A DNA stretch of 64,000 nt from Escherichia coli (GCA_031701365.1 GCA_031701365.1_4118.1); one strand, 5' to 3'. Shown: positions 1 to 64,000, numbered from the stretch's first letter. The notes: generated from the letters alone by a model not told the origin. Numbers and translations are program-made.

Positions 1-88
1 GTATTCCACGCAGTAAGTACGAAAAAAGTAGTTGCCATTGATAGTAAAGTACTGTAATATAGTTTCATTAACTCAAGGAGTCAATACA

Positions 89-673
89 ATGCGTAACTAT
101 ACTAAATTCATCCGTTCACTTCATGCAATGGAAACTAATAAAGAGATCCTTACAGCTTGTCGGTTAGCTGGTCTGGAGATCGTCGGTGCGGGTTCTTCCC
201 GTATTGTATTCGCTTTAAATGATCGGTTAGTGATTAAGGTCGCTAATAGTGATGCTGGCGTAGATCAAAATGAAACTGAATGTAAGGTATGGAATTTTTT
301 AGATTATGACCGTCCGCACCTTAAACAGTACTTTGCAAAGGTGCATATGCATTTATGCGATCCTGATAATCTGTTTATTGTTATGGATCGTTTGAGTATT
401 GCAAGCAAAGGTAGTGCAAAGCACATAACGGCCTGTAATGAATTAAAGTACAATGCTAAACGTAAAACTATTGAACGCCAACACCATTTTGCCGATGCAC
501 TACAACACGTCGATGATACATTATCAACACTAACGATCATTGATATCAGCAAGACGAACATAGGCCAGGATCGCAACGGCTTGATTAAAGTACTTGATTA
601 CGGTTTAACCCGCAATATCTGGAATCAGTACTATAAAAAGCGTGATGTAAAAACCGTAACAATAACACGATAA
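89..673 (+). CDS. putative protein-kinase-fold protein (194 aa)
   Basis: Track ORF 32..673 trimmed to ATG 89 behind AAGGAG SD. Motifs GAGSSRIV (Gly loop), VIKV (Lys), DISKTNIG (D-x-K-x-x-N catalytic loop), LDYG (DFG-like). Confidence 0.55.
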   Translation: MRNYTKFIRSLHAMETNKEILTACRLAGLEIVGAGSSRIVFALNDRLVIKVANSDAGVDQNETECKVWNFLDYDRPHLKQYFAKVHMHLCDPDNLFIVMDRLSIASKGSAKHITACNELKYNAKRKTIERQHHFADALQHVDDTLSTLTIIDISKTNIGQDRNGLIKVLDYGLTRNIWNQYYKKRDVKTVTITR

Positions 674-685
674 AAAAGATTAAAA

Positions 686-715
686 AAGGGATTGACTCAG
701 GTCAGTCCCTTTGCT
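686..715 (+). terminator. rho-independent terminator-like hairpin
   Basis: Stem GGGATTGAC/GTCAGTCCC (one G.U), loop TCAG, followed by TTTGC; directly after the stop at 673. Confidence 0.55.
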
Positions 716-746
716 ATTATATATTCATTGAGAGATAACTCACTGA

Positions 747-770
747 CCCATAGGGTGCGGAAGTGTATCT
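747..770 (+). repeat. conserved intergenic box, copy 1 (CCCAYAGGGTGCRGA...TATCT)
   Basis: 19/24 nt identical to 2666..2689. Both copies lie between a terminator and an early promoter in homologous ~120-bp spacers. Confidence 0.6.
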
Positions 771-814
771 ATTATATAAGTATTCAGTACTGAAAACTAT
801 TTTATAAAAAGTAC

Positions 815-875
815 TTGCATTGTACTTAGAATCAAGTATAATGTTTTATATCGAGAGGGGGAAATGGTTCTCCCT
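815..875 (+). promoter_or_regulatory. early cassette P1: sigma70-type promoter + 5'UTR hairpin
   Basis: -35 TTGCAT 815-820, 16-nt spacer, -10 TATAAT 837-842, upstream AAAAAGTAC. Hairpin AGGGGGAA-ATGG-TTCTCCCT at 856-875. Confidence 0.7.
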
Positions 876-896
876 GGTACATTAAGGAATAAAATC

Positions 897-1118
897 ATGA
901 CTACGATGACTTGCGTTCACGCTTCAAATCTTCTGAATGATGCAGCATTTAAAGCAGGTGAAGAATATCAATGCTATCGGGATGAAAATAAAAAAGTTTT
1001 CGTCGTTGATGCTAACGGTTTCCATATTGAATTACAATCCGGCTTCACTGGTGTTGATGGTAAATCAGTATGGGGCGTACAGGACGATAACGGTACATAT
1101 CATTTTAAACGTAATTAA
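897..1118 (+). CDS. hypothetical small early protein (73 aa)
   Basis: Track ORF 864..1118 begins at an ATG inside the hairpin loop; trimmed to ATG 897 after AAGGAA SD. Confidence 0.7.
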   Translation: MTTMTCVHASNLLNDAAFKAGEEYQCYRDENKKVFVVDANGFHIELQSGFTGVDGKSVWGVQDDNGTYHFKRN

Positions 1119-1121
1119 GTA

Positions 1122-1180
1122 TTGACAAAGTATATCAGTACTGTATAATAGTTTACATCAAGGGGAGAATAGTTCTCCCC
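1122..1180 (+). promoter_or_regulatory. early cassette P2: promoter + 5'UTR hairpin
   Basis: -35 TTGACA 1122-1127, 16-nt spacer containing CAGTACTG, -10 TATAAT 1144-1149. Perfect hairpin GGGGAGAA-TAG-TTCTCCCC at 1162-1180. Confidence 0.75.
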
Positions 1181-1202
1181 ACCAATAAAAGGAAACAAAA
1201 TT

Positions 1203-1475
1203 ATGTCCAGCTACTCCGCTACTATGATTATTAAAGATATGAACGGTAATCCTACTTCTGCTGGTGGATCATTTGGTAACATTAACTTAGATGGTCGGTT
1301 ATCAATTGAATCAGCCATCAATGCCGCGAAAGAAGTTTTTAAGAATGAATGTACTGTAAGCAAGCTGGATTATATGGGCTTCGCTATCGAGAAAACTAAT
1401 CGTTTTGTGGACTACAAAAAACCACTGATGATCGATACTAACCTGAAAGCTAACGAAGTGGAATACTTATTATGA
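1203..1475 (+). CDS. hypothetical protein (90 aa)
   Basis: ATG after AAAGGAA SD, downstream of cassette P2. Confidence 0.75.
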   Translation: MSSYSATMIIKDMNGNPTSAGGSFGNINLDGRLSIESAINAAKEVFKNECTVSKLDYMGFAIEKTNRFVDYKKPLMIDTNLKANEVEYLL

Positions 1476-1663
1476 CAGTAGAAGAAGTTAAAAAAGTACT
1501 GGCAGTACTACGCTATCATAATCATTGTAAGGTGAAGAATGATCCTGATTATCTTGATTCATCGCTGGAAGAGGATACACTACAAGCAATAAGCCATATG
1601 CAAAAAATGCTTAAGCGTATGACCGAAAAGAATAGGCCGGACTATATAGGAAATAAAATTTAA
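1472..1663 (+). CDS. hypothetical protein (63 aa)
   Basis: ATGA start/stop overlap with the upstream gene (translational coupling). Confidence 0.7.
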   Translation: MTVEEVKKVLAVLRYHNHCKVKNDPDYLDSSLEEDTLQAISHMQKMLKRMTEKNRPDYIGNKI

Positions 1664-1670
1664 AAAGTAC

Positions 1671-1727
1671 TTGCATTGTAAGTAAAACAAAGTATAATGT
1701 TTTGCATAGGGGGAGATATCCTCCCCC
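1671..1727 (+). promoter_or_regulatory. early cassette P3: promoter + 5'UTR hairpin
   Basis: -35 TTGCAT 1671-1676, 16-nt spacer, -10 TATAAT 1693-1698. Hairpin GGGGGAG-ATATC-CTCCCCC at 1709-1727. Confidence 0.7.
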
Positions 1728-1746
1728 ACTAATAAGGAGTACTAAA

Positions 1747-1971
1747 ATGGCTAACTTTGATGAACTGATGCGGGAAGTAGCTACCCTGGCAGAAGAGAAG
1801 AAATCATTTGATTCTATCTATAACACCGCTTACAGTGATTCAGTACTGGCATGTACTCAGGATCAAAAAGATGAACTGATCGCCACCTATCATGAAGCAT
1901 GGAAGTATTACCGCCAATGGGAGAAAGAAGAAAGCGAGTCTACCATCAACGGCCTCAATAATCTAATCTAA
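1747..1971 (+). CDS. hypothetical protein (74 aa)
   Basis: Track ORF 1702 (non-ATG start upstream of the hairpin, reading through it) trimmed to ATG 1747 after AAGGAG SD. Confidence 0.75.
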   Translation: MANFDELMREVATLAEEKKSFDSIYNTAYSDSVLACTQDQKDELIATYHEAWKYYRQWEKEESESTINGLNNLI

Positions 1972-1981
1972 AGTTTTATTT

Positions 1982-2011
1982 CAGTACTATTATCATAGCG
2001 TGATAGTACTG
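1982..2011. repeat. inverted repeat CAGTACTAT-N12-ATAGTACTG
   Basis: 9-bp perfect arms at 1982-1990 and 2003-2011, each carrying AGTACT. Lies in the only early intergenic spacer lacking the standard promoter cassette. Confidence 0.6.
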
Positions 2012-2046
2012 TTGTGATAACTTTACTAACTACAAGGGGAAACATA

Positions 2047-2304
2047 ATGGAACAGTTTAAAACGTATCGGGTAAATCCAATCGCCACAGCCTACGTAGAA
2101 GACCATAAAACATTACCAGTACAGACACCAATCAAAGGCCGTATCTATCGTGCTATGCAGTGGAATAACGCCTATAATGGCTATAAAGCGGTATCCGCTG
2201 CAATGTACTTAGGGGATGGCGAATGGTTTGATCCAAATAATCCTGGTGCACTCGATAGTACTGAAAAAATGAAATGGGCCGACTATATCGAAGATATCTC
2301 ATAA
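2047..2304 (+). CDS. hypothetical protein (85 aa)
   Basis: Track ORF 2014 trimmed to ATG 2047 after AAGGGGA SD. Confidence 0.7.
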   Translation: MEQFKTYRVNPIATAYVEDHKTLPVQTPIKGRIYRAMQWNNAYNGYKAVSAAMYLGDGEWFDPNNPGALDSTEKMKWADYIEDIS

Positions 2305-2311
2305 AAACTAT

Positions 2312-2372
2312 TTGACAGTACTACAAGATAATGTATAATGTTTTACATAGAGCGGGGGAATAGTTCTCCCGC
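2312..2372 (+). promoter_or_regulatory. early cassette P4: promoter + 5'UTR hairpin
   Basis: -35 TTGACA 2312-2317, 16-nt spacer, -10 TATAAT 2334-2339. Hairpin GCGGGGGAA-TAG-TTCTCCCGC (one G.U) at 2352-2372. Confidence 0.75.
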
Positions 2373-2392
2373 ACCTTTAGGAGTAAAACATT

Positions 2393-2593
2393 ATGTCAAT
2401 CGCTAACGAATTGGTTGCAGTACTGAATGAAGCAAAAGCCAACTGCATCGATGTACAGATCAAAGAGCTTGGCAATGGCTTGATCGGCTGTACATGTTCA
2501 GTTCAAACGGCTACCGATTATCGGGAAGTGGAATCACTCGAATCACTGGTACGGTATATTAAAATCCTGGTAGAAGATTGGAGAATCATCTAA
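2393..2593 (+). CDS. hypothetical protein (66 aa)
   Basis: ATG after TAGGAG SD; terminator follows. Confidence 0.75.
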   Translation: MSIANELVAVLNEAKANCIDVQIKELGNGLIGCTCSVQTATDYREVESLESLVRYIKILVEDWRII

Positions 2594-2609
2594 CAAAAAA
2601 GAATAAAAA

Positions 2610-2640
2610 AAGGAGTTGACTTCGGTCCGCTCCTTTAGTA
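2610..2640 (+). terminator. rho-independent terminator-like hairpin
   Basis: Stem GGAGTTGAC/GTCCGCTCC (one mismatch, one G.U) with TTCG tetraloop, then TTT. Positional homolog of 686..715. Confidence 0.5.
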
Positions 2641-2665
2641 CTATATACGCATAGACAAAAACTAG

Positions 2666-2689
2666 CCCACAGGGTGCAGAGAAGTATCT
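2666..2689 (+). repeat. conserved intergenic box, copy 2
   Basis: CCCACAGGGTGCAGAGAAGTATCT; 19/24 identical to 747..770. Confidence 0.6.
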
Positions 2690-2766
2690 GTAAGATAGTT
2701 AATAACGGTGAGTAACTATCTGCTGGTGGATGTAATTCCAGTACTCAAAACTATTTCAAAAAAGTA

Positions 2767-2828
2767 TTGACAAAGTATAGCAGTACTGCAATAATGTATC
2801 TCGTAGGGCGGCAATGGTGCGACGGCCC
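2767..2828 (+). promoter_or_regulatory. early cassette P5: promoter + imperfect 5'UTR hairpin
   Basis: -35 TTGACA 2767-2772, 17-nt spacer with CAGTACTG, -10 AATAAT 2790-2795. GGGC...GCCC hairpin at 2806-2828 keeps the AATGG loop but has internal mismatches. Confidence 0.55.
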
Positions 2829-2848
2829 ACAAAGTTAGGAGCTTCATC

Positions 2849-3175
2849 ATGAGTACTTCAATCGCTATCGTTAAAGCTTTCATCCGTACCAATTTCGACC
2901 GCATTACTGTTGATGGTAATGATCGGGAAGTAGAATACTCTTTCATTGTTGCACAAACCGCAAACGGTGCACGCTATATCTTAAACGATAGTGAAGCTAA
3001 CCACTACTTCTATAATAAAGGATTACACTACATCCCTAGCGAAGTAGTCTACACTAAGATGAATAAGCTGGTAGACAAGATTAACGCTAAAGGTACTATC
3101 GATTTACAGTACTGGACCGAAACAGATCCAGAATACGGATCACATCGTTACCTGAATCCAGGTATTAAAATGTAA
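2849..3175 (+). CDS. hypothetical protein (108 aa)
   Basis: ATG after TAGGAG SD, downstream of cassette P5. Confidence 0.75.
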   Translation: MSTSIAIVKAFIRTNFDRITVDGNDREVEYSFIVAQTANGARYILNDSEANHYFYNKGLHYIPSEVVYTKMNKLVDKINAKGTIDLQYWTETDPEYGSHRYLNPGIKM

Positions 3176-3182
3176 AAAGTAC

Positions 3183-3244
3183 TTGCATAGTACTTAGAAT
3201 CAAGTATAATGTTTTACATAGAGAGGGGGAAATGGTTCTCCCTC
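3183..3244 (+). promoter_or_regulatory. early cassette P6: promoter + 5'UTR hairpin (near-duplicate of P1)
   Basis: -35 TTGCAT 3183-3188, 16-nt spacer, -10 TATAAT 3205-3210. Hairpin GAGGGGGAA-ATGG-TTCTCCCTC at 3223-3244. About 90% identical to 806-900 by eye. Confidence 0.75.
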
Positions 3245-3264
3245 CTAAATTAAGGAGTTTTATC

Positions 3265-3666
3265 ATGACCTTCTCAATCACTTCCTTCGCTGACGTTTTA
3301 GTACTGGCTCGGACTTTTGGTAAAGATGCACTGGAGTACGCTGTAAGTAATGGCACTCTCCAACCGGAACAATGCCGCATCATTGGAAACTGTAAACGTT
3401 GGGCGGTATCCAATACTATTGCACTAGAAAACTTCAACGATGGTAACAATGAGTATTCAGTTGATGCAGTATTCGAAGCCGTTGATCTTGGCGGTATCTA
3501 TAACACTAACCTAAATGATGTGCGTATCGTTCGCACGGGGTTCGGTGCTTATGATGTATCTATCCGTGAAGCTATGAACACCGGATACATTAGTAAGGAC
3601 TTACTTGCTCACATCATGCAGCTATGGACGGAACGTAACGAAGCACGCACTATCTTAGGACTATAA
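3265..3666 (+). CDS. hypothetical protein (133 aa)
   Basis: Track ORF 3232 starts at the hairpin-loop ATG; trimmed to ATG 3265 after AAGGAG SD. Confidence 0.75.
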   Translation: MTFSITSFADVLVLARTFGKDALEYAVSNGTLQPEQCRIIGNCKRWAVSNTIALENFNDGNNEYSVDAVFEAVDLGGIYNTNLNDVRIVRTGFGAYDVSIREAMNTGYISKDLLAHIMQLWTERNEARTILGL

Positions 3667-3690
3667 GCATTACACATCACCAAACATCAT

Positions 3691-3710
3691 AGGCCGCTCT
3701 CTAGCGGCCT
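3691..3710 (+). terminator. terminator-like hairpin (no strong U tract)
   Basis: Perfect stem AGGCCGCT/AGCGGCCT with loop CTCT, 25 nt after the stop. Confidence 0.45.
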
Positions 3711-3734
3711 TAACTATATCAGGAGGGCATACAT

Positions 3735-3944
3735 ATGTTCTATACAGTATACAGCGTTCTAGGTACGATTGCTGGCGTACATGATAACGTCGATGATGCT
3801 ATGCGTACAGTACTAACACAAGTCCCCCTCAAGCCTAAGACTGTTAAGCAGATGACAGCACGACTAACCAGGGCGGGCGATGGCGTGGAAGTATGGCAGG
3901 ACTACGGGGATACACAGATAATCGTTAGCGTAACGAAGGATTAA
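3735..3944 (+). CDS. hypothetical protein (69 aa)
   Basis: ATG after AGGAGGG SD. Confidence 0.7.
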   Translation: MFYTVYSVLGTIAGVHDNVDDAMRTVLTQVPLKPKTVKQMTARLTRAGDGVEVWQDYGDTQIIVSVTKD

Positions 3945-3972
3945 TGCGTAAAGGGATCTAGTACTGATTCAG

Positions 3973-4038
3973 AAAAAAGTCAAGGCGTTTTTAAAATTAT
4001 GCGTTAAAAAAATGCATAGGTAATCCCTTGACTTTTTT
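3973..4038. repeat. 13-bp inverted repeat AAAAAAGTCAAGG / CCTTGACTTTTTT
   Basis: Perfect arms at 3973-3985 and 4026-4038 with a 40-nt spacer. Embedded in the 250-bp non-coding spacer, which also has four TAAAGGG-type boxes and three ATGCGT motifs. Confidence 0.6.
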
Positions 4039-4135
4039 GAAATAAAAGGGATTGGACTATGGCAAAATGCGTAGGGGGCTAAAGGGCGGGTAACCTTAGC
4101 GACTTCGATAAAGGGGTATTACGAATAAAATGTTA

Positions 4136-4163
4136 TTGACTTTTTATACAATTCATATATTAT
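4136..4163 (+). promoter_or_regulatory. promoter of the family-A array
   Basis: -35 TTGACT 4136-4141, 16-nt spacer, -10 TATTAT 4158-4163. No other promoter-like site seen until ~9974. Confidence 0.55.
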
Positions 4164-4193
4164 ATGATTGATATTATTTTCAAGGGAGTCCCT

Positions 4194-4391
4194 ATGCGTA
4201 TTTTAACTCAAGCAGAACACCACGAAAGACTTATCAATAACATGGCTATGATAATGTATAAGTCACATGAACGTGGTATTGCCTATAAGCGTGAATTAAT
4301 TATGGCACTATTCATTGGAACTAACTTTCAGGAAAGGTATGTCAAGGATTGGATTTGGTATTTAATTGAAGATGTAACGAGTAAACTATGA
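4194..4391 (+). CDS. family-A small protein (GTNYQ motif), function unknown
   Basis: Track ORF 4164 trimmed to ATG 4194 after AAGGGAG SD; motif LFIGTNFQERYV; C-terminus SKL. Confidence 0.8.
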   Translation: MRILTQAEHHERLINNMAMIMYKSHERGIAYKRELIMALFIGTNFQERYVKDWIWYLIEDVTSKL

Positions 4392-4588
4392 AAATGCGTA
4401 AATTAACCGAAAAAGAATATCAATCACTGTTACGTAAAAACTACGTAAAGATTTACAATACAGACACACACGTAGAACGAATGGAGTTATACCTTTTGAT
4501 TACATTGGGAACTAACTATCAGGATGCATGGGTGATTCAATATATGGATGCATTGAAAAATGAAATATTGTCCACGAGGAAACAATGA
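4388..4588 (+). CDS. family-A small protein, function unknown
   Basis: ATGA overlap; motif LITLGTNYQDAWV. Confidence 0.8.
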   Translation: MKMRKLTEKEYQSLLRKNYVKIYNTDTHVERMELYLLITLGTNYQDAWVIQYMDALKNEILSTRKQ

Positions 4589-4794
4589 AAACTATAACAC
4601 GAACCCAATCATTCGGACTTATCTTGAAATACATGGACTTAATGGTGGATATCAGCAAAGACCTGCCTAAAACTGCAATTGAAGTTGCAAGAGCAGAGAT
4701 CCGCATGTTGGCTGTACTGAACACAAACCATCAGGAAGAGTATGTTGACGATTGGATTCGATTTTTAATAGAAGATATTAAGAGTAAACTATGA
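4585..4794 (+). CDS. family-A small protein, function unknown
   Basis: ATGA overlap; motif LAVLNTNHQEEYV; C-terminus KSKL. Confidence 0.8.
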   Translation: MKTITRTQSFGLILKYMDLMVDISKDLPKTAIEVARAEIRMLAVLNTNHQEEYVDDWIRFLIEDIKSKL

Positions 4795-5003
4795 TTATAT
4801 TAACACCTGAAGAATATAAGAAACGTTTTAAATCTGTCCAGGCTGAAATATTACTTATATACCTTTCAAATGCAGATCTTAACTTATCAAGGGTAATGGA
4901 GAAGGATTTACTTATGGGTGCATTTTTGGATACAGACTTTCAGGAGTATTATGTAGGAGAATACTTTATTGCACTTCAGAACCACATTAAGAGTAAACTA
5001 TGA
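4791..5003 (+). CDS. family-A small protein, function unknown
   Basis: ATGA overlap; motif GAFLDTDFQEYYV; C-terminus KSKL. Confidence 0.8.
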   Translation: MIILTPEEYKKRFKSVQAEILLIYLSNADLNLSRVMEKDLLMGAFLDTDFQEYYVGEYFIALQNHIKSKL

Positions 5004-5215
5004 TTATTCTAGAAAAATCATATCAATATACTGAACGCATCGCTGCCAGACAACTTGAAATCCTCATAATATACGAAGAGACTTCTGATTTAAACTTAGC
5101 CGAGGTATTGGAAAATGAAATACTTTTGGGTGCATTCTTGGGAACAGACTATCAGGAGTATTATGAGGAAAAGTATTTGTCATCTCTTGAGAAATACGTC
5201 AGGAGCAAACTATGA
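5000..5215 (+). CDS. family-A small protein, function unknown
   Basis: ATGA overlap; motif GAFLGTDYQEYYE. Confidence 0.8.
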   Translation: MIILEKSYQYTERIAARQLEILIIYEETSDLNLAEVLENEILLGAFLGTDYQEYYEEKYLSSLEKYVRSKL

Positions 5216-5439
5216 AACATTTAAGTAATATAGAGAAGAATAAAATTATCATTGCTGTAATAAACAAATATTTTACACTTCCACAAAAAGAATGTTTATC
5301 TATAAGGGAACACAGGATAAACACCACCGAGATTCGCATGTTGGCTGTACTGGGGACTAACTTCCAAGAAGGCTATGTTCATGAGCACATCGTTGCACTC
5401 ACTAATTACATAATGGACAAATGTAATGAACATCATTAA
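5212..5439 (+). CDS. family-A small protein, function unknown
   Basis: ATGA overlap; motif LAVLGTNFQEGYV. Confidence 0.8.
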   Translation: MKHLSNIEKNKIIIAVINKYFTLPQKECLSIREHRINTTEIRMLAVLGTNFQEGYVHEHIVALTNYIMDKCNEHH

Positions 5440-5650
5440 TAACTTTGAATACGAGGCCCGTGCTAAGAGTGCCAGAAAAAAAGAGAACACCATTTACTTC
5501 ACTATGATGTACTTACAATGGACTGAGATTGAAGAAAAGGTTGCTGAAGTATGGATGTTGGAATTCATGGGGACGCAGTATCAGAATAGGTTTGCGGGTG
5601 AGTATATCAATGTTCTTATGAAACAAATAGAAAGAAAGGAAAAGAACTAA
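5426..5650 (+). CDS. family-A small protein, function unknown
   Basis: Motif LEFMGTQYQNRFA. Confidence 0.8.
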   Translation: MNIINNFEYEARAKSARKKENTIYFTMMYLQWTEIEEKVAEVWMLEFMGTQYQNRFAGEYINVLMKQIERKEKN

Positions 5651-5808
5651 TGGTTTTCATTAACATATCTGACCAACTCGATACTAAACTAAAAGTCGAG
5701 AAGAGTGAGGGATGGATGCTGTACTTTCTTGGAACTTCTCATCAGAATTTTTATATCCATGAACACATAGTTGCACTCACAAATCTAATAAGGGATAAAT
5801 GCAAATGA
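5650..5808 (+). CDS. family-A small protein (52 aa, below ORF-track cutoff)
   Basis: Read by hand: TAATG overlap at 5650, MVFINISDQLDTKLKVEKSEGWMLYFLGTSHQNFYIHEHIVALTNLIRDKCK, stop TGA 5806-5808. Confidence 0.7.
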   Translation: MVFINISDQLDTKLKVEKSEGWMLYFLGTSHQNFYIHEHIVALTNLIRDKCK

Positions 5809-6062
5809 AACACTTAACACAAGATGAATATTCACTTAGAATTCGAAAGCTCACCCCAGAAGCAAGAGTAATCTACGATGACGATGCACTTTCATGGAAC
5901 GAGATGAAAGTTAAAGTTCATGAGCTATGGTTGCTGTACTTTGTGGGAACCCAATATCAAGAGAAATATTGTACCGATTATCTTGAACAACTAATGGATC
6001 TTATACAGATAAAACTAAATGAACGAATTGTGGAAAAATATGAAAACTTTATCAAGCACTGA
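5805..6062 (+). CDS. family-A small protein, function unknown
   Basis: ATGA overlap at 5805 (track start 5799 also possible); motif LYFVGTQYQEKYC. C-terminus extended past the usual IKL end by a 1-nt difference at ~6015. Confidence 0.75.
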   Translation: MKHLTQDEYSLRIRKLTPEARVIYDDDALSWNEMKVKVHELWLLYFVGTQYQEKYCTDYLEQLMDLIQIKLNERIVEKYENFIKH

Positions 6063-6291
6063 GTATCAAACTGCCCTCTTCTCCCTTCTAAACACTCTCC
6101 GCACGAACAATAAACTTTATAATTCCCGTGAAGCTGATATTGTCAACGGTGAACTTTATCTTATGAAATTCATTGGAACAAACTATCAAGATCTGTTCAT
6201 TCAACGATACCTGGCAGCATTGAGAAACGAAATATCAGATAAAACCCGCCAAGCCAGAAGAGAATGGAAGAAACAATGCGACAAAGACTAA
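6040..6291 (+). CDS. family-A small protein, function unknown
   Basis: Family-typical N-terminus MKTLSSTEY at 6040 (track start 6019 possible); motif MKFIGTNYQDLFI. Confidence 0.7.
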   Translation: MKTLSSTEYQTALFSLLNTLRTNNKLYNSREADIVNGELYLMKFIGTNYQDLFIQRYLAALRNEISDKTRQARREWKKQCDKD

Positions 6292-6527
6292 ATCACAAAA
6301 TGTATTGTAAACTATTACAGAATCTGGGACAAAAACACTATGATACAGTATCTGAAATATTACCCTATGATATCATGCGTTTAATTCATAGTGAGGCAGA
6401 GATGCTTGTACTGATGACAGGCACTGATAAAACAGCAATTACCAAATCTATAGATATGTTCATCGATGCACACTGCCAACACATTAGAACCGAGATATGG
6501 AGACGTGAGAATGAAAATCCTGACTGA
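6264..6527 (+). CDS. family-A small protein, divergent copy
   Basis: Motif position reads LVLMTGTDKTAIT; alternative start 6276 (MRQRL). Confidence 0.65.
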   Translation: MEETMRQRLNHKMYCKLLQNLGQKHYDTVSEILPYDIMRLIHSEAEMLVLMTGTDKTAITKSIDMFIDAHCQHIRTEIWRRENENPD

Positions 6528-6726
6528 GCATGAGTATTACAATAGGTTAAGAACGATACAAGGAAAAGTCTCGTGGACTTTTTTAGATAATTCTATTGCA
6601 GAAGCGGACCGATGTGTTATAATAGCTGAAATGAAGCTATTACTCTTCATTGGGACAAACTATCAAAGTATCTACATAGACGCATGGTTAAGCAGCTTAC
6701 GTCTGAAGTCGGTGAGTTTAAAATGA
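6511..6726 (+). CDS. family-A small protein, function unknown
   Basis: Track ORF 6466 trimmed to ATG 6511 (MKILTEHEY) after GGAGA SD; motif LLFIGTNYQSIYI. Confidence 0.75.
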   Translation: MKILTEHEYYNRLRTIQGKVSWTFLDNSIAEADRCVIIAEMKLLLFIGTNYQSIYIDAWLSSLRLKSVSLK

Positions 6727-6941
6727 GAAAATTAATAGGTTTCGAATATGTTAAGCTTCTACAAACCTGTGGAATCAGAAGGAGAATGATTCAAAAGGAT
6801 AAAAGAATTGCCGAAGAACGAAAGTATATAATGATAACTGAACTTTATGTCTTAACACTCTTAGGCACAAACTATCAACACACTTATGTAGACCTATGGA
6901 TCGATGCACTACAGAAAGAGGTTAAAAGTAAATGCAAATGA
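6723..6941 (+). CDS. family-A small protein, function unknown
   Basis: Track ORF 6684 trimmed to the ATGA overlap at 6723 (MRKLIGFEY); motif LTLLGTNYQHTYV. Confidence 0.75.
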   Translation: MRKLIGFEYVKLLQTCGIRRRMIQKDKRIAEERKYIMITELYVLTLLGTNYQHTYVDLWIDALQKEVKSKCK

Positions 6942-7150
6942 TTAATTTAAGTAAAGACGAATTTTATGTTATACTGGCGAAAACTTATCCAGCACGTAAG
7001 GCCGTTTATGATAGTCACATTATTGAACCCTCAAAGAAGTTGATTTTAGTAAATGAGATAAAGATGCTTTCAGTCTTAGGAACAAACTATCAAGAGAATG
7101 CGGTACTGATGTTAATTGATGCCCTCCAGCGAGAGGTTAAACGTAAATGA
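6938..7150 (+). CDS. family-A small protein, function unknown
   Basis: ATGA overlap at 6938 (track start 6932 possible); motif LSVLGTNYQENAV. Confidence 0.75.
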   Translation: MINLSKDEFYVILAKTYPARKAVYDSHIIEPSKKLILVNEIKMLSVLGTNYQENAVLMLIDALQREVKRK

Positions 7151-7392
7151 AAATGATTAATTTAACTTACCATGAATATCAAAAACGTTTAAATGCATCC
7201 AGAGATATAAGGATTCAAATATTCAATAACAAAAGATTGAAGCCTGATATCAGGAAAATCAAAATCATAGAAGCCGTGTTGTGCAACTTCCTAGGGACTA
7301 ACTATCAGGAAGGTAAGGTAGAAAACTATCTTATAGAACTCATGAATAGTATTGAAAATAAATGCGAGGATAATGATCATGAAAATGATTAA
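7147..7392 (+). CDS. family-A small protein, function unknown
   Basis: ATGA overlap; motif CNFLGTNYQEGKV. Confidence 0.8.
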   Translation: MKMINLTYHEYQKRLNASRDIRIQIFNNKRLKPDIRKIKIIEAVLCNFLGTNYQEGKVENYLIELMNSIENKCEDNDHEND

Positions 7393-7642
7393 TTTAAGTA
7401 AAGATGAATATACCGAGCGTATGACAAAAAATACTCTTAAACGTAATACAATCTATCACAACCCAGAAATTCAACACAGTAAGAAAATGATTATGATACG
7501 TGAGTTAAAGATGGGTGTATTCTTAGGAACAAACTATCAAGAGATGGAAGTAAATCGCTTAATCGCGGAGTTACTAATGGAAATCAAAGGTAAGCTGTAC
7601 TTTTATCAAATGACCCGTCCACTAAGGTGTACTGATCGATGA
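7379..7642 (+). CDS. family-A small protein with C-terminal extension
   Basis: Start ATGAAAATGATTAATTTAA at 7379 repeats the start of the 7147 gene (track start 7352); motif GVFLGTNYQEMEV. Confidence 0.7.
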   Translation: MKMINLSKDEYTERMTKNTLKRNTIYHNPEIQHSKKMIMIRELKMGVFLGTNYQEMEVNRLIAELLMEIKGKLYFYQMTRPLRCTDR

Positions 7643-7881
7643 ATATTGTGAATAACATCAGATTAGCAGAAAGATTTGATAGAATTGGGGAAGCACTGAG
7701 AAGATACGATAAAGAATATGGTCATTTGAGCTTTTCTATAGAAAAGAGATATGAACTTGAAGCAGAGTTTAAAATGCAGAGTCTCTTAGGCACACAGTAT
7801 CAAAACCAATATATTCAAACTTGGATTGATTGTTTAATCCAGACAATTTACGTAAGGAACATTAAATGCAAAATGAAATGA
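7639..7881 (+). CDS. family-A small protein, function unknown
   Basis: ATGA overlap; motif QSLLGTQYQNQYI. Confidence 0.8.
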   Translation: MNIVNNIRLAERFDRIGEALRRYDKEYGHLSFSIEKRYELEAEFKMQSLLGTQYQNQYIQTWIDCLIQTIYVRNIKCKMK

Positions 7882-8111
7882 TATACTTAACATATAATGA
7901 ATACGTCGAGAGATTAGTTAGTGCCAAGAGATATACAAATCAACTTCCTCACAACCCAAACCAAACCCCAGAGGAAAAGAATGCGGAAGCTCTATTCCAA
8001 GCACTACCATACCTTCTTGGAACTGATAGGCAGGAGTATCACGTTGAACGTATAATTAAATCTCTTAAAATCACTATTAAGGAAAAGATACATGAAGCAC
8101 TTGACAGATGA
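7878..8111 (+). CDS. family-A small protein, function unknown
   Basis: ATGA overlap at 7878 (track start 7866 possible); motif PYLLGTDRQEYHV. Confidence 0.75.
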   Translation: MIYLTYNEYVERLVSAKRYTNQLPHNPNQTPEEKNAEALFQALPYLLGTDRQEYHVERIIKSLKITIKEKIHEALDR

Positions 8112-8322
8112 TGAACATGGGCTTATAGTAATGGATGTAATCAACATCGAATACAAAAAGTTGATACGCTACCGTTGTTATGAAGATAAGCAACTAGTTC
8201 TAGCAGAACAGAAGTTGTTTCGACTCTTAAACACAAACTACCAAGCACAATACGAAGAATCGTATATGTACCTTTTGGCGAGGAAAGCAAAAAGAGATTA
8301 TGAAAATTTTAAGCAAAGGTGA
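8092..8322 (+). CDS. family-A small protein, function unknown
   Basis: AAGGA SD; motif FRLLNTNYQAQYE. Confidence 0.75.
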   Translation: MKHLTDDEHGLIVMDVINIEYKKLIRYRCYEDKQLVLAEQKLFRLLNTNYQAQYEESYMYLLARKAKRDYENFKQR

Positions 8323-8521
8323 TTCAGTAATATTACTTATAGAGAGTTCAAGTAAATTCTTAAACATAACACTGTCTGATATAGATGAAGATGATAAAGA
8401 AGTACTGAGAGCAGATTTAAGAGTACTGTTGCATCTCGGAACAAACCTACAAGAAGAATATGTAGAGTACTACATTGATGAACTTAAAGAATCAGTACTG
8501 AGAAGATGCAAATGCGAATGA
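8300..8521 (+). CDS. family-A small protein, function unknown
   Basis: Motif LLHLGTNLQEEYV. Confidence 0.75.
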   Translation: MKILSKGDSVILLIESSSKFLNITLSDIDEDDKEVLRADLRVLLHLGTNLQEEYVEYYIDELKESVLRRCKCE

Positions 8522-8733
8522 TTACCGACGAAGAATACCTAACAATTATAAATGGATTGTTTTTGAAGTTGTTTGTTATTAACACATCAGATATACCAGA
8601 TATGGATAAAATTATTAAGAGAAATGAAATCTATGTTCTAGCTACCCTGGGAACTAACTATCAAGAATACGATATTAATGATTATATTAATACACTTAAA
8701 CGAGCGATTGAACTAAAATGCCAAAACCACTAG
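8518..8733 (+). CDS. family-A small protein, function unknown
   Basis: ATGA overlap at 8518 (track start 8506 possible); motif LATLGTNYQEYDI. Confidence 0.75.
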   Translation: MITDEEYLTIINGLFLKLFVINTSDIPDMDKIIKRNEIYVLATLGTNYQEYDINDYINTLKRAIELKCQNH

Positions 8734-8933
8734 GAACAGCAGAATACATTGAACTCATGGGATTACACTTCTCATCCTTTCAGAAACTTATGCGAGAATC
8801 AAAGAATGATTTAGAATATACCATCAGAGGTTCAGATTTAAGAATGCTTCTCACCCTAGACACAGATTCCCAAGAGCGTTTTGTCAATGAGCACATTAGA
8901 GCACTTTTAATGGAAATTAAAAGTAAACTATGA
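8718..8933 (+). CDS. family-A small protein, function unknown
   Basis: Motif LLTLDTDSQERFV; C-terminus KSKL. Confidence 0.75.
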   Translation: MPKPLGTAEYIELMGLHFSSFQKLMRESKNDLEYTIRGSDLRMLLTLDTDSQERFVNEHIRALLMEIKSKL

Positions 8934-9145
8934 AGATAATATCAAATCAAGAGTACTTGGCACTATTCAGAAAGAATAATCACAAATTTATGGCACTTGA
9001 TTCAAGAACTGATATAAGTGAACTTGAAAAAAATCTTTTGCGTTCAGAGATGATAGTACTGACACTCTTAGGAACACAGCATCAAGAAAGAACTGTTAAT
9101 TCACACATAGAAATACTTAAGAAGCTTATACAGGAAAAGTTATGA
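8930..9145 (+). CDS. family-A small protein, function unknown
   Basis: ATGA overlap; motif LTLLGTQHQERTV. Confidence 0.8.
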   Translation: MKIISNQEYLALFRKNNHKFMALDSRTDISELEKNLLRSEMIVLTLLGTQHQERTVNSHIEILKKLIQEKL

Positions 9146-9363
9146 GAATCATAACACAACAAGATATTCTTAAGTTCACAAGGGTTCATGCATCTGAATT
9201 TGATGCTATATTATCAAAAAGTTACAACAACCCTTATACAGAAGATGTACACTACAATGAATTATGGATGTATATACTTTTAGGTACAGATCATCAAGAG
9301 CAAGCCGTACAGAGGTATTTGAGTGCTTTAAGTACTGCTACTGCTAATGGAGTATGTGTTTAA
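9142..9363 (+). CDS. family-A small protein, function unknown
   Basis: ATGA overlap; motif YILLGTDHQEQAV. Confidence 0.8.
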   Translation: MRIITQQDILKFTRVHASEFDAILSKSYNNPYTEDVHYNELWMYILLGTDHQEQAVQRYLSALSTATANGVCV

Positions 9364-9364
9364 T

Positions 9365-9607
9365 ATGAAAGTACTGACAGAATTAGAAATGTATCATAGA
9401 TTTAATAAGTACTATCATTTACTTAAACCTATACAGAGGATTAAGTGTCCCTTTGTAGTGAAACAGGTATTAATTTATGAGCATAAGTTATTTGTATCAT
9501 TAGGTACGAATGAACAAGAGTATTATTTGAAGTTGTACTTGATTACATTAATAGATTTAATTCACTATAAAACCAAACAAGCTAATAAAGAGAAATATGA
9601 AAACTAA
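9365..9607 (+). CDS. family-A small protein, function unknown
   Basis: Track ORF 9347 trimmed to ATG 9365 (MKVLTELE), just after the upstream stop; motif FVSLGTNEQEYYL. Confidence 0.75.
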   Translation: MKVLTELEMYHRFNKYYHLLKPIQRIKCPFVVKQVLIYEHKLFVSLGTNEQEYYLKLYLITLIDLIHYKTKQANKEKYEN

Positions 9608-9941
9608 TATACAACTCAAGGTATATAAATCATTTGAACATACATATATCAAAAGTAGTCTATGTAGAGATGTAATGGATTACAAGGGTAAGCCATTCAC
9701 AATTACCTATGATTCTTATGTTAGTGATTTATATATATCATTTGTTAATTACGAAAATAAAATATACAAGCACGTTGATATTAAAGATTTAAGTACTTTA
9801 TCACCAGAGGAATACTTTCAGGAATCATTAGTATGGGATTTAGAGTTCCCTATGCCATTAGTACATAAGATGATAGTACTAATGAAAGAATCTAAACAGG
9901 AGCCTAATAGTGGTTATGAAGAACACATTATTGAGTATTAA
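9597..9941 (+). CDS. family-B protein (short form), function unknown
   Basis: Core motif SPEEYFQESLVWD; 114 aa. Confidence 0.8.
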   Translation: MKTNIQLKVYKSFEHTYIKSSLCRDVMDYKGKPFTITYDSYVSDLYISFVNYENKIYKHVDIKDLSTLSPEEYFQESLVWDLEFPMPLVHKMIVLMKESKQEPNSGYEEHIIEY

Positions 9942-9973
9942 GAGTTCTGATAGTACTGAGAGTACAAATGTTC

Positions 9974-10002
9974 TTGACAGTACTTTTCATTACTGATATA
10001 GT
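9974..10002 (+). promoter_or_regulatory. sigma70-type promoter with extended -10
   Basis: -35 TTGACA 9974-9979, 17-nt spacer, TGa + TATAGT 9997-10002. Confidence 0.6.
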
Positions 10003-10031
10003 GCACCAACGTTAATCATAGGGTACAGATT

Positions 10032-10277
10032 ATGTTAAAATTTTTAAATTTCCTTATCGTCTTGTGTATTGTTCTTGGAATTGCACCGTTTGTATTAGCG
10101 TATCTGGATTCAGATGAAATGCAGAAGATGAATTGCACAAAGACAGGACAGAGTAGAGAAGAGACGGTTATGATGCCTGTAACGGTTATTGTGAATAACA
10201 TACCAATTACGAACATGATTCCTACCCTAACGACAACGTACCAGTACTCTTGTACAGATGGAGAGAGGTGGAGATGA
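10032..10277 (+). CDS. small membrane or secreted protein (81 aa)
   Basis: Hydrophobic N-terminus MLKFLNFLIVLCIVLGIAPFVLAYL; first gene after the 9974 promoter. Confidence 0.6.
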   Translation: MLKFLNFLIVLCIVLGIAPFVLAYLDSDEMQKMNCTKTGQSREETVMMPVTVIVNNIPITNMIPTLTTTYQYSCTDGERWR

Positions 10278-10594
10278 AATTTAATATAGCAAAAACATCT
10301 AATATATGTATATTTGGTTATGCCGAAGAGTTGGGTGATATTGACATTCTTTTGTACAAAAAGGATGGTGTTATGCATTTCAAGTACCAGGATGAAGAGG
10401 CAGACAATTATCCTTTACCTAATTTAGTACAAATGCAGGAAGAGGAATTATTCCAGTACAGCTTAGTATATGACATTGATATTTGCACGATGCCAGTACT
10501 AATTAATATTCAAAAAGTGATGCTCGATGTGTTTGATAGGCTAATACAAGGCACACAAGGAAGAACCATATATGTCAATGTACAAGACAATTAA
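10274..10594 (+). CDS. family-B protein (short form)
   Basis: Track ORF 10250 trimmed to the ATGA overlap at 10274 after GGTGGAG SD; motif QEEELFQYSLVYD. Confidence 0.8.
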   Translation: MKFNIAKTSNICIFGYAEELGDIDILLYKKDGVMHFKYQDEEADNYPLPNLVQMQEEELFQYSLVYDIDICTMPVLINIQKVMLDVFDRLIQGTQGRTIYVNVQDN

Positions 10595-10787
10595 TCAAGA
10601 ATGGAAGACCCAAAAGTACAGGGAATTCAGTACTAGTTTAACAAAAGATGCATTGAATTTAAAAAGAACAGAGTTTGATATGTTTATTTTTCTTGGAACA
10701 CGTTCCCAGGAACAATACATTCATTATTATATAAGTTCATTGCGAACGGAGATCGTATGCAAAACACAGGGTATTATAAAAAAGTAA
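10572..10787 (+). CDS. family-A small protein embedded in the B array
   Basis: Motif FIFLGTRSQEQYI. Confidence 0.75.
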   Translation: MSMYKTINQEWKTQKYREFSTSLTKDALNLKRTEFDMFIFLGTRSQEQYIHYYISSLRTEIVCKTQGIIKK

Positions 10788-11023
10788 ACCAATATTTGTA
10801 CGCTACAAAGTACAGGGATTTTTGTTTAAAGGGTGGTGATGAAGATTTTTCTTTGCGATTATCAGAATTTAATCTGTTATTTTATCTTGGTACATCGGAA
10901 CAAGAAGAAATGGCACAGAAATTTATCAAGCACCTTGAACAAAAAATTCATATGCAAATTTTGATGCTTAAGGTACATAATGAGATAAACAAATATGAAC
11001 CCAACAATAGTACAGGATCTTAA
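10757..11023 (+). CDS. family-A small protein embedded in the B array
   Basis: Motif LFYLGTSEQEEMA. Confidence 0.75.
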   Translation: MQNTGYYKKVNQYLYATKYRDFCLKGGDEDFSLRLSEFNLLFYLGTSEQEEMAQKFIKHLEQKIHMQILMLKVHNEINKYEPNNSTGS

Positions 11024-11384
11024 ACAAGTAATATTCCTTTTGAATACAAGAAGTGAAATGTATACAGAGTTTAAAGAGATTAATGCATTTTATCAGAATT
11101 TTGTAATTCAAGAGTTCAGTGATTTAATTACAGATGCATTATTTGAATTATCGGAAAAATACAAAGGAACAGAGTTCAGTGTTAAGAATGTATTACGTTC
11201 TTTATCAAAGCGTATAATAAAATTAGATCATTTTACATTTGACAATAAAGATTTATTCAGTCACAATCCAAGTACAGCTTTATATTTTATTCCTGATTCA
11301 GACAAAAATCATCCTATTCATTACGGATGGATTTTGTCGTACATAGTACAAGGAAAGGAGTATCCTATTAAATGGAACGATTAG
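10995..11384 (+). CDS. hypothetical protein (129 aa)
   Basis: Long ORF with no family motif. Confidence 0.65.
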   Translation: MNPTIVQDLKQVIFLLNTRSEMYTEFKEINAFYQNFVIQEFSDLITDALFELSEKYKGTEFSVKNVLRSLSKRIIKLDHFTFDNKDLFSHNPSTALYFIPDSDKNHPIHYGWILSYIVQGKEYPIKWND

Positions 11385-11533
11385 GGCGATTAGATTATTA
11401 CACAATTAATACAAATTATTTGTTGCGTAATATAAAATCCGATTACAAAATATGGATAAAGAACAGAGATAGTATGTGTTATGAATTTTATTTAGATTAT
11501 GCCATCAAACGCTTTTTAAGAGAAGAACATTAA
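11372..11533 (+). CDS. hypothetical mini-protein (53 aa, below track cutoff)
   Basis: Read by hand: ATG 11372 after AAGGAAAGGAG SD; MERLGRLDYYTINTNYLLRN...; TAATG overlap with the next ORF at 11533. Confidence 0.45.
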   Translation: MERLGRLDYYTINTNYLLRNIKSDYKIWIKNRDSMCYEFYLDYAIKRFLREEH

Positions 11534-11733
11534 TGCACACACCGCACAAAGAGCACACAGAGCACAAAAATACAAAAACGATAAATGTTTTAAATGATTC
11601 TTTATTGGTGAGTATAAATTTATATTATAAAATTCATTTAAATGGTGGTATTGAAAATTTTAGTTATTATTTGAGTACAATATCGCAAGAGCATTTAATA
11701 TACCAAGATCATTTATTGCACCCGAATCCATAA
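11533..11733 (+). CDS. hypothetical protein (66 aa)
   Basis: TAATG coupling to the upstream mini-ORF; His/Lys/Thr-rich N-terminus. Confidence 0.5.
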   Translation: MHTPHKEHTEHKNTKTINVLNDSLLVSINLYYKIHLNGGIENFSYYLSTISQEHLIYQDHLLHPNP

Positions 11734-11741
11734 GGCGAATT

Positions 11742-12287
11742 ATGAATGAGATAGAATTATTAGCACACAAGATTAGTACAATAATGCTTATCCTAAATAA
11801 CAACCATCCTATATCGCAGATAGATGGAATCCTGAGTCAGAGGACAGGTGGTAGTTTATATTTGACATTAACAGAGGTTATCGCAAGGAATTACATTGAT
11901 ATTGAAATCGAGAACAGTGATGCATCAGGAAAGGTTGATGTAGGTGCATTAATCAGTTCAAATCCAGTATCAGCATCCCCATTGACCAAAGGTGTTAGTA
12001 CAGGATTCGAAGGGTATTTGTGGTACAATACCAATGATGATTATTTTATATATCAGCATTCCAATACAAATTATGATGAAGACAAATTTCAGTTCATAGA
12101 CCCTTATGATGAAGCTGAAGTATTTCAAAAATCATTAATCACAAAACCGCATGAGATGATGTATCTAATGTTATTCAGTACAATGCATTTGAATCCATTA
12201 ATTAAAGGTTTAAAATTTTATATTCAATTGAAATTAGTCCATGTAGTTTATGATTTATTAATGCAAGGATATAGTTATGAAGTATAA
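11742..12287 (+). CDS. family-B protein (long form)
   Basis: Motif DEAEVFQKSLITK; 181 aa. Confidence 0.8.
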   Translation: MNEIELLAHKISTIMLILNNNHPISQIDGILSQRTGGSLYLTLTEVIARNYIDIEIENSDASGKVDVGALISSNPVSASPLTKGVSTGFEGYLWYNTNDDYFIYQHSNTNYDEDKFQFIDPYDEAEVFQKSLITKPHEMMYLMLFSTMHLNPLIKGLKFYIQLKLVHVVYDLLMQGYSYEV

Positions 12288-12588
12288 AATGATGTATACC
12301 CCAGATATGATTTATGTTGAATTAGAAGATGATGACGATGGGTGGAATTTGATTTATTCAAGAAGTTCAGGTTGGTACATGGCACATTTAAATGATTCGA
12401 TAGTTACAGATTATTTTGTAGATTTCAATACATTATCCGATGAAGAATTGTTCCAACAGCAATTAGTAATTGACACGGGTGGTTATGATGTTTTATTATT
12501 AAAAAAGATACAGAAAGCTGTTATTGATTTTAAGCCCAAGATGTTGCAAAGGAAATATTATGACCTCGAAGTACCGTACCAGCAATGA
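12277..12588 (+). CDS. family-B protein (short form)
   Basis: AAGGA SD; motif SDEELFQQQLVID. Confidence 0.8.
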   Translation: MKYKMMYTPDMIYVELEDDDDGWNLIYSRSSGWYMAHLNDSIVTDYFVDFNTLSDEELFQQQLVIDTGGYDVLLLKKIQKAVIDFKPKMLQRKYYDLEVPYQQ

Positions 12589-13126
12589 AATTCAGTACAC
12601 CTACGCTAATGCAATCATTATGGGACAAAAGTTAGCTTGTATTGTTGCAGCCTTATATAATGCCCAGAAATATCACAAGCGTCATTTCCACAAATGTATT
12701 GGTATTATTCCATCGAAGTACAATACATATATTGCGTGCACGAGTCATTTTGATAAACGATTCAATACACCTGATACCCCAAATGCCAGTAGTGTTATTG
12801 GTCTTTTGGATTTCGCACCTGGTGCTGTTATTGGAAAGAATGATTTAGAGTACGCATGGTATAATAAAAATGCACCGTTAGTAATGGTAAAATATGATAC
12901 AGAAACGAACAAAACAATAGAGTACAATACATATAAATCAGAGGAAGAATTTTTCCAAGGTTCATTGCTTGTGCCAGTGCGTTTGTTGTTTTATAATGTC
13001 CTTATTAGTACAGTACACAATAGTCCATTACACAAGAATCACAAAATTAATTTCAATTTTTGTGCTTATGCGATTGATGGTGTGTATGAGTGTTTAATGG
13101 AGGTATTGAGTTATGAAGCTGAATAA
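12560..13126 (+). CDS. family-B protein (long form)
   Basis: Track ORF 12524 trimmed to ATG 12560 after AAGGA SD; motif SEEEFFQGSLLVP. Confidence 0.75.
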   Translation: MTSKYRTSNEIQYTYANAIIMGQKLACIVAALYNAQKYHKRHFHKCIGIIPSKYNTYIACTSHFDKRFNTPDTPNASSVIGLLDFAPGAVIGKNDLEYAWYNKNAPLVMVKYDTETNKTIEYNTYKSEEEFFQGSLLVPVRLLFYNVLISTVHNSPLHKNHKINFNFCAYAIDGVYECLMEVLSYEAE

Positions 13127-13454
13127 TACATTTGATATTAATAAGTTAAGAGAATGGTTTTATAGTATTGAAATTGAAGCCATCCCGTATCATAGATATG
13201 AACAATATAATTTAACCAGTATTGATATCAGTGAGTTGTACGCGTATTATCAAAGTGCATTAGAGATGCATAAGTTATTTTTGAGTACAGATTTTGTTCT
13301 AAATTACAATTTTGAGGAATTTAATAATTATAATTTAGTACAGAAATATGTAGTAGCAAAGTATATGTACCTTCAAGGAATTACAAGTAATTTGGAATTC
13401 AATACAGTCCTTGCTTTAGTTGAGGTAATTTTATGCAGTACATGTATGATTTAG
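13113..13454 (+). CDS. hypothetical protein (113 aa)
   Basis: GGAGG SD; no family motif. Confidence 0.65.
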   Translation: MKLNNTFDINKLREWFYSIEIEAIPYHRYEQYNLTSIDISELYAYYQSALEMHKLFLSTDFVLNYNFEEFNNYNLVQKYVVAKYMYLQGITSNLEFNTVLALVEVILCSTCMI

Positions 13455-13939
13455 AGTTTAGTTTAGATGCTGCCTTTAAATTTGTTCACAAGATAGAAAC
13501 AATATACAGTACATTATGTGCAATAAAATCAGTAACAGAAGAGCTTGATGTTGGTGAAAAATATCAGGTATGGAATAATACATTTCTAAACAAAGAACGT
13601 TGCTCTACGGGGTTTAATATTTTAACATTTAATCCCAGCAATTGTTACCCAGAGAAGCATGAACGTTATCCGAATGACGACATGTGGTTTGATTACACAA
13701 AAGATGGTGATATGTCATCCCTTGTAGTTCCTGATGATTTTAATGCCGAAGATTTAACGGAAGAGTGGTGGTTTCAACAGAATTTAGTACACGATGATAT
13801 TGATTTATTTTTTTATGTAGTATTTAAAATGCTTTACCACAACAATATATTAAAAGATAGTGTGTTTTTTTCATGTCTATATATTGATGATTTGTACAAT
13901 GAAATCCAAATCAACATACCCAGAACGCCTGTATCGTAA
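13433..13939 (+). CDS. family-B protein (long form)
   Basis: Motif TEEWWFQQNLVHD. Confidence 0.8.
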   Translation: MQYMYDLEFSLDAAFKFVHKIETIYSTLCAIKSVTEELDVGEKYQVWNNTFLNKERCSTGFNILTFNPSNCYPEKHERYPNDDMWFDYTKDGDMSSLVVPDDFNAEDLTEEWWFQQNLVHDDIDLFFYVVFKMLYHNNILKDSVFFSCLYIDDLYNEIQINIPRTPVS

Positions 13940-13964
13940 GATATGGGCTTTTTTCGTTTTGGTA

Positions 13965-13993
13965 TTGACAAAGAAGTGCAAAGCTGTTATCAT
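13965..13993 (+). promoter_or_regulatory. sigma70-type promoter inside the B array
   Basis: -35 TTGACA 13965-13970, 17-nt spacer, -10 TATCAT 13988-13993; preceded by a T-rich tract. Confidence 0.55.
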
Positions 13994-14021
13994 GTGTAAT
14001 CATTTTAAAGGAGAACATATA

Positions 14022-14534
14022 GTGAGTTTCATAATCCCAAGTACATACGAAGATGCATCAAGTGCAGTTCATAAGATTCATTATATTTTTAATTTAATTA
14101 TTAGATCTGCAAAAATTAAAATGTATGCACCTCTTGTGACAAATAATCGAAATGAAGAAATTTTTATTAGCACAGACAAAATTATTTTTCCATATTTCAA
14201 TGAAGATAGATTGTGGTTCATACATTTAGCTGCATTACAAAAATATAAGATGTCAATTCGTAATAATTTGGATATACCGTTATATCATCCTGATATTGGA
14301 GAGGATGAATATTTTCAGTACAGTACAGTACACCGCCATGAAGATATCTTTGTTGCTATGCTTATTGCTAAATTGAATACCGTTGATTTGGAGCAGTACA
14401 AATACAATAATAAATCATGTAAGATCATAATCCCTGCATTCATAGCTCTTTATGATTATGTGGTGCATAACAAAAAAGATGATACATATGCTTTCAATGA
14501 AGAGTATTTGAATTTTTTTAAGGAGAACATATGA
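14022..14534 (+). CDS. family-B protein (long form)
   Basis: Track ORF 13860 runs through the promoter; trimmed to GTG 14022, 8 nt after AAAGGAG SD; motif GEDEYFQYSTVHR. Confidence 0.7.
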   Translation: MSFIIPSTYEDASSAVHKIHYIFNLIIRSAKIKMYAPLVTNNRNEEIFISTDKIIFPYFNEDRLWFIHLAALQKYKMSIRNNLDIPLYHPDIGEDEYFQYSTVHRHEDIFVAMLIAKLNTVDLEQYKYNNKSCKIIIPAFIALYDYVVHNKKDDTYAFNEEYLNFFKENI

Positions 14535-15058
14535 GCAGTGAAGTGCTGAAATCAATGACATTCAATGAAATTGGTACATTTAAAGATAAGATCATTGATT
14601 GCATTGAATACATGATTTGTAGTAATATCGAAAGTATCGAGATATTTAACAAGACAAATCGCTCTTACCATATGATGTACATTGCAAACAATAATGGTAT
14701 CATTCCATTTATTTCGGATAGTACAATATGGTACGCATGTGATACGAAAAAAACCACAATAGGTTTACATTCATTTGAGACACATTATGATCTAATTATT
14801 CCTGAACATTGTATGCAAGAAGAAGAATATTTTCAAATGCAATGTATACATTCACCATTAGTGTTGTTTAGTTTATATATTATACCTTATATCACCAAAT
14901 GTGTTCATGAGAATAAAGCTCCGTGGAATCATGAATTTGTATCGTTGAAGTTATTGTATAATGTATTAGTAGAATATTATGATTACAGGCACAATGGTAC
15001 AATCAGTGATGTATGGGATTTTGAATCGCTAAGGGTGAAAACATACACAGGTGAATGA
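14531..15058 (+). CDS. family-B protein (long form)
   Basis: ATGA overlap; motif QEEEYFQMQCIHS. Confidence 0.8.
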   Translation: MSSEVLKSMTFNEIGTFKDKIIDCIEYMICSNIESIEIFNKTNRSYHMMYIANNNGIIPFISDSTIWYACDTKKTTIGLHSFETHYDLIIPEHCMQEEEYFQMQCIHSPLVLFSLYIIPYITKCVHENKAPWNHEFVSLKLLYNVLVEYYDYRHNGTISDVWDFESLRVKTYTGE

Positions 15059-15059
15059 T

Positions 15060-15674
15060 ATGACCAGAATTAAAATGTATGATTTGATGCAGTACAGTAA
15101 AATTGCCATTCCAGTGCTTAATAAAGTGCTGGATGCATTCATTGCCAAATACCCTGAGAATTCAGTGTTATGTATTCCATTTAGTGTTCCAGATAAAGAT
15201 GATATATTCCAAGTGAATGTCAGTACACGTGGTATTACATTGCAGCAGAAATACATGGATACGGAATATTATGGAATAAAGTTGGATTCAGTACAGGGTT
15301 CAAAATCAGCCTATGATTTTTTTGTTCCTAATAACATCGAGTCATGGGAAACAAACATTTCAAAGAAAGATGAAAATGATGTTCCTATTAGTGGTGTGTT
15401 CAACAATAAAGTTTTTTATTATTACGAAACCGACAAATTCCCTGAAGAGTTATATTACAATTCAGAAATGAATGAAGATGTAGATGCATTCATGTTTCAA
15501 TTATCTTTAGTACATGATATCATTGATGTTCAAGAGTTAAGAGCAGAAATCAATTTAGCTAAAGAGTTATCGGACATGCTGCCACCGTTTAGTATGCTTT
15601 TTTGTGAAGGAGGTTATTTTTCAAAAGAAGTGTTTGAACATTTCGTAGATGTTGTAAAAGGGTTGGATATATAG
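15060..15674 (+). CDS. family-B protein (long form)
   Basis: First in-frame ATG at 15060 (track GTG 15051); motif DVDAFMFQLSLVHD. Confidence 0.75.
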   Translation: MTRIKMYDLMQYSKIAIPVLNKVLDAFIAKYPENSVLCIPFSVPDKDDIFQVNVSTRGITLQQKYMDTEYYGIKLDSVQGSKSAYDFFVPNNIESWETNISKKDENDVPISGVFNNKVFYYYETDKFPEELYYNSEMNEDVDAFMFQLSLVHDIIDVQELRAEINLAKELSDMLPPFSMLFCEGGYFSKEVFEHFVDVVKGLDI

Positions 15675-15675
15675 T

Positions 15676-15870
15676 ATGCTTATAATTGATATTAAACAAA
15701 AATACCGTAAGTTTGATTGGTTCACCGATAGTTTCCAGCTTGAATTATTACATATGAATATCAGTGAAACATTATGTGCAGAAACACAAGATGAATTTGA
15801 TGATAGAGTGATGAACATAGTAATGCTTTCTTGCTTTAAACATTTTGGTTATTTTTTCGGGCAGAATTGA
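15676..15870 (+). CDS. family-B remnant (64 aa, lacks the N-terminal two-thirds)
   Basis: Motif-like TDSFQLELLH sits near the N-terminus, so this looks like a truncated copy. Confidence 0.5.
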   Translation: MLIIDIKQKYRKFDWFTDSFQLELLHMNISETLCAETQDEFDDRVMNIVMLSCFKHFGYFFGQN

Positions 15871-15877
15871 GGTAAAA

Positions 15878-16393
15878 ATGCATCAACACAAGCATCATTC
15901 ATATGATTTTGCAATTAACATTATGAAGTTTATTCGAGCGTTGGAGGATGGGAAGCTTAGTCATAAGTACAGGAAAGAGGGTAACAATTGGTTCAGAAAT
16001 GATTCCGAGTTCAGTTGTCATAAAATCGTGTATAGTAATCAGTACAGTGCCAATTACCTACAAGATGTAGTGATGTGTTTTGAATACGTGTTGCAGTTCA
16101 GGGGTTCAATCCAAGATGAGTTGATGGAGAACATGTACATCCGATACCTTCCAATGCTCAAAGATGAAAATGTATTATTAAATTCAATATATCAACGAGT
16201 TCGTGAAATAGAGTGCAGGGATATATTAGATACAGAAGAATCGTATTTCCAGCAATCCCTGATTTATTCACCTGATTTATTACAGGTACATAATTTGTTT
16301 AATACATTACGTCAGAACATCAGTACAGACATATTTTTGTCATTATCGGATTATGATACATTTGTCAAAGATTTAGAGGAAATAGGTTTATGA
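15878..16393 (+). CDS. family-B protein (long form)
   Basis: Track ORF 15845 trimmed to ATG 15878 after GAGGT SD; motif TEESYFQQSLIYS. Confidence 0.75.
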   Translation: MHQHKHHSYDFAINIMKFIRALEDGKLSHKYRKEGNNWFRNDSEFSCHKIVYSNQYSANYLQDVVMCFEYVLQFRGSIQDELMENMYIRYLPMLKDENVLLNSIYQRVREIECRDILDTEESYFQQSLIYSPDLLQVHNLFNTLRQNISTDIFLSLSDYDTFVKDLEEIGL

Positions 16394-16734
16394 GTAGATT
16401 TTCAGTTTATATAGTAAACGTCAGTAAAGATGGTAGTTTAATTGAATTTGATGTAGTTGATAACAATGATAATTCATATGGTATTAAGGTACAGGACAAT
16501 GATGTGCAGTTCAGTACAAGAACAAATTTTGAAAATCCAGTCCAAGTTCCTAATTTCATAGAAGATGAAGCAGCACGTTTCCAATACGAAACGGCATATG
16601 ACAATGTACATATGCATATTATTATGCAAACGAGTTTAGTTCAATTAGTTCCTTTGTTCAGACAAAATATATATGTACATGAAGTGTCGATTAATGGCAT
16701 TCAAAGTTCCGTTTTGTTCGATACAAATATGTAA
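16390..16734 (+). CDS. family-B protein (short form)
   Basis: ATGA overlap; motif DEAARFQYETAYD. Confidence 0.8.
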   Translation: MSRFSVYIVNVSKDGSLIEFDVVDNNDNSYGIKVQDNDVQFSTRTNFENPVQVPNFIEDEAARFQYETAYDNVHMHIIMQTSLVQLVPLFRQNIYVHEVSINGIQSSVLFDTNM

Positions 16735-16744
16735 GGAAAGTACA

Positions 16745-17296
16745 ATGAGTTCAATGAGTTTATTAGATACATTAGAAAAAGACAGAAGTGCAATTAAGCG
16801 TTTAAAAGAGCAAGTACAAAAGATTGTATACAACGTTGATAAGTTTGAGGTTCCCGGAAGATTTGGTGATATTTCCCATACGGAGATCAAATCCCTTAAG
16901 TCAGATTTGTTGATTAAAAATAAAAATGGGTTGATTTTAGTTTTGAGTTCAGATATGATGGGGGCAACACATAGTTATAATGCCGTATCGGTGCGTTCCG
17001 AGTGTGAAGGTATATATCTATCACAGGGTTTCAATAGCGAGACACAGGTTTGTTTTTGTGATGCAGTACATGACCCTATGAAGTTCACGAGAAGTGAAGC
17101 CCAAGCGTTATTAGAGCTATCAGACGAGAGTTTGTTTCAGTACAGTACAATGTATGACAATGATAAGATTCGTTGTATGTACGCTGTAAAGCATTATACA
17201 CAGGAGTTTTCTGGATTTGCATACCTTTTAGTTAGAACCAATACCAGATATATTGATATGTTAGAAGATTACATCGATAAAGTTGTTAATGTATGA
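16745..17296 (+). CDS. family-B protein (long form)
   Basis: Track ORF 16673 trimmed to ATG 16745 after AAGGA SD; motif SDESLFQYSTMYD. Confidence 0.75.
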   Translation: MSSMSLLDTLEKDRSAIKRLKEQVQKIVYNVDKFEVPGRFGDISHTEIKSLKSDLLIKNKNGLILVLSSDMMGATHSYNAVSVRSECEGIYLSQGFNSETQVCFCDAVHDPMKFTRSEAQALLELSDESLFQYSTMYDNDKIRCMYAVKHYTQEFSGFAYLLVRTNTRYIDMLEDYIDKVVNV

Positions 17297-17308
17297 TTTT
17301 GTGATGGG

Positions 17309-17488
17309 ATGATGCTAATGAAAGAGTTATTTGAAGATCAGTTCAATACATATGTGGATAATATTCTTTATTCCAGTCGTGCCAGTCAACGAGGAAATCG
17401 TGCTTACAATATTGATTACCTATTAGTGGTGCTGAGTTCACAGTACACCAATGCGGTACAAAGGGTTTATTATGAAAAGTGCAAGTAA
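17309..17488 (+). CDS. hypothetical mini-protein (59 aa, below track cutoff)
   Basis: Read by hand: MMLMKELFEDQFNTYVDNILYSS...; fills an otherwise empty 150-bp gap. Confidence 0.4.
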   Translation: MMLMKELFEDQFNTYVDNILYSSRASQRGNRAYNIDYLLVVLSSQYTNAVQRVYYEKCK

Positions 17489-17681
17489 TAGTGATATTGC
17501 AAAGGAGAAGTTTAAGTGCAGTTTAGATTACGGTTTAAATAATTTTCTTACATGCACAATGTACAGGGATGATGATTATGAACAATCCGTAATTTCGTTG
17601 CACAGATATTTCGAAATAATTTACGCAAGATATCTTAGAAGGTTAGATGGGATAGGGGATTGGAATTATGATTACGTTTGA
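17472..17681 (+). CDS. hypothetical protein (69 aa)
   Basis: Track ORF 17451 trimmed to ATG 17472 (MKSASNS) after AAGGG. Confidence 0.5.
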   Translation: MKSASNSDIAKEKFKCSLDYGLNNFLTCTMYRDDDYEQSVISLHRYFEIIYARYLRRLDGIGDWNYDYV

Positions 17682-17892
17682 AGAGCCGGAAGTGGTATAT
17701 TGCTTTAGTGTGAAAGGTTTTGAATACATGATGGATTCGATTTTGAAGGATACATATTTGGTTCAGATTGCAGTTGCACATAATGCAGATAATGCATTAC
17801 AGCGAGTATTGAATATATACGAGAGGACGAGTCGAAGGCTTTGTGCAATGAAAAGGATTGAAGAAATAAAGGTTTCTAGGCTGAATAAATAG
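17668..17892 (+). CDS. hypothetical protein (74 aa)
   Basis: GGGGATTGGA upstream; last gene before a 200-bp non-coding gap. Confidence 0.6.
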   Translation: MITFEEPEVVYCFSVKGFEYMMDSILKDTYLVQIAVAHNADNALQRVLNIYERTSRRLCAMKRIEEIKVSRLNK

Positions 17893-18090
17893 AGACGTTT
17901 CATTTTGACAGGCCGCTGGAGGGGGTCAAAAAAATTTCCGCTGAAAAACATGCTAAGGTATATGTTTAATATAAAGTTTTATATTGTGTTTTTCAGAGTA
18001 CAGTTCATGTTTCCTTAAACAAAAAATACCCCGCCACCGAACGTGCTCTTTATATTGGAGTTTACCTTATTAATTATAGTAGAGATTGAG

Positions 18091-18468
18091 ATGGAAATAA
18101 AATATAATGAATTTTGTGCAAGGACATGGATGTACACTGGTGAGTTAGTTACGCACTCTAACTTATACAAGGGTGATTTAAACTACGCTAGGGACAAGAT
18201 TTTAAAGTACTGGAATGCTGACTTTTATTTGATGGATTTTAGTACTGGGTTTAGGGGTAAAGCAACCGAGATGTTGGACTATACAGTACTTGATGATGCT
18301 GCACTGTTTCAGGCGGCATTAGTATTTGATAAGAAGTACATCTGTACATTAGAAGAGATGATTGAATTACAGCGTAGAATTAAATGTATTCACAGGGAAT
18401 GTATAGATATCTGGTGCAGTACTGGTGAAGATGATTTTTGTAATCATTTCAATCTAGGGGAAGAGTGA
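18091..18468 (+). CDS. family-B protein (short form, triplet copy 1)
   Basis: Track ORF 18043 trimmed to ATG 18091; DDAALFQAALVFDKKYICTLEEM. Confidence 0.75.
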   Translation: MEIKYNEFCARTWMYTGELVTHSNLYKGDLNYARDKILKYWNADFYLMDFSTGFRGKATEMLDYTVLDDAALFQAALVFDKKYICTLEEMIELQRRIKCIHRECIDIWCSTGEDDFCNHFNLGEE

Positions 18469-18824
18469 TGGAATTTGATTTTTTAATATCAGTACATTCT
18501 TTTAAGCACAGTTTTCAGTACTTTTGTAATTTAAACAAAGGTGATTTAATGCACAGTGCGAATGAGTATATTCATTACACTCAGGGTAAATTTACATTCA
18601 TTGATTACAGTTCATTACAGTATCCACACCAAGATATGCCGGACTATACATTAATGGATACCGCAGAACTATTCCAAGAATCATTAGTATTTGATAAGAA
18701 GTACATATGTACCTTTGAAGAAGTAATTGCTATACAAAATGAAATGAAGAAGTATGCTGCTTTGAATAAACCCAATGCAAGTATTAATCAAGAATACAAA
18801 TTCAATTTAGGAATTCAAGAATGA
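18465..18824 (+). CDS. family-B protein (short form, triplet copy 2)
   Basis: ATGA overlap; DTAELFQESLVFDKKYICTFEEV. Confidence 0.8.
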   Translation: MMEFDFLISVHSFKHSFQYFCNLNKGDLMHSANEYIHYTQGKFTFIDYSSLQYPHQDMPDYTLMDTAELFQESLVFDKKYICTFEEVIAIQNEMKKYAALNKPNASINQEYKFNLGIQE

Positions 18825-19180
18825 CATATGATTATTCTATGTACTATTATAAGTTACCTAAAGGATGGGACTTGTGCTGTAATCTTATTAAGGGAGACTC
18901 GGAACATGAGTTGAGTTTATATATGCACTACAAAGATTCTTGTTTTAAATTTATTCATGTATTACATGATGGCTATGACTATGAATCTGAGAGTCTCATA
19001 GATTATACAGTACTGGACGATGGTGAACTATTTCAGGAAGCATTAGTGTTTGATAAGAATAAGTACTCCTGTACATTTGAAGAAATGGTTTCTTTGCAAA
19101 ATGAAATGAAGAGATTTGAAAAAGAAAACGTATTTAATCCATCCCCATCAAGAACGAATAATTATTATTTCAATATATGA
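18821..19180 (+). CDS. family-B protein (short form, triplet copy 3)
   Basis: ATGA overlap; DDGELFQEALVFDKNKYSCTFEEM. Confidence 0.8.
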   Translation: MTYDYSMYYYKLPKGWDLCCNLIKGDSEHELSLYMHYKDSCFKFIHVLHDGYDYESESLIDYTVLDDGELFQEALVFDKNKYSCTFEEMVSLQNEMKRFEKENVFNPSPSRTNNYYFNI

Positions 19181-19189
19181 GATTATAAA

Positions 19190-19660
19190 ATGACATTACA
19201 GAGTTCATTGGAAAAAGCAAAGAAGATTCATGAGTACATGAATATGGCAAAAGAAGGTTCAGTTTACGGTGTTTTCAAAGACACAAGTACTCAATATTAT
19301 GTACCGGATAACCTCCTTTATAATGACTGCTCAGATACAGAAACGTGCGTACTGGATACCGACCCTAATGATTATGAATGCTTCATTAATATGCATAATG
19401 AGTACATGGTCTATATTAATGATTCAGATACTATCTACAGTACTGACAGCGATTCCAATGACATTATAATTCCGAGTGAAGTACTGGAAGGTCCGTGGGA
19501 TAGTGAAGAGTATTACTTCCAACAAAGTACTGTATACGATAATGAAGTACTTGATGTTATTATAATTATGTGGTACTTTAAAAGTATTGGTTCTGGGAAC
19601 TTCTTTTTCGATTACAAATACGTAAAGAAAACTGTAGATAACGGTATTAACAGGGGTTAA
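19190..19660 (+). CDS. family-B protein (long form, quintet copy 1)
   Basis: N-terminus MTLQSSLEKAKKIHEY; VLEGPWDSEEYYFQQSTVYD; WYFK. Confidence 0.85.
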   Translation: MTLQSSLEKAKKIHEYMNMAKEGSVYGVFKDTSTQYYVPDNLLYNDCSDTETCVLDTDPNDYECFINMHNEYMVYINDSDTIYSTDSDSNDIIIPSEVLEGPWDSEEYYFQQSTVYDNEVLDVIIIMWYFKSIGSGNFFFDYKYVKKTVDNGINRG

Positions 19661-19661
19661 A

Positions 19662-20132
19662 ATGAGTTTAGAAAGAGCATTAGAGATTGCGAAGTTAATT
19701 GATTTATGCAGCAAAGAAATTGTATCAAATTGTCTCAATGGATATCTATTCAAGGAAGGTAAATCATATTGTCGAATGATATACGATGACAGTAGTGAAT
19801 ATATCCATATGTATGAAGAAAACTTAGATGATTCTGACATAGTACTCACAGGATGTGATGTTAATTTGGAAGATAATTACATGTACTTCTGCCGTGATGC
19901 TGATATTTTAATCCAAGATTCATTAATTCAAACAGGTGCACCAGAGGTATATCTTCCGTATTCAGTACTGGATAATAACTGGGGTAGTGAAGATTACTAT
20001 TTCCAGCAGAGTACTATATATAATGAAGATATACTTGACAAACTTGTTATTTCTTGGTACTTTCATAACACGGATTATAGTAGCTTCTACATAGACTTGG
20101 ATCTACTAAGAGTACTTAAAGAGGATATATGA
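19662..20132 (+). CDS. family-B protein (long form, quintet copy 2)
   Basis: MSLERALEIAK; NNWGSEDYYFQQSTIYN; WYFH. Confidence 0.85.
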   Translation: MSLERALEIAKLIDLCSKEIVSNCLNGYLFKEGKSYCRMIYDDSSEYIHMYEENLDDSDIVLTGCDVNLEDNYMYFCRDADILIQDSLIQTGAPEVYLPYSVLDNNWGSEDYYFQQSTIYNEDILDKLVISWYFHNTDYSSFYIDLDLLRVLKEDI

Positions 20133-20569
20133 GTTTAGAAAGAGCACTAGAACTAGCCAACAAAATACATCAGTACCATGATAAAATAAAAAGTGGGTTC
20201 TATGCTGATAAAGTACATGCATATGGGAATGAATATTATCTCACAGGAGTAAAGAGATACTCTAATGATATTTTACTTATGGGTCATGATAAAGACTATA
20301 CTATACAGTACTCTTCATGTAGTCAATATACTAGTTTTATGGTATATATTCCTGGTACTAAGATTACTTTTGACACATCAAATACACCTGTTGACTTCGG
20401 GGTACTTGATGGCCCGTGGGGTACTGAAGAGTATTACTTCCAACAGAGTCTCATTTTTAACCAAGAAATGCTTGATTCCTTGGTTGTGTTGTGGTACTTT
20501 AAGGAATTGAATTTTGAACCATTCTTTCTTGACTGGGGTTCATGTGAGTATTTAAGTTCAGGGGAATAA
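20129..20569 (+). CDS. family-B protein (long form, quintet copy 3)
   Basis: MSLERALELAN; GPWGTEEYYFQQSLIFN; WYFK. Confidence 0.85.
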   Translation: MSLERALELANKIHQYHDKIKSGFYADKVHAYGNEYYLTGVKRYSNDILLMGHDKDYTIQYSSCSQYTSFMVYIPGTKITFDTSNTPVDFGVLDGPWGTEEYYFQQSLIFNQEMLDSLVVLWYFKELNFEPFFLDWGSCEYLSSGE

Positions 20570-20571
20570 TA

Positions 20572-21060
20572 ATGTCATTACAAAGTGCATTGAAAGAAGC
20601 AAAGAAGATTCATGAGTACATGATTATGGTACAGGAAGGTTCAGTACCAGGTGTATACAAAACATCAGATACGGAATTCTTCGTTAAGGATAGAGATGAT
20701 TATGACGAATCAGAGGTATGTGCAGAAACATTAGTACTGCACACTGATACTGGTGACAGTGATAACTGTGAATATCATATGTACAACCAGTACATTAGTT
20801 ATTGCCGTAATGAAGATATTACCATCTACAACACAGATAGTGATGCTGATGACACTATCATTCCTTATTCAGTACTGGAAGGTCAGTGGGATAGTGAAGA
20901 ATATTACTTCCAGAATAGTACTATCTACAATGAAGAAGAACTGGATGTTATTGTGATTATGTGGTATTTCAAAAGTATTGACTCCAGTAGTTTCTATTTT
21001 GATTATGAATATGTAGAGAATACGATAGGAGAAGGTAATGTCATTACAAAGTGCTCTTGA
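20572..21060 (+). CDS. family-B protein (long form, quintet copy 4)
   Basis: MSLQSALKEAKKIHEY; GQWDSEEYYFQNSTIYN; WYFK. Confidence 0.85.
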   Translation: MSLQSALKEAKKIHEYMIMVQEGSVPGVYKTSDTEFFVKDRDDYDESEVCAETLVLHTDTGDSDNCEYHMYNQYISYCRNEDITIYNTDSDADDTIIPYSVLEGQWDSEEYYFQNSTIYNEEELDVIVIMWYFKSIDSSSFYFDYEYVENTIGEGNVITKCS

Positions 21061-21490
21061 AAAAGCAAAAGAACTACATGGATACGTTGAAGATATAAAG
21101 GCAGAAAAGTTCAAAGAAGTGTACAAAGCCGAGAACGGTAACTACTACAAAGATGAAATGTATAATAACTCCGTTGGAGTAAGGGTTATTCTTGGGTTGA
21201 ATTCCAATAGCCCAGTGTCGTATTCGGAATACAATAGAGATGCAGAATTCATTAGTTATGTTGAAAATGGTAGCATTCGTTTTATTAATAGACAAAAACC
21301 ATTAACATTGAATTGTGAAGTACTGAATGGTCCGTGGAATAGTGAAGAGTATTACTTCCAAAACAGTACTGTATATGATGATGAAGTACTTGAAGCATTA
21401 GTTATTATGTGGTACTTCAAGAGTGTTAGCTGTCCTCGATTTTATTTGGATTTCGAAGAACTTCGTAAAGATCCAGAAGGTATAGAATGA
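21038..21490 (+). CDS. family-B protein (long form, quintet copy 5)
   Basis: MSLQSALEKAKELHGY; GPWNSEEYYFQNSTVYD; WYFK. Confidence 0.85.
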   Translation: MSLQSALEKAKELHGYVEDIKAEKFKEVYKAENGNYYKDEMYNNSVGVRVILGLNSNSPVSYSEYNRDAEFISYVENGSIRFINRQKPLTLNCEVLNGPWNSEEYYFQNSTVYDDEVLEALVIMWYFKSVSCPRFYLDFEELRKDPEGIE

Positions 21491-21801
21491 AAAACTTATT
21501 CAGTGTTCAGTACGTCCCTGGTGAAATTGGTTTATTATATCTATTTGACCATGATAATTCATTATTACTAGTAGTGAAGAAATGCCAAGCTAGTTCGTTT
21601 GTTGAATACATTCACGATAGTGAATACATTCCTGATTTCCTAGAGTGTGATTATCACGATGAACATGAATCATTTATTTTTCAGGAATCACTAGTATGGG
21701 ATAAATCGATCAACTTCTTTACGTTAATTGAATTACAAAAGCAGGTGAAGTATTATTGGGATTACTTAATTACACAGGATTACATTGAGATTGAAACATA
21801 A
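21487..21801 (+). CDS. family-B protein (short form)
   Basis: ATGA overlap; motif HESFIFQESLVWD. Confidence 0.8.
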   Translation: MKNLFSVQYVPGEIGLLYLFDHDNSLLLVVKKCQASSFVEYIHDSEYIPDFLECDYHDEHESFIFQESLVWDKSINFFTLIELQKQVKYYWDYLITQDYIEIET

Positions 21802-22109
21802 TGACAAAAAATGAATTTGATTCACTTTGTACGGTTTATAATTCATTGACAGAAATACCTGACTTTATTAATTACATTTCAGCGTTAAATCATATTATGC
21901 ATAGTTTTGAACAATCGTTTGAAGAGAAATATGCAGGTAGAAAAGTTCTATGTCATATGTCAATGTACTTGGGAGATGGTGAGCCTTACACTACCAGTAC
22001 TACATGTGAAATAAAAAAATATAATATATTATTGGGCACAATAGAATTCACAGTATCCAATGGTGGTAGTTATATGTACTTTAGAGATGGAGTGGTTGAA
22101 TTATTATGA
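21801..22109 (+). CDS. family-C small protein inside the B array
   Basis: TAATG overlap; EEKYAGRKVLCHM followed by a beta-rich C-terminal half, as in the 53407 and 53664 genes. Confidence 0.7.
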   Translation: MTKNEFDSLCTVYNSLTEIPDFINYISALNHIMHSFEQSFEEKYAGRKVLCHMSMYLGDGEPYTTSTTCEIKKYNILLGTIEFTVSNGGSYMYFRDGVVELL

Positions 22110-22555
22110 GTTACGAAAGTGCAATCAAGAAAGCAAATGATATTCTAAAAGTTGTTCAGTTCTTCAAAGAAAATCCTGAATACCTAGATGATGAAAACCA
22201 TGATCACGATGAGAGATTGAGAAGAAAAATTGTCTCTTTATTTGACACTAATGCGGATAATTATAGTCTAATTGAGTTAGCATACGATTATATTTCATTG
22301 AACCGAAACGGACATTTAGTTAATATAGAAAGACATGCGAGTGAAGAATCTTTTAAAATTTCAGACATTTTATCCCTGAGTACTGAAGAAGGGTACTTCC
22401 AGGGTAGTACTGTTTATGAACAAGGAACACTTGACAATCTATGCACATTCAGTGTAATATATCAGAAATCAGTACTGGATGTATTTTATCTTGACACTGC
22501 TGAACTGGATACACTAATCAATTTTGTTACTACTGAAGAGGCCACATTTGAGTGA
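22106..22555 (+). CDS. family-B protein (long form)
   Basis: MSYESAIKKANDIL; motif TEEGYFQGSTVYE, which fits the TEV consensus E-x-x-Y-x-Q-G. Confidence 0.8.
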   Translation: MSYESAIKKANDILKVVQFFKENPEYLDDENHDHDERLRRKIVSLFDTNADNYSLIELAYDYISLNRNGHLVNIERHASEESFKISDILSLSTEEGYFQGSTVYEQGTLDNLCTFSVIYQKSVLDVFYLDTAELDTLINFVTTEEATFE

Positions 22556-23088
22556 TGAAAGTTAACATCAATGACTTTGATGCATTACAAGATTTATCAA
22601 AAAAGATTCGCATAATCGTACCAGTACTCAAAAAATGCAGTACTGGTTTAATTGATCCTAGTACTGTTGTTAATGAGAAGTACAATTTTCATCGTGTATT
22701 ACAGGGTACAGGTGCATTTCAGAAGTGTGATGTACGTGAGAAACACGTAATTGATACATCATTGTTTTCTATTGGTGCACCTGTGTCGAATAATTCTATT
22801 TTCCTGGATAACGCAGGAAATATTCAACAATTAACATTTAAGAAAAGGAAAAAGAACAATAACATTGGTGTGTACGCGATGAAGTGGGGTCAACCTGATT
22901 TGAAGCGTGAAATTCACATCCCTAAGTACAATTACAATGCATTTGACGAACAGTGTTTTCAACTATCGTGTACTGACCCTGACTATGCAATCATTCAGTT
23001 CTATATGGAATTGCAGATAGCATTTAACAGTAATTTATATATTAACTTGTTGGCAATGAACATCGATGAAGTATTCAAAAACATTTAA
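22552..23088 (+). CDS. family-B protein (long form, divergent)
   Basis: ATGA overlap; motif FDEQCFQLSCTDP. Confidence 0.75.
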   Translation: MMKVNINDFDALQDLSKKIRIIVPVLKKCSTGLIDPSTVVNEKYNFHRVLQGTGAFQKCDVREKHVIDTSLFSIGAPVSNNSIFLDNAGNIQQLTFKKRKKNNNIGVYAMKWGQPDLKREIHIPKYNYNAFDEQCFQLSCTDPDYAIIQFYMELQIAFNSNLYINLLAMNIDEVFKNI

Positions 23089-23284
23089 TCGAATTGAATA
23101 CATGAGAACTGTGAGTGCAGTGTGGGATATATGGTTCACTACTAAACCAAAAATGGATTACCATGACTTTAAGCTCTTGTTCTTCGTTGGCTCTAACAAA
23201 CAGGATGTTGCAATGAAGGGTTATATTCAGCACTTACAGGAACTAATTCAGAAGAGGGTTAATGAAAATAATAGACCAAGATGA
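23066..23284 (+). CDS. family-A small protein embedded in the B array
   Basis: Motif LFFVGSNKQDVAM. Confidence 0.7.
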   Translation: MKYSKTFNRIEYMRTVSAVWDIWFTTKPKMDYHDFKLLFFVGSNKQDVAMKGYIQHLQELIQKRVNENNRPR

Positions 23285-23453
23285 TATTGCTAAACTATTC
23301 AATATATATTCTACTAGAATGATGCAAACCGACTCATATGGTACGGAATTCAAAGAGTTGAAAGTACTGATGTACTTGGGAACCCAATATCAGGAACAAG
23401 TTATTTTGGAATATATTAATTCGTTGAAGAAGGATATCCGTTATGTACGATGA
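23262..23453 (+). CDS. family-A small protein embedded in the B array
   Basis: Motif LMYLGTQYQEQVI. Confidence 0.75.
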   Translation: MKIIDQDDIAKLFNIYSTRMMQTDSYGTEFKELKVLMYLGTQYQEQVILEYINSLKKDIRYVR

Positions 23454-24003
23454 TTTAGATCTTGCGTTTGAACGTATGGTAATTTTAATGCAATGTGCAG
23501 AAATGCATGAAACAATCCGTCGCACCAAAGGGATTGAATATACAAGTAAACTATTCTCATACGAAAGTCGTCGAGGGATGGATCATTTTTACTGCACTGA
23601 TTGTTCAAAGTTTTCAGTACTGAAATATTATCATCCTACTGTTTCCAATAATAGTTTAATATCCACATATGACGGTGATCTGTTTAGTGTAATGTATGAC
23701 ACATTACATCCATCAATTTCAATCTATAAAGATTGCGATAGTAGTTTATCGTATATAATTGAAGATTACTTATCTCCTAATACTGAAGAGAATATTTTTC
23801 AGAACAGTGTGTTGCATGATGAATTAAGTATAAAATGCATCTATATGTTCAATAAGTTAAAAGAGTACGCCGATAATAATTACTTCATTGATGATTTAGC
23901 GGTATTGTCTGTTTCCGTTTTTAATACAAATGATATTGATATGAAATACTATAATGAGATTTATAAAGTACATCATATGTATAAGGAACTATTATGTCAA
24001 TAA
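23443..24003 (+). CDS. family-B protein (long form)
   Basis: Motif TEENIFQNSVLHD. Confidence 0.8.
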   Translation: MYDDLDLAFERMVILMQCAEMHETIRRTKGIEYTSKLFSYESRRGMDHFYCTDCSKFSVLKYYHPTVSNNSLISTYDGDLFSVMYDTLHPSISIYKDCDSSLSYIIEDYLSPNTEENIFQNSVLHDELSIKCIYMFNKLKEYADNNYFIDDLAVLSVSVFNTNDIDMKYYNEIYKVHHMYKELLCQ

Positions 24004-24596
24004 ATGCAAATAAATGTTGTAGTGCAGATGTGCATTTGTTTTTTAAGAAATTGGCAAATGATATTATATATATGCAGGAAATGATTTATCACAAACGAGC
24101 GGATTTAGAAAAAGCATTAGTACAGTTCTCATTTATGCTTGATGGTGATATATTTCTAGAGAGTGATGCATTGCGAATAGTATTAGACAAAAATGCTAAA
24201 AGATTTTTATTTCATGTAGATAATAAATTATGTTCCTCCGTATGTCGTACTTTTTATAATCGTGATTCGGACTTATATCAATTCCTTTATTCTAAAGGTG
24301 CAGTAGAAGCATCATATGGTGATGGTTATGCCCTAGGAAAGAGTATTCCATTTATGAAATCATTTAAAATAGAACACATCAGTACTGATGAAGATGCAAT
24401 GTTCACAAATGATATAACTATGGGACGTGAAGATGCAATGCGATATATTACAAATTCTATGTATACATTCTTTCAACGAACAGAATTTGATAATGTATAT
24501 ATATCAAATGTAAATATTTTCAATGACCTGTGTCAGTACTTGAGAAGTGTTTGTAATTTCGATGAAAGCTATTGTAAGCTATATACTGAGGTATAA
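23994..24596 (+). CDS. family-B protein (long form, degenerate motif)
   Basis: Motif position reads TDEDAMFTNDITMG. Confidence 0.65.
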   Translation: MSINANKCCSADVHLFFKKLANDIIYMQEMIYHKRADLEKALVQFSFMLDGDIFLESDALRIVLDKNAKRFLFHVDNKLCSSVCRTFYNRDSDLYQFLYSKGAVEASYGDGYALGKSIPFMKSFKIEHISTDEDAMFTNDITMGREDAMRYITNSMYTFFQRTEFDNVYISNVNIFNDLCQYLRSVCNFDESYCKLYTEV

Positions 24597-24601
24597 AACA
24601 A

Positions 24602-24964
24602 ATGAACACATTAAGTATTACATACTATACAACTAAAAAATTAGTTACTTGTTTAATATCTTTGAAGACAAACCATGATGATATGTTTGATATGGCTGCA
24701 TATGAATTAGAATTATCAGAAGATGGCTTCAAGAGCTATGAAGTATATAGCTATGTCCGTGAAGATGTAATTGACACTACACTAATGCAAGAGGATGAGT
24801 TATTCCAAGAAAGTTTAGTATGGGATAATAAGTACGATTGTAACTTTGATTTCTTATGTTTAATCCAGAAAGAAATGAAAAGAATCTTTGATAATTATCC
24901 AATCAAACGTTTCAGTACTGCACCTGAGCAATATAAAAGGATTATATTCACCTATGAAGATTGA
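24602..24964 (+). CDS. family-B protein (short form)
   Basis: Motif QEDELFQESLVWD. Confidence 0.8.
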   Translation: MNTLSITYYTTKKLVTCLISLKTNHDDMFDMAAYELELSEDGFKSYEVYSYVREDVIDTTLMQEDELFQESLVWDNKYDCNFDFLCLIQKEMKRIFDNYPIKRFSTAPEQYKRIIFTYED

Positions 24965-25331
24965 ATTTGAAGTTATTACATATAGTATAGGTGATGGTAT
25001 CCGTTGCTATGTACAAGCAAGGCATATGGTTCCTGATGATAAACTGTCACCAAAAAGCTTCTGTATCACACAAGATCTCTTAGATATCAACGGAGAGAAC
25101 AAGTACATATATTATCTTACTAAGGGTTATTGTAGTACACGTGGTTTTAATATTGTAGCTGTTTCTAGAGATGAAATTGATGATTTAACTGAGTACGGGG
25201 AAGAAGAGATGTTCCAGTACAGTACTGTTTTTAATGAACTGGATGTGTTTCTGTTACGAAAAATACAACACATTATGCAAGAATGTTTGCATCATAAGAG
25301 AGGTATGGTATGCGACGTGAATCTGAATTAG
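24954..25331 (+). CDS. family-B protein (short form)
   Basis: Track ORF 24888 trimmed to ATG 24954 (MKIEFEV); motif GEEEMFQYSTVFN. Confidence 0.7.
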   Translation: MKIEFEVITYSIGDGIRCYVQARHMVPDDKLSPKSFCITQDLLDINGENKYIYYLTKGYCSTRGFNIVAVSRDEIDDLTEYGEEEMFQYSTVFNELDVFLLRKIQHIMQECLHHKRGMVCDVNLN

Positions 25332-25651
25332 TTAAAGTAATGTACGCTACTCATATTAAACTACTACTTGTTAAATTTGATTATAATAAAAAACATAATG
25401 ATTTCTATACTTTAATTCGTGATGAAAATACATTCTCCTTGCGATGCAACAATATACCCTTGAAGATAAATGATTTTACTTCACTTGACGAGGGGGAATT
25501 ATTTCAAGAATCATTAGTTTTTAATAGTAATATAAAAATTGATATAGAAGTTATTAAAAAATACCAGATTCTATTGAACAAAATTATGAATTGTTATCCA
25601 TGTGAAATAGGTGGTCATATGCAGTTCAAATCAAAAATGTATGAATTATGA
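25310..25651 (+). CDS. family-B protein (short form)
   Basis: GAGAGG SD; motif DEGELFQESLVFN. Confidence 0.75.
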   Translation: MRRESELVKVMYATHIKLLLVKFDYNKKHNDFYTLIRDENTFSLRCNNIPLKINDFTSLDEGELFQESLVFNSNIKIDIEVIKKYQILLNKIMNCYPCEIGGHMQFKSKMYEL

Positions 25652-25658
25652 GGTTTAT

Positions 25659-26195
25659 ATGTTAGATAAAAAAATGAACTCTGGAACCCAATATAATCAT
25701 CTTAAGTTGGATACATTCGAATCAGCTATCAGTACAGCACAAGATATAATTGATATTATCAAGTTCATTAAAGAAGATAAGTTCAAATGTTTGAAAATAC
25801 TAAATCGTTCAATGTACCGTGATAAAAATATTCATGTATCAGTACGTAGACCGAAAGATCAAGAAAGTGGGAGAGATTTCTATAACAACAGTGAGCAGTT
25901 CGAATGTGAATATGATCCAGAATTTAGAGGTGGTTTCATGTGTTACTGTATGAAGGATACCTCACACATTGAGATACGTTCATCGAAAGGTGGCATACGT
26001 ACATTAGAGTTTATTGATATAGTTTTAAATCAGGAATACTACTTTCAACTATCATTATTGTTTCCTGCATACGATTTAGGAGTTCTATTCATGTATAAGT
26101 ACTTTCATGAGCACTGGAATGAAGACTTCTATCTGGACTTAGAAGATTACCACTTAGTTTGGAAAGAAATGGTAAAACTTCGCAACCCATCTTGA
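25659..26195 (+). CDS. family-B protein (long form)
   Basis: Track ORF 25611 trimmed to ATG 25659 after GAGG SD; FESAISTAQDII; motif NQEYYFQLSLLFP; FYLDL. Confidence 0.75.
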   Translation: MLDKKMNSGTQYNHLKLDTFESAISTAQDIIDIIKFIKEDKFKCLKILNRSMYRDKNIHVSVRRPKDQESGRDFYNNSEQFECEYDPEFRGGFMCYCMKDTSHIEIRSSKGGIRTLEFIDIVLNQEYYFQLSLLFPAYDLGVLFMYKYFHEHWNEDFYLDLEDYHLVWKEMVKLRNPS

Positions 26196-26221
26196 CACCC
26201 TCCGATTCTTTGTGATATAAT
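26192..26221 (+). promoter_or_regulatory. TRTG-extended -10 promoter
   Basis: -35 TTGACA 26192-26197, 18-nt spacer ending TGTGA, -10 TATAAT 26216-26221. Confidence 0.65.
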
Positions 26222-26254
26222 CTCTTTATATTAATTGTAAAGGGTTATATCACA

Positions 26255-26731
26255 ATGTCCAAAGACCTATCATTTAGCAATGCACAAAAAATAGCAAAAG
26301 ACATTATCAGGGTTTATAAATTCCTTACAAATGTTACTGAAGATTTTTCCGTAGGCAAACATACAGTCAAAAAACGAAATGGATACCTTTCCTTTATGGA
26401 TGGGTTACTCTATAGTTCAGATGAATCAACTTGTAGTATTAGAGTGCTTGATGAAGTACCAAGTGGTGATTTTATTTCATACCATTTCCCAAGTTCAGAT
26501 AATTTCAAATACTACAATCATCATCTTATAAATGAAGGATTTGATACGGCTGAAATTAACACTGAAGAAGAGTTCTTCCAGTACAGTACTGTGTATCCAG
26601 AGAGGATTGTTTTCAGTTCAGTGATTTACACTGCCCTTAAAAATGAACTAAATTCAGATAGTGATCATTTCTACTTGGACCTGAACAATATCGATTGTAT
26701 TATTGAGTACCTGGAGAAAAATGGTTTATGA
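26255..26731 (+). CDS. family-B protein (long form)
   Basis: FSNAQKIAKDII; motif TEEEFFQYSTVYP; FYLDL. Confidence 0.8.
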   Translation: MSKDLSFSNAQKIAKDIIRVYKFLTNVTEDFSVGKHTVKKRNGYLSFMDGLLYSSDESTCSIRVLDEVPSGDFISYHFPSSDNFKYYNHHLINEGFDTAEINTEEEFFQYSTVYPERIVFSSVIYTALKNELNSDSDHFYLDLNNIDCIIEYLEKNGL

Positions 26732-27222
26732 TTACTACAGAATATGATTACGATGGTGTTTTAGAATTTGCAGACAATATCTATCGCATTGCAAAGGAGT
26801 TCAGAAGTCCTGACCCATTTGGTGGTATGTTCGAATACGATGAGTTTAGTTCATCCAAAGGAAGACTTGCGTTTACTAATGTAAGAGGTAATCAAATCTA
26901 TGCCGAGTACTTTGATGACAATGACTTTCATTACAAAGCCGGATACATTTCATATTGCCCTGGGTCTGATTTGAAGATTAATATTGACAATTATAGAGAA
27001 GCAGTATTTGTTAAGTATGATGATTTAGTGTTCATGTCAGAGGAAATGTACTTTCAGGGTTCTTGTATTCATGATGTAAAAGTACTTAATGCTATGTTAT
27101 TTTATGGTGCACTACTTCATCATTACAAATACAAACAACGATTCTTTTTAGATTTAGTAGTATACTATAAATGCGTGGATTATTTGAATGCAAAATACGA
27201 CAACAATTCAGTACATGACTGA
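26728..27222 (+). CDS. family-B protein (long form)
   Basis: ATGA overlap; motif SEEMYFQGSCIHD; FFLDL. Confidence 0.8.
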   Translation: MITTEYDYDGVLEFADNIYRIAKEFRSPDPFGGMFEYDEFSSSKGRLAFTNVRGNQIYAEYFDDNDFHYKAGYISYCPGSDLKINIDNYREAVFVKYDDLVFMSEEMYFQGSCIHDVKVLNAMLFYGALLHHYKYKQRFFLDLVVYYKCVDYLNAKYDNNSVHD

Positions 27223-27550
27223 TGGTACTGAATACTTTGTTTCAAGATATGTAATCAACCACAACCATTATGTAACCTATATTCCAGAATACAATCAATT
27301 TTATATCCAGATTTATCAATATAATGGAAAGATAAATGATATATATTCAGAAATAAAAATCCCTGATTATAGTACTTTATCAGAAGAGGAATTGTTTCAG
27401 CAGAGCACTATCAGTACTGAAGATGTGTACGAAATAATGGAATACCAGAAGGTACTTAAACATTTTCATGAAGTACAGGATATACAAATAGATATTCTTA
27501 CTGCATGGAGTTATATCACACACGAGGTAAATTATGTTCGAAATGATTAA
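27188..27550 (+). CDS. family-B protein (short form)
   Basis: Motif SEEELFQQSTIST; alternative start 27215. Confidence 0.75.
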   Translation: MQNTTTIQYMTDGTEYFVSRYVINHNHYVTYIPEYNQFYIQIYQYNGKINDIYSEIKIPDYSTLSEEELFQQSTISTEDVYEIMEYQKVLKHFHEVQDIQIDILTAWSYITHEVNYVRND

Positions 27551-27947
27551 AATTATACAACGATGTGTTGTTGACAAACACGGGATATATGGATATCGTT
27601 TAAGTGCTCCTATTGACAAAAATAAAACAACCTATGTAAGCTATAATGCTGTACAAGGATTTGATATATTCATTAGTACTAAAGTTCAAATCAAACAAGC
27701 TAAAGATGTGTCTATGATGACTCCTGAAGAGATATTTCAATACAGCTTAGTTCTGCCTACATGTATCGATTTACAACGTCTAGGAGCGATACAGAAGGTT
27801 TTACGCGAACATAAAGTACAACCCAATAAAGTTACACACCTTCCAGAAACATTCTTCAAAACAATAGAAGTAGAAACTCCTGATTATATGTTAAGTGATG
27901 ATGAGTACTACGAGAAACACTTCCCTGGTAAAGATTGGAGAGATTGA
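27534..27947 (+). CDS. family-B protein (short form)
   Basis: Motif TPEEIFQYSLVLP. Confidence 0.8.
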   Translation: MFEMIKIIQRCVVDKHGIYGYRLSAPIDKNKTTYVSYNAVQGFDIFISTKVQIKQAKDVSMMTPEEIFQYSLVLPTCIDLQRLGAIQKVLREHKVQPNKVTHLPETFFKTIEVETPDYMLSDDEYYEKHFPGKDWRD

Positions 27948-28438
27948 TGAACCGAAAGTACAGAGAAACTATGAAGTTTGCTAGGGAGTGTTTAGAAGTG
28001 TTTGAGTTCATCAATGCTCATAAAGATTTACTCCATAGATACATTGCAATCAGTGAGACAGATGACCATAGGTACATATGTTCTCGAATTCAAGATAAGA
28101 TATATAAGATTGTGTTCTCGGAAACATACACAGATACATCTAATTCACTATATGATTTTGCACGTACTGATTACGTTTCATACAAATCTTGGTCTGATAG
28201 TATTAAAATTGTGCACAAGCAAAATACATTTTATTCTTTTCTTACGGACATTTCCGAAGAAAGTTACTTTCAAAACAGTTTAATTTATACAGAAAAAGAA
28301 CTCAAAATGTTATATATTATGTCGTACTTTAAAAAGTACTGCAAATTTAATACATTATCTTTTGAGATTTCTGCAATGAAAGTATTCATTAAAAATGTAA
28401 AAGAATTAAAGAGGGCTTTTAATGTACATAGAAAATGA
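27947..28438 (+). CDS. family-B protein (long form)
   Basis: Track TTG 27935 trimmed to the TGATG overlap at 27947; motif SEESYFQNSLIYT. Confidence 0.75.
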   Translation: MNRKYRETMKFARECLEVFEFINAHKDLLHRYIAISETDDHRYICSRIQDKIYKIVFSETYTDTSNSLYDFARTDYVSYKSWSDSIKIVHKQNTFYSFLTDISEESYFQNSLIYTEKELKMLYIMSYFKKYCKFNTLSFEISAMKVFIKNVKELKRAFNVHRK

Positions 28439-28964
28439 GAATGTAAAATGCATTACTGAAATTTGTATAAAATTAATGAAAATTTTCATTAACCCAAAAT
28501 ACAAAAAACGTTCATTACATCATAATATTGATGAGCATTGTACCATTAATATACTAGGTAGTATTCTTGATGTAAAATATGATGGTAGAATGTTATTTGG
28601 CATAAGAGAAGAGAAAATAGATGATGCATTCTTTTCCTGTAAAGATAAATTTGAACCTTCTGATTATAAAGTAATTATTCGTGATGATAGCATCTACATT
28701 AGTAGTGATTATTCAAATTACTTCGATAAAATATACACTGAAAACGTTGACTACCATTATGAAATGATAGATTTACCAGTAACAGACATTGATATGGAGA
28801 GAATCAAATTTTCATTATCAGATAATGAGTACTTAGGTATACAAACATATTATTCACTACAAGGAAAGATTCCACCTGCTATGTATATAAGGATTGAGAT
28901 TGGTAATGTATTCAATGATAAGGTTATATCTATTGCTGATAAAATATTGAGGGTTGAATTATGA
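28422..28964 (+). CDS. family-B protein (long form, degenerate motif)
   Basis: Motif position reads DMERIKFSLSDN. Confidence 0.65.
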   Translation: MYIENENVKCITEICIKLMKIFINPKYKKRSLHHNIDEHCTINILGSILDVKYDGRMLFGIREEKIDDAFFSCKDKFEPSDYKVIIRDDSIYISSDYSNYFDKIYTENVDYHYEMIDLPVTDIDMERIKFSLSDNEYLGIQTYYSLQGKIPPAMYIRIEIGNVFNDKVISIADKILRVEL

Positions 28965-29524
28965 ATATCAATGATTACCAATTTCATAGGCTTGAATTTC
29001 GTCATTGTGTTGCATTTGCAAAAACATTGATGTGCATCATTGACACTCTTTCATCCAAACAATTTCGTAAGGATAATGATTTATTTCTGAAAAAAGGTCG
29101 TGTAACATCAACCGATATCGGTATTGAACTATTTGTTGATATCAGTGTTGATACCGGAGACAGTACAAGGGTTGGTTGTATAGGTCATATTGGTACACAT
29201 TGCTTCACATGGAATCCAAATACAAGTCAAGTACGAATTGATTATAGAAATTCACGTTGGGTTGATCTTAGTACTGAATCAGATTTAGAATCAGCTATGT
29301 TCCAGCTAAGTTTAATTCACAATCCTAATGAACTTCTTTACATTATTACTTTCAGTTATCTGTTACAAAACTACAATAAACCATCAGGTTTTTTTATAGA
29401 ATCAGATATAGATGAAATTATGGAAGAGATTCCCAGTTTAAAGGATATTCTGGAAGAAAAAGATTTCTATGAAGACTTCATAGATTTATACGACATGCAC
29501 TTGGAGTTATTTAAGAATGGATAA
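28961..29524 (+). CDS. family-B protein (long form)
   Basis: ATGA overlap; motif DLESAMFQLSLIHN. Confidence 0.8.
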   Translation: MNINDYQFHRLEFRHCVAFAKTLMCIIDTLSSKQFRKDNDLFLKKGRVTSTDIGIELFVDISVDTGDSTRVGCIGHIGTHCFTWNPNTSQVRIDYRNSRWVDLSTESDLESAMFQLSLIHNPNELLYIITFSYLLQNYNKPSGFFIESDIDEIMEEIPSLKDILEEKDFYEDFIDLYDMHLELFKNG

Positions 29525-30035
29525 AGATGATATTCTAATTAGACTAATTAATAGTTTAATAAAGTTCTCAAATAATGATGTCGATACATACAAAGTGGGG
29601 GATATTGAATTTAAATCATTTGGTATGTACGGTGAGGATAAAACATATTATGCGTCAATGAAATTTCAAGATTTTCACGAGATGTTAATATCGTTATCAT
29701 ATGAAGATGTTGATCCAAGATGGAGTTCCAGTATTTCACTATCGAGAATGGTAATTCGTAGTAAGCATCGTTATATTTCGTCAAAGAATACTCCTAACTT
29801 GATTAATATTGTGTTGAATGAAAATACAAATCCCCTATCTAAACATGATATCGTACCGTTAACCGATGAAGTTCTTTTTCAATTGAGTACCATTTGTGAT
29901 GAAGATGTGATATCATGTATGAAAATTTATGAGAAGGTTGGGAGTGATATTCCCATGAACTATTACCTAACTATAGATGGAACGTACCTTCGAGATGAGG
30001 TTCTAGCGTACATTGACAGTGTTTTACCAAAATAA
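29517..30035 (+). CDS. family-B protein (long form)
   Basis: Motif TDEVLFQLSTICD (compare the HRV-3C site LEVLFQ). Confidence 0.8.
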   Translation: MDKDDILIRLINSLIKFSNNDVDTYKVGDIEFKSFGMYGEDKTYYASMKFQDFHEMLISLSYEDVDPRWSSSISLSRMVIRSKHRYISSKNTPNLINIVLNENTNPLSKHDIVPLTDEVLFQLSTICDEDVISCMKIYEKVGSDIPMNYYLTIDGTYLRDEVLAYIDSVLPK

Positions 30036-30058
30036 AGACCCGTATGGGTCTTTTTGTG
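30034..30058 (+). terminator. rho-independent terminator
   Basis: Stem AAAGACCC/GGGTCTTT, loop GTAT, then TTGTGTTT. Confidence 0.7.
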
Positions 30059-30066
30059 TTTATGGC

Positions 30067-30095
30067 TTTACAAGAGCATTCAGGTGTGTTATACT
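30067..30095 (+). promoter_or_regulatory. extended -10 promoter
   Basis: -35 TTTACA 30067-30072, 17-nt spacer ending TGt, -10 TATACT 30090-30095. Confidence 0.6.
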
Positions 30096-30122
30096 TGATT
30101 TTAACTAGAGTTGGAGGAATCT

Positions 30123-30689
30123 ATGAGTACTGAATTAATTAAAGAAGTCACATTACTTCTGAAGCATTGTTTTAAGTTCATTCCTGATACTGGCTCACGC
30201 CAGTACATTAAAGTTAATGAGAAATATAACATCAATATCCTTGTATCTGAAACTGCGAGCAGTTATGCTAACATTGAGTTGGATTCTGAAGAAAAATATA
30301 CAGTATTACAAATCATAGCAGATGTACAACGTAAACAAGATTATCGTTCTTCATTTTACAACGATTATCTGTGTGTTTGCTCAAACTTCAGTGAGAATAA
30401 AATTGTGTATAAGAATTTATACACACATGAAGTGATTGATACATATAATTATAAAATTTCATCTGATGAATACAATGTTCTAATGTTCAACGCAAACCTT
30501 TTGTATGATGCCAGTACTGTACGCTGTTTAGAGTTAGCATATAAAATTCCAAAGATCATGGAAAGAAAAGATTTGATTCACTTTAAAACTATTTTAAAAT
30601 ACAGTACAAAAGAATTAGAGGATTTAGTACAGGCTCTTAAGAATTTCATTAATGAACATGTACCTGTTAAATTCGAGGATGCACAATGA
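30123..30689 (+). CDS. family-B protein (long form, degenerate motif)
   Basis: Track TTG 30111 trimmed to ATG 30123 after GGAGG SD; motif position reads EYNVLMFNANLLYD. Confidence 0.7.
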   Translation: MSTELIKEVTLLLKHCFKFIPDTGSRQYIKVNEKYNINILVSETASSYANIELDSEEKYTVLQIIADVQRKQDYRSSFYNDYLCVCSNFSENKIVYKNLYTHEVIDTYNYKISSDEYNVLMFNANLLYDASTVRCLELAYKIPKIMERKDLIHFKTILKYSTKELEDLVQALKNFINEHVPVKFEDAQ

Positions 30690-31270
30690 ACCATATCAGA
30701 ACTAAAATTTTGAGACTCATGCATGACATTGCAGAACTTTCAGAGATTCATGACATTACGGAAATTGTTGAATTTGATAATTATCGACTGAAAATTGAAA
30801 ACAAATCCAAACATCGTTTTGGTTCAGTTCAGTTGGATGTATATAAAACTTATGAATTTTCTAAAAAAATTAAAAGTTCATGGGATACGATTACTATGTA
30901 CATTCGCACATCCAGAAATCGTGAACGTATTGGTTCTATTTCTTCTAATATGGTATTTGCGAATGCATTACATGAAAAAATGAATAAAATTGTAGAATCT
31001 GATTTCAGTGAAGATGATGGTTTTATTGGGTTGGATGTTCCACCAGAATTAGACCAAAGTGAAGATATTCGAGATGCATTCATTTTCCAGAAATCATTGT
31101 TGGACAATTACAAAGAATTCGAGTACTTAATGCTTTGTTACGATACTGCAAAAATTCTTGATTGTGGTGAACTAGTTATGTACAATGATTTTATCAATTG
31201 CAAGACTGATGTTCTGAATACACTACTTCAAAATATAGAATCTGTTAAGGAAAAATATGAACGCTTATAG
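30686..31270 (+). CDS. family-B protein (long form)
   Basis: ATGA overlap; motif IRDAFIFQKSLLDN. Confidence 0.8.
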   Translation: MNHIRTKILRLMHDIAELSEIHDITEIVEFDNYRLKIENKSKHRFGSVQLDVYKTYEFSKKIKSSWDTITMYIRTSRNRERIGSISSNMVFANALHEKMNKIVESDFSEDDGFIGLDVPPELDQSEDIRDAFIFQKSLLDNYKEFEYLMLCYDTAKILDCGELVMYNDFINCKTDVLNTLLQNIESVKEKYERL

Positions 31271-31838
31271 TTATATGACAGAACGCCATCAGTTATTATA
31301 TGATATCAGTAAAAAAATGCTATCAATTGTTGGTAGTGCGAAAGAAATTGAAAAACAATATCTCATCCGTGATGTATCAATTTCATCTAAATGTTGGTCA
31401 AATGAATATTACGACCACGGTATTCTTACTATTTCTGGGGCCAGAAATATTTGTATTGTAAAAAATAAAAGTAAAAGTAATGAAGAGTGTGAGATTAGAA
31501 CCGATATACAAATTAAGGATGATGGAAGTTTTTCACATCACCCATTCCATATTAGTACTGTTGGTGTTTTATATAATATTAAAGTACTATTCGGTGATGA
31601 AGAGTATGTGTTAAAAGCTATCAATCCAGATTCAAGTACAGTTGAAGAAGAACTGTTCCAGATGAGCACTGTTATACCTGAAGAGGTTCTTAGTACTGTT
31701 GTTTTTTGTAGTTTAATTTATCATGAATACAAAAAGAACCAATTCGATTTCCACATTTTAGGAACGTACATCTTCAATACTTTGAATGTTGATCGTTTAA
31801 AAGCATTAAATGCAGCAATGGATAAGGTGCTACAATGA
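31257..31838 (+). CDS. family-B protein (long form)
   Basis: Motif VEEELFQMSTVIP. Confidence 0.8.
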   Translation: MNAYSYMTERHQLLYDISKKMLSIVGSAKEIEKQYLIRDVSISSKCWSNEYYDHGILTISGARNICIVKNKSKSNEECEIRTDIQIKDDGSFSHHPFHISTVGVLYNIKVLFGDEEYVLKAINPDSSTVEEELFQMSTVIPEEVLSTVVFCSLIYHEYKKNQFDFHILGTYIFNTLNVDRLKALNAAMDKVLQ

Positions 31839-32263
31839 CAAGAGATGATTGTTTGTACATATGGGATATAATTGAAACTACACTTTCAAATCCAGAAAAT
31901 TATAAAACAAAAAAAAGACAACGACACAAAATATGGATAGATTTGTTCGTTGAGGGCATACACGCAGTGACTATTTGGGATTCACCGAGGGCATCAGCAT
32001 CTACTCTATTGGACAATGAATGCATTGATTGCATTAATTCCACTTTTCATCTCTACGGTACTACATTTTTCGGTACATTTCTGGATATTGAAAGTAAAGA
32101 TGATATTGATTCACTTGCGTTACAATACCAAGTACTGTATAATACTAAATTAATTTACGATTTAGTACTAGCTTCTTATGTGTATAAATTAATGATGAAA
32201 TATAATCATATTTCTGTTTCAGTTTATACTAAGGATATTCTTTCATTAAGAGACAAAACATGA
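31835..32263 (+). CDS. family-B protein (degenerate motif)
   Basis: ATGA overlap; motif position reads DSLALQYQVLYN. Confidence 0.65.
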   Translation: MTRDDCLYIWDIIETTLSNPENYKTKKRQRHKIWIDLFVEGIHAVTIWDSPRASASTLLDNECIDCINSTFHLYGTTFFGTFLDIESKDDIDSLALQYQVLYNTKLIYDLVLASYVYKLMMKYNHISVSVYTKDILSLRDKT

Positions 32264-32769
32264 GTTTATTAAATGCACGCGAATTAGTTGAGATGTATGA
32301 GATTTTGTCTTCATATAAAAATTCTCATGGAGATGTGATTCTCGACAAAAAGTTCCATGTCAGTGTTGAACATATATCAAATATAGATATGATTTCTTTG
32401 GTGGAAAGTAATAAGTCAGGTCTTGAACGCGATATCATGCGTTTGATTTATATTCCCAAACCATCATATACTAATGATAGTTCAATTAGTAATGAGACAT
32501 TTATGTATAGTCCTGGTACGGATTCTACTATAGTATCGCTGTCCAATAAATCAATGGGTACTTTCCAATTCATCTATACCAGTACTGATAACATTGAAGA
32601 AATTGAATTTCAAAACAATACATTAAGTCCATGTAGTAGTGTTATAACCTTTATGTCATATCTATGGTCAACTAAAACAAGTGCTGTTGTATATAGTTCA
32701 AATTATACACAAGATAGTATTGTTGAATCATATAAAGTTCTAAAGGAATACTATGAAAATAACAAATGA
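32260..32769 (+). CDS. family-B protein (long form)
   Basis: ATGA overlap; motif IEEIEFQNNTLSP. Confidence 0.75.
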   Translation: MSLLNARELVEMYEILSSYKNSHGDVILDKKFHVSVEHISNIDMISLVESNKSGLERDIMRLIYIPKPSYTNDSSISNETFMYSPGTDSTIVSLSNKSMGTFQFIYTSTDNIEEIEFQNNTLSPCSSVITFMSYLWSTKTSAVVYSSNYTQDSIVESYKVLKEYYENNK

Positions 32770-33334
32770 TTTTATTAAAAGTGTAGTACACCCTATGCTT
32801 AGTATTATGAAAAAAATACAGAATCTACCGGAAGATAACGATTACAAGTTTAATCGTTTTGATTCAGATGTGTTTTGTATTGAAATTGAAATTAATAACA
32901 ATCGCAATTTACATTTAAAATTCAAAGAATCGTCAAGTCCGTACTACAACTTTGATATGAATTTTAAAATAGATACTGACATTGAAGAAAACGTAATATC
33001 AAATCATACTAGCAAAAATGGTTTTATGCATAGAACTACTATGTACAATAATAAAAATAGTATTATATCTAAATGGAATCATCAATTCACTAAAATTTGT
33101 GAAATTGAATATAGTGATTTTGGTGAAGAGAATTACTTTCAGTTAAGTACAATTCATGAACTTCCACCGTATGATTATGTTAAAACATGGTTTGATATTC
33201 ATAATATAATTGATGATGCAATCAAACTTCCATTTGGTGTGTCAATATCATATACTGCTCCTAAAACATTTGTTTTTACTGAAGATATGATTATGAAAAA
33301 GATATGGGCAATTATCCCACTTATGATGGATTAA
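32753..33334 (+). CDS. family-B protein (long form)
   Basis: Motif GEENYFQLSTIHE. Confidence 0.8.
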   Translation: MKITNDFIKSVVHPMLSIMKKIQNLPEDNDYKFNRFDSDVFCIEIEINNNRNLHLKFKESSSPYYNFDMNFKIDTDIEENVISNHTSKNGFMHRTTMYNNKNSIISKWNHQFTKICEIEYSDFGEENYFQLSTIHELPPYDYVKTWFDIHNIIDDAIKLPFGVSISYTAPKTFVFTEDMIMKKIWAIIPLMMD

Positions 33335-33339
33335 ATTCG

Positions 33340-33366
33340 TACCAGGGGTTGACTCTGGTATTTTTG
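33340..33366 (+). terminator. weak terminator hairpin overlapping a promoter
   Basis: Stem TACCAG/CTGGTA, 9-nt loop containing TTGACT, then TTTTTG. Confidence 0.45.
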
Positions 33367-33377
33367 TATGATACATT
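33349..33377 (+). promoter_or_regulatory. extended -10 promoter
   Basis: -35 TTGACT 33349-33354, 17-nt spacer ending TGa, -10 TACATT 33372-33377. Confidence 0.45.
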
Positions 33378-33395
33378 GTCCTAAAGGAGAATTTT

Positions 33396-33947
33396 ATGAA
33401 CTACAATCATGATCTTTTTACATTATGTGCATCCAAATGTGTTGATGGATGGACAGATAAAATCAATACCATAATTCATCGATATCTGGTCTTTAGTTCT
33501 CGTGCTCGAAGTGAGGGGGCTATGGATTTCAAATATACACTATCTATTGATGGTGTAACTATCCATGCAGACGAAGAACGTCTGAGCATTAATTTGTATG
33601 ATTCCTGTGTATTTGCTATTCACCAAAAGATGGGGAAAGGATGGGGTTGTAATAACATTAACTCAAAAGCTATCTTTTGGGTTGGTCACCACCAGACAGT
33701 ACTTGATCCTTCAATCAAATCTAATCTTTTAACCGACAACATCGTTTATGATTTAGCGTACCCTGAAGAACTACATTTCCAGTTGAGTACATTACATAAT
33801 TTGGCACACTACGATGATTGTTATAAAACATTAGAACTATGCCATTCCCTTGATCTTAAAGATAAATTGATACAAGTTTACCCTTCATTCTTTCATGAAG
33901 AAGTACAAAGTACACTAGATCATATTTTATATGGATACGATAAATGA
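33396..33947 (+). CDS. family-B protein (long form)
   Basis: AAAGGAG SD; motif PEELHFQLSTLHN. Confidence 0.8.
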   Translation: MNYNHDLFTLCASKCVDGWTDKINTIIHRYLVFSSRARSEGAMDFKYTLSIDGVTIHADEERLSINLYDSCVFAIHQKMGKGWGCNNINSKAIFWVGHHQTVLDPSIKSNLLTDNIVYDLAYPEELHFQLSTLHNLAHYDDCYKTLELCHSLDLKDKLIQVYPSFFHEEVQSTLDHILYGYDK

Positions 33948-34546
33948 GAAAAAGTTATCAAGAAGCTATTGACTTAATTCGTGAAGTTATCAAGGTGGCT
34001 CCTGCTGCTATTGAGTTCAAGAAGTCCATATACAAGAAGTATGGTCCAATGTCGAGTATGTGCTTTCAAAAGAAACGTAGTGCATATACTACACAGTACT
34101 GGAATGATTCTATCATCCTGAGCAATGAGACTCAGCGTATTTTATCTCTAGAATCTGAACCTACTGATTACGGGGAAGGGAACATTTGTGTACCTGATTA
34201 TGATGAAATTAACTTCAACTGCGGTGATTTTGAAACAACATTATTACTTCATGAGGGTTATCCAGAAGGTGATGTATTAGCTGAGTACAATCCAAAAACT
34301 AAAATTCTCAAAAGTGGAATCCAGTTCACTATTAATAACAAAGATGATGTTCAAGCAGCACTGATGCAACTGAGTACAAGTGAACCTATCACTATTAGTG
34401 TAGAAGAGTTATGGGGAATTATTTCAGTACTCAATGAGTGCTACAAAGTAAAATCATTGCGTAAACACAGCATTATATTACATACCAATATGGCAAATAT
34501 AAAATGTAAGCACATTCAAGAAATGGTGGTTCCAGATGGACTTTAA
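33944..34546 (+). CDS. family-B protein (long form, weak motif)
   Basis: ATGA overlap; motif position reads VQAALMQLSTSEP. Confidence 0.7.
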   Translation: MRKSYQEAIDLIREVIKVAPAAIEFKKSIYKKYGPMSSMCFQKKRSAYTTQYWNDSIILSNETQRILSLESEPTDYGEGNICVPDYDEINFNCGDFETTLLLHEGYPEGDVLAEYNPKTKILKSGIQFTINNKDDVQAALMQLSTSEPITISVEELWGIISVLNECYKVKSLRKHSIILHTNMANIKCKHIQEMVVPDGL

Positions 34547-35120
34547 AGAAATTGAAAGTAAATTAAAGTACTTCAAAGATATCAAACTTCTTTGGAAAAA
34601 GTATAAAGTTGATTACAATTTCAGTGATGATGAGACAATAAAATACATTGAGATTAATATCAAAATCAAGTTCAAGAATAATAATTATGGTGAAGTAACC
34701 TTAAATCATACTGGTATATCACTCAAGGACTATGATGGTACAACACTCGCATATTTTGACTTCACACCAGAACCAGGTGAAACACTACTTAGTGAGATAA
34801 ATTCCTATGACATGGAAGTGTTCGGCGGGAATCCGTTACTGTTCCGACTTTCTGAAGAGTGGAGTGAAGAGTACTACACTTACAAAGATGGTGTAGTACT
34901 TGACATTCATGGAGAAGTTGTGAATGACTTGGAAGAACGTTTGTTCCAAGAATTGTGTGTTTCAAATACTTCATATGCATACAATCATATCCTTGACATG
35001 TTTGATTTATATAGTAAAATAGATGCTGAAATGAAGGCACATGGTATTCATTACCTTACAATTAACGACTATGCTCAACTCGAAACCGCTGTGAAAGCAT
35101 TGACTAAAGTACTGAAATAG
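34536..35120 (+). CDS. family-B protein (long form)
   Basis: Motif LEERLFQELCVSN. Confidence 0.75.
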   Translation: MDFKEIESKLKYFKDIKLLWKKYKVDYNFSDDETIKYIEINIKIKFKNNNYGEVTLNHTGISLKDYDGTTLAYFDFTPEPGETLLSEINSYDMEVFGGNPLLFRLSEEWSEEYYTYKDGVVLDIHGEVVNDLEERLFQELCVSNTSYAYNHILDMFDLYSKIDAEMKAHGIHYLTINDYAQLETAVKALTKVLK

Positions 35121-35129
35121 GAATGAAAT

Positions 35130-35543
35130 ATGAAACTGTATCATGCGAGTACTGTAAAAATTGATAACTTTTATATCCCGTATGGTGGTCTTCATATGGG
35201 AGGTAAACACAGTGCTTTGGAAGCTGCATTACGCAAGCTGAGAAGCCCACTGAACGTAGTAGACGCATGTACAGTATACTTGCATACCTTAGAAGTTGAT
35301 GTTGATAACGTGCTTCTGTGTGAAGATTTAGGCAGTGATGATGAGTGGCGTTCACTTATTGAGAATTGCACTGCTCAAGGTTATGATGCTGTTCAGTACA
35401 AAAATGACTACGAGCCTGATAATGTTCCTAGTTATATGATTTGGGATGCATCTAAAGTTCGCATCATTGAAGTTGATGCTATGCATATGGATGAAGCTGA
35501 AATAATTATCGAAGATTTTCTTGATGAATATGAAGGTGTATAA
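35130..35543 (+). CDS. hypothetical protein interrupting the B array (137 aa)
   Basis: No family-B motif. LYHAS...GGLHMGG...QYKNDYE...SYMIWD; acidic C-terminus. Any enzymatic assignment is speculative. Confidence 0.7.
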   Translation: MKLYHASTVKIDNFYIPYGGLHMGGKHSALEAALRKLRSPLNVVDACTVYLHTLEVDVDNVLLCEDLGSDDEWRSLIENCTAQGYDAVQYKNDYEPDNVPSYMIWDASKVRIIEVDAMHMDEAEIIIEDFLDEYEGV

Positions 35544-36079
35544 TGACTGACCCGATGGTAGCACTGGCACGTACTAAGTTACTATTAAAGATTGGTGAGA
35601 TTTTTACGGTTCTTCTGTCCAATAATATTGATATTACTGAGCTAGATATTAAGCAACCGTGGGAAGTGACTATGTTCTCGGCGTTCCACCGATTGTCATA
35701 TAAAGGTGAAAGTGTTCTTGATTTTAACCCTAAAGCAAAATTCATAGATTATGCTGCGTTGTACAGAGAGTTGCACCGAAATATTTATTCCGGTTGTATA
35801 ACCAATAACTTCAAAGAAATTAAAGTTCAAACTGCATCACATGAGTTCAATGATTTACTTTATCCAGAATTTAATCTAACTGAAGAATTACTCTTTCAGT
35901 ACTCGTTAATTCTCACAAATCTCGAAACGTTAGAGTACTACAAAGAGTTAGTAGATATTTTTATGAATACACGACTTTCAAAAGATATTGTGATATTCTG
36001 GTATACAGAGCATGTTACGGAGGAATTGCTTACTGAATTTCTTCTAAATATGACAGCTATAAAGGAGAAGTTATGTTAG
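35543..36079 (+). CDS. family-B protein (long form)
   Basis: TAATG overlap; motif TEELLFQYSLILT. Confidence 0.8.
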   Translation: MTDPMVALARTKLLLKIGEIFTVLLSNNIDITELDIKQPWEVTMFSAFHRLSYKGESVLDFNPKAKFIDYAALYRELHRNIYSGCITNNFKEIKVQTASHEFNDLLYPEFNLTEELLFQYSLILTNLETLEYYKELVDIFMNTRLSKDIVIFWYTEHVTEELLTEFLLNMTAIKEKLC

Positions 36080-36546
36080 ATATTTTAGGAAACATTGATA
36101 CTGCAAATTATTTTATCCAGGACGCACTGTTCAATACAGTTCAACATGGATTAGAAGTTCGTCATAACGTTTACCAAGGTGATGGTTATTTCGTTGATAT
36201 TGTTGAGGCACGAAAGAATACGTTTAATGTTAACATTACAACACTGGGTAGACAGAACATTGCACGAATTTTAGTAAGTAAAGATGAAATTGTATTGAGA
36301 TACAGTGCTAAGTTTATGTTGACTTATAAGAAAAAAACTGATATGTTCAGTACTAATTTATTTGATGAGCCATTTGACCTTGAAGATATTGAAGCTACTT
36401 TCTTTACTCAAAGTACTATGGTAAAATACACTGATGTTCAATTTTCTGCTGATGTAATGTCAGAAACATTACAAATGATCAAGGTATTATTTTATGCATT
36501 TGAGCAATTTAGAGAAGAAAGAAACAAGGTTAACAACCACAGATGA
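36073..36546 (+). CDS. family-B protein (weak motif)
   Basis: Motif position reads IEATFFTQSTMVK. Confidence 0.7.
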   Translation: MLDILGNIDTANYFIQDALFNTVQHGLEVRHNVYQGDGYFVDIVEARKNTFNVNITTLGRQNIARILVSKDEIVLRYSAKFMLTYKKKTDMFSTNLFDEPFDLEDIEATFFTQSTMVKYTDVQFSADVMSETLQMIKVLFYAFEQFREERNKVNNHR

Positions 36547-36907
36547 ACTAATAGAGGCGATCACTAAGGAGTCAAAATACCACAAAGGGATTCGTCTATA
36601 TTTTATAGATATTGGTTCAATGGAAGGCATATACATTTATGGTTCACAATCTTTATCTTATGATGTAATGCCAAAAAAACATGTAAAAATCTTTTTAGGT
36701 TCAGATAAAAAAACTTTCTTGACAATTAATGATAAAAACGTTATTATGAATTCGTTGGGTCATGATAAGGTGGAAATTGATCTAAACACACTGGAGGATA
36801 TTGATTTTTTTCAATACGAGTGTTTAGGTGTTGACTTACATGGCATTAGTAGCGATATGATAAAATCATTAATCAAATATTTCGAAGGTGTTCATAAATG
36901 TATCTAA
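36494..36907 (+). CDS. family-B protein (short form)
   Basis: Motif EDIDFFQYECLGV; 53-nt overlap with the upstream gene, so the start is uncertain. Confidence 0.65.
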   Translation: MHLSNLEKKETRLTTTDELIEAITKESKYHKGIRLYFIDIGSMEGIYIYGSQSLSYDVMPKKHVKIFLGSDKKTFLTINDKNVIMNSLGHDKVEIDLNTLEDIDFFQYECLGVDLHGISSDMIKSLIKYFEGVHKCI

Positions 36908-37395
36908 CTAAATCAATGAAAAATTCATTTGATAAAATCAAGAGTTGTCTTGATGGGGAAAATATTACAAGTGTTACACAAACTGCTGACCAAATTCAAA
37001 GCAGTTCAAGTGATTGTACTGTTATTTTAGGTTTACATAGTCTACGTTTATCAATAGTAAATAATATTGACAACACTGCTATTGTAATCACACCATGCAA
37101 TATTCAAAATGAGAATGGTGTATATCTTCATCACATGGGAACAGTATTTCATATTTTCAATACAAACGAAAACATTGTTAAGGAATACAAATCTCTTAAT
37201 ATTGATTCAGGTGAATTATTTCAAATGAGTACTTTGTACTCATGTAATTTCACAGATACTTCATGCATTTTGCCATTTTTCTTGGAAATTATTAAGAAAA
37301 TGGAAAATTTAAAACGTGAATACAATAAAGAAATGGTTCCTGAAGCTATATTAAATATTACTAATGCTATAGAGAAGTATAATGCAGTGACTTAA
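36898..37395 (+). CDS. family-B protein (long form)
   Basis: Motif DSGELFQMSTLYS. Confidence 0.8.
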   Translation: MYLTKSMKNSFDKIKSCLDGENITSVTQTADQIQSSSSDCTVILGLHSLRLSIVNNIDNTAIVITPCNIQNENGVYLHHMGTVFHIFNTNENIVKEYKSLNIDSGELFQMSTLYSCNFTDTSCILPFFLEIIKKMENLKREYNKEMVPEAILNITNAIEKYNAVT

Positions 37396-37437
37396 TAAAA
37401 ACGCACATGGAGTGCATTAGAAGATCAAGGATAGATC

Positions 37438-37911
37438 ATGGAGATTAAAACTGTTGAAAATGGGAAAATTGATGACATTTTAGAGTTGGACGCATTCAAA
37501 GTTCATGATATAATGTTTAATGTGAAGGACATTATTCAATGTCTATTTTTGTGTAGCAAGACAATGCATGATTTTTTTCACAACCCAAATACTAACGTTT
37601 TTATACTAACAATCAGTACTGAAAACTCGTTTATCATGGGTATGCCTATGAGTACAAATGAACAATATATTGATTGTGTTATTCGTAATAACGATAGTAT
37701 TACGCCACAATCTGAAGTACGTAAAAAGAAAAACACCTACACAATCAAAGATGATAAAATTATGATGTGCTGTAGTAAAGGGTTTATATTAGATAATTTT
37801 ATCGTCAAAGACAGTTATCACGACTTTAAAGTGTCTGAAAATCAATCCAATGTAGTTCTTTATGCGAGTGACATAGAAAGTCTAACAGTTAAAGATCCCA
37901 GTTTGGAGTAA
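37438..37911 (+). CDS. hypothetical protein (157 aa)
   Basis: AAGGA SD; no family motif. Confidence 0.7.
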   Translation: MEIKTVENGKIDDILELDAFKVHDIMFNVKDIIQCLFLCSKTMHDFFHNPNTNVFILTISTENSFIMGMPMSTNEQYIDCVIRNNDSITPQSEVRKKKNTYTIKDDKIMMCCSKGFILDNFIVKDSYHDFKVSENQSNVVLYASDIESLTVKDPSLE

Positions 37912-37913
37912 GT

Positions 37914-38045
37914 ATGGCTAAGAAAGTAAACAATTTCGTACAGAAACACATGAATGAGTTTAACAAGCCTCAGACACATGTGGATCGTAAAAAAGAAATG
38001 AAAAATGGTAAAGTAAAACACAAGTCGAGATTTATTCTCGACTAA
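37914..38045 (+). CDS. K/R-rich mini-protein (43 aa), weak ArfA-like resemblance
   Basis: Read by hand: GGAG SD + 5 nt + ATG; MAKKVNNFVQKHMNEFNKPQTHVDRKKEMKNGKVKHKSRFILD. The last 7 codons lie in the terminator stem-loop. Confidence 0.5.
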   Translation: MAKKVNNFVQKHMNEFNKPQTHVDRKKEMKNGKVKHKSRFILD

Positions 38046-38052
38046 TTTTTTG
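38024..38052 (+). terminator. rho-independent terminator overlapping the 3' end of the mini-ORF
   Basis: Stem GTCGAGA/TCTCGAC, loop TTTAT, then TAA (stop) TTTTTTG. Confidence 0.7.
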
Positions 38053-38074
38053 TCTAAATTTATGAGGATTGTAT

Positions 38075-38923
38075 ATGTTAGATATTTCAGATTTTCTTAA
38101 TTTTAAAAAGTATTCAGTACTTGAACATATCAACGAATTTCTGAATTCTACTACACCATTTGGTATCAGTACATCAGATGCATACGATGGATATACAATC
38201 TTCCCATACAATGACTTTCAAATTTCCGTCAAAAAAGGTTTTACAAAAGAAGTTGCAATTCGTGATGTAGTAATGTATAGCGATTCTTCTATTTCTTACT
38301 GTCATGACGTGAACAAGTTTGAATCTCTTTCAACACCTAATTGTTCATACTACAAATCCCATGACACGATGATGTATAAAGAACAACATATTAATGGTGT
38401 TTCGTTCTATAAAACTAGCAGTGATAAATCATATACATCTAGAGATGATTTTGGAAAATACACATGTACTATGCACACGGATAATGAAAAAACAAATTAC
38501 ACTCATTCATTCGAGTCCAAATTCCAAGAGAGTGAAGTTTCAAATATCACTATACAAGAACAGGTTTCAGAAGGCATTGTATATCGTAGTACTGCATTCT
38601 TTCGCATGAAAGATATTGCCACAGGCAGACCAATGATGTACAATATTGACATATACATGAAAGGTGATATATCCGAAGTAGTGATTAGTACTGGTTATCG
38701 TGAAAAATATACAGTTACAATGGAATCACCAGATGCATCATTAGTTCACCTCTTTAACAATTTATATACATTCCAATTCGAACTTAGTTTCGATCCAAAT
38801 GAATATCAAATATTTGATATATTAAAAAGTAATATTATTAATAAGTTAGAATATTACTACAAGTTAGGTGGTAAGATGTGCATAGTTAATACTATGTTAC
38901 ATAACATAAAAGAAACATTATAA
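38075..38923 (+). CDS. family-B-related protein (282 aa, long divergent)
   Basis: Track TTG 38069 trimmed to ATG 38075 after GAGGA SD; C-terminal NLYTFQFELSFDP. Confidence 0.7.
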   Translation: MLDISDFLNFKKYSVLEHINEFLNSTTPFGISTSDAYDGYTIFPYNDFQISVKKGFTKEVAIRDVVMYSDSSISYCHDVNKFESLSTPNCSYYKSHDTMMYKEQHINGVSFYKTSSDKSYTSRDDFGKYTCTMHTDNEKTNYTHSFESKFQESEVSNITIQEQVSEGIVYRSTAFFRMKDIATGRPMMYNIDIYMKGDISEVVISTGYREKYTVTMESPDASLVHLFNNLYTFQFELSFDPNEYQIFDILKSNIINKLEYYYKLGGKMCIVNTMLHNIKETL

Positions 38924-38939
38924 ATCTGGAGGATTTGGT

Positions 38940-39233
38940 ATGGATACTAAATTCAAAATTATTTTTAAAACTAAGCCGTATATTCCACATACAGCAGAAC
39001 GTTTTATACCACATGGTGCTGAGGAAATTATTCACCAAGATGGTACTAAGTTATACCTTGTTCCTTGTTCTTATGAACGTGCAGTAGAAATGTTACTAAT
39101 GAATGCTAGACTATGCAAAAACAAGTACATTAGTTACCTATACAATGAACATATTTTAGATTTCAATGATGAAAATATGTTCATTCTAGCAATTGAGGAT
39201 TTTGATAACTGGTACAATATTATTAAAATCTAA
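38940..39233 (+). CDS. hypothetical protein (97 aa)
   Basis: GGAGG SD. Confidence 0.7.
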   Translation: MDTKFKIIFKTKPYIPHTAERFIPHGAEEIIHQDGTKLYLVPCSYERAVEMLLMNARLCKNKYISYLYNEHILDFNDENMFILAIEDFDNWYNIIKI

Positions 39234-39242
39234 TGAAAATAA

Positions 39243-39290
39243 TGTGAACATATTAGATTCTTGTGATATAATGTTCACATCTTTTTTTGA
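39243..39290 (+). terminator. terminator hairpin with a promoter embedded in its loop
   Basis: Arms TGTGAACAT 39243-39251 and ATGTTCACA 39271-39279, then TCTTTTTTT. Confidence 0.65.
39244..39272 (+). promoter_or_regulatory. TRTG-extended -10 promoter inside the terminator hairpin
   Basis: -35-like GTGAAC 39244-39249, 17-nt spacer ending TGTGA, -10 TATAAT 39267-39272. The predicted start site falls at the end of the 3' arm. Confidence 0.55.
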
Positions 39291-39304
39291 TAACGGAGAT
39301 ATAG

Positions 39305-39691
39305 ATGAATACAAGTTCAGTCCTAAAAGCAATTGGTGGTGTTTTACTCATTGAAGTAAAAGGTGAGCCAAAGCTATGCTGTTTAGAAGATATGAAGAAT
39401 ACAAAACACTTCAGTACTGGTCAGATTTTCAATGCCATTCGTATTCTAAATGACAAATCCATTGCTGATTATGGAAAAGTTTGGCCTGTATATCAAAATG
39501 CTGATGGTGATATCAGTACTGATTGGAAAACAATTGAGGCGGTACGACAAAGTTGTGAGAGTGATTGGGACTTCATTGTTGAAGTTTGTGATCAACTACA
39601 AGAAGATGTTCCAGAAATTGTTGAACGAAAAGAAGTTCTAGCACGACTTGAAAAATTCCGTCACGGAACACTACAGTATGACACAATCTAA
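39305..39691 (+). CDS. hypothetical protein (128 aa)
   Basis: ACGGAGA SD; first gene after the 39244 promoter. Confidence 0.7.
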   Translation: MNTSSVLKAIGGVLLIEVKGEPKLCCLEDMKNTKHFSTGQIFNAIRILNDKSIADYGKVWPVYQNADGDISTDWKTIEAVRQSCESDWDFIVEVCDQLQEDVPEIVERKEVLARLEKFRHGTLQYDTI

Positions 39692-39740
39692 TCTGCTTAT
39701 TAAAAATATCTAATTAACATTATATAAAAGGAATTTAAAA

Positions 39741-40046
39741 ATGGAAGACAATGGAATGAAATTTGATATGTTTGAAGGTGTACCAGAGTTCGATTTCAAC
39801 AAACTTGAAGAAGGTGAGGAATCAGAACTAGTTAGTGTTACACTTAAAGCAGATTCTAAAAAGAAATATTCATCATCAGTACGTTCACGTTCACAAGAAG
39901 AATACGAAACATTTATTGAAAGTATTCATTATGAAACATTCCATCACGCAGATGGAACTCCATATGAAGTACGTGTAACAGTACTGAAGCCTGAAGTAAA
40001 TCCAATGGAAAATCTACGTCCTGTTTACTGCTGGGCAAGTCACTAA
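39741..40046 (+). CDS. hypothetical acidic protein (101 aa)
   Basis: AAGGA SD; strong terminator follows. Confidence 0.7.
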   Translation: MEDNGMKFDMFEGVPEFDFNKLEEGEESELVSVTLKADSKKKYSSSVRSRSQEEYETFIESIHYETFHHADGTPYEVRVTVLKPEVNPMENLRPVYCWASH

Positions 40047-40052
40047 TAAACC

Positions 40053-40086
40053 AAAGGACGGGATTTGTTATCTCGTCCTTTTTTTG
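40053..40086 (+). terminator. rho-independent terminator
   Basis: 11-bp stem AAAGGACGGGA/TCTCGTCCTTT (one G.U), loop TTTGTTA, T-run. Confidence 0.8.
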
Positions 40087-40097
40087 TCTGGAGATGT

Positions 40098-40952
40098 ATG
40101 AAACTTTATCTAATCGTTGACTACAATAAGGATTATGCTGGTAACTTCACCGAAGATTCGGATGGATATTGCACATCGACTAATGTCAATGTACGTAGCA
40201 GTAGTGCTCATGAACATGAATCTTGTAAAAATCTAAAAGATTTTATCGCATACCGAGCATTTGAAAAGAACTTCTGCCGCAGTAGATATTCGAAGTTTGA
40301 GTACCCGTTAATTGATGTTCCTGATGATTTAATGTTCCAGTTAATGCTGACTGGAGTTCAAGATTATGATTACATAGCGTATAATCATATTACTAAGAAA
40401 ATTTATATTGGTACATCATCACATGACACTTCTATGTATGCATCATGCCCAGATGATCGAATGAATGATAGAAAATCATACTATAGTGGGTCAGTTGGTT
40501 TAAATGATTCATTAAATAAAAATTCATTCTTTGAGTATGTTTATGATTACCATCATGAGAAAAAAGAACGTGAAGATTACTGTATAGCAATTGATAGTAC
40601 TAATGGTTATGAAGACGTGAAAGAAGCACTTATGCCGTACATTATTGAAAAGTACTACAAAGATTTTCAGTACTGTAGTAATTTTCTAATCAGAAATTCT
40701 ATTATAATCGGTCGCCAATCTAGTGCATACTCTCAGTACTACAACGATTCACCAGTAGCATCGGCAAATGAAATGTGTGATATTTTACAAATTCCACGTG
40801 AAGATATGACATTTATTTTTACGTCTTTTATTGAAGATGATGAGTTGTATATTAAAAATAAACACCGTTTCATGCCAAGCAAGATTGAGGTTATTCGAAG
40901 TTTTAGTGTTGATATACTAACAAATTTCACAGAAAAAACCGAATATAACTGA
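40098..40952 (+). CDS. family-B-related protein (284 aa)
   Basis: Track TTG 40065 lies inside the terminator; trimmed to ATG 40098 after GGAG; motif PDDLMFQLMLTGV. Confidence 0.7.
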   Translation: MKLYLIVDYNKDYAGNFTEDSDGYCTSTNVNVRSSSAHEHESCKNLKDFIAYRAFEKNFCRSRYSKFEYPLIDVPDDLMFQLMLTGVQDYDYIAYNHITKKIYIGTSSHDTSMYASCPDDRMNDRKSYYSGSVGLNDSLNKNSFFEYVYDYHHEKKEREDYCIAIDSTNGYEDVKEALMPYIIEKYYKDFQYCSNFLIRNSIIIGRQSSAYSQYYNDSPVASANEMCDILQIPREDMTFIFTSFIEDDELYIKNKHRFMPSKIEVIRSFSVDILTNFTEKTEYN

Positions 40953-40969
40953 GACAAATGATAAGTTAA

Positions 40970-40978
40970 TGATATAAT
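40970..40978 (+). promoter_or_regulatory. extended -10 element TGATATAAT
   Basis: TGa+TATAAT at 40970-40978. The predicted start site (~40985) falls inside the 5' arm of the following terminator hairpin. It would drive the ORF-free region downstream. Confidence 0.45.
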
Positions 40979-40980
40979 AT

Positions 40981-41014
40981 AAGGTGACAACATAATATGT
41001 TAGTCACCTTTTTT
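40981..41014 (+). terminator. rho-independent terminator
   Basis: AAGGTGAC-AACAT-AAT-ATGTT-A-GTCACCTT, then TTTT. Confidence 0.7.
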
Positions 41015-41540
41015 AATCCTGAAAGGTTCCCATAAGGAAATGATTAAAAGCCTAATCCACTCGAAAATGTAGAGGGTAGATGAGTAGTCCTTTCAGTACG
41101 AACAGCAGATGAAACCCGTTAGATGATGGCATAGTTTGAACCACTCACGGCAATGCGGCTGTATAAAGAACTCCAATAGGATAAAGAGAGTTCCTCGATA
41201 GACATATAAGGATCGCACCTTACCAATTATCTAAGGGAGATTTCATAAGAAATATGCGGTCGGAATTATACAATATAGTTGCGTCCAAATTTTGTGAAAT
41301 CAAATACAAGTACTGGTCATATGGTATTTGTATTATGTGTCGGGATGTTTAAGACCGACGACCGTTGCTACAAGAACCGCGATAGAGAGAAACAGAGCAA
41401 CCCGCTTTCGTCTCGTAAGAGAATTCGTGATATGAACTATGTGAAGGCCACCAGCGTCAAATTTTTTTGTTCTTTCCCCTGCGGGGGGATGAAATATGCT
41501 CAAGCAAACCCCGTCAATATTAATTAAAAGAAAATAGTAC
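41015..41540 (+). ncRNA. candidate structured non-coding RNA region (family unknown)
   Basis: ~0.5 kb with no credible ORF and higher GC than its flanks. Many local helices: CTGAAAGG/CCTTTCAG, GAACTC/GAGTTC, GTCGG/CCGAC, GTTGCT/AGCAAC, TCTC-GTAA-GAGA (GNRA loop), CCCC-TGC-GGGG. Confidence 0.3.
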
Positions 41541-41632
41541 TTGTAGAATTAAACATGCGTAGCATGATAATTCTACTGATGTTGATGCAATCAACGTCAC
41601 GTATATTCATTGATGTTTCCATAGGAATAATG

Positions 41633-42175
41633 ATGGCATTTATTAGAAAAGAAAAAACTGTTACTTATAAAACTTTGAATTTTGATGATTGCATTAATCA
41701 ATCACAAGACGAAGATATCTTTACTGGATATGTGGTTATTAAAGAAAAAGGATGCATTTCTTATATAAAGGAATTACAAAATGGAATTGAAGTGACTTCA
41801 GTTAAATTACTTCCTACTCAAAAACCAACAATATCAAAAGCCCAGTATGGTAATTATTTTGAAGAAAGATATAGTAATAATTCAATAAGTGTTAAGGCTC
41901 ATATTATTAAAGGAGAACTAGAAGGAGAATATAGAAAATACAACCCACAAGGAAAATGTGTTTGGGTTAAATACTTCAATTCAGGATATGATGTAACATC
42001 TGAAATTATAGAATTCTTGGGTTTAAAATGTACCCCTGAGACTATTCATGATTACAAGTTCAATACTGAAGAAGAGTTTAATCTGATGATGCGTTACGGT
42101 TCACATTTTAAATTTTTATATGAATATAACATTGACAGTAGTACTTTTGATAAGATAGTACACAACTGTCTCTAA
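41633..42175 (+). CDS. hypothetical protein with MORN/YwqK-like repeat (about 180 aa)
   Basis: Track ORF 41555 trimmed to ATG 41633 (or 41630) after AGGAA; GELEGEYRKYNPQGKCVWVKYFNSG repeat pattern. Confidence 0.55.
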   Translation: MAFIRKEKTVTYKTLNFDDCINQSQDEDIFTGYVVIKEKGCISYIKELQNGIEVTSVKLLPTQKPTISKAQYGNYFEERYSNNSISVKAHIIKGELEGEYRKYNPQGKCVWVKYFNSGYDVTSEIIEFLGLKCTPETIHDYKFNTEEEFNLMMRYGSHFKFLYEYNIDSSTFDKIVHNCL

Positions 42176-42191
42176 CAAAAGGAATTATATA

Positions 42192-42713
42192 ATGTCGAAG
42201 AAGGATGCTTCGAAAAAACATTCAGTACATTTCAGTACTGGAAAGGACAACTGGACAACTCCCAAAGATTTCTTTGAAGATTTGGATGAGTTATGGGGAT
42301 TTACACTTGATGCTGCTTGTGTTGATGAGACTGCATTGTGTGATAACTATTTTACACCTGATGATAATTCTCTTGAACAAGACTGGGGAAAAAATATTGT
42401 TTGGTTAAATCCCCCATATAGTGATTTAAAAACTTGGTTAGCCAAGGCAGTAGATGCGTATAATAAAGGTGCTACAGTACTGATTCTAGTACCATCCAGG
42501 ACTGATACAATAGCATTTCAGGAATATGCAGCCAAAATATGTGATTGTATTTGTTTTATCAAAGGTAGATTACGTTTTGGTATTCCAGAAGAACCTGATA
42601 AGAAAACAGATTCAGCACCATTTCCTTCGTGTCTTATAGTCCTTGATAAGTACCTCACTACTGCTAAAATTAATTATCTTAAATCTCTCGGATTGGTGAT
42701 GAAGAATCTATGA
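42192..42713 (+). CDS. phage Dam-type DNA N6-adenine methyltransferase
   Basis: WTTP...LDAAC...WLNPPYS...LVPSRTDT...IKGRLRFG, the order of motifs typical of the small phage N6A-MTase family (Pfam Dam, PF05869). Confidence 0.85.
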   Translation: MSKKDASKKHSVHFSTGKDNWTTPKDFFEDLDELWGFTLDAACVDETALCDNYFTPDDNSLEQDWGKNIVWLNPPYSDLKTWLAKAVDAYNKGATVLILVPSRTDTIAFQEYAAKICDCICFIKGRLRFGIPEEPDKKTDSAPFPSCLIVLDKYLTTAKINYLKSLGLVMKNL

Positions 42714-43243
42714 AAGAAACATGTGTATTAACGTTTGGTCGTATTAATCCTGTACATCGTGGACATGGTTTAGTTTTTGAAAAGGCCAAAACATTACAAG
42801 AACAGTACAATGCTGATTTAAAAATATATCTAAGCACCAGTACTGACAATATAAAAAACCCACTCCCACCTGAACTAAAAATGTATTATACAGAGGGATT
42901 CTATCCTTCAGTGCAAGAGAACATCTACACAGAAGACAATCTATTTGATATAATGAGAGAACTGGATGGAAAGTACTTAGATGTTCTTTTCATTTGTGGT
43001 TCTGACCGTATTGATTCTTTTCAAAAAACTCTTGACATGTACAATGGTAAGTTGTATAATTTTTGTAGTATAAAAGCAATTCAGGCAGGTATTGACCGTA
43101 ATGTAAGTCAATATAGCTCAACACAAATGCGTAACTTCGCAAAAAATGAAGATTTTGATAGTTTTCGTGAGTTTTTACCTGGAAATGACGAGGACTTAAA
43201 AATACAATTATTTGAAGACGTTATAAAATACATGAGGAAATAA
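42710..43243 (+). CDS. nucleotidyltransferase, NMN adenylyltransferase-like
   Basis: ATGA overlap with the MTase; FGRINPVHRGH (HxGH motif) and SSTQMR (ISSTxxR-like motif). Confidence 0.6.
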   Translation: MKETCVLTFGRINPVHRGHGLVFEKAKTLQEQYNADLKIYLSTSTDNIKNPLPPELKMYYTEGFYPSVQENIYTEDNLFDIMRELDGKYLDVLFICGSDRIDSFQKTLDMYNGKLYNFCSIKAIQAGIDRNVSQYSSTQMRNFAKNEDFDSFREFLPGNDEDLKIQLFEDVIKYMRK

Positions 43244-43245
43244 TT

Positions 43246-43539
43246 ATGTCAGTACTGTTCAAAACCAATCCAGTACTTTGGGATCAAAATGAGCAATCAG
43301 GATTTCGTTCCATCCATGTTGAATACAAAGGTAATACTGTAGTTGCAATTATTGCTAACAAAACTCTAGGAAACTGGACTGCACAGGTTGTTCCTATGGG
43401 ATATTCTTACACATCTGATGAGGTACAATTCTTGGCTGAACTATATCGCCAAGTGCCGTTTATCATTAATGTACTAGAAGGTAATGATACATTATCACAT
43501 GCAGATGTGATTAATTTTCTTGGAAACTTGCATGTGTGA
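43246..43539 (+). CDS. hypothetical protein (97 aa)
   Basis: GAGGAAA SD. Confidence 0.7.
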   Translation: MSVLFKTNPVLWDQNEQSGFRSIHVEYKGNTVVAIIANKTLGNWTAQVVPMGYSYTSDEVQFLAELYRQVPFIINVLEGNDTLSHADVINFLGNLHV

Positions 43540-43819
43540 TGAAATAAATCTTACAGGATATTTTTTACAAGAATCAATGATTAAATTTAGTGAAAAATTT
43601 TCAGTACTGGATGGTATCGAAATGTGGCATGTCAAACCACTGTTCCACACTTTCAGTAAAGAGCACAAAATGTTATTGACTGAAGCGAGTAAATCAAATA
43701 ACATATGTGAAATCAAAATTGGTGTAAATGTCTATAAAGGGATGGTTATCTTTTTTGACAATAACAGCAACTACTTTTATATTGTTAAGGAGCATTACGT
43801 TGACAAATACAAATACTAA
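43532..43819 (+). CDS. hypothetical protein (95 aa)
   Basis: Track TTG 43520 trimmed to ATG 43532. Confidence 0.6.
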   Translation: MCDEINLTGYFLQESMIKFSEKFSVLDGIEMWHVKPLFHTFSKEHKMLLTEASKSNNICEIKIGVNVYKGMVIFFDNNSNYFYIVKEHYVDKYKY

Positions 43820-44414
43820 TACATACTTCCGTTATCTTCGCTTAGGTCTTTCCCTACGTCCGATCCGTGGAAAGTGCGATTCACTCGCTGATCTTGACTA
43901 TGCATATGCATTACATCATGAAGGTGTACAGTATGTATTGGGTGATTATGGTGAATTTGAAGAAACAAATGACAGTACTGGAATTAATGCTGGTGTAGAA
44001 AATCTTAACAACATTGCTAACAGTTCTCGCCATGACATTGTGTTACAGATTCAAAACTTTATTGAGCAGCACACAGGTAAACGTGTTTGGTGCTATGTCG
44101 GTACTGATGCACAAATGTCAATTTCATTCGGTAACGATGAAGGATATGTTGCACAGCTTATTATGGATTTTGAATCTGAAGAGAAGTTTTTAGAATTCAA
44201 AGAAAAGATTATTCAGTCACTTGTTGATATGGGTATCCCCGAAGATAAAATGCCAGAAGTTCAAAACATTGATGAATTTGTTTTGATTCCATCTGATGAG
44301 AAATATGATGCAATGTTTACTGCCCTTAATATTCCAGGAGTTATTGTGGAGTACTTTGATGATGGTGATGATAGTATCTATATCGATCTAGATGACGATG
44401 ACGACGATGAATAA
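43800..44414 (+). CDS. highly acidic protein with poly-Asp tail (204 aa)
   Basis: Track ORF 43728 overlaps the upstream gene; trimmed to TTG 43800, 7 nt after a perfect AAGGAG. TNTNTNT N-terminus; C-terminus YIDLDDDDDDE. Confidence 0.65.
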   Translation: MTNTNTNTYFRYLRLGLSLRPIRGKCDSLADLDYAYALHHEGVQYVLGDYGEFEETNDSTGINAGVENLNNIANSSRHDIVLQIQNFIEQHTGKRVWCYVGTDAQMSISFGNDEGYVAQLIMDFESEEKFLEFKEKIIQSLVDMGIPEDKMPEVQNIDEFVLIPSDEKYDAMFTALNIPGVIVEYFDDGDDSIYIDLDDDDDDE

Positions 44415-44419
44415 TGTAC

Positions 44420-44449
44420 ATAGCCCGACATAAGTTCGGGCTATTTTTG
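44420..44449 (+). terminator. rho-independent terminator
   Basis: Perfect 9-bp stem ATAGCCCGA/TCGGGCTAT, loop CATAAGT, then TTTTG. Confidence 0.8.
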
Positions 44450-44460
44450 TAAGGGGATAT

Positions 44461-44736
44461 ATGAATTATAAAGTTCTACAATATACATACAGTGTTTTGT
44501 TTGATTTACATCACAATGGAAGATATCTCAATACAATACGAGAAAACACATTCACTCATACTATCTGGATTAATCACTTAATAATGATACGTGAATATTT
44601 TGTTAATAGTGAGATAATCATTCGTGGTAAAAAACATAAGATAGAACAAGTTAATAGTTTTGGTGGTAAATTAGTACTATCATTTATAGATAGTAATACT
44701 AATGAAAGATATAGTATAGATTTGGTGGACATATGA
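44461..44736 (+). CDS. family-C small protein
   Basis: AAGGGGA SD; MNYKVLQYTYSVLFDL...IIIRGKKHKIEQV. Confidence 0.75.
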   Translation: MNYKVLQYTYSVLFDLHHNGRYLNTIRENTFTHTIWINHLIMIREYFVNSEIIIRGKKHKIEQVNSFGGKLVLSFIDSNTNERYSIDLVDI

Positions 44737-44999
44737 ATTATAAAGATTTCCTACTAACATACAAGATTATTCGAGATTTAGCACACGACAATGATAGCCC
44801 TAGTCTAGAAGACACATGCACTGAAATGATTCATACGATTCGTGGTAAGATTAAAAAAAAATTCAGTACTGTTATTATTGGTGATGACCATGCAGAATTT
44901 TCTGATATAATCATTAGACGTGATGGTAAAGTTGAGGTTCAGTACTACACTGATTTTGGATTTACCAGTATTCCGTTGGAGATATTCCCTTGGGATTAA
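44733..44999 (+). CDS. family-C small protein
   Basis: ATGA overlap; MNYKDFLLTYKIIRDL. Confidence 0.75.
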   Translation: MNYKDFLLTYKIIRDLAHDNDSPSLEDTCTEMIHTIRGKIKKKFSTVIIGDDHAEFSDIIIRRDGKVEVQYYTDFGFTSIPLEIFPWD

Positions 45000-45301
45000 A
45001 TTTAAATGATATACAATTCACTTATAAGATCCTATATGATTTGTATGATGTATACCTTGTTAGTAACAAAATAGGTTCACATAACCCATACAAAGAACAA
45101 CCATTTATTGATTTATATATTGAGTACTTAGATTCAGTAGGTGAATATATAAAAAAGAATTACAGTACTTTTATCGACGGAAATGATATATTCGAGTTCT
45201 CTGGAGTTAAATCATACAATGGGATTATCCATGTTGAATTTCTTGAAATAACCGATAGGGGATTTATCGAGATTAAAGTTGTGAAGTTGGTGAATTTATA
45301 A
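44990..45301 (+). CDS. family-C small protein
   Basis: TTG start (no in-frame ATG); LNLNDIQFTYKILYDLY parallels the next gene. Confidence 0.65.
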   Translation: MGLNLNDIQFTYKILYDLYDVYLVSNKIGSHNPYKEQPFIDLYIEYLDSVGEYIKKNYSTFIDGNDIFEFSGVKSYNGIIHVEFLEITDRGFIEIKVVKLVNL

Positions 45302-45311
45302 GAGGTTACAT

Positions 45312-45623
45312 ATGTTATTAAATGATATACAATTCACATACAAATTTTTGTATATCCAATACGCTACGGTTGATGCTGGAGAATATCTCTACGGTGAAAT
45401 CTATCGTTCGGTATGGATAAAGTTTTTGGATGAATTACATGAATATTACCATGATTTGTGTATAGTTCGTGATAATAAAATATACAAATTCCGCGATATT
45501 GTTAGTCATAGCGGTAAGCTACGATTGGAATTAAGTACTGATAGTGATGTTGATTGGATTGGTGTAAATTTACTGGAGTTGGAGAATGAAAAACAACTTA
45601 AAGGAAATACAAGTATTTTATAA
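45312..45623 (+). CDS. family-C small protein
   Basis: GAGGT SD; MLLNDIQFTYKFLYIQY. Confidence 0.75.
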   Translation: MLLNDIQFTYKFLYIQYATVDAGEYLYGEIYRSVWIKFLDELHEYYHDLCIVRDNKIYKFRDIVSHSGKLRLELSTDSDVDWIGVNLLELENEKQLKGNTSIL

Positions 45624-45870
45624 ATTCTTATACTTGTCATATGTAAAAGATGAGTACTATGAAAGTGTGTATTATTTTTTATGGCAACATTACCGTACTA
45701 TAGTAAGAGATTTATATATAGGAAAATCTATCATATCCAATGGTGAAAGATGTATATGTACTGATGTTGTTAGTTTTAATGGTTCTTTAACACTGTGTTT
45801 CAGATGCGATAATAATAGTGGGTCATTTTCATTAAACGTATATCAGTTAGAAGGAATAAATTTTGAATAA
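45586..45870 (+). CDS. family-C small protein
   Basis: MKNNLKEIQVFYKFLYLSY...LYIGKSIISNG. Confidence 0.75.
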   Translation: MKNNLKEIQVFYKFLYLSYVKDEYYESVYYFLWQHYRTIVRDLYIGKSIISNGERCICTDVVSFNGSLTLCFRCDNNSGSFSLNVYQLEGINFE

Positions 45871-46063
45871 ATGTCCATATTGTAACAGTACTCAATTAGC
45901 TCGTTTCCGTTTAGATTCAGACTGGGCGACGGGTGCTGGTGATTTCTTCCCTATCAATGATGATGCAGAATACACCGAAGAACAACACAAAGATTTTGAT
46001 AAATCATGGCGACCTGACATTGAGTGCATTTATTGCCTTAATTGTGAGCGTGTTCATGACTAA
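45863..46063 (+). CDS. zinc-ribbon mini-protein (66 aa)
   Basis: TTG start 7 nt after AAGGA; CPYC...(44 aa)...CLNC cysteine pairs. Confidence 0.6.
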   Translation: MNKCPYCNSTQLARFRLDSDWATGAGDFFPINDDAEYTEEQHKDFDKSWRPDIECIYCLNCERVHD

Positions 46064-46319
46064 AGCTGAACTAATAGTTCATACATATAAAATGATATCA
46101 AGTACTGAGTTATCATATAGTGCAGATAATCCAGTACTGGATTATTTTGTTGAATTATTGAAAGAGCATTATATTGGTAAATCACTGATTCTTAATAATA
46201 TTAATTTCACGGTAAAGGATGTAGCACCTGGAAAAAACGTACTAATAGTATGTGTTACTTCATCTGATAACCCAGTATACCCAATATCAATAATTTTTGA
46301 GATATTAGGAGATTTATGA
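46056..46319 (+). CDS. family-C small protein
   Basis: Track ORF 45933 trimmed to ATG 46056 (MTKAELIVHTYKM); KEHYIGKSLIL. Confidence 0.7.
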   Translation: MTKAELIVHTYKMISSTELSYSADNPVLDYFVELLKEHYIGKSLILNNINFTVKDVAPGKNVLIVCVTSSDNPVYPISIIFEILGDL

Positions 46320-46606
46320 ATATCATTTTAATGCAGAAAACATATGCTATATTGGTGAAAGATTATTCCATTACTTTCGATTCACAAGAAAGTGCTCTAC
46401 ATAACCTATACAAAAACGTAACACAAGAATACAGAAATATGTTTTCTGACTTAGTAGTAGGAAGGTATTTCAGTACTAGAAAATACCCAAAACTTCAAAT
46501 AGTTGATGTTTCTTTTTATTTCAATGGTCATATTACTATTCATAGTTTAGACCAAGATTCAACAACGTACTTAAACTTTTCATTTGATGAGGTAACATTT
46601 TTATGA
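46316..46606 (+). CDS. family-C small protein
   Basis: ATGA overlap; MNIILMQKTYAILVKDY...DLVVGRYF. Confidence 0.75.
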   Translation: MNIILMQKTYAILVKDYSITFDSQESALHNLYKNVTQEYRNMFSDLVVGRYFSTRKYPKLQIVDVSFYFNGHITIHSLDQDSTTYLNFSFDEVTFL

Positions 46607-46785
46607 GAACAGTATTTTTTATCTGGAGTCTTTTTTCATTGGCAGTACTGACAGTTTCAGGTGCTTATTCATTTTTAACAATGAACACATGGTATGTTAA
46701 TTTACTATTCCCAATTGTTGGTGTTGGTTTAGGATTTACTTTACATAGTGTATGTAAGGATTACAATGACAAATACAACAAATGA
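46603..46785 (+). CDS. small membrane protein (60 aa, two predicted TM helices)
   Basis: ATGA overlap; FFIWSLFSLAVLTVSGAYSF and LLFPIVGVGLGFTLHSV hydrophobic segments. Confidence 0.65.
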   Translation: MRTVFFIWSLFSLAVLTVSGAYSFLTMNTWYVNLLFPIVGVGLGFTLHSVCKDYNDKYNK

Positions 46786-47050
46786 AGTTCTTATTGCTGA
46801 AACAATGAAGATGATTTACTTTATTACTACGGCACAGGATTTGTCTTATCCAGTAAAATCGTTACTTAGGTCAATGTATCTTGATATTGTAAAAGAATAT
46901 TATAAATCTAAACACAGAAGCATTATTAGTGTTTATCGTGATTATGAAAGGATTCGTATTTTATTCTGGAACAAGAATCGAGTACGTTCTGAATGTGATC
47001 TAGTAGATTTTAAATTAGAGAATCTTTATTGCTATAAACAGGGACAATAG
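46766..47050 (+). CDS. family-C-like small protein
   Basis: Track GTG 46748 trimmed to ATG 46766, 7 nt after AAGGA. Confidence 0.65.
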   Translation: MTNTTNEVLIAETMKMIYFITTAQDLSYPVKSLLRSMYLDIVKEYYKSKHRSIISVYRDYERIRILFWNKNRVRSECDLVDFKLENLYCYKQGQ

Positions 47051-47059
47051 TCTAATTCA

Positions 47060-47068
47060 TGATATAAT
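47060..47068 (+). promoter_or_regulatory. extended -10 element TGATATAAT
   Basis: TGa+TATAAT at 47060-47068 in the 58-bp gap before the 47109 gene; weak -35. Confidence 0.45.
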
Positions 47069-47108
47069 AATGGGTAAGGAACAATAATTAACACAAGGAG
47101 TGTGTGAA

Positions 47109-47837
47109 ATGCTTGACCGTATCCGTTTCGCTACAGAGATGGCGAATGAATTAAACATGGCAAATTTCCAAATGTTAACATCAGTAATGGCTGAACATGC
47201 ATGTGCTTATTCTGTAAGTGGTGTGCAGTGTGGTCAGGAGAATATGTTAGCAGATGTTTATAGTGAAGTACAAAGTAAGCAATATAGTGTAAAGACATAT
47301 AAGGATAAGTTTGTTAGTCTTTATATGAACGAAGATATTGCCGAAGACCGCAAATTCACTGATTTTATTATTGAACGCCGAGTATCAGGTGTATCTAATC
47401 CTAATGCATCAAGCGATGAAGTTTTTGCAGAAGTACTGAAAGATATATACGAAAATGAATTAAAAAGTAAGAATCATTACAATGTACGTGAAACTAACAC
47501 AGTGCTCTTGGGATATGATGAAGACGAAGAATACTATTATTTTCGTATGACTGAAGTTCCTTTTGAATACAAATCTCCATATACAACTACAGTGAAAGAA
47601 TTTACTGAAAAAAGTAAAAACTTTATGAAGCATGAAGGAAATCGTTGTAGTATAAATGGTTATGACGAAAATGGCATTCACATTTATGAATGGGTTCACC
47701 CAAATTGTCAGACATACACTCGTTGCTTGAAAAAACGTTATAATTTAGAAGAGCATGAATCATTCTATTTTAAAGTTAAGAAGCAAGGTTATACTCGCCC
47801 CGCCGATTCTGAATTGATGGGTATGATATATTTCTAA
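47109..47837 (+). CDS. hypothetical protein (242 aa)
   Basis: Track GTG 47100 overlaps the SD; trimmed to ATG 47109, 8 nt after AAGGAG. Confidence 0.75.
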   Translation: MLDRIRFATEMANELNMANFQMLTSVMAEHACAYSVSGVQCGQENMLADVYSEVQSKQYSVKTYKDKFVSLYMNEDIAEDRKFTDFIIERRVSGVSNPNASSDEVFAEVLKDIYENELKSKNHYNVRETNTVLLGYDEDEEYYYFRMTEVPFEYKSPYTTTVKEFTEKSKNFMKHEGNRCSINGYDENGIHIYEWVHPNCQTYTRCLKKRYNLEEHESFYFKVKKQGYTRPADSELMGMIYF

Positions 47838-47847
47838 GGAAACTGCT

Positions 47848-48129
47848 ATGGATTTTTATCTACACACATGGACATACGAACAATATATTACATTATATCT
47901 TGAAATTATTAACACAGAACCTAGGTGTGGTTGTTGGTTCGCAGATATCATAAAAGAGTATGCGGACGAATTTGAGTTCGTGTATCTTGGTACTGATATA
48001 TTTGTAAAAAGTGTAGGTAAAACCGGACGAATCACTGATATAGATTACGACACTGTTAGTGTGAATTTCTATGTTGATTTTCCTGATGCTGGCGTTGATG
48101 GTGTATATTGTCTTTATGAAATAATTTAA
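47848..48129 (+). CDS. family-C-like small protein
   Basis: AAGGAAA SD; 93 aa with a beta-rich C-half. Confidence 0.65.
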   Translation: MDFYLHTWTYEQYITLYLEIINTEPRCGCWFADIIKEYADEFEFVYLGTDIFVKSVGKTGRITDIDYDTVSVNFYVDFPDAGVDGVYCLYEII

Positions 48130-48136
48130 ATTTTTA

Positions 48137-48160
48137 GGCCAGCGTTTGCTGGTCTTTTTT
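48137..48160 (+). terminator. rho-independent terminator
   Basis: Stem GGCCAGC/GCTGGTC (one G.U), loop GTTT, then TTTTTT. Confidence 0.75.
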
Positions 48161-48173
48161 CGCAGGTACAAAG

Positions 48174-48476
48174 ATGTTCAGTATAGATTTAATTAACAGT
48201 ACTATCAAAATGTTGGCAGATTTGGTGAGACAATCCAATGGAACTTTATATTCTGCAATGTATAAAATGTTTGACCGATATATCAAGGATTGTAACATAT
48301 CATTATATGGACTTGCTGTTGATATAGACGATTACTATGGAATTAATACTTCATATAAAACAGGAATTTTAATTGGTATTAATATAAAGATGGGGTATTT
48401 CCCTTATTACTGTATAGGATTACCAGATAATACTTTGGTAGAATATCCAGCCAGTACTATAAAAATAAGAGGATAA
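48174..48476 (+). CDS. hypothetical protein (100 aa)
   Basis: ORF after the terminator; weak SD (AGG). Confidence 0.6.
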   Translation: MFSIDLINSTIKMLADLVRQSNGTLYSAMYKMFDRYIKDCNISLYGLAVDIDDYYGINTSYKTGILIGINIKMGYFPYYCIGLPDNTLVEYPASTIKIRG

Positions 48477-48483
48477 AACTAAA

Positions 48484-49062
48484 ATGAATGTATTAGAATT
48501 AAGTACTAAGCTGATTACTATGCGTAACGAGTGGTACGATTGGTTTTATAATGGTACTGATATGGATTTTTCAAAATATCCATTTATGGAATCAGGATGT
48601 GATGCAAGATACCGCTGGTTGAGCAAAGATTGTTCTGGTTTACATATTCTAGTTGACGATAGTGGTCAGGGAATTATAAAAGATTTACTTCAAGTTGAAC
48701 AACTCGTCCATGATAATTGGTGTGATAACGATCCATACCTTGGAAATATGATTTATGTAAGTGAAGATGATTGCATATTCGTTATCCAGCGTCATGGTAA
48801 TTCTATGTTTTATGTAGCAGACAGCAGTACTCCAGAAGGTGCAGCAGCCGATGGTCTTATGCCTAAGATTGATATATTGGAATTTGGATTACCTGAGCAC
48901 TTCCAGATTAGTACTTTATACGATATTCCACCACTTGAGTTCTTTGAAGAATTTAAATTGTACTACAATGATCTTCAAAAATTGAGTACTGAGAGTCGCC
49001 TTGAAATAACCGTCAAGTACATGGACGGAACGAAATTAACCGATACGGGGATAGAATTTTGA
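48484..49062 (+). CDS. family-B protein (long form, outlier copy)
   Basis: Motif LPEHFQISTLYD. Confidence 0.75.
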   Translation: MNVLELSTKLITMRNEWYDWFYNGTDMDFSKYPFMESGCDARYRWLSKDCSGLHILVDDSGQGIIKDLLQVEQLVHDNWCDNDPYLGNMIYVSEDDCIFVIQRHGNSMFYVADSSTPEGAAADGLMPKIDILEFGLPEHFQISTLYDIPPLEFFEEFKLYYNDLQKLSTESRLEITVKYMDGTKLTDTGIEF

Positions 49063-49748
49063 TTAAAGATTTAGATAGAATTTTATATGTACTAAGGGGT
49101 GTAATTACATTACATCCACAAATCAATCGAATTGAAAGTACATTTCAGTTGGAGTCAAGAGAAACTCCATATTCACATATATCAAATGTAGTTGGTTCAC
49201 TCAGTACTGAAGACTCGTCTTACGATATTTGTGTATGTGAAGTTCAACCAAGTTCGGATCTTGGATTTGCTATTTTTGATAAAGAACAAAATCTCATTAG
49301 TATGTTTCAGTGCAATAATCCTTTTTGGAAAACATGCCTGTATCCAGAGTGGGCTATGCTTGATCCAACCAAGAGTACCATTAAAGTTTATGACTCTAAA
49401 AATGATGAAGTCGCTATTGATTTGGATGAGTCAATGTCAGAGGAAGAACACTTTCAGCTAATGATGATGCGTGCTATGCCTGAGTACAATGCAATGATTA
49501 ACACTGTGCAATACATTAAGGATACTATGCCATCATTGCGTACACATGAGTTTTGTCATCCTGTATTGTATGAACATTTGGATTTAGATTTCAGTACTAT
49601 TAAATTCAAAGATAGTATTATAAAATATATTCAAGAAAATGTTAAATTTAATTTCATTAGTACTATGAACAATAATCCAAAAACGAATTTTAGGCATCAG
49701 TACAATGAATCTTTTTCTAATGGTCGTGATACCAGTTGGTGGAAATAA
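49059..49748 (+). CDS. family-B protein (long form, outlier copy)
   Basis: TTG start overlapping the upstream TGA (no nearby ATG); motif SEEEHFQLMMMRA. Confidence 0.65.
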   Translation: MIKDLDRILYVLRGVITLHPQINRIESTFQLESRETPYSHISNVVGSLSTEDSSYDICVCEVQPSSDLGFAIFDKEQNLISMFQCNNPFWKTCLYPEWAMLDPTKSTIKVYDSKNDEVAIDLDESMSEEEHFQLMMMRAMPEYNAMINTVQYIKDTMPSLRTHEFCHPVLYEHLDLDFSTIKFKDSIIKYIQENVKFNFISTMNNNPKTNFRHQYNESFSNGRDTSWWK

Positions 49749-49749
49749 C

Positions 49750-50013
49750 ATGAATATCCAAGATAGATTACAATTACTGTACACACTTGAACAGGCTGCT
49801 TTTGAACTTGTTCGAAAAATATCAGATGAACTACCTAAAGGAACTAAAGTTCGTGTACGTGAGATGAATTATTTTTCTGGAGTAATTGAAGAACAAGTAC
49901 TAACAGTGAATAAAGTAACATACTATGAATCTGAGTTGTCTATTCAGTGTGAATCGGATGATGGATTAATATCATATTATGGAACTGATGTAGATATAGA
50001 GGTAATAAAATGA
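49750..50013 (+). CDS. family-C small protein
   Basis: Track ORF 49705 trimmed to ATG 49750 after GGTGGAAA; SDELPKGTKVRVRE. Confidence 0.7.
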   Translation: MNIQDRLQLLYTLEQAAFELVRKISDELPKGTKVRVREMNYFSGVIEEQVLTVNKVTYYESELSIQCESDDGLISYYGTDVDIEVIK

Positions 50014-51152
50014 CCCTTTTACAAATATATGAAGATTTAATGCACTTATGTAATACAAACGATGCATTCTTTTATGTGGATCATAAAAGTCCTGCTGGTG
50101 GCACGTATCGTGTATTCAGTTATCGCCTAGCATCATACACTGATTTCATGCAACCAAATGCGTTGGAAACCCGTGGCTCTATGTGGGAAATTGATGAAGA
50201 AGGTGACATGATACGTTGTGCAGCACGTACAATGAAAAAGTTCTTCAATGCTTACGAGAATCCTGCTACAATGTTCCCTGCTAACACCACATGCGATGAC
50301 ATTGCGGTCGTGATGCCTAAGTTGGATGGTTCGATTATCAGTACTTATCGTGATAATGATGGTGAGATTCGTTGTAAATCACATACTGCATTGTATTCTG
50401 ACCATGCGATTAACAGTACTCGACTTATTAACGAGAACCAGAATTTGTATCAGTACATCGACGAAGCGGAACGTTTAGGTTACACAGTTAATATGGAGTA
50501 TACAAGCCCAGAGTACCGAATTGTATTACCATATCAGGTAGAACAACTGTTTGTACTGAACGTTCGACATCGTGTGAGTGGTGAGTTGCTATGTGGTAAA
50601 GCACTACGTGATAAGTTTCCATGTCTTGCACAGTACAGTACTAATATGACCGGAAAAGATATTCATCACACTTTTCCGGTACGAAATACCTTCCGTGAAA
50701 GCGTGGAGGAAGTTCATAAAATGCTTGATATTGAGGGTTTTGTGTGCATCCTAAATAATGGGACAATGTGTAAAATAAAAACTGACTGGTACAGTTCATT
50801 ACATCTTACAAAAGATAGTATTATTATTGATTCTCATTTATATGAAGCCGTATTAAATGGTTCAAGTGATGATTTAAAACAATTGTTCAGTACTGATGAA
50901 TATGCTATGCAAAAGATATTAAGAATGGAACATTTGGTATTTTCGTGCTATAATGCATTACAAGATGAAGTAGAAAGCTTCGTCAAGGAACACAAGCACT
51001 TGGAGCGAAAGGAATTCGCAATGAAGGTTCAGGAGTGTTTAACTAATGAACTGAATCGTCAGGGCTTGGCCTTTGCAATGTATAACAATAAGAAAGTTGA
51101 TTACAAAGAGACTCTTATAAAATACATGAAAATTGTACTAAAGGATTTTTAG
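50010..51152 (+). CDS. rnlA: RNA ligase 1 (T4 RnlA-like)
   Basis: 380 aa. The N-terminus parallels T4 Rnl1 (GGTYRVFSY...ALETRG...KFFN). Adenylylation motif I is PKLDGS; EGFV and KIKTDWY motifs follow. Confidence 0.9.
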   Translation: MTLLQIYEDLMHLCNTNDAFFYVDHKSPAGGTYRVFSYRLASYTDFMQPNALETRGSMWEIDEEGDMIRCAARTMKKFFNAYENPATMFPANTTCDDIAVVMPKLDGSIISTYRDNDGEIRCKSHTALYSDHAINSTRLINENQNLYQYIDEAERLGYTVNMEYTSPEYRIVLPYQVEQLFVLNVRHRVSGELLCGKALRDKFPCLAQYSTNMTGKDIHHTFPVRNTFRESVEEVHKMLDIEGFVCILNNGTMCKIKTDWYSSLHLTKDSIIIDSHLYEAVLNGSSDDLKQLFSTDEYAMQKILRMEHLVFSCYNALQDEVESFVKEHKHLERKEFAMKVQECLTNELNRQGLAFAMYNNKKVDYKETLIKYMKIVLKDF

Positions 51153-51182
51153 TACTATCTAGCCTAAGCACAAGGAGAAGTG

Positions 51183-51437
51183 ATGGCTAAACCTAAGTAT
51201 AAAAATGACGGTTCCCTTTCTCCGACTGAGTTCAGGAAAATACAAGAAGAAATCGATGAATTACAGCACAAACGCTCAATGAAAGGTGTGAAGATAAGTA
51301 AGAAACGAATCGAGAATACCTTCGGATGTAGTAGTACTGAATACAAGAAGAAAAGGAAACCAAAAGGTGTTAAGCCGAGAATACATGATGTAACTCGCTA
51401 TACATCGAAACGTGAAAATAAATTTGATCCACTATAA
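51183..51437 (+). CDS. highly basic small protein (84 aa)
   Basis: ATG 5 nt after AAGGAG (track GTG 51180); K/R-rich, KKKRKPKGVKPR. Confidence 0.7.
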   Translation: MAKPKYKNDGSLSPTEFRKIQEEIDELQHKRSMKGVKISKKRIENTFGCSSTEYKKKRKPKGVKPRIHDVTRYTSKRENKFDPL

Positions 51438-51446
51438 GGAGTTCAT

Positions 51447-51677
51447 ATGAAAGTTGAAGTTCAGCATAGTATTGTTCAGGATATGTCAGTAGTTAAATTT
51501 CTTTCTCTGAAAGATTACTTCAGATGTATCAAGTTCCTAGAAGAATCTCAATTACAGTGGACCCCATTAAAGTACAGTTCATCCAATGATACAGCTAGTA
51601 TTCGTTGTGATGAATCTGTACTTGTGAAAATCTCCAAACGATTTGGAGTAGGAAAAGTTAATGAGCACAGTAAGTGA
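51447..51677 (+). CDS. hypothetical protein (76 aa)
   Basis: AAGGAG SD. Confidence 0.7.
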   Translation: MKVEVQHSIVQDMSVVKFLSLKDYFRCIKFLEESQLQWTPLKYSSSNDTASIRCDESVLVKISKRFGVGKVNEHSK

Positions 51678-51915
51678 CCTAAAATACTACAACAAAACTG
51701 CGGATACGTTTATTACTCATTTATATGAAGAATTTAGTCGTATCCGTAAGGAATATACAGGTAAATGTATTTTATATAGTTCTTATCATAGTGGTGGAAT
51801 TGAAAGTGCTTACATTACTAAAGTGAAGTTTTCTGATGACTATCAATTACTCTTTGAATTAGATGATTGTTTCGTTATTGAAGCTTGTTTGATAGTGGAT
51901 GTTCTAGATAATTGA
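51661..51915 (+). CDS. family-C small protein
   Basis: RKEYTGKCILYS. Confidence 0.7.
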   Translation: MSTVSDLKYYNKTADTFITHLYEEFSRIRKEYTGKCILYSSYHSGGIESAYITKVKFSDDYQLLFELDDCFVIEACLIVDVLDN

Positions 51916-51921
51916 GGACAT

Positions 51922-52236
51922 ATGAATAAAGAACTTGCATTTGAGAGGATCGAAAAGTTAAAGTACATTGAAAAGGAACTAATAGAATCTGTCGAATCAA
52001 TGGTCGAAGATTACGTTTTCGATTTTAAGAAAACATTGATTGGATGTAAAGTTAAATGCTGGGATCATACAATCAGAGAATGGTTCAGTACTATAATTCT
52101 TGATGTTAAAGTATCGCGTACTGCTATTGGTAATTTAGTAAATGGTGAATGCTTTGTATACACTGAATACAATAACGGAACAAGAAACCTTTCAAGAGGA
52201 TGGCACAAACTCGAAGATGTAGAATTCATTGAGTAA
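51922..52236 (+). CDS. family-C small protein
   Basis: GAGGA SD; KKTLIGCKVKCW. Confidence 0.7.
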   Translation: MNKELAFERIEKLKYIEKELIESVESMVEDYVFDFKKTLIGCKVKCWDHTIREWFSTIILDVKVSRTAIGNLVNGECFVYTEYNNGTRNLSRGWHKLEDVEFIE

Positions 52237-52248
52237 CAAGGAGTAATA

Positions 52249-53181
52249 ATGCCAACTATTACACTAACAGTTGGATTACCTGGGTGTGGAAAAACCACAT
52301 GGGCAGTTCAAGAAATTAAAAATGCCAAATCGAAGACTATCAACATTAACCGTGATGACATTCGAGAATCAATGGCAGGGTCACATGATGCATACAAATT
52401 CAACGACGCTAATGAGCAGTACGTAACTAAAATGCAGTTCAGTGCAGCAAATTCAGCAGCAGAGAATGGTTGGAACATCATTGTGTCCGATACGAACCTT
52501 AAACAACATTTCCGTGATGAATGGAAACGTTGGGCTAAAGATAATGAATACGACTACAAAGAAAAGAACTTCTACGAAGATTTTGTACCGAATGAAGATC
52601 GTGGTGCAGATGTTCATGTTTTCTTTAAGATTAAAGAGTTCGTAAAACTTTGTAAGAAACGTAACCTCATGCGTGAGCGTTCAGTACAAGATAATATCAT
52701 TGACACTATGGCAGATACGTACTATTATAGTAAGGCCATGCACATTGGTTACTATGGTAATTCACGAGAAGCTGCTATCATCGTTGATATCGATGGAACT
52801 CTTGCTCATAAATGGGGGCGTAACCCGTTCGATGAAAGTACTGTTCTTCAGGATACACCTGATGAAGAAGTTATTTTGTCTATTATCGCTGAAGCAGTTT
52901 TTCATAAACGCAAGATTATCGTCATGAGTGGGCGTACTGAAGGGTGTCGTGCTGATACCGAACAGTGGCTTAAGAATTGGGGTGTTCCTTACGATGCATT
53001 GTTTATGCGAGATATCGATGATAAACGTCCTGATGATGTTGTAAAATTCGACCTGTACATGAAAAATGTGGTTGATCATTACGATGTTAAAAAGGTATAT
53101 GATGACCGAGCACAAGTCGTATTCATGTGGCGTAAGCTACTTGGCTTGAAAGTTTTTCAAGTTGCAGAAGGAAATTTCTAA
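52249..53181 (+). CDS. pseT: polynucleotide 5'-kinase/3'-phosphatase (T4 Pnk-like)
   Basis: P-loop GLPGCGKTT, INRDD, SDTN, then HAD phosphatase DIDGTL...SGR...DDR...WQVAxGxF-type C-terminus. Collinear with T4 PseT. Confidence 0.92.
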   Translation: MPTITLTVGLPGCGKTTWAVQEIKNAKSKTININRDDIRESMAGSHDAYKFNDANEQYVTKMQFSAANSAAENGWNIIVSDTNLKQHFRDEWKRWAKDNEYDYKEKNFYEDFVPNEDRGADVHVFFKIKEFVKLCKKRNLMRERSVQDNIIDTMADTYYYSKAMHIGYYGNSREAAIIVDIDGTLAHKWGRNPFDESTVLQDTPDEEVILSIIAEAVFHKRKIIVMSGRTEGCRADTEQWLKNWGVPYDALFMRDIDDKRPDDVVKFDLYMKNVVDHYDVKKVYDDRAQVVFMWRKLLGLKVFQVAEGNF

Positions 53182-53185
53182 TACA

Positions 53186-53218
53186 AAAGGGATCATATGT
53201 TGGTCCCTTTTTCTTTTA
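53186..53218 (+). terminator. rho-independent terminator
   Basis: Stem AAAGGGATCA/TGGTCCCTTT (one G.U), loop TATGT, then TTCTTTT. Confidence 0.75.
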
Positions 53219-53230
53219 AGGTATATTATA

Positions 53231-53407
53231 ATGAATGTAAAAACACAGATGTTGTTACAAAAAGAATACTTAGAAAATATAGAAATGTTCTATAGATTGT
53301 CTTTATACGAAAATAAAGATAAAAAATATAACTTTTCTAAACAACTAAACACAAGTACTAATGATTATCTATTTTCATCAATGTTTTATGTGAGAGGTTT
53401 ATTATAA
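53231..53407 (+). CDS. hypothetical mini-protein (58 aa)
   Basis: Track TTG 53162 starts inside pseT and crosses the terminator; trimmed to ATG 53231. Confidence 0.45.
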   Translation: MNVKTQMLLQKEYLENIEMFYRLSLYENKDKKYNFSKQLNTSTNDYLFSSMFYVRGLL

Positions 53408-53667
53408 TGGATAAATTTCACACAGATATAACACAGATAGGTAATCTTATCAATAGTCTAATTACTGATTTAGAAGAAAAGTATTTAGGTCGAAATGTAT
53501 ACGTAGAAATGTATGAAACATATGGTGTTATTGATATGATTTATTACAGTGCATTGAAGTGTGAAATACGTTTAACAGTATGTTTGTTTGAAAAAAATAC
53601 ATTCAACAGAAGTACTGCAATTCGCCAAGTTGGAGTTGATGATATAGAATTATACGAGGAACAATGA
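53407..53667 (+). CDS. family-C small protein
   Basis: TAATG overlap; EEKYLGRNVYVE. Confidence 0.75.
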   Translation: MDKFHTDITQIGNLINSLITDLEEKYLGRNVYVEMYETYGVIDMIYYSALKCEIRLTVCLFEKNTFNRSTAIRQVGVDDIELYEEQ

Positions 53668-53918
53668 TGTTTGAGCAGGACTTAGAGATATTCAAAAGTC
53701 ATATTGATTACTTGACTATATTAGAAAATGATTTAACTACAAAGTACAAAGGTATTCGTGTTCTGTGCTGGTATGATGATTGGGATTATAAACGTGAACT
53801 CACTATTGATCGAATTTATTTCAGTGACGGTGTACTAAATGTACATGGTGTAAATGATTTTGGTCATTCATATACATATTCTAATAATGCTAAATTTAAA
53901 AGGATCTACAATGAATGA
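53664..53918 (+). CDS. family-C small protein
   Basis: ATGA overlap; TTKYKGIRVLCW. Confidence 0.75.
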   Translation: MMFEQDLEIFKSHIDYLTILENDLTTKYKGIRVLCWYDDWDYKRELTIDRIYFSDGVLNVHGVNDFGHSYTYSNNAKFKRIYNE

Positions 53919-54213
53919 ATATTATCATAATTTATTCGATTACATAAAACTAATAGATGATCTTTCTTTTGAATTTCTCAGTACTGAAAAAGTTCTTGAA
54001 CCTCTCTATTATGATTGTATTAGTTCACTATCTTTAGATGAAAAAGAGATATTATCAAATAATTTACCGTCAACCGTCTGTGTAATCAATGGTTCCAAGG
54101 CTGTGGTGTCTGAGGTTAATTTTCATAAATCACTTAATACAATTGTTTACAAGTTCGATAACACTTGGTTTAATCATGTAACTAGTAATATTAAATCTGT
54201 GAGATTTTTATGA
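53911..54213 (+). CDS. family-C-like small protein
   Basis: Track ORF 53854 trimmed to ATG 53911 after AAGGA. Confidence 0.65.
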   Translation: MNEYYHNLFDYIKLIDDLSFEFLSTEKVLEPLYYDCISSLSLDEKEILSNNLPSTVCVINGSKAVVSEVNFHKSLNTIVYKFDNTWFNHVTSNIKSVRFL

Positions 54214-54506
54214 ATATAAAAAAATTATTTGAACAAGTAAATTTATTGTACTGGTGTTCAGACGGTTCAGATAAGGAATATAGTGAAGTTTATTTAGAAC
54301 TGTTTAGAACTGAAATTCATTATATTCGAAGATACTTAATTGATAACAAAACTAAAGTACAAGTAAGATACCATAATGGTACTTTAAAGGATGGTATAAT
54401 TATTGGATTGATAGTTGCACGATGGTCTAGTAATATTAAAGTTGCAGTAAGATTAATGTCTGATGATGGTGTCTACACAATAGAAGCTAGTGAGATTATA
54501 TATTAA
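54210..54506 (+). CDS. family-C small protein
   Basis: ATGA overlap; IDNKTKVQVRYHNG. Confidence 0.7.
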   Translation: MNIKKLFEQVNLLYWCSDGSDKEYSEVYLELFRTEIHYIRRYLIDNKTKVQVRYHNGTLKDGIIIGLIVARWSSNIKVAVRLMSDDGVYTIEASEIIY

Positions 54507-54812
54507 ATGGATATACAAACATTCAATAAGCTAAAGTACTATGATAATGGTTTTGCATTAATAATTAACGAACTTGATGGGATACCATACGAATATCATA
54601 ATCAATTAATGAAGATAGTAAAATGTATATGTGAAGAATTAAAAAGTATGTTTAAAAATGAATATGTTTATGATTTAGGTAATAGTAGCAAAAAACTATA
54701 CATAAAGAAATTCTGGGGAACGCATTGTGGTTTAATGGTCGATTTAGGTTTAAGTTTAGACGATAATTCTGAATCATGTTCATTATATATAGATGAAATG
54801 CGAATATCATGA
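54507..54812 (+). CDS. family-C-like small protein
   Basis: Starts immediately after the upstream TAA. Confidence 0.65.
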   Translation: MDIQTFNKLKYYDNGFALIINELDGIPYEYHNQLMKIVKCICEELKSMFKNEYVYDLGNSSKKLYIKKFWGTHCGLMVDLGLSLDDNSESCSLYIDEMRIS

Positions 54813-54827
54813 GACGTATCAGAATTC

Positions 54828-54853
54828 GGTGATATAATTTGATTACATCACCA
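54828..54853 (+). promoter_or_regulatory. extended -10 element (GGTGATATAAT) inside a small hairpin
   Basis: TGa+TATAAT at 54830-54838; arms GGTGAT/ATCACC flank it. Confidence 0.45.
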
Positions 54854-54869
54854 ATGTGGAGAAGTTGAA

Positions 54870-55196
54870 GTGAATGGTTCGTTTTTAACAATTTTAGAAA
54901 AGACATCCGAGATGCTTTCTAGTTCGTTAATGCACATTTTCAGTACTAATAATTTATACAATACCCAGGTGTTAGATTCAATTAGTAATAACTATGTGGT
55001 AAGTATATCTGATGAAATATGTCCATTTAATGCGTATACGAATTATAGTGTAGAAGAGTTTCATATATCCGAGATTCGATGTGGTTTTGGTGCTTGGTTA
55101 GTTCTAAATGAACGTTCAGGGACGTCTTTATACATCGAAGAAATTGATAAATTTATATACAAAGGAGTAGAATATGTTAACCCCAATCATTCTTAG
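54870..55196 (+). CDS. hypothetical protein (108 aa)
   Basis: GTG start 8 nt after GGAG. Confidence 0.5.
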   Translation: MNGSFLTILEKTSEMLSSSLMHIFSTNNLYNTQVLDSISNNYVVSISDEICPFNAYTNYSVEEFHISEIRCGFGAWLVLNERSGTSLYIEEIDKFIYKGVEYVNPNHS

Positions 55197-55803
55197 CAGT
55201 GCATATGTAATCGGTATTATTATTTCTGGTATGCTTGCATATAACTATAACAGAAGTGTTATAGGTTATGTAGTACTTGGTACAGTACTAAGTCCAGTGA
55301 TTGCTATTGGTCTTCTTGTTATGCTAGGTGAGAAAAATACAAGCTTCTTTATTACTAAAGAACTTGATAAAATCACCCCAGCACCAGAAACAGTTATTCC
55401 AGAAGTTAAAGAAGAAGTTAAAGAAGTTGAAGTTCAAATGCAAGTTAAAGTGTATAATACACTTGAAGAAACTGACCCTAAAGTTGTAGTGAATGTAGTT
55501 CCAGTCGTTGAAGAGGTGAAACCAAAAGCTCCTAAAGTACAGAAAAATACTAAAACTGCAAAGAAAGCTCGTTACACTAAAGGTAAGAACAAAGGTAAAT
55601 CTAAGGATGAACCACAACTAGGTGTTCATGACCATACTGCACAAATTGCAACGGCAGCGACCGCAGCAGCAATCGTAACATCACCAATCTACAACAATGA
55701 TGATTACAGTGATTATAGCCGTCACAGCAGTTCTTCCTCTGATTCTTGTTCCTATGATAGCTCTAGTTCTGATTCAAGTTCATCTTCTGGAAGTTGTGAT
55801 TAA
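55174..55803 (+). CDS. membrane protein with K/E/V-repeat linker and Ser-rich tail (209 aa)
   Basis: Two N-terminal hydrophobic helices, EVKEEVKEVEVQMQVKV repeats, basic KKARYTKGKNKGKSK, and C-terminus SSSSSDSCSYDSSSSDSSSSSGSCD. Confidence 0.7.
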   Translation: MLTPIILSSAYVIGIIISGMLAYNYNRSVIGYVVLGTVLSPVIAIGLLVMLGEKNTSFFITKELDKITPAPETVIPEVKEEVKEVEVQMQVKVYNTLEETDPKVVVNVVPVVEEVKPKAPKVQKNTKTAKKARYTKGKNKGKSKDEPQLGVHDHTAQIATAATAAAIVTSPIYNNDDYSDYSRHSSSSSDSCSYDSSSSDSSSSSGSCD

Positions 55804-56132
55804 TGTCAATGAAACCACTAATTCAACATAATATTTTTTATAGGTCATTATTCAAAATTCAAGATGATTTTTATCAGACGTTGAGTAATGATCTTATAGG
55901 TAAAACTGTACGATATTCGGAACAATACATCAAACGTATGACAAGTCAGTATATTGACCCTGAATACGAATACGACATTGAACACATTAATCCCAATACT
56001 AGAATGAAAATCATTGAGATATTTAAGAATGGGAGAACTATAGGTGCTGAAATTGAGTACTTGAATTGTGATTGTTACATAGATACAGAGTTGAGTTTGG
56101 ATTATCTTGTTTTAGTGGATGATGAGGAATAA
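55803..56132 (+). CDS. family-C small protein
   Basis: TAATG overlap; SNDLIGKTVRYS. Confidence 0.7.
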   Translation: MSMKPLIQHNIFYRSLFKIQDDFYQTLSNDLIGKTVRYSEQYIKRMTSQYIDPEYEYDIEHINPNTRMKIIEIFKNGRTIGAEIEYLNCDCYIDTELSLDYLVLVDDEE

Positions 56133-56134
56133 TT

Positions 56135-56350
56135 ATGATAACATTTTTCGCAATATATGGATTTGTAGCATTTGTTACATTTATAACCAACTTTCTAGTA
56201 CTTAATTGGGGTTGTTTTAAAGATGAAATCATGATTATCATGAATCTCCAAACAGCAGCACTGATGGCTATTATTTGGCCTGTAACGTTAGTATATATTT
56301 TTATTTCACTTACCCAAGATATTATTAACAAATATAAGAGAAAGAAATAA
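56135..56350 (+). CDS. small membrane protein (71 aa)
   Basis: Two hydrophobic segments (FFAIYGFVAFVTFITNFLVL; AALMAIIWPVTLVYIFISL). Confidence 0.65.
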   Translation: MITFFAIYGFVAFVTFITNFLVLNWGCFKDEIMIIMNLQTAALMAIIWPVTLVYIFISLTQDIINKYKRKK

Positions 56351-56601
56351 TGTTCAACAACGACTTATCACATTTGCGATATCTTATGTCTTTGGCTGAT
56401 GATTTTATAAATGATCTGAAGCCAAAATATATTGGTCAAGAAGTACGATTAATAAACTCCAGAGGGTATGGAAAATATATTATTACTGATATGTATATTA
56501 GTGGTGGTGAATGGCGTTTTAAAATTAATACTTATCTTAAAGATGGTTCTTTTGCTGGAACACAAGTTACTAAACACACTAATATTATATGGTTGGAGTA
56601 A
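56350..56601 (+). CDS. family-C small protein
   Basis: TAATG overlap; KPKYIGQEVRLI. Confidence 0.75.
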   Translation: MFNNDLSHLRYLMSLADDFINDLKPKYIGQEVRLINSRGYGKYIITDMYISGGEWRFKINTYLKDGSFAGTQVTKHTNIIWLE

Positions 56602-56603
56602 TA

Positions 56604-57347
56604 ATGAAACATTTCTTAGAAGTAACCGTACCTGATGATAAAGATTTATACATTGTAGGTGATTTGCATGGTAATGGTAAACTATGGGATGCTACAGTGA
56701 AAGAATTTGGTATTACACACAATGATTATGTTTTCAGTGTAGGTGATATTATCGACCGTGGAGAACAAAATTCAAAGCTCCTTTTTGAATTTTTGTTCGG
56801 AGAAAATCGTTACATGATTGCGGGTAATCATGAGATGATGTGCGTTGATTCGGAAACACTTCGAGATTGGTATCATTGTTGGATAAGTAATGGTGGTGAT
56901 AAATTCCTTGATGAAGTTGGAGGAACAGGCATTCAATTCTTTCGTCAGTACTTAAAAGATCTCCCTATGATTATCCAAATCAATCACCGAGGCTTGAAGA
57001 TTGGGTTAGTTCATGCTGGAGTTCCGTTGGAATATACAACATGGGAACGATTTGTTAATGGGACAAAATCACTTAGTGCTGATATAATTGATAAGTGCTT
57101 GTGGGATAGGAAAACATTCGATTATTGTAGAACGAATAATACCTATTATGCACCTAAGTTAGATGGAGTGCATTGTGTCTTTAGTGGACATACAGCAGTT
57201 ACTGATCCACTCATTTATGGTAATCGCATTTGGATTGATAGTCAATTCTTGACGGGTGACTTAACTCTCGCTACTCCACAAAGTGGTGGGATGAGATACT
57301 TACGTAAAGAAAAAGATGAGTACTCATTCAATCGTTTCAAAAGGTAA
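56604..57347 (+). CDS. Ser/Thr protein phosphatase (lambda PPase / PrpA-like metallophosphatase)
   Basis: Track ORF 56589 trimmed to ATG 56604 after GGAG; GDLHGN, GDIIDRG, GNHE, and HAG/GHT motifs in canonical order. Confidence 0.85.
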   Translation: MKHFLEVTVPDDKDLYIVGDLHGNGKLWDATVKEFGITHNDYVFSVGDIIDRGEQNSKLLFEFLFGENRYMIAGNHEMMCVDSETLRDWYHCWISNGGDKFLDEVGGTGIQFFRQYLKDLPMIIQINHRGLKIGLVHAGVPLEYTTWERFVNGTKSLSADIIDKCLWDRKTFDYCRTNNTYYAPKLDGVHCVFSGHTAVTDPLIYGNRIWIDSQFLTGDLTLATPQSGGMRYLRKEKDEYSFNRFKR

Positions 57348-57352
57348 TAATT

Positions 57353-57622
57353 ATGCATGATGAAGTTAAAAAATATTTGAATGATAGATATATTATGAAA
57401 AAATCTATTAATTCTATCCTAAAAGATCATGCTAATCAAATACGTGAGATTCTATCAAATAAACTTATTGGTTGTTCAGTTGAGTTCAATTACAAAAAGA
57501 ATGTAGTGAAGATTGGAGTTATTAAACGTGTAGTTGCTGTTTATGACCAAAATGTATATGTTGAAATTGAATATGATGGTAAATTATCACAATTAAGTAC
57601 TGAAGATTTAACATTTTTATAA
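57353..57622 (+). CDS. family-C small protein
   Basis: SNKLIGCSVEFN. Confidence 0.7.
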   Translation: MHDEVKKYLNDRYIMKKSINSILKDHANQIREILSNKLIGCSVEFNYKKNVVKIGVIKRVVAVYDQNVYVEIEYDGKLSQLSTEDLTFL

Positions 57623-57632
57623 GGAAATAGAA

Positions 57633-57860
57633 ATGAAAGTAATTCAAGTTATGGTAGAAAAATACCAAACTGAAGATGGTCGTATTTTTGATTCAGCTAA
57701 ACAAGCTGAACACCATGAACGTATTATTTCGGGTGCACGTAAAGTGTGTCCTACATGTAGTGGAACACAACAAGTACCGTCAGAAGATTACCGCAGCTTT
57801 TATGCTTGTCCACACTGTGATGGGAAAGGCTATGTAGAAAAACAAGAGGTATGGAAATGA
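57633..57860 (+). CDS. DnaJ-type zinc-finger mini-protein (75 aa)
   Basis: CPTCSGTQ and CPHCDGKG (CxxCxGxG repeats). Confidence 0.6.
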   Translation: MKVIQVMVEKYQTEDGRIFDSAKQAEHHERIISGARKVCPTCSGTQQVPSEDYRSFYACPHCDGKGYVEKQEVWK

Positions 57861-58270
57861 AATTGTATTGCTTAACTAATATGTACTGTCAAGGTGTCCA
57901 AGCTGGTATTCAAGCATTCCATGCTGGTGTTAAACTAATTAAAGAATATGAAGGTACTGCTTTCAGTACTATTATTGATGAATGGTACTATGAACACGAA
58001 ACTATTGTAGTACTAAATGCTGGTGGACATGATAAATTAAATTCTTATTATAACAACCTTAGCAAACAGGGGAAAGTTCCGTTTGCCAAATTCAATGAAG
58101 CTGGGTTGAATGATGCTATTACCTGTGTAGCAGTACTGTGTACGTCTGAAATGATTGAAGACATGGCTGTTATGCGTATGAATCTTCCTGCTGGTGATCA
58201 ACTAATGCAAGTAAAATATGGTGCATTGTTTGACACACTAAAAGCAATCAGTACAATGAGGACTATTTGA
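57857..58270 (+). CDS. PTH2-like (peptidyl-tRNA hydrolase 2 fold) protein
   Basis: ATGA overlap at 57857 (track start 57851). QAGIQAFHAGV, W..E.TIVVLN and VPFAKFNEAGLNDAITCVAVL parallel archaeal/eukaryotic Pth2 blocks (AAQxxHAAV, W...KIVLK, LPxxxIxDAG.T....T.TxLxIGP). Confidence 0.5.
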   Translation: MKLYCLTNMYCQGVQAGIQAFHAGVKLIKEYEGTAFSTIIDEWYYEHETIVVLNAGGHDKLNSYYNNLSKQGKVPFAKFNEAGLNDAITCVAVLCTSEMIEDMAVMRMNLPAGDQLMQVKYGALFDTLKAISTMRTI

Positions 58271-59469
58271 TGGATTTTCCAGAGAAGTTATTTGTTGCAC
58301 GTTCCTATGTAAACCACAACCAAGTTGATGGTTTTATTATCGATGCAACAAAATCACATACAAAAGCGTTTGAAACAAAGAAAGAGAGAGCAGAGTACTG
58401 GGCAAAGAAGAACAATCTTCCATCGTTATATATTGACAACGTTCCAACTACTGGATTTTGTGTAGTTGATAAATTAACAATTCATGCACGAGAAACATAT
58501 TTCACAATCCGTCACCCAGAAGGATTTGAATTTATGATTAGTGCCAAAAACATGAATGATTTAATTATCAATAACGATATAATCAAAGGTGTTTTTGTAG
58601 ACCCAATGTTTTTCAACAATAACTTAGAATTAATTAATGGTAAAACAAAAACATTTGCTAAGTTAGTTGAAAAAGAAAATAAAAAAGAACAACAAAAAGA
58701 AACTGTAGCAGGTCTTAAAGTTGGTGATGGTTTCACGTATCTCAAAGAAGATTACTATTACTGCGGTAAAGTACATGCAATTTGTATAAAGAAAACTAAA
58801 GAATTTGCATACCCCGACAAAAGTTCTGTTTATCATTTACTTTTTAACAGTACTCGTGGAACTTATGCATTGAATCAACGTTTGGATAATTACAATCTTG
58901 AACCTCGTGCACTCTTGAATAAGAAGACTACGGCAGATGAAGAAATTAAACTTGCTAATGAATTTTGGCAAAGCTATAGAACAAACAGACATAACCCATT
59001 AGGTGAATCTAACATTCCAGTACTGGTACACAATAAATCATTTAAAGCAAAAGACCTAAAAATTAAATATGAAGAAATAAATGTTGATGATCTTATGAAT
59101 AATGGACGTTTCAACGAGAACGTACCATTTATGACTAAAGATAATGAACAATCTTATCGCGTATTTTTTGGTGTAAGTAATAATACAACACGTAGTTATT
59201 ATGGACGTAGCGGGGATTATAATATTCATTATAATGATAAATTTGAACGCTTTAGTGCATACCCAGTTCAAATTGATGATAATGGAATTATGTCAATGGA
59301 TGTTGATATTAATGAGCACACATCATTTAGTACATGGAACGGTTATCGTTCACCATTCTTTCCACCAAATGAACGAAAAACATCAAGTTCTCGTTACTAC
59401 CAAGATAAGCCGTGTCACGTTCAACTATCAATTAGTAATCCACTTTATATTGGAAAGTATTATCTATAA
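58270..59469 (+). CDS. hypothetical protein (399 aa)
   Basis: TGATG overlap at 58270 (track TTG 58267); no recognisable motif. Confidence 0.75.
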   Translation: MDFPEKLFVARSYVNHNQVDGFIIDATKSHTKAFETKKERAEYWAKKNNLPSLYIDNVPTTGFCVVDKLTIHARETYFTIRHPEGFEFMISAKNMNDLIINNDIIKGVFVDPMFFNNNLELINGKTKTFAKLVEKENKKEQQKETVAGLKVGDGFTYLKEDYYYCGKVHAICIKKTKEFAYPDKSSVYHLLFNSTRGTYALNQRLDNYNLEPRALLNKKTTADEEIKLANEFWQSYRTNRHNPLGESNIPVLVHNKSFKAKDLKIKYEEINVDDLMNNGRFNENVPFMTKDNEQSYRVFFGVSNNTTRSYYGRSGDYNIHYNDKFERFSAYPVQIDDNGIMSMDVDINEHTSFSTWNGYRSPFFPPNERKTSSSRYYQDKPCHVQLSISNPLYIGKYYL

Positions 59470-59480
59470 AGGAATATACA

Positions 59481-60899
59481 ATGAGCATTTTAGCAATTCT
59501 TGAAAGCATTAAAAATACTAGCAGTACTCTAGGCAAAAAAGCTATTCTTGAACAAAATAAAGATAATGTAACTTTGCAAAAAGTACTGAAATATACACTC
59601 GATCCTAGTATTGTAAGTGGGTATAAAAAGCTACCAGACGCTGATAACGTGTATCAACATATGACATTGGATGAAGCTATTGATAAACTAGAATGCATCT
59701 ATAAGCGTGCATTGACGGGACATACAGGGCGTGATTTCATTGCTTCAGTACTAGGTAGTGTGAGTCCAGATGATGCTGAAGTTCTTCGTAAGATGCTTAC
59801 AAAGAACTTAGATTGTGGTATTCAAGAAAAGAACTGCAATGATGTATTTGGTAAAGGATTTATTAAAGATGAACCATATATGCGTTGTTCTTTGCTTGAT
59901 AAAAAGACTGTTAAGAACATCAACTTCAAAGGTCATGGTTATGCTGTCTCCGAGGTCAAGATGGATGGTCAGTACTTAAACCATGTAGTCATTAATGGTG
60001 CTCTTACCTCTTCCTCCCGTAATGGTAAACTATATGACTTCTTAGGTTGTCGTGATGGTGAGATGGCAGGTCTTGCACATCAAATTCAAATGAATGATGA
60101 ACGTTTTAGTAGTGGTGTCGTCTTTATGGGTGAAGGTCTAGTACTTGATAATGACGGTGAAACTATTCTTCCACGAACAACTGGTAATGGTATCATTCAG
60201 AAGGCTGGTAAAGATAGTATTAGTCAGAATGAAGCAATGCGTACTGTATTTGTACTATGGGATGTTGTTCCGTATGATGCATTCTGTGAAGGTACATGGA
60301 ATGTAAAACGTAAAGAACGTCGCGAACTTCTTGAATCTGCCATCAATGTATTGGGTAGTGATTTTGTACGTATGGTGAAATACCGTAAGGTTCAAAACAT
60401 TAAAGAAGCATTTGAGTACAATAACGAACTCATGGTTCAGGGTGAAGAAGGATCAGTACTGAAATGTGAAGATGGTATCTGGAAATCACATACATCTCCT
60501 AAGCAGTTGAAAGTAAAACTAAAAATGCAATTGGATTTGCGTATTGTTGGTTTCAACGAAGGTGAAGGTAAGCGTAAAGGTTCACTTGGTTCTTTACAAC
60601 TTGAAAGTGCATGTGGCACACTGAAGGTAAATGTAGGAACAGGTATTAAAGAGAAAGATGCAGAGTGGACGTTCAAAACCATTTGGGAACGAATGCAAGA
60701 ACTAATTGGTAAAGTCGTTACCGTTGAGTGCAATGAGATTGTAATCGACAAGCGTACAGGTGAACCATCACTATTTTTACCAGTGTTTATTGAATTTAGA
60801 TTTGACAAGAACACATGTGACGATTATACTCGTATTTTAGAAATTCGTGATAGTGCTGTTGAGGTATTCTCGAACAGTATCATTGAAGCACTTAGCTAA
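59481..60899 (+). CDS. ATP-dependent DNA ligase (T4 gp30-like)
   Basis: 472 aa. The N-terminus ILAILESIKNTSSTLGKKAILEQNKDN parallels T4 ligase. Motif I is EVKMDGQ; EGSVLK, LKVKL and a C-terminal OB region follow. Confidence 0.92.
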   Translation: MSILAILESIKNTSSTLGKKAILEQNKDNVTLQKVLKYTLDPSIVSGYKKLPDADNVYQHMTLDEAIDKLECIYKRALTGHTGRDFIASVLGSVSPDDAEVLRKMLTKNLDCGIQEKNCNDVFGKGFIKDEPYMRCSLLDKKTVKNINFKGHGYAVSEVKMDGQYLNHVVINGALTSSSRNGKLYDFLGCRDGEMAGLAHQIQMNDERFSSGVVFMGEGLVLDNDGETILPRTTGNGIIQKAGKDSISQNEAMRTVFVLWDVVPYDAFCEGTWNVKRKERRELLESAINVLGSDFVRMVKYRKVQNIKEAFEYNNELMVQGEEGSVLKCEDGIWKSHTSPKQLKVKLKMQLDLRIVGFNEGEGKRKGSLGSLQLESACGTLKVNVGTGIKEKDAEWTFKTIWERMQELIGKVVTVECNEIVIDKRTGEPSLFLPVFIEFRFDKNTCDDYTRILEIRDSAVEVFSNSIIEALS

Positions 60900-60918
60900 T
60901 CATTTATTGGAGGTAATT

Positions 60919-61710
60919 ATGAAATTTGTTGTAACATCTGACGTACACGGTGGAACTGATTACCTCCATAGCGGTGATTACAGTGATGTAGTACTGATCA
61001 TTGCTGGTGACTTTGATGAAGTTAAACGCAGTCGTTATCGTACTGGGATCGAAGAACTGTGTAAGCAGTTCTATAAGGTAGTACTGGTTCCAGGAAATCA
61101 CGAATACTACGGTTCCAATATCCAAAAGACGCATCAAGTACTATCCAATATGCAGGATGAGATTCCTAATTTTATCTTTTTGCAAAACAAATTTGTATGG
61201 CTGGATGGAGTACTGCTTGTTGGTAGTACTCTGTGGACAGACTTCGATAAAGGTAATTCTTTGACGAAGTTTGATGCTCGTCAGAAGATGAACGATTACA
61301 AACATATCCGTCATGGAACAACATCAGAGCCTTGGCGTAAGAAACTGACACCTGATGATACTGAGTTTATGCATCACAAAGATAAACAATTTATCAAAAA
61401 TTCTATTGACACAGTTCGCTTTATGCATGATAATGATTTCAAGGTCATCGTGATTACTCATCACGCACCAAGTTATCAAAGTGTTTCACCAAAATATAAA
61501 AATGATTCACTAAATGGTTGTTACTGTTCCGATATGGATCAGTACATTGAAGATTTGGGTGCTGATGTTTGGATTCATGGTCATGTTCATAGTAGCTTTG
61601 ACTACCACATTGGTAAGACACGTATCATTTGTAATCCACGAGGCTATGAATCGTATAGTGGAGCTTGTGAGAATTTTGATTACAATCCTAAATTTGTATT
61701 TGAAATTTAA
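60919..61710 (+). CDS. calcineurin-like metallophosphoesterase
   Basis: Track ORF 60847 trimmed to ATG 60919 after GGAGGT; SDVHGG, AGDFDE, GNHEYY, THHAP, HGHVH motifs. Confidence 0.85.
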   Translation: MKFVVTSDVHGGTDYLHSGDYSDVVLIIAGDFDEVKRSRYRTGIEELCKQFYKVVLVPGNHEYYGSNIQKTHQVLSNMQDEIPNFIFLQNKFVWLDGVLLVGSTLWTDFDKGNSLTKFDARQKMNDYKHIRHGTTSEPWRKKLTPDDTEFMHHKDKQFIKNSIDTVRFMHDNDFKVIVITHHAPSYQSVSPKYKNDSLNGCYCSDMDQYIEDLGADVWIHGHVHSSFDYHIGKTRIICNPRGYESYSGACENFDYNPKFVFEI

Positions 61711-61722
61711 TGTGAGGATACA

Positions 61723-62106
61723 GTGTCATTGATTTATTTTGAACTACCAGAATATACCAATTATCCAAGCCGAGTTATTTGCTCAGTTTATAGTAATGCA
61801 TATCATCACTTGTTAGTGAATAGTAATAAAGCTGTGCATTATTATCGAAATAAAGAACCACGTACATTAAAGAATCGTTATGGTTTTGACCCAACTAACA
61901 CTGAAGTTGAACTCTGTGATCTGTTTGGGGAAGTAATGGTGGTGTTGAAACGAGATATTCATCTTTTCCATACATACAAACTTAATCAGTACTTTATGGA
62001 AACACTGTCTATACGTTCCCATGCTCCGATGATTAAAGTTGATTTGAATTTTGTTGATGATAAATTGAAATATGATTTCATAAATTCACTTGTTTATTTG
62101 GAGTAA
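61723..62106 (+). CDS. hypothetical protein (127 aa)
   Basis: GTG start 4 nt after GAGGA. Confidence 0.55.
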   Translation: MSLIYFELPEYTNYPSRVICSVYSNAYHHLLVNSNKAVHYYRNKEPRTLKNRYGFDPTNTEVELCDLFGEVMVVLKRDIHLFHTYKLNQYFMETLSIRSHAPMIKVDLNFVDDKLKYDFINSLVYLE

Positions 62107-62107
62107 T

Positions 62108-62512
62108 ATGAATATACGTTCAGTACGAATATTTTCATTTGTTGATATGAATGAAAAACACTCTTATGTGTTTGAAACTGTCAATAAGTTAAATCCTCAT
62201 ACGGCAAAAATGATTGAAACCATGAAGATCTTGAGTTTGCATATAGAAGTTTACTATCTTCATGACGATTCTGTTTTTGTATATGATGATGGATGGTATG
62301 ACGGTGTGTTTTATGATGACATTAGCACTACTGCTGATTACTACTTTCTAGTGAGTAACCCACTATTCAGTACTAAAACTTTGTTTGACATTACCGATAC
62401 AAGCGTGTATGATACAAGTCATGTTGAGTTACTTAAGTTTGATCCAGTATTATTCAACAAAGAAACGGCGTATTGGATGACTGATTTCTTTTCAAATATT
62501 CCAGTAAAATAG
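62108..62512 (+). CDS. hypothetical protein (134 aa)
   Basis: Track ORF 62090 trimmed to ATG 62108 after GGAG. Confidence 0.65.
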   Translation: MNIRSVRIFSFVDMNEKHSYVFETVNKLNPHTAKMIETMKILSLHIEVYYLHDDSVFVYDDGWYDGVFYDDISTTADYYFLVSNPLFSTKTLFDITDTSVYDTSHVELLKFDPVLFNKETAYWMTDFFSNIPVK

Positions 62513-62513
62513 T

Positions 62514-62542
62514 TTGGACATTTTAAATCTTAGTGATATAAT
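62514..62542 (+). promoter_or_regulatory. extended -10 promoter upstream of clpP
   Basis: -35 TTGGAC 62514-62519, 17-nt spacer ending AGTGA, -10 TATAAT 62537-62542. Confidence 0.6.
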
Positions 62543-62576
62543 ACTCACTACAACGAAATAATAGAGGAAATTAACA

Positions 62577-63272
62577 ATGGTTGAACAATTCATGTTTGGT
62601 GGTTATGCTAATGGCGAAGTACGTAACATTTCTATTCCTTACGTAGTTGAGAAAGTTAATGGTTCAGAACGTACATATGATCTAGCATCTCGTATGATGC
62701 AAGACCGTATCATTTTCCTTGATACTGATTTCAATGATCAAATGGCACATATCATCAAACAACAATTGGTGTGGTTAGACTCACAAGGTGATTCCCCTAT
62801 TACATTCTACATTAGTTCACCAGGTGGTTCAGTACACGCAGGTTTGGGTATTGCAGACGTTGCTAAGTCTTGTATTTCCCCAATCCGCACTGTAGTTATG
62901 GGTTATGCGGCATCAATGGGTTGCTATACACAATCTGTTATTGGAACTAAAGGTTTCCGTTTAGGTGGTAAACGCTCATACTTCATGTGTCACCAAGTAA
63001 GTTCTGGTACACAAGGTCTAATTACAGACCAGAAGATTTCCCTACAACATTCTGATGCACTGAATACATTGTTGACCAAAGAAATTGCAGAAGCAGTAGG
63101 CGTATCACATGAACAATTACTAAAAGATGCTGACCGCGATTTGTGGTTAAATGCAGAAGAAGCACTTGAATATGGTGAACATGGTTTCATTGATGGTATT
63201 ATTCTTGGACCACGTAACGAAGAAGGCAAGTACTTAGTTAAGCGTCGCGGCGGTGTGGAAGAGTGGGTGTAA
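62577..63272 (+). CDS. clpP: ATP-dependent Clp protease proteolytic subunit (ClpP family)
   Basis: RIIFL...SSPGGSV...GYAASMG (Ser), MCHQVSSG (His), DRDLWLNAEEALEYG (Asp). All three catalytic residues are present. Confidence 0.9.
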   Translation: MVEQFMFGGYANGEVRNISIPYVVEKVNGSERTYDLASRMMQDRIIFLDTDFNDQMAHIIKQQLVWLDSQGDSPITFYISSPGGSVHAGLGIADVAKSCISPIRTVVMGYAASMGCYTQSVIGTKGFRLGGKRSYFMCHQVSSGTQGLITDQKISLQHSDALNTLLTKEIAEAVGVSHEQLLKDADRDLWLNAEEALEYGEHGFIDGIILGPRNEEGKYLVKRRGGVEEWV

Positions 63273-63281
63273 GATAGATTT

Positions 63282-63310
63282 TGATGCCTCAATATGGGGC
63301 ATCATCTTTG
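63282..63310 (+). terminator. terminator-like hairpin
   Basis: Stem TGATGCC/GGCATCA, 9-nt loop, then TCTTTG. Confidence 0.45.
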
Positions 63311-63320
63311 TGGAGATTAT

Positions 63321-63611
63321 ATGAAAGTACTAGTACGTAATAATACGGAAGTAGCAAATGTATTAGAAGATTCCGATTTTATTAATGTTGCGTTCGATCA
63401 AATTAGTGCAGTAGCACTTGAGTTAAAAAATGTGGATGAATCTGAGCGTGTACTAAATGGTTTTGCAATTGTACTTGAATTAATGAAAGAAGTACTAATT
63501 AAAAAGAACATTAATCCAGTTGATGCGGTTCAACATGCAGAAGCTGTGCGTAAAGAACACGGTACATTCTCTGACAAAAAATACATTCAAACTGATGAGG
63601 TAAAAGAATAA
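63321..63611 (+). CDS. hypothetical protein (96 aa)
   Basis: Track ORF 63294 crosses the hairpin; trimmed to ATG 63321 after GGAG. Confidence 0.65.
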   Translation: MKVLVRNNTEVANVLEDSDFINVAFDQISAVALELKNVDESERVLNGFAIVLELMKEVLIKKNINPVDAVQHAEAVRKEHGTFSDKKYIQTDEVKE

Positions 63612-63612
63612 T

Positions 63613-64000
63613 ATGTCCAATGCACAATATAAAGATGGTTATGACGCATACAAAGCAAAAGTAGTTCTAAGTGCTGAACAGCTAAAAATGCAGCATCCAT
63701 TATATCGTCAGGGCTATCGTGCAGCACAAGCAGAAGCAATGAAGAAAAATAATGTAACTTTCCCTACTACGCTATATGATATTCCAAAACGTCCACACAT
63801 TTTTAAAGCTGAATGGACTGATATTATGGCAGCGACAAAGCGTCCACGTTTTGCTAAATTACACACCGATGAAGGTCGCTGGTTGCTAATGGGGATTATG
63901 AAAGCAGTTGAGAATCAATCTCATAAGATTGTTCGTTATAAAGATGTTGTTGCTATGGTTGATAAAGCATTTGACCTTGTACTTCAATATGGTTATGATG
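63613..64000 (+). CDS. hypothetical protein, 3'-truncated by the window end
   Basis: Read by hand: ATG 63613 just after the upstream TAA; open for 129 codons to the window edge (MSNAQYKDGYDAYKAKVVLSAEQLKMQH...). Confidence 0.6.
   Translation, partial: MSNAQYKDGYDAYKAKVVLSAEQLKMQHPLYRQGYRAAQAEAMKKNNVTFPTTLYDIPKRPHIFKAEWTDIMAATKRPRFAKLHTDEGRWLLMGIMKAVENQSHKIVRYKDVVAMVDKAFDLVLQYGYD

What the first reader, a model, noticed from the sequence alone, without database searches (positions are those of the whole stretch)
44461..57622. Third paralog family (family C, ~85-105 aa, about 20 copies), clustered at 44.4-47 kb and scattered among the enzyme genes
Eight copies run head-to-tail at 44461..47050. 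They are interrupted only by a Zn-ribbon gene and a 2-TM mini-gene.

Further copies flank or separate rnlA, pseT, the Ser/Thr phosphatase and others: 47848, 49750, 51661, 51922, 53407, 53664, 53911, 54210, 54507, 55803, 56350 and 57353. One more lies at 21801.

Shared features are an N-terminal helix and a central [EK]-[KE]-Y-x-G-x-x-V or L-I-G-x-x-V element. A beta-rich C-terminal half resembling small SH3/Tudor-like barrels follows (for example KPKYIGQEVRLI, TTKYKGIRVLCW, EEKYLGRNVYVE, SNKLIGCSVEFN).

Membership of the most divergent copies is uncertain.
Basis: partly seen in the sequence, partly recalled or inferred. Interest (0 to 1): 0.55.

Follow-up and report, generated by a model that had tools for sequence, protein, structure and literature searches.

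The report
Jumbo-phage family of small barrel proteins
A giant E. coli phage (121Q type) carries about 23 fast-diverging copies of one small gene whose product is a helix packed on an SH3/Sm-like mini-barrel; the family is real, is found only in this phage genus, and has no known function.

Summary
The window is from an Escherichia phage 121Q-like jumbo phage (Asteriusvirus).

Plain pairwise searches recover only two tight sub-families:
- C1: the tandem array at 44461-47050.
- C2: 53407, 53664, 56350 and 21801.

Four further tests tie C1, C2 and most scattered copies into one divergent superfamily:
- Leave-one-out profile HMMs.
- Reciprocal "half-family" HMMs.
- Shuffling controls.
- Two AlphaFold2 models built from alignments that share no sequences.

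Both models show an N-terminal helix (single, or a hairpin) followed by five strands of a small beta-barrel. The sequence-only alignment places these elements in the same register.

Four copies remain marginal: 46766, 47848, 53911 and 54507.

All copies are under purifying selection (dN/dS 0.02-0.6), and their orthologues were not among the virion proteins detected by mass spectrometry in phage phAPEC6. They are mostly acidic. No polar residue is conserved beyond one Asp/Glu position in strand 2. None has a relative outside Asteriusvirus among 1.84 billion representative proteins.

The most likely role is non-enzymatic binding of host or phage factors during infection (inferred, untested). This is a previously undescribed family with a common fold, of modest interest.

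The parts
44461..44736 (+). C1 array member 1 (91 aa)
   Evidence: phmmer E 6.5e-7 to 2e-6 to 45586. hhalign probability 98% to 45312. Leave-one-out HMM E 6.5e-10.
44733..44999 (+). C1 array member 2 (88 aa)
   Evidence: phmmer E 1e-5 to 2.4e-5 to 44990. hhalign probability 95% to 44990. Leave-one-out E 2.1e-8.
44990..45301 (+). C1 array member 3 (103 aa)
   Evidence: phmmer E 7.7e-8 to 45312. Same PHROG (phrog_21004) as 45312. Leave-one-out E 2.7e-6.
45312..45623 (+). C1 array member 4 (103 aa); representative used for the first AlphaFold2 model
   Evidence: Model pLDDT 82.5, pTM 0.69: two helices plus five strands. Leave-one-out E 1.4e-10.
45586..45870 (+). C1 array member 5 (94 aa). The true start is most likely ATG 45586, not the TTG 45634 annotated in phage 121Q (gp426).
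   Evidence: The longer form restores the shared N-terminal 'IQxxYKFLY' helix. phmmer E 8.4e-8 to 45312. Leave-one-out E 6.6e-11.
46056..46319 (+). C1 array member 6 (87 aa), more divergent
   Evidence: C1 HMM E 2.6e-3 to 6e-3. hhalign versus the deep C1 profile E 6.7e-4. Leave-one-out E 5.2e-5. 0 of 300 shuffles reach the real score.
46316..46606 (+). C1 array member 7 (96 aa). The start is most likely ATG 46316, not the annotated GTG 46355 (gp429).
   Evidence: C1 HMM E 4e-4. Recovered by the C1 profile in the 5.8-billion-protein search (P0019, P0022, P0025, P0026).
46766..47050 (+). C1 array member 8 (94 aa; the alternative GTG start at 46748 gives 100 aa). Marginal member.
   Evidence: C1 HMM E 0.016-0.03. 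hhalign versus deep C1 E 0.012 over 81 columns. Leave-one-out E 0.13. 13 of 300 shuffles reach the real score. Its JNE01/Turkey5 orthologues hit the non-C1 HMM at E 1.5e-3 and 6e-3.
47848..48129 (+). Scattered copy (93 aa), marginal member
   Evidence: C2 HMM E 3.4e-3 in one round. Leave-one-out E 0.08. 5 of 300 shuffles reach the real score. Recovered as P0055 by the pooled profile, which contained 47848 itself, in the 1.84-billion-protein search.
48174..48476 (+).
   Evidence: Pooled-family HMM that did not contain it: E 1.3e-3 and 2.3e-4 in the six-frame scan.
49750..50013 (+). Scattered copy (87 aa) immediately upstream of rnlA
   Evidence: Leave-one-out E 0.023, orthologue 9e-5. 2 of 300 shuffles reach the real score. 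hhalign about 6e-3 to both C1 and C2 deep profiles.
51661..51915 (+). Scattered copy (84 aa). Absent from phages vB_Ec-M-J and phAPEC6.
   Evidence: Leave-one-out E 2e-4. 0 of 300 shuffles reach the real score. Absence seen.
51922..52236 (+). Scattered copy (104 aa) immediately upstream of the polynucleotide kinase gene
   Evidence: C2 HMM E 1.5e-4 to 1.2e-3 for the gene and five orthologues. hhalign versus deep C2 E 9.9e-5, probability 58%. Leave-one-out E 1e-4.
53407..53667 (+). C2 member (86 aa)
   Evidence: phmmer E 6e-4 to 21801. HMM iteration joins it to 56350 and 53664. hhalign probability 64% to 56350.
53664..53918 (+). C2 member (84 aa)
   Evidence: C2 HMM E 4.3e-4. Leave-one-out E 1.5e-3, orthologue 3.1e-7.
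53911..54213 (+). Scattered copy (100 aa), marginal member
   Evidence: Leave-one-out E 0.29, but its vB_Ec-M-J orthologue scores 7.3e-4. 24 of 300 shuffles reach the real score. The same orthologue hits the C1-only HMM at E 3.4e-4.
54210..54506 (+). Scattered copy (98 aa)
   Evidence: Leave-one-out E 2.9e-4. 0 of 300 shuffles reach the real score. An orthologue hits the C1-only HMM at E 1e-3.
54507..54812 (+). Scattered copy (101 aa), marginal member
   Evidence: Leave-one-out E 0.15, orthologue 0.02. 14 of 300 shuffles reach the real score.
55803..56132 (+). Scattered copy (109 aa) with a long insertion in the strand 1-strand 2 loop
   Evidence: Leave-one-out E 2.3e-3, orthologue 9e-5. 0 of 300 shuffles reach the real score. 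Insertion visible in the pooled alignment.
56350..56601 (+). C2 member (83 aa); representative used for the second AlphaFold2 model
   Evidence: Model pLDDT 85.4, pTM 0.71: one long helix plus five strands. C2 HMM E 3.1e-4. hhalign versus deep C1 E 9.8e-4.
57353..57622 (+). Scattered copy (89 aa) that bridges the two sub-families
   Evidence: Leave-one-out E 3.5e-7. 0 of 300 shuffles reach the real score. One orthologue hits the C1 HMM (2.5e-4) and another hits the C2 HMM (6.2e-4). Its 3' end shares 83% DNA identity over 23 nt with the 3' end of 46316.
21801..22109 (+). Outlying C2 member (102 aa) with an extra N-terminal helix
   Evidence: phmmer E 6e-4 to 53407. Member of the converged C2 HMM. 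Orthologue cluster P0035 found by the C2 profile.
10995..11384 (+). It carries 'ELSEKYKGTEFSV'.
   Evidence: Pooled HMM that did not contain it: E 3.5e-5 and 6.6e-5 in the six-frame scan. It is the non-candidate that intrudes in both half-family HMM tests.

Best explanation
Family C is one lineage-specific multigene family of an Asteriusvirus (121Q-like) jumbo phage. It has about 23 genes in this window, and they arose by repeated tandem and dispersed duplication.

Each gene encodes an 83-129 aa soluble protein, and the orthologues were not among the virion proteins detected by mass spectrometry in phage phAPEC6. The protein is built from one long N-terminal helix, or a helical hairpin, packed against a five-stranded small beta-barrel of the SH3/Tudor/Sm-like class.

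Conservation is confined to core hydrophobic positions, two turn glycines and one Asp/Glu position in strand 2. The surface and the strand 1-strand 2 loop vary freely, and that loop carries insertions of up to roughly 25 residues.

I therefore infer that the proteins are not enzymes. They most likely act as stoichiometric binders of host or phage macromolecules during infection (host takeover or counter-defence), with the paralogs having diverged in what they bind.

Shown here: the family, its predicted fold, purifying selection, restriction to one genus, and absence of the phAPEC6 orthologues from a virion proteome.
Inferred only: non-enzymatic binding, the loop as specificity determinant, and a role in host takeover or counter-defence.
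For: Family:
- Pairwise and HMM links within C1 and within C2.
- Leave-one-out HMMs, shuffling controls and reciprocal half-family HMMs.
- Candidates score higher than control genes against the deep profiles (Mann-Whitney p 0.001).
- A six-frame scan gives no hits in non-coding frames.

Fold:
- Two confident AlphaFold2 models, built from alignments that share no sequences, have the same order of elements.
- Their strands fall in the same columns of the sequence-only alignment.
- BFVD entry A0A097EY12 matches the C1 model (E 2.3e-4, TM 0.59/0.76) and the C2 model (E 0.019, TM 0.65/0.69).

Real genes:
- dN/dS is 0.02-0.6 for every member against three other phages.
- The ORFs are kept across 36 phage genomes.

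Non-structural:
- None of phAPEC6 gp359c-gp390c is in that phage's virion mass-spectrometry table (PMC7247149).

Not enzymes:
- Apart from Gly (65% and 45% of members) and Asp (53%), the columns conserved in most members are hydrophobic.
- No Pfam family reaches its cut-off.

Fast turnover:
- Orthologues in phages JNE01 and Turkey5 are 22-57% identical, against 51-100% for neighbouring non-family genes.
- Some positions hold very divergent alleles, or lack the gene, in otherwise close phages.

Context:
- The genes are co-oriented and tightly packed among rnlA, the polynucleotide kinase gene, a Ser/Thr phosphatase, a hydrolase annotated as peptidyl-tRNA hydrolase in related phages, and DNA ligase.
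- Terminator-like hairpins lie at 44420, 48136 and 53185.
Against: - No binding partner, expression timing or phenotype is known, so the functional part is pure inference from fold and conservation pattern.
- Direct profile-profile comparison of C1 with C2 is weak (hhalign probability 0.4% with shallow profiles and 10.7% with deep ones). The PHROG remote-homology clustering keeps almost every gene in its own family.
- Gene-wide dN/dS is below 1 everywhere, so an arms-race signature is not demonstrated.
- Only two members were modelled. The fold of the other 21 is assumed from alignment.
- Four listed members are statistically marginal.
Confidence: 0.55

Rival explanations
1. Family C is not one family. 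It is two small true families (the tandem array C1 and the KY-x-G group C2) plus unrelated small alpha/beta proteins that merely share composition and a common helix-then-strands layout.
For: - Pairwise searches link only 5 + 2 genes.
- hhalign C1 versus C2 gives P 0.15 with shallow profiles and 0.0029 with deep ones, probability 10.7%.
- PHROGs puts nearly every gene in a separate family.
- Four members have leave-one-out E values of 0.08-0.29.
Against: - Half-family HMMs find the other half ahead of 136 non-candidates in both directions.
- Six singletons beat all 300 of their own shuffles.
- Unrelated helix-plus-strand paralogs from RaK2-like phages score only background, hhalign E 0.06-0.8.
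- Two AlphaFold2 models from alignments that share no sequences have the same order of elements, and the sequence-only alignment puts them in register.
Confidence: 0.12
2. The proteins are Sm/Hfq-like RNA binders. An N-terminal helix followed by a five-stranded bent sheet is the Sm topology. They would form rings and assist the neighbouring RNA-repair enzymes (RNA ligase 1, polynucleotide kinase/phosphatase) or act on host RNAs.
For: - Predicted topology is helix plus five strands.
- The G-x-x-V...G...D spacing around strands 1-2 recalls the Sm1 motif (my reading; the motif is recalled from knowledge of the family).
- Copies directly flank rnlA and the kinase gene.
Against: - No LSM/Hfq Pfam match for any of 51 members, even at E<=10.
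- No conserved Arg-Gly (Sm2-like) or other conserved basic residue.
- 19 of 23 members are acidic or neutral (pI below 7; median pI 5.0).
- Oligomeric state was not testable here.
Confidence: 0.1
3. The proteins dock on the host transcription machinery (RNA polymerase or its factors) through the barrel. CarD and TRCF do this with Tudor-like domains and NusG-type proteins with KOW domains. Their role would be to redirect host RNA polymerase.
For: - The C2 model matches T4-type 'transcriptional regulator'/MotB proteins in BFVD over 57-65 columns. The MotB N-terminal domain is described as KOW-like in PMC7827196.
Against: - KOW (Pfam) gives one hit at E 0.1, below its cut-off.
- No sequence motif of CarD or NusG is present.
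Confidence: 0.15
4. The ORFs are decaying or non-functional filler, or gene-calling artefacts, in a plastic region of a very large genome.
For: - No annotated function.
- No relatives outside one genus among 1.84 billion representative proteins.
- Some copies are missing or replaced in close relatives.
Against: - dN/dS is well below 1 for all members.
- The ORFs are intact across 36 genomes.
- The AlphaFold2 folds are confident.
- Tight operon-like packing with overlapping stops and starts.
Confidence: 0.03

Closest known systems
Small beta-barrel (SH3/Tudor-like) domains that bind RNA polymerase, e.g. the N-terminal domain of CarD (PDB 4l5g)
Bacteriophage T4 MotB and related T4-type 'transcriptional regulator' proteins (N-terminal KOW-like domain)
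   Same: Small early-phage proteins whose barrel domain superposes on the C2 model over 57-65 columns, TM about 0.5 normalised to the query. MotB is a non-essential host-directed early protein (PMC7827196).
   Different: MotB carries an additional C-terminal OB-fold, binds DNA, and is a single-copy gene (PMC7827196). Family C has no OB domain, is mostly acidic, and is expanded to about 23 copies. There is no sequence relationship.
Sm/LSm/Hfq fold
   Same: The same order of elements: N-terminal helix, then five strands of a bent small barrel.
   Different: No LSM/Hfq profile match. No conserved RNA-binding residues. Ring formation is unknown.
Uncharacterised small proteins of Klebsiella phage RaK2 (UniProt H6X4H5, H6X4J9, H6X4K0, H6X4L0, H6X4R2)
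   Same: - They come from the sister group of jumbo phages.
- They are similar in size (86-99 aa).
- Their predicted structures match the two models. H6X4R2 gives TM 0.58/0.66 against the C1 model and H6X4H5 gives TM 0.62/0.56 against the C2 model.
- There are several copies per genome.
   Different: There is no detectable sequence similarity. The pooled HMM's best E is 0.076 on 229 ORFs from RaK2-like loci. Their position in the RaK2 genome was not determined.
Multigene families of small accessory proteins in large DNA viruses, and the small non-essential early genes between enzyme genes in T4 (from general knowledge)
   Same: Tandem and dispersed paralogs, fast sequence turnover, presence/absence differences between close strains, and location among host-takeover and nucleic-acid-repair genes.
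   Different: This particular family has not been described in the papers I could search. No host target or phenotype is known.

Membership tests
One paralogous gene family (common descent of the listed ORFs) | Statistically significant sequence similarity among members, above what non-members and shuffled sequences give | tested here: met
   - Within C1: phmmer E 1e-4 to 8e-8 and hhalign probability up to 98%.
- Within C2: E 3e-4 to 6e-4.
- Across groups: leave-one-out E<=0.023 for 16 of 20 candidates; reciprocal half-family HMMs with best E 1.9e-6 and 3.4e-4; shuffles.
- Not met individually by 46766, 47848, 53911 and 54507.
One paralogous gene family (common descent of the listed ORFs) | The same fold in representatives of different sub-groups | tested here: met
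   The two AlphaFold2 models have the same element order, and the sequence alignment puts them in register. A shared BFVD match (A0A097EY12) has TM 0.59-0.76 to both. Only 2 of 23 members were modelled.
SH3/Tudor-like small beta-barrel fold class | Five antiparallel strands with a short helical turn before the last strand | tested here: met
   DSSP strings of both models. This rests on prediction, not a solved structure. In several C1 members the chain ends soon after strand 4, so strand 5 may be missing.
SH3/Tudor-like small beta-barrel fold class | Significant structural match to solved members | tested here: inconclusive
Sm/LSm/Hfq (Pfam LSM and relatives) | Match to the family profile / Sm1 and Sm2 sequence motifs | tested here: not met
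   No LSM or Hfq family among the Pfam matches of 51 members at E<=10, or of the 20 window genes at E<=1. No conserved Arg-Gly column.
Sm/LSm/Hfq (Pfam LSM and relatives) | Ring-shaped oligomer that binds RNA | not testable with these tools
   Needs oligomer modelling or experiments.
KOW motif (PF00467) | Profile match above the gathering score (22.3 bits) | tested here: not met
   Single hit, 47848, at 12.9 bits and E 0.1.
Any existing PHROG or Pfam family with a known function | Profile match | tested here: not met
   Nineteen of the 20 genes matched a PHROG of unknown function (E 2e-4 to 2e-75). All but two (45312, 45586) matched a PHROG of their own, and 51661 matched none. No Pfam family is above its cut-off. 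There are no PDB sequence relatives.

The most novel reading that the evidence does not exclude
The roughly 23 paralogs could be a phage-encoded repertoire of Sm-like subunits. They would assemble into mixed rings, as eukaryotic Sm proteins do, and act on RNA together with the interspersed RNA-repair enzymes (RNA ligase 1, polynucleotide kinase/phosphatase).

A less extreme version is that the helix-plus-barrel scaffold is a diversifying binder library, with each copy neutralising a different host defence or host factor.
Probability: 0.05. Interest if true: 0.8.

Novelty: new member of a known kind. Interest (0 to 1): 0.35.

Why it matters
About 23 genes that databases treat as unrelated "hypothetical proteins" collapse into one family with one fold. 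Most of them sit in singleton PHROGs. That is roughly 4% of the gene content of a ~600-gene phage, and it gives a rational handle on part of the "dark matter" of jumbo phages.

The findings point to proteins that bind other molecules and turn over fast. Such proteins are the class from which anti-defence and host-takeover factors have repeatedly come.

Two practical consequences:
- Two start codons in the reference annotation should be corrected.
- One structural or interaction study could inform the whole family.

If the family turns out merely to be another set of accessory small proteins, the result is ordinary.

Tried and rejected
1. HMM iteration at a loose inclusion threshold (E 0.01) ran from the C1 array into the ~70-aa family at 4164-11023. 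That family's sequences lack a strand-rich half and carry an LGTNYQE motif. With a strict threshold the link disappears, so I treated it as profile drift.
2. RaK2-like jumbo phages (loci L003-L008) keep the enzymes in the same order. They have no sequence homologues of the small genes.
3. Those phages have their own 97-102 aa paralogs upstream of rnlA. These score only background against every family C profile, so they are not the same family by sequence.
4. A BLAST link between 53664 and the conserved 128-aa gene at 39305 holds for the 53664 orthologue group (hhalign E 9.5e-4). It does not hold for the C2 profile (E 0.38). Left unresolved.
5. Pfam, PHROGs and PDB sequence searches gave no informative match.
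6. Profile searches of 5.8 billion and 1.84 billion proteins returned only orthologues or paralogs of the window's own genes.
I rebuilt the alignments from window and database proteins.
8. I tried to place the RaK2 structural matches on the RaK2 genome. The first 50 kb did not contain the region, so I stopped.
9. A literature search on paralogs in Asteriusvirus found no description of this family.

Full report
**Source and context**

Window 44000-58000 is 99.1% identical to Escherichia phage 121Q (NC_025447, positions 195793-209787). It is 84-98% identical to 34 other jumbo coliphage and Salmonella-phage records of the genus Asteriusvirus. All genes in the region lie on the + strand and are tightly packed. 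In the 121Q record every small gene discussed here is annotated "hypothetical protein". Three terminator-like hairpins lie at 44420-44444, 48136-48155 and 53185-53211. They divide the region into units that each mix small genes with enzymes.

An all-against-all blastp and phmmer comparison of 157 + strand ORFs gives significant pairwise links only in two places. One is among 44461, 44733, 44990, 45312 and 45586. The other is between 21801 and 53407. Strict HMM iteration extends these to two sub-families:
- C1: the five array genes above plus 46316, with 46056 and 46766 as weak members.
- C2: 53407, 56350, 53664 and 21801.

I collected orthologues from five other Asteriusvirus genomes (loci L009-L013) and ran four tests.

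1. Leave-one-out. For each candidate I built an HMM from all other candidates and their orthologues. I then scored the left-out gene against 136 non-candidate genes of the window.
   - Examples: 57353 at 3.5e-7, 51922 at 1e-4, 51661 at 2e-4, 54210 at 2.9e-4, 55803 at 2.3e-3.
   - Every candidate ranks within the top 0-7 of the 136.
2. Shuffling. Out of 300 shuffles of each sequence, the number reaching the real score was:
   - 0 for 46056, 51661, 51922, 54210, 55803 and 57353;
   - 2 for 49750 and 5 for 47848;
   - 13 for 46766, 14 for 54507 and 24 for 53911.
3. Reciprocal halves.
   - An HMM built only from the scattered members finds array members (1.9e-6, 1.8e-4, 2.2e-4 and so on).
   - An HMM built only from the array finds orthologues of 53911, 54210, 57353, 53664, 53407 and 56350 (3.4e-4 to 5e-3).
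   - In both directions these score ahead of almost all non-candidates.
4. Profile-profile comparison.
   - Against deep C1 and C2 profiles, the 11 unassigned candidates score higher than 11 control small genes from the same region (Mann-Whitney p 0.001).
   - An unrelated set of helix-plus-strand paralogs from RaK2-like phages scores only background.

The direct C1-versus-C2 hhalign result is weak: P 0.15 with shallow profiles and 0.0029 with deep ones, probability 10.7%. The case for one family therefore rests on the combination of tests, not on that single number.

A six-frame scan finds nothing in non-coding frames.

**Fold**

I built two AlphaFold2 models from alignments that share no sequences.

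| Model | pLDDT | pTM | Elements |
|---|---|---|---|
| 45312 (C1) | 82.5 | 0.69 | H3-21, H28-45, E50-53, E56-66, E69-75, E82-86, H87-91, E100-102 |
| 56350 (C2 plus singletons, no C1 rows) | 85.4 | 0.71 | H2-27, E31-34, E42-51, E54-62, E68-75, short helix, E79-81 |

The pooled alignment was made from sequence alone. It places strand 1 (31-34 / 50-53), strand 2 (42-51 / 57-66), the turn glycine (53 / 68), strand 3 and strand 4 of the two models in the same columns.

Structural comparisons:
- Foldseek against BFVD. A 78-aa 121Q protein, A0A097EY12, matches the C1 model (E 2.3e-4, TM 0.59/0.76) and the C2 model (E 0.019, TM 0.65/0.69). By its length I take it to be gp426, the truncated annotation of 45586.
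- The C2 model also matches many 56-65 aa phage barrels and T4-type MotB-like proteins. The N-terminal domain of MotB is described as KOW/SH3-like (PMC7827196).
- Several small RaK2 proteins match at TM 0.5-0.66 without any sequence similarity.

**Properties that bear on function**

- Selection. dN/dS against three other phages is 0.02-0.6 for every member, so these are real genes under purifying selection. The array genes are more relaxed than conserved neighbours.
- Rate of change. Orthologues in the most divergent Asteriusvirus genomes are 22-57% identical, against 51-100% for neighbouring non-family genes.
- Turnover.
  - 51661 is absent from vB_Ec-M-J and phAPEC6.
  - 46056, 55803, 51922 and 44461 have very divergent alleles in otherwise close phages.
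- Virion status. None of the phAPEC6 orthologues (gp359c-gp390c) appears in that phage's virion mass-spectrometry table (PMC7247149).
- Charge. Members are mostly acidic, with median pI 5.0.
- Conserved positions. Apart from two glycines and one aspartate, the columns conserved in most members are hydrophobic.
- Variable positions. The largest length variation lies between strands 1 and 2.
- Database matches.
  - No Pfam family reaches its cut-off.
  - Nearly every gene sits in its own PHROG of unknown function.
  - There are no PDB sequence relatives.
- Distribution.
  - Profile searches of 5.8 billion proteins found 27 clusters (C1 profile), 8 (C2) and 20 (pooled at E<=10).
  - A pooled-profile search of 1.84 billion representatives found 28 hits.
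  - The hits are orthologues or paralogs of the window's own genes.
  - All source names given are Asteriusvirus phages or E. coli records.

**Interpretation**

The evidence supports a lineage-restricted, fast-evolving multigene family of small soluble proteins with a helix plus small-beta-barrel fold. These proteins were not detected in virions.

The conservation pattern is a fixed core with a free surface and a length-variable loop. It argues against catalysis and for binding. The acidic charge argues against classical nucleic-acid binding. I therefore favour non-enzymatic binders of host or phage factors used during infection. This functional step is inferred, not shown.

The rivals are:
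- two or three unrelated families;
- Sm-like RNA binders that cooperate with the adjacent RNA-repair enzymes;
- RNA-polymerase-docking modulators of the CarD/KOW type;
- non-functional filler.

Each is listed in the Rival explanations section of this report with evidence for and against.

**Novelty and verdict**

I found no description of this family in the papers on 121Q-like and related jumbo phages. The fold class, and the phenomenon of expanded small-protein families in large phages, are both well known. I therefore rate it as a new member of a known kind, with modest interest. Its practical value is that it merges about 23 "hypothetical" genes into one testable family and corrects two start codons (45586 and 46316).

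Noticed in passing
window 4164-11023 and 23066-23453: A separate family of about 28 tandem ~70-aa proteins with an LGTNYQE-like motif and no strand-rich half. A loosely thresholded HMM drifted into it from the C1 array through similar N-terminal helices.
   Followed up: partly
window 9597-31838: A third large family of about 33 proteins, 103-224 aa, linked by blastp.
   Followed up: no
window 45586-45870 and 46316-46606: The 121Q reference annotation starts these two genes at TTG 45634 and GTG 46355. The upstream ATGs restore the N-terminal helix shared with the paralogs. The longer forms are also the ones annotated in phage ph0011.
   Followed up: yes
window 46603-46785 and 56135-56350: Two mini-proteins with two hydrophobic segments each sit next to family C genes. 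They are weakly alike (hhalign E 0.0027).
   Followed up: no
window 45863-46063 and 57633-57860: A CxxC...CxxC zinc-ribbon-like protein inside the array weakly resembles the DnaJ-like CxxC protein downstream of 57353 (hhalign E 0.0037).
   Followed up: no
window 39305-39691 versus 53664-53918: The barrel region of 53664 resembles the N-terminus of a 128-aa protein that is conserved in RaK2-like phages. BLASTP gives E 6e-5 for the single comparison, and phmmer gives 1.3e-5 to L003 442-840. The whole C2 profile does not see it (hhalign E 0.38).
   Followed up: partly
window 45002-45027 / 45318-45343; 44455-44508 / 44727-44780; 46585-46607 / 57601-57623: Short stretches of DNA identity survive at the 5' ends of adjacent array genes (92% over 26 nt, and 70% over 54 nt including the ribosome-binding site). 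Another survives at the 3' ends of 46316 and 57353 (83% over 23 nt). The rest of these genes has diverged.
   Followed up: no
L013 (vB_Ec-M-J) 11391-11916; L014 (phAPEC6) 7442-7967: In these close relatives the 51661 gene is missing. The 51922 position holds a variant that is only 35% identical (measured for vB_Ec-M-J), so there is gene-level turnover within the genus.
   Followed up: partly
L008 9038-9937, L006 9336-9922, L003 9332-9924: RaK2-like phages carry two or three tandem 97-102 aa paralogs of their own directly upstream of rnlA. This is the position that 49750 occupies here. They are unrelated to family C by profile comparison.
   Followed up: yes
window 16390-16734: A 114-aa ORF gives a marginal hit to the pooled family HMM (E 0.017-0.021). 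It may be a further very distant member, or chance.
   Followed up: no
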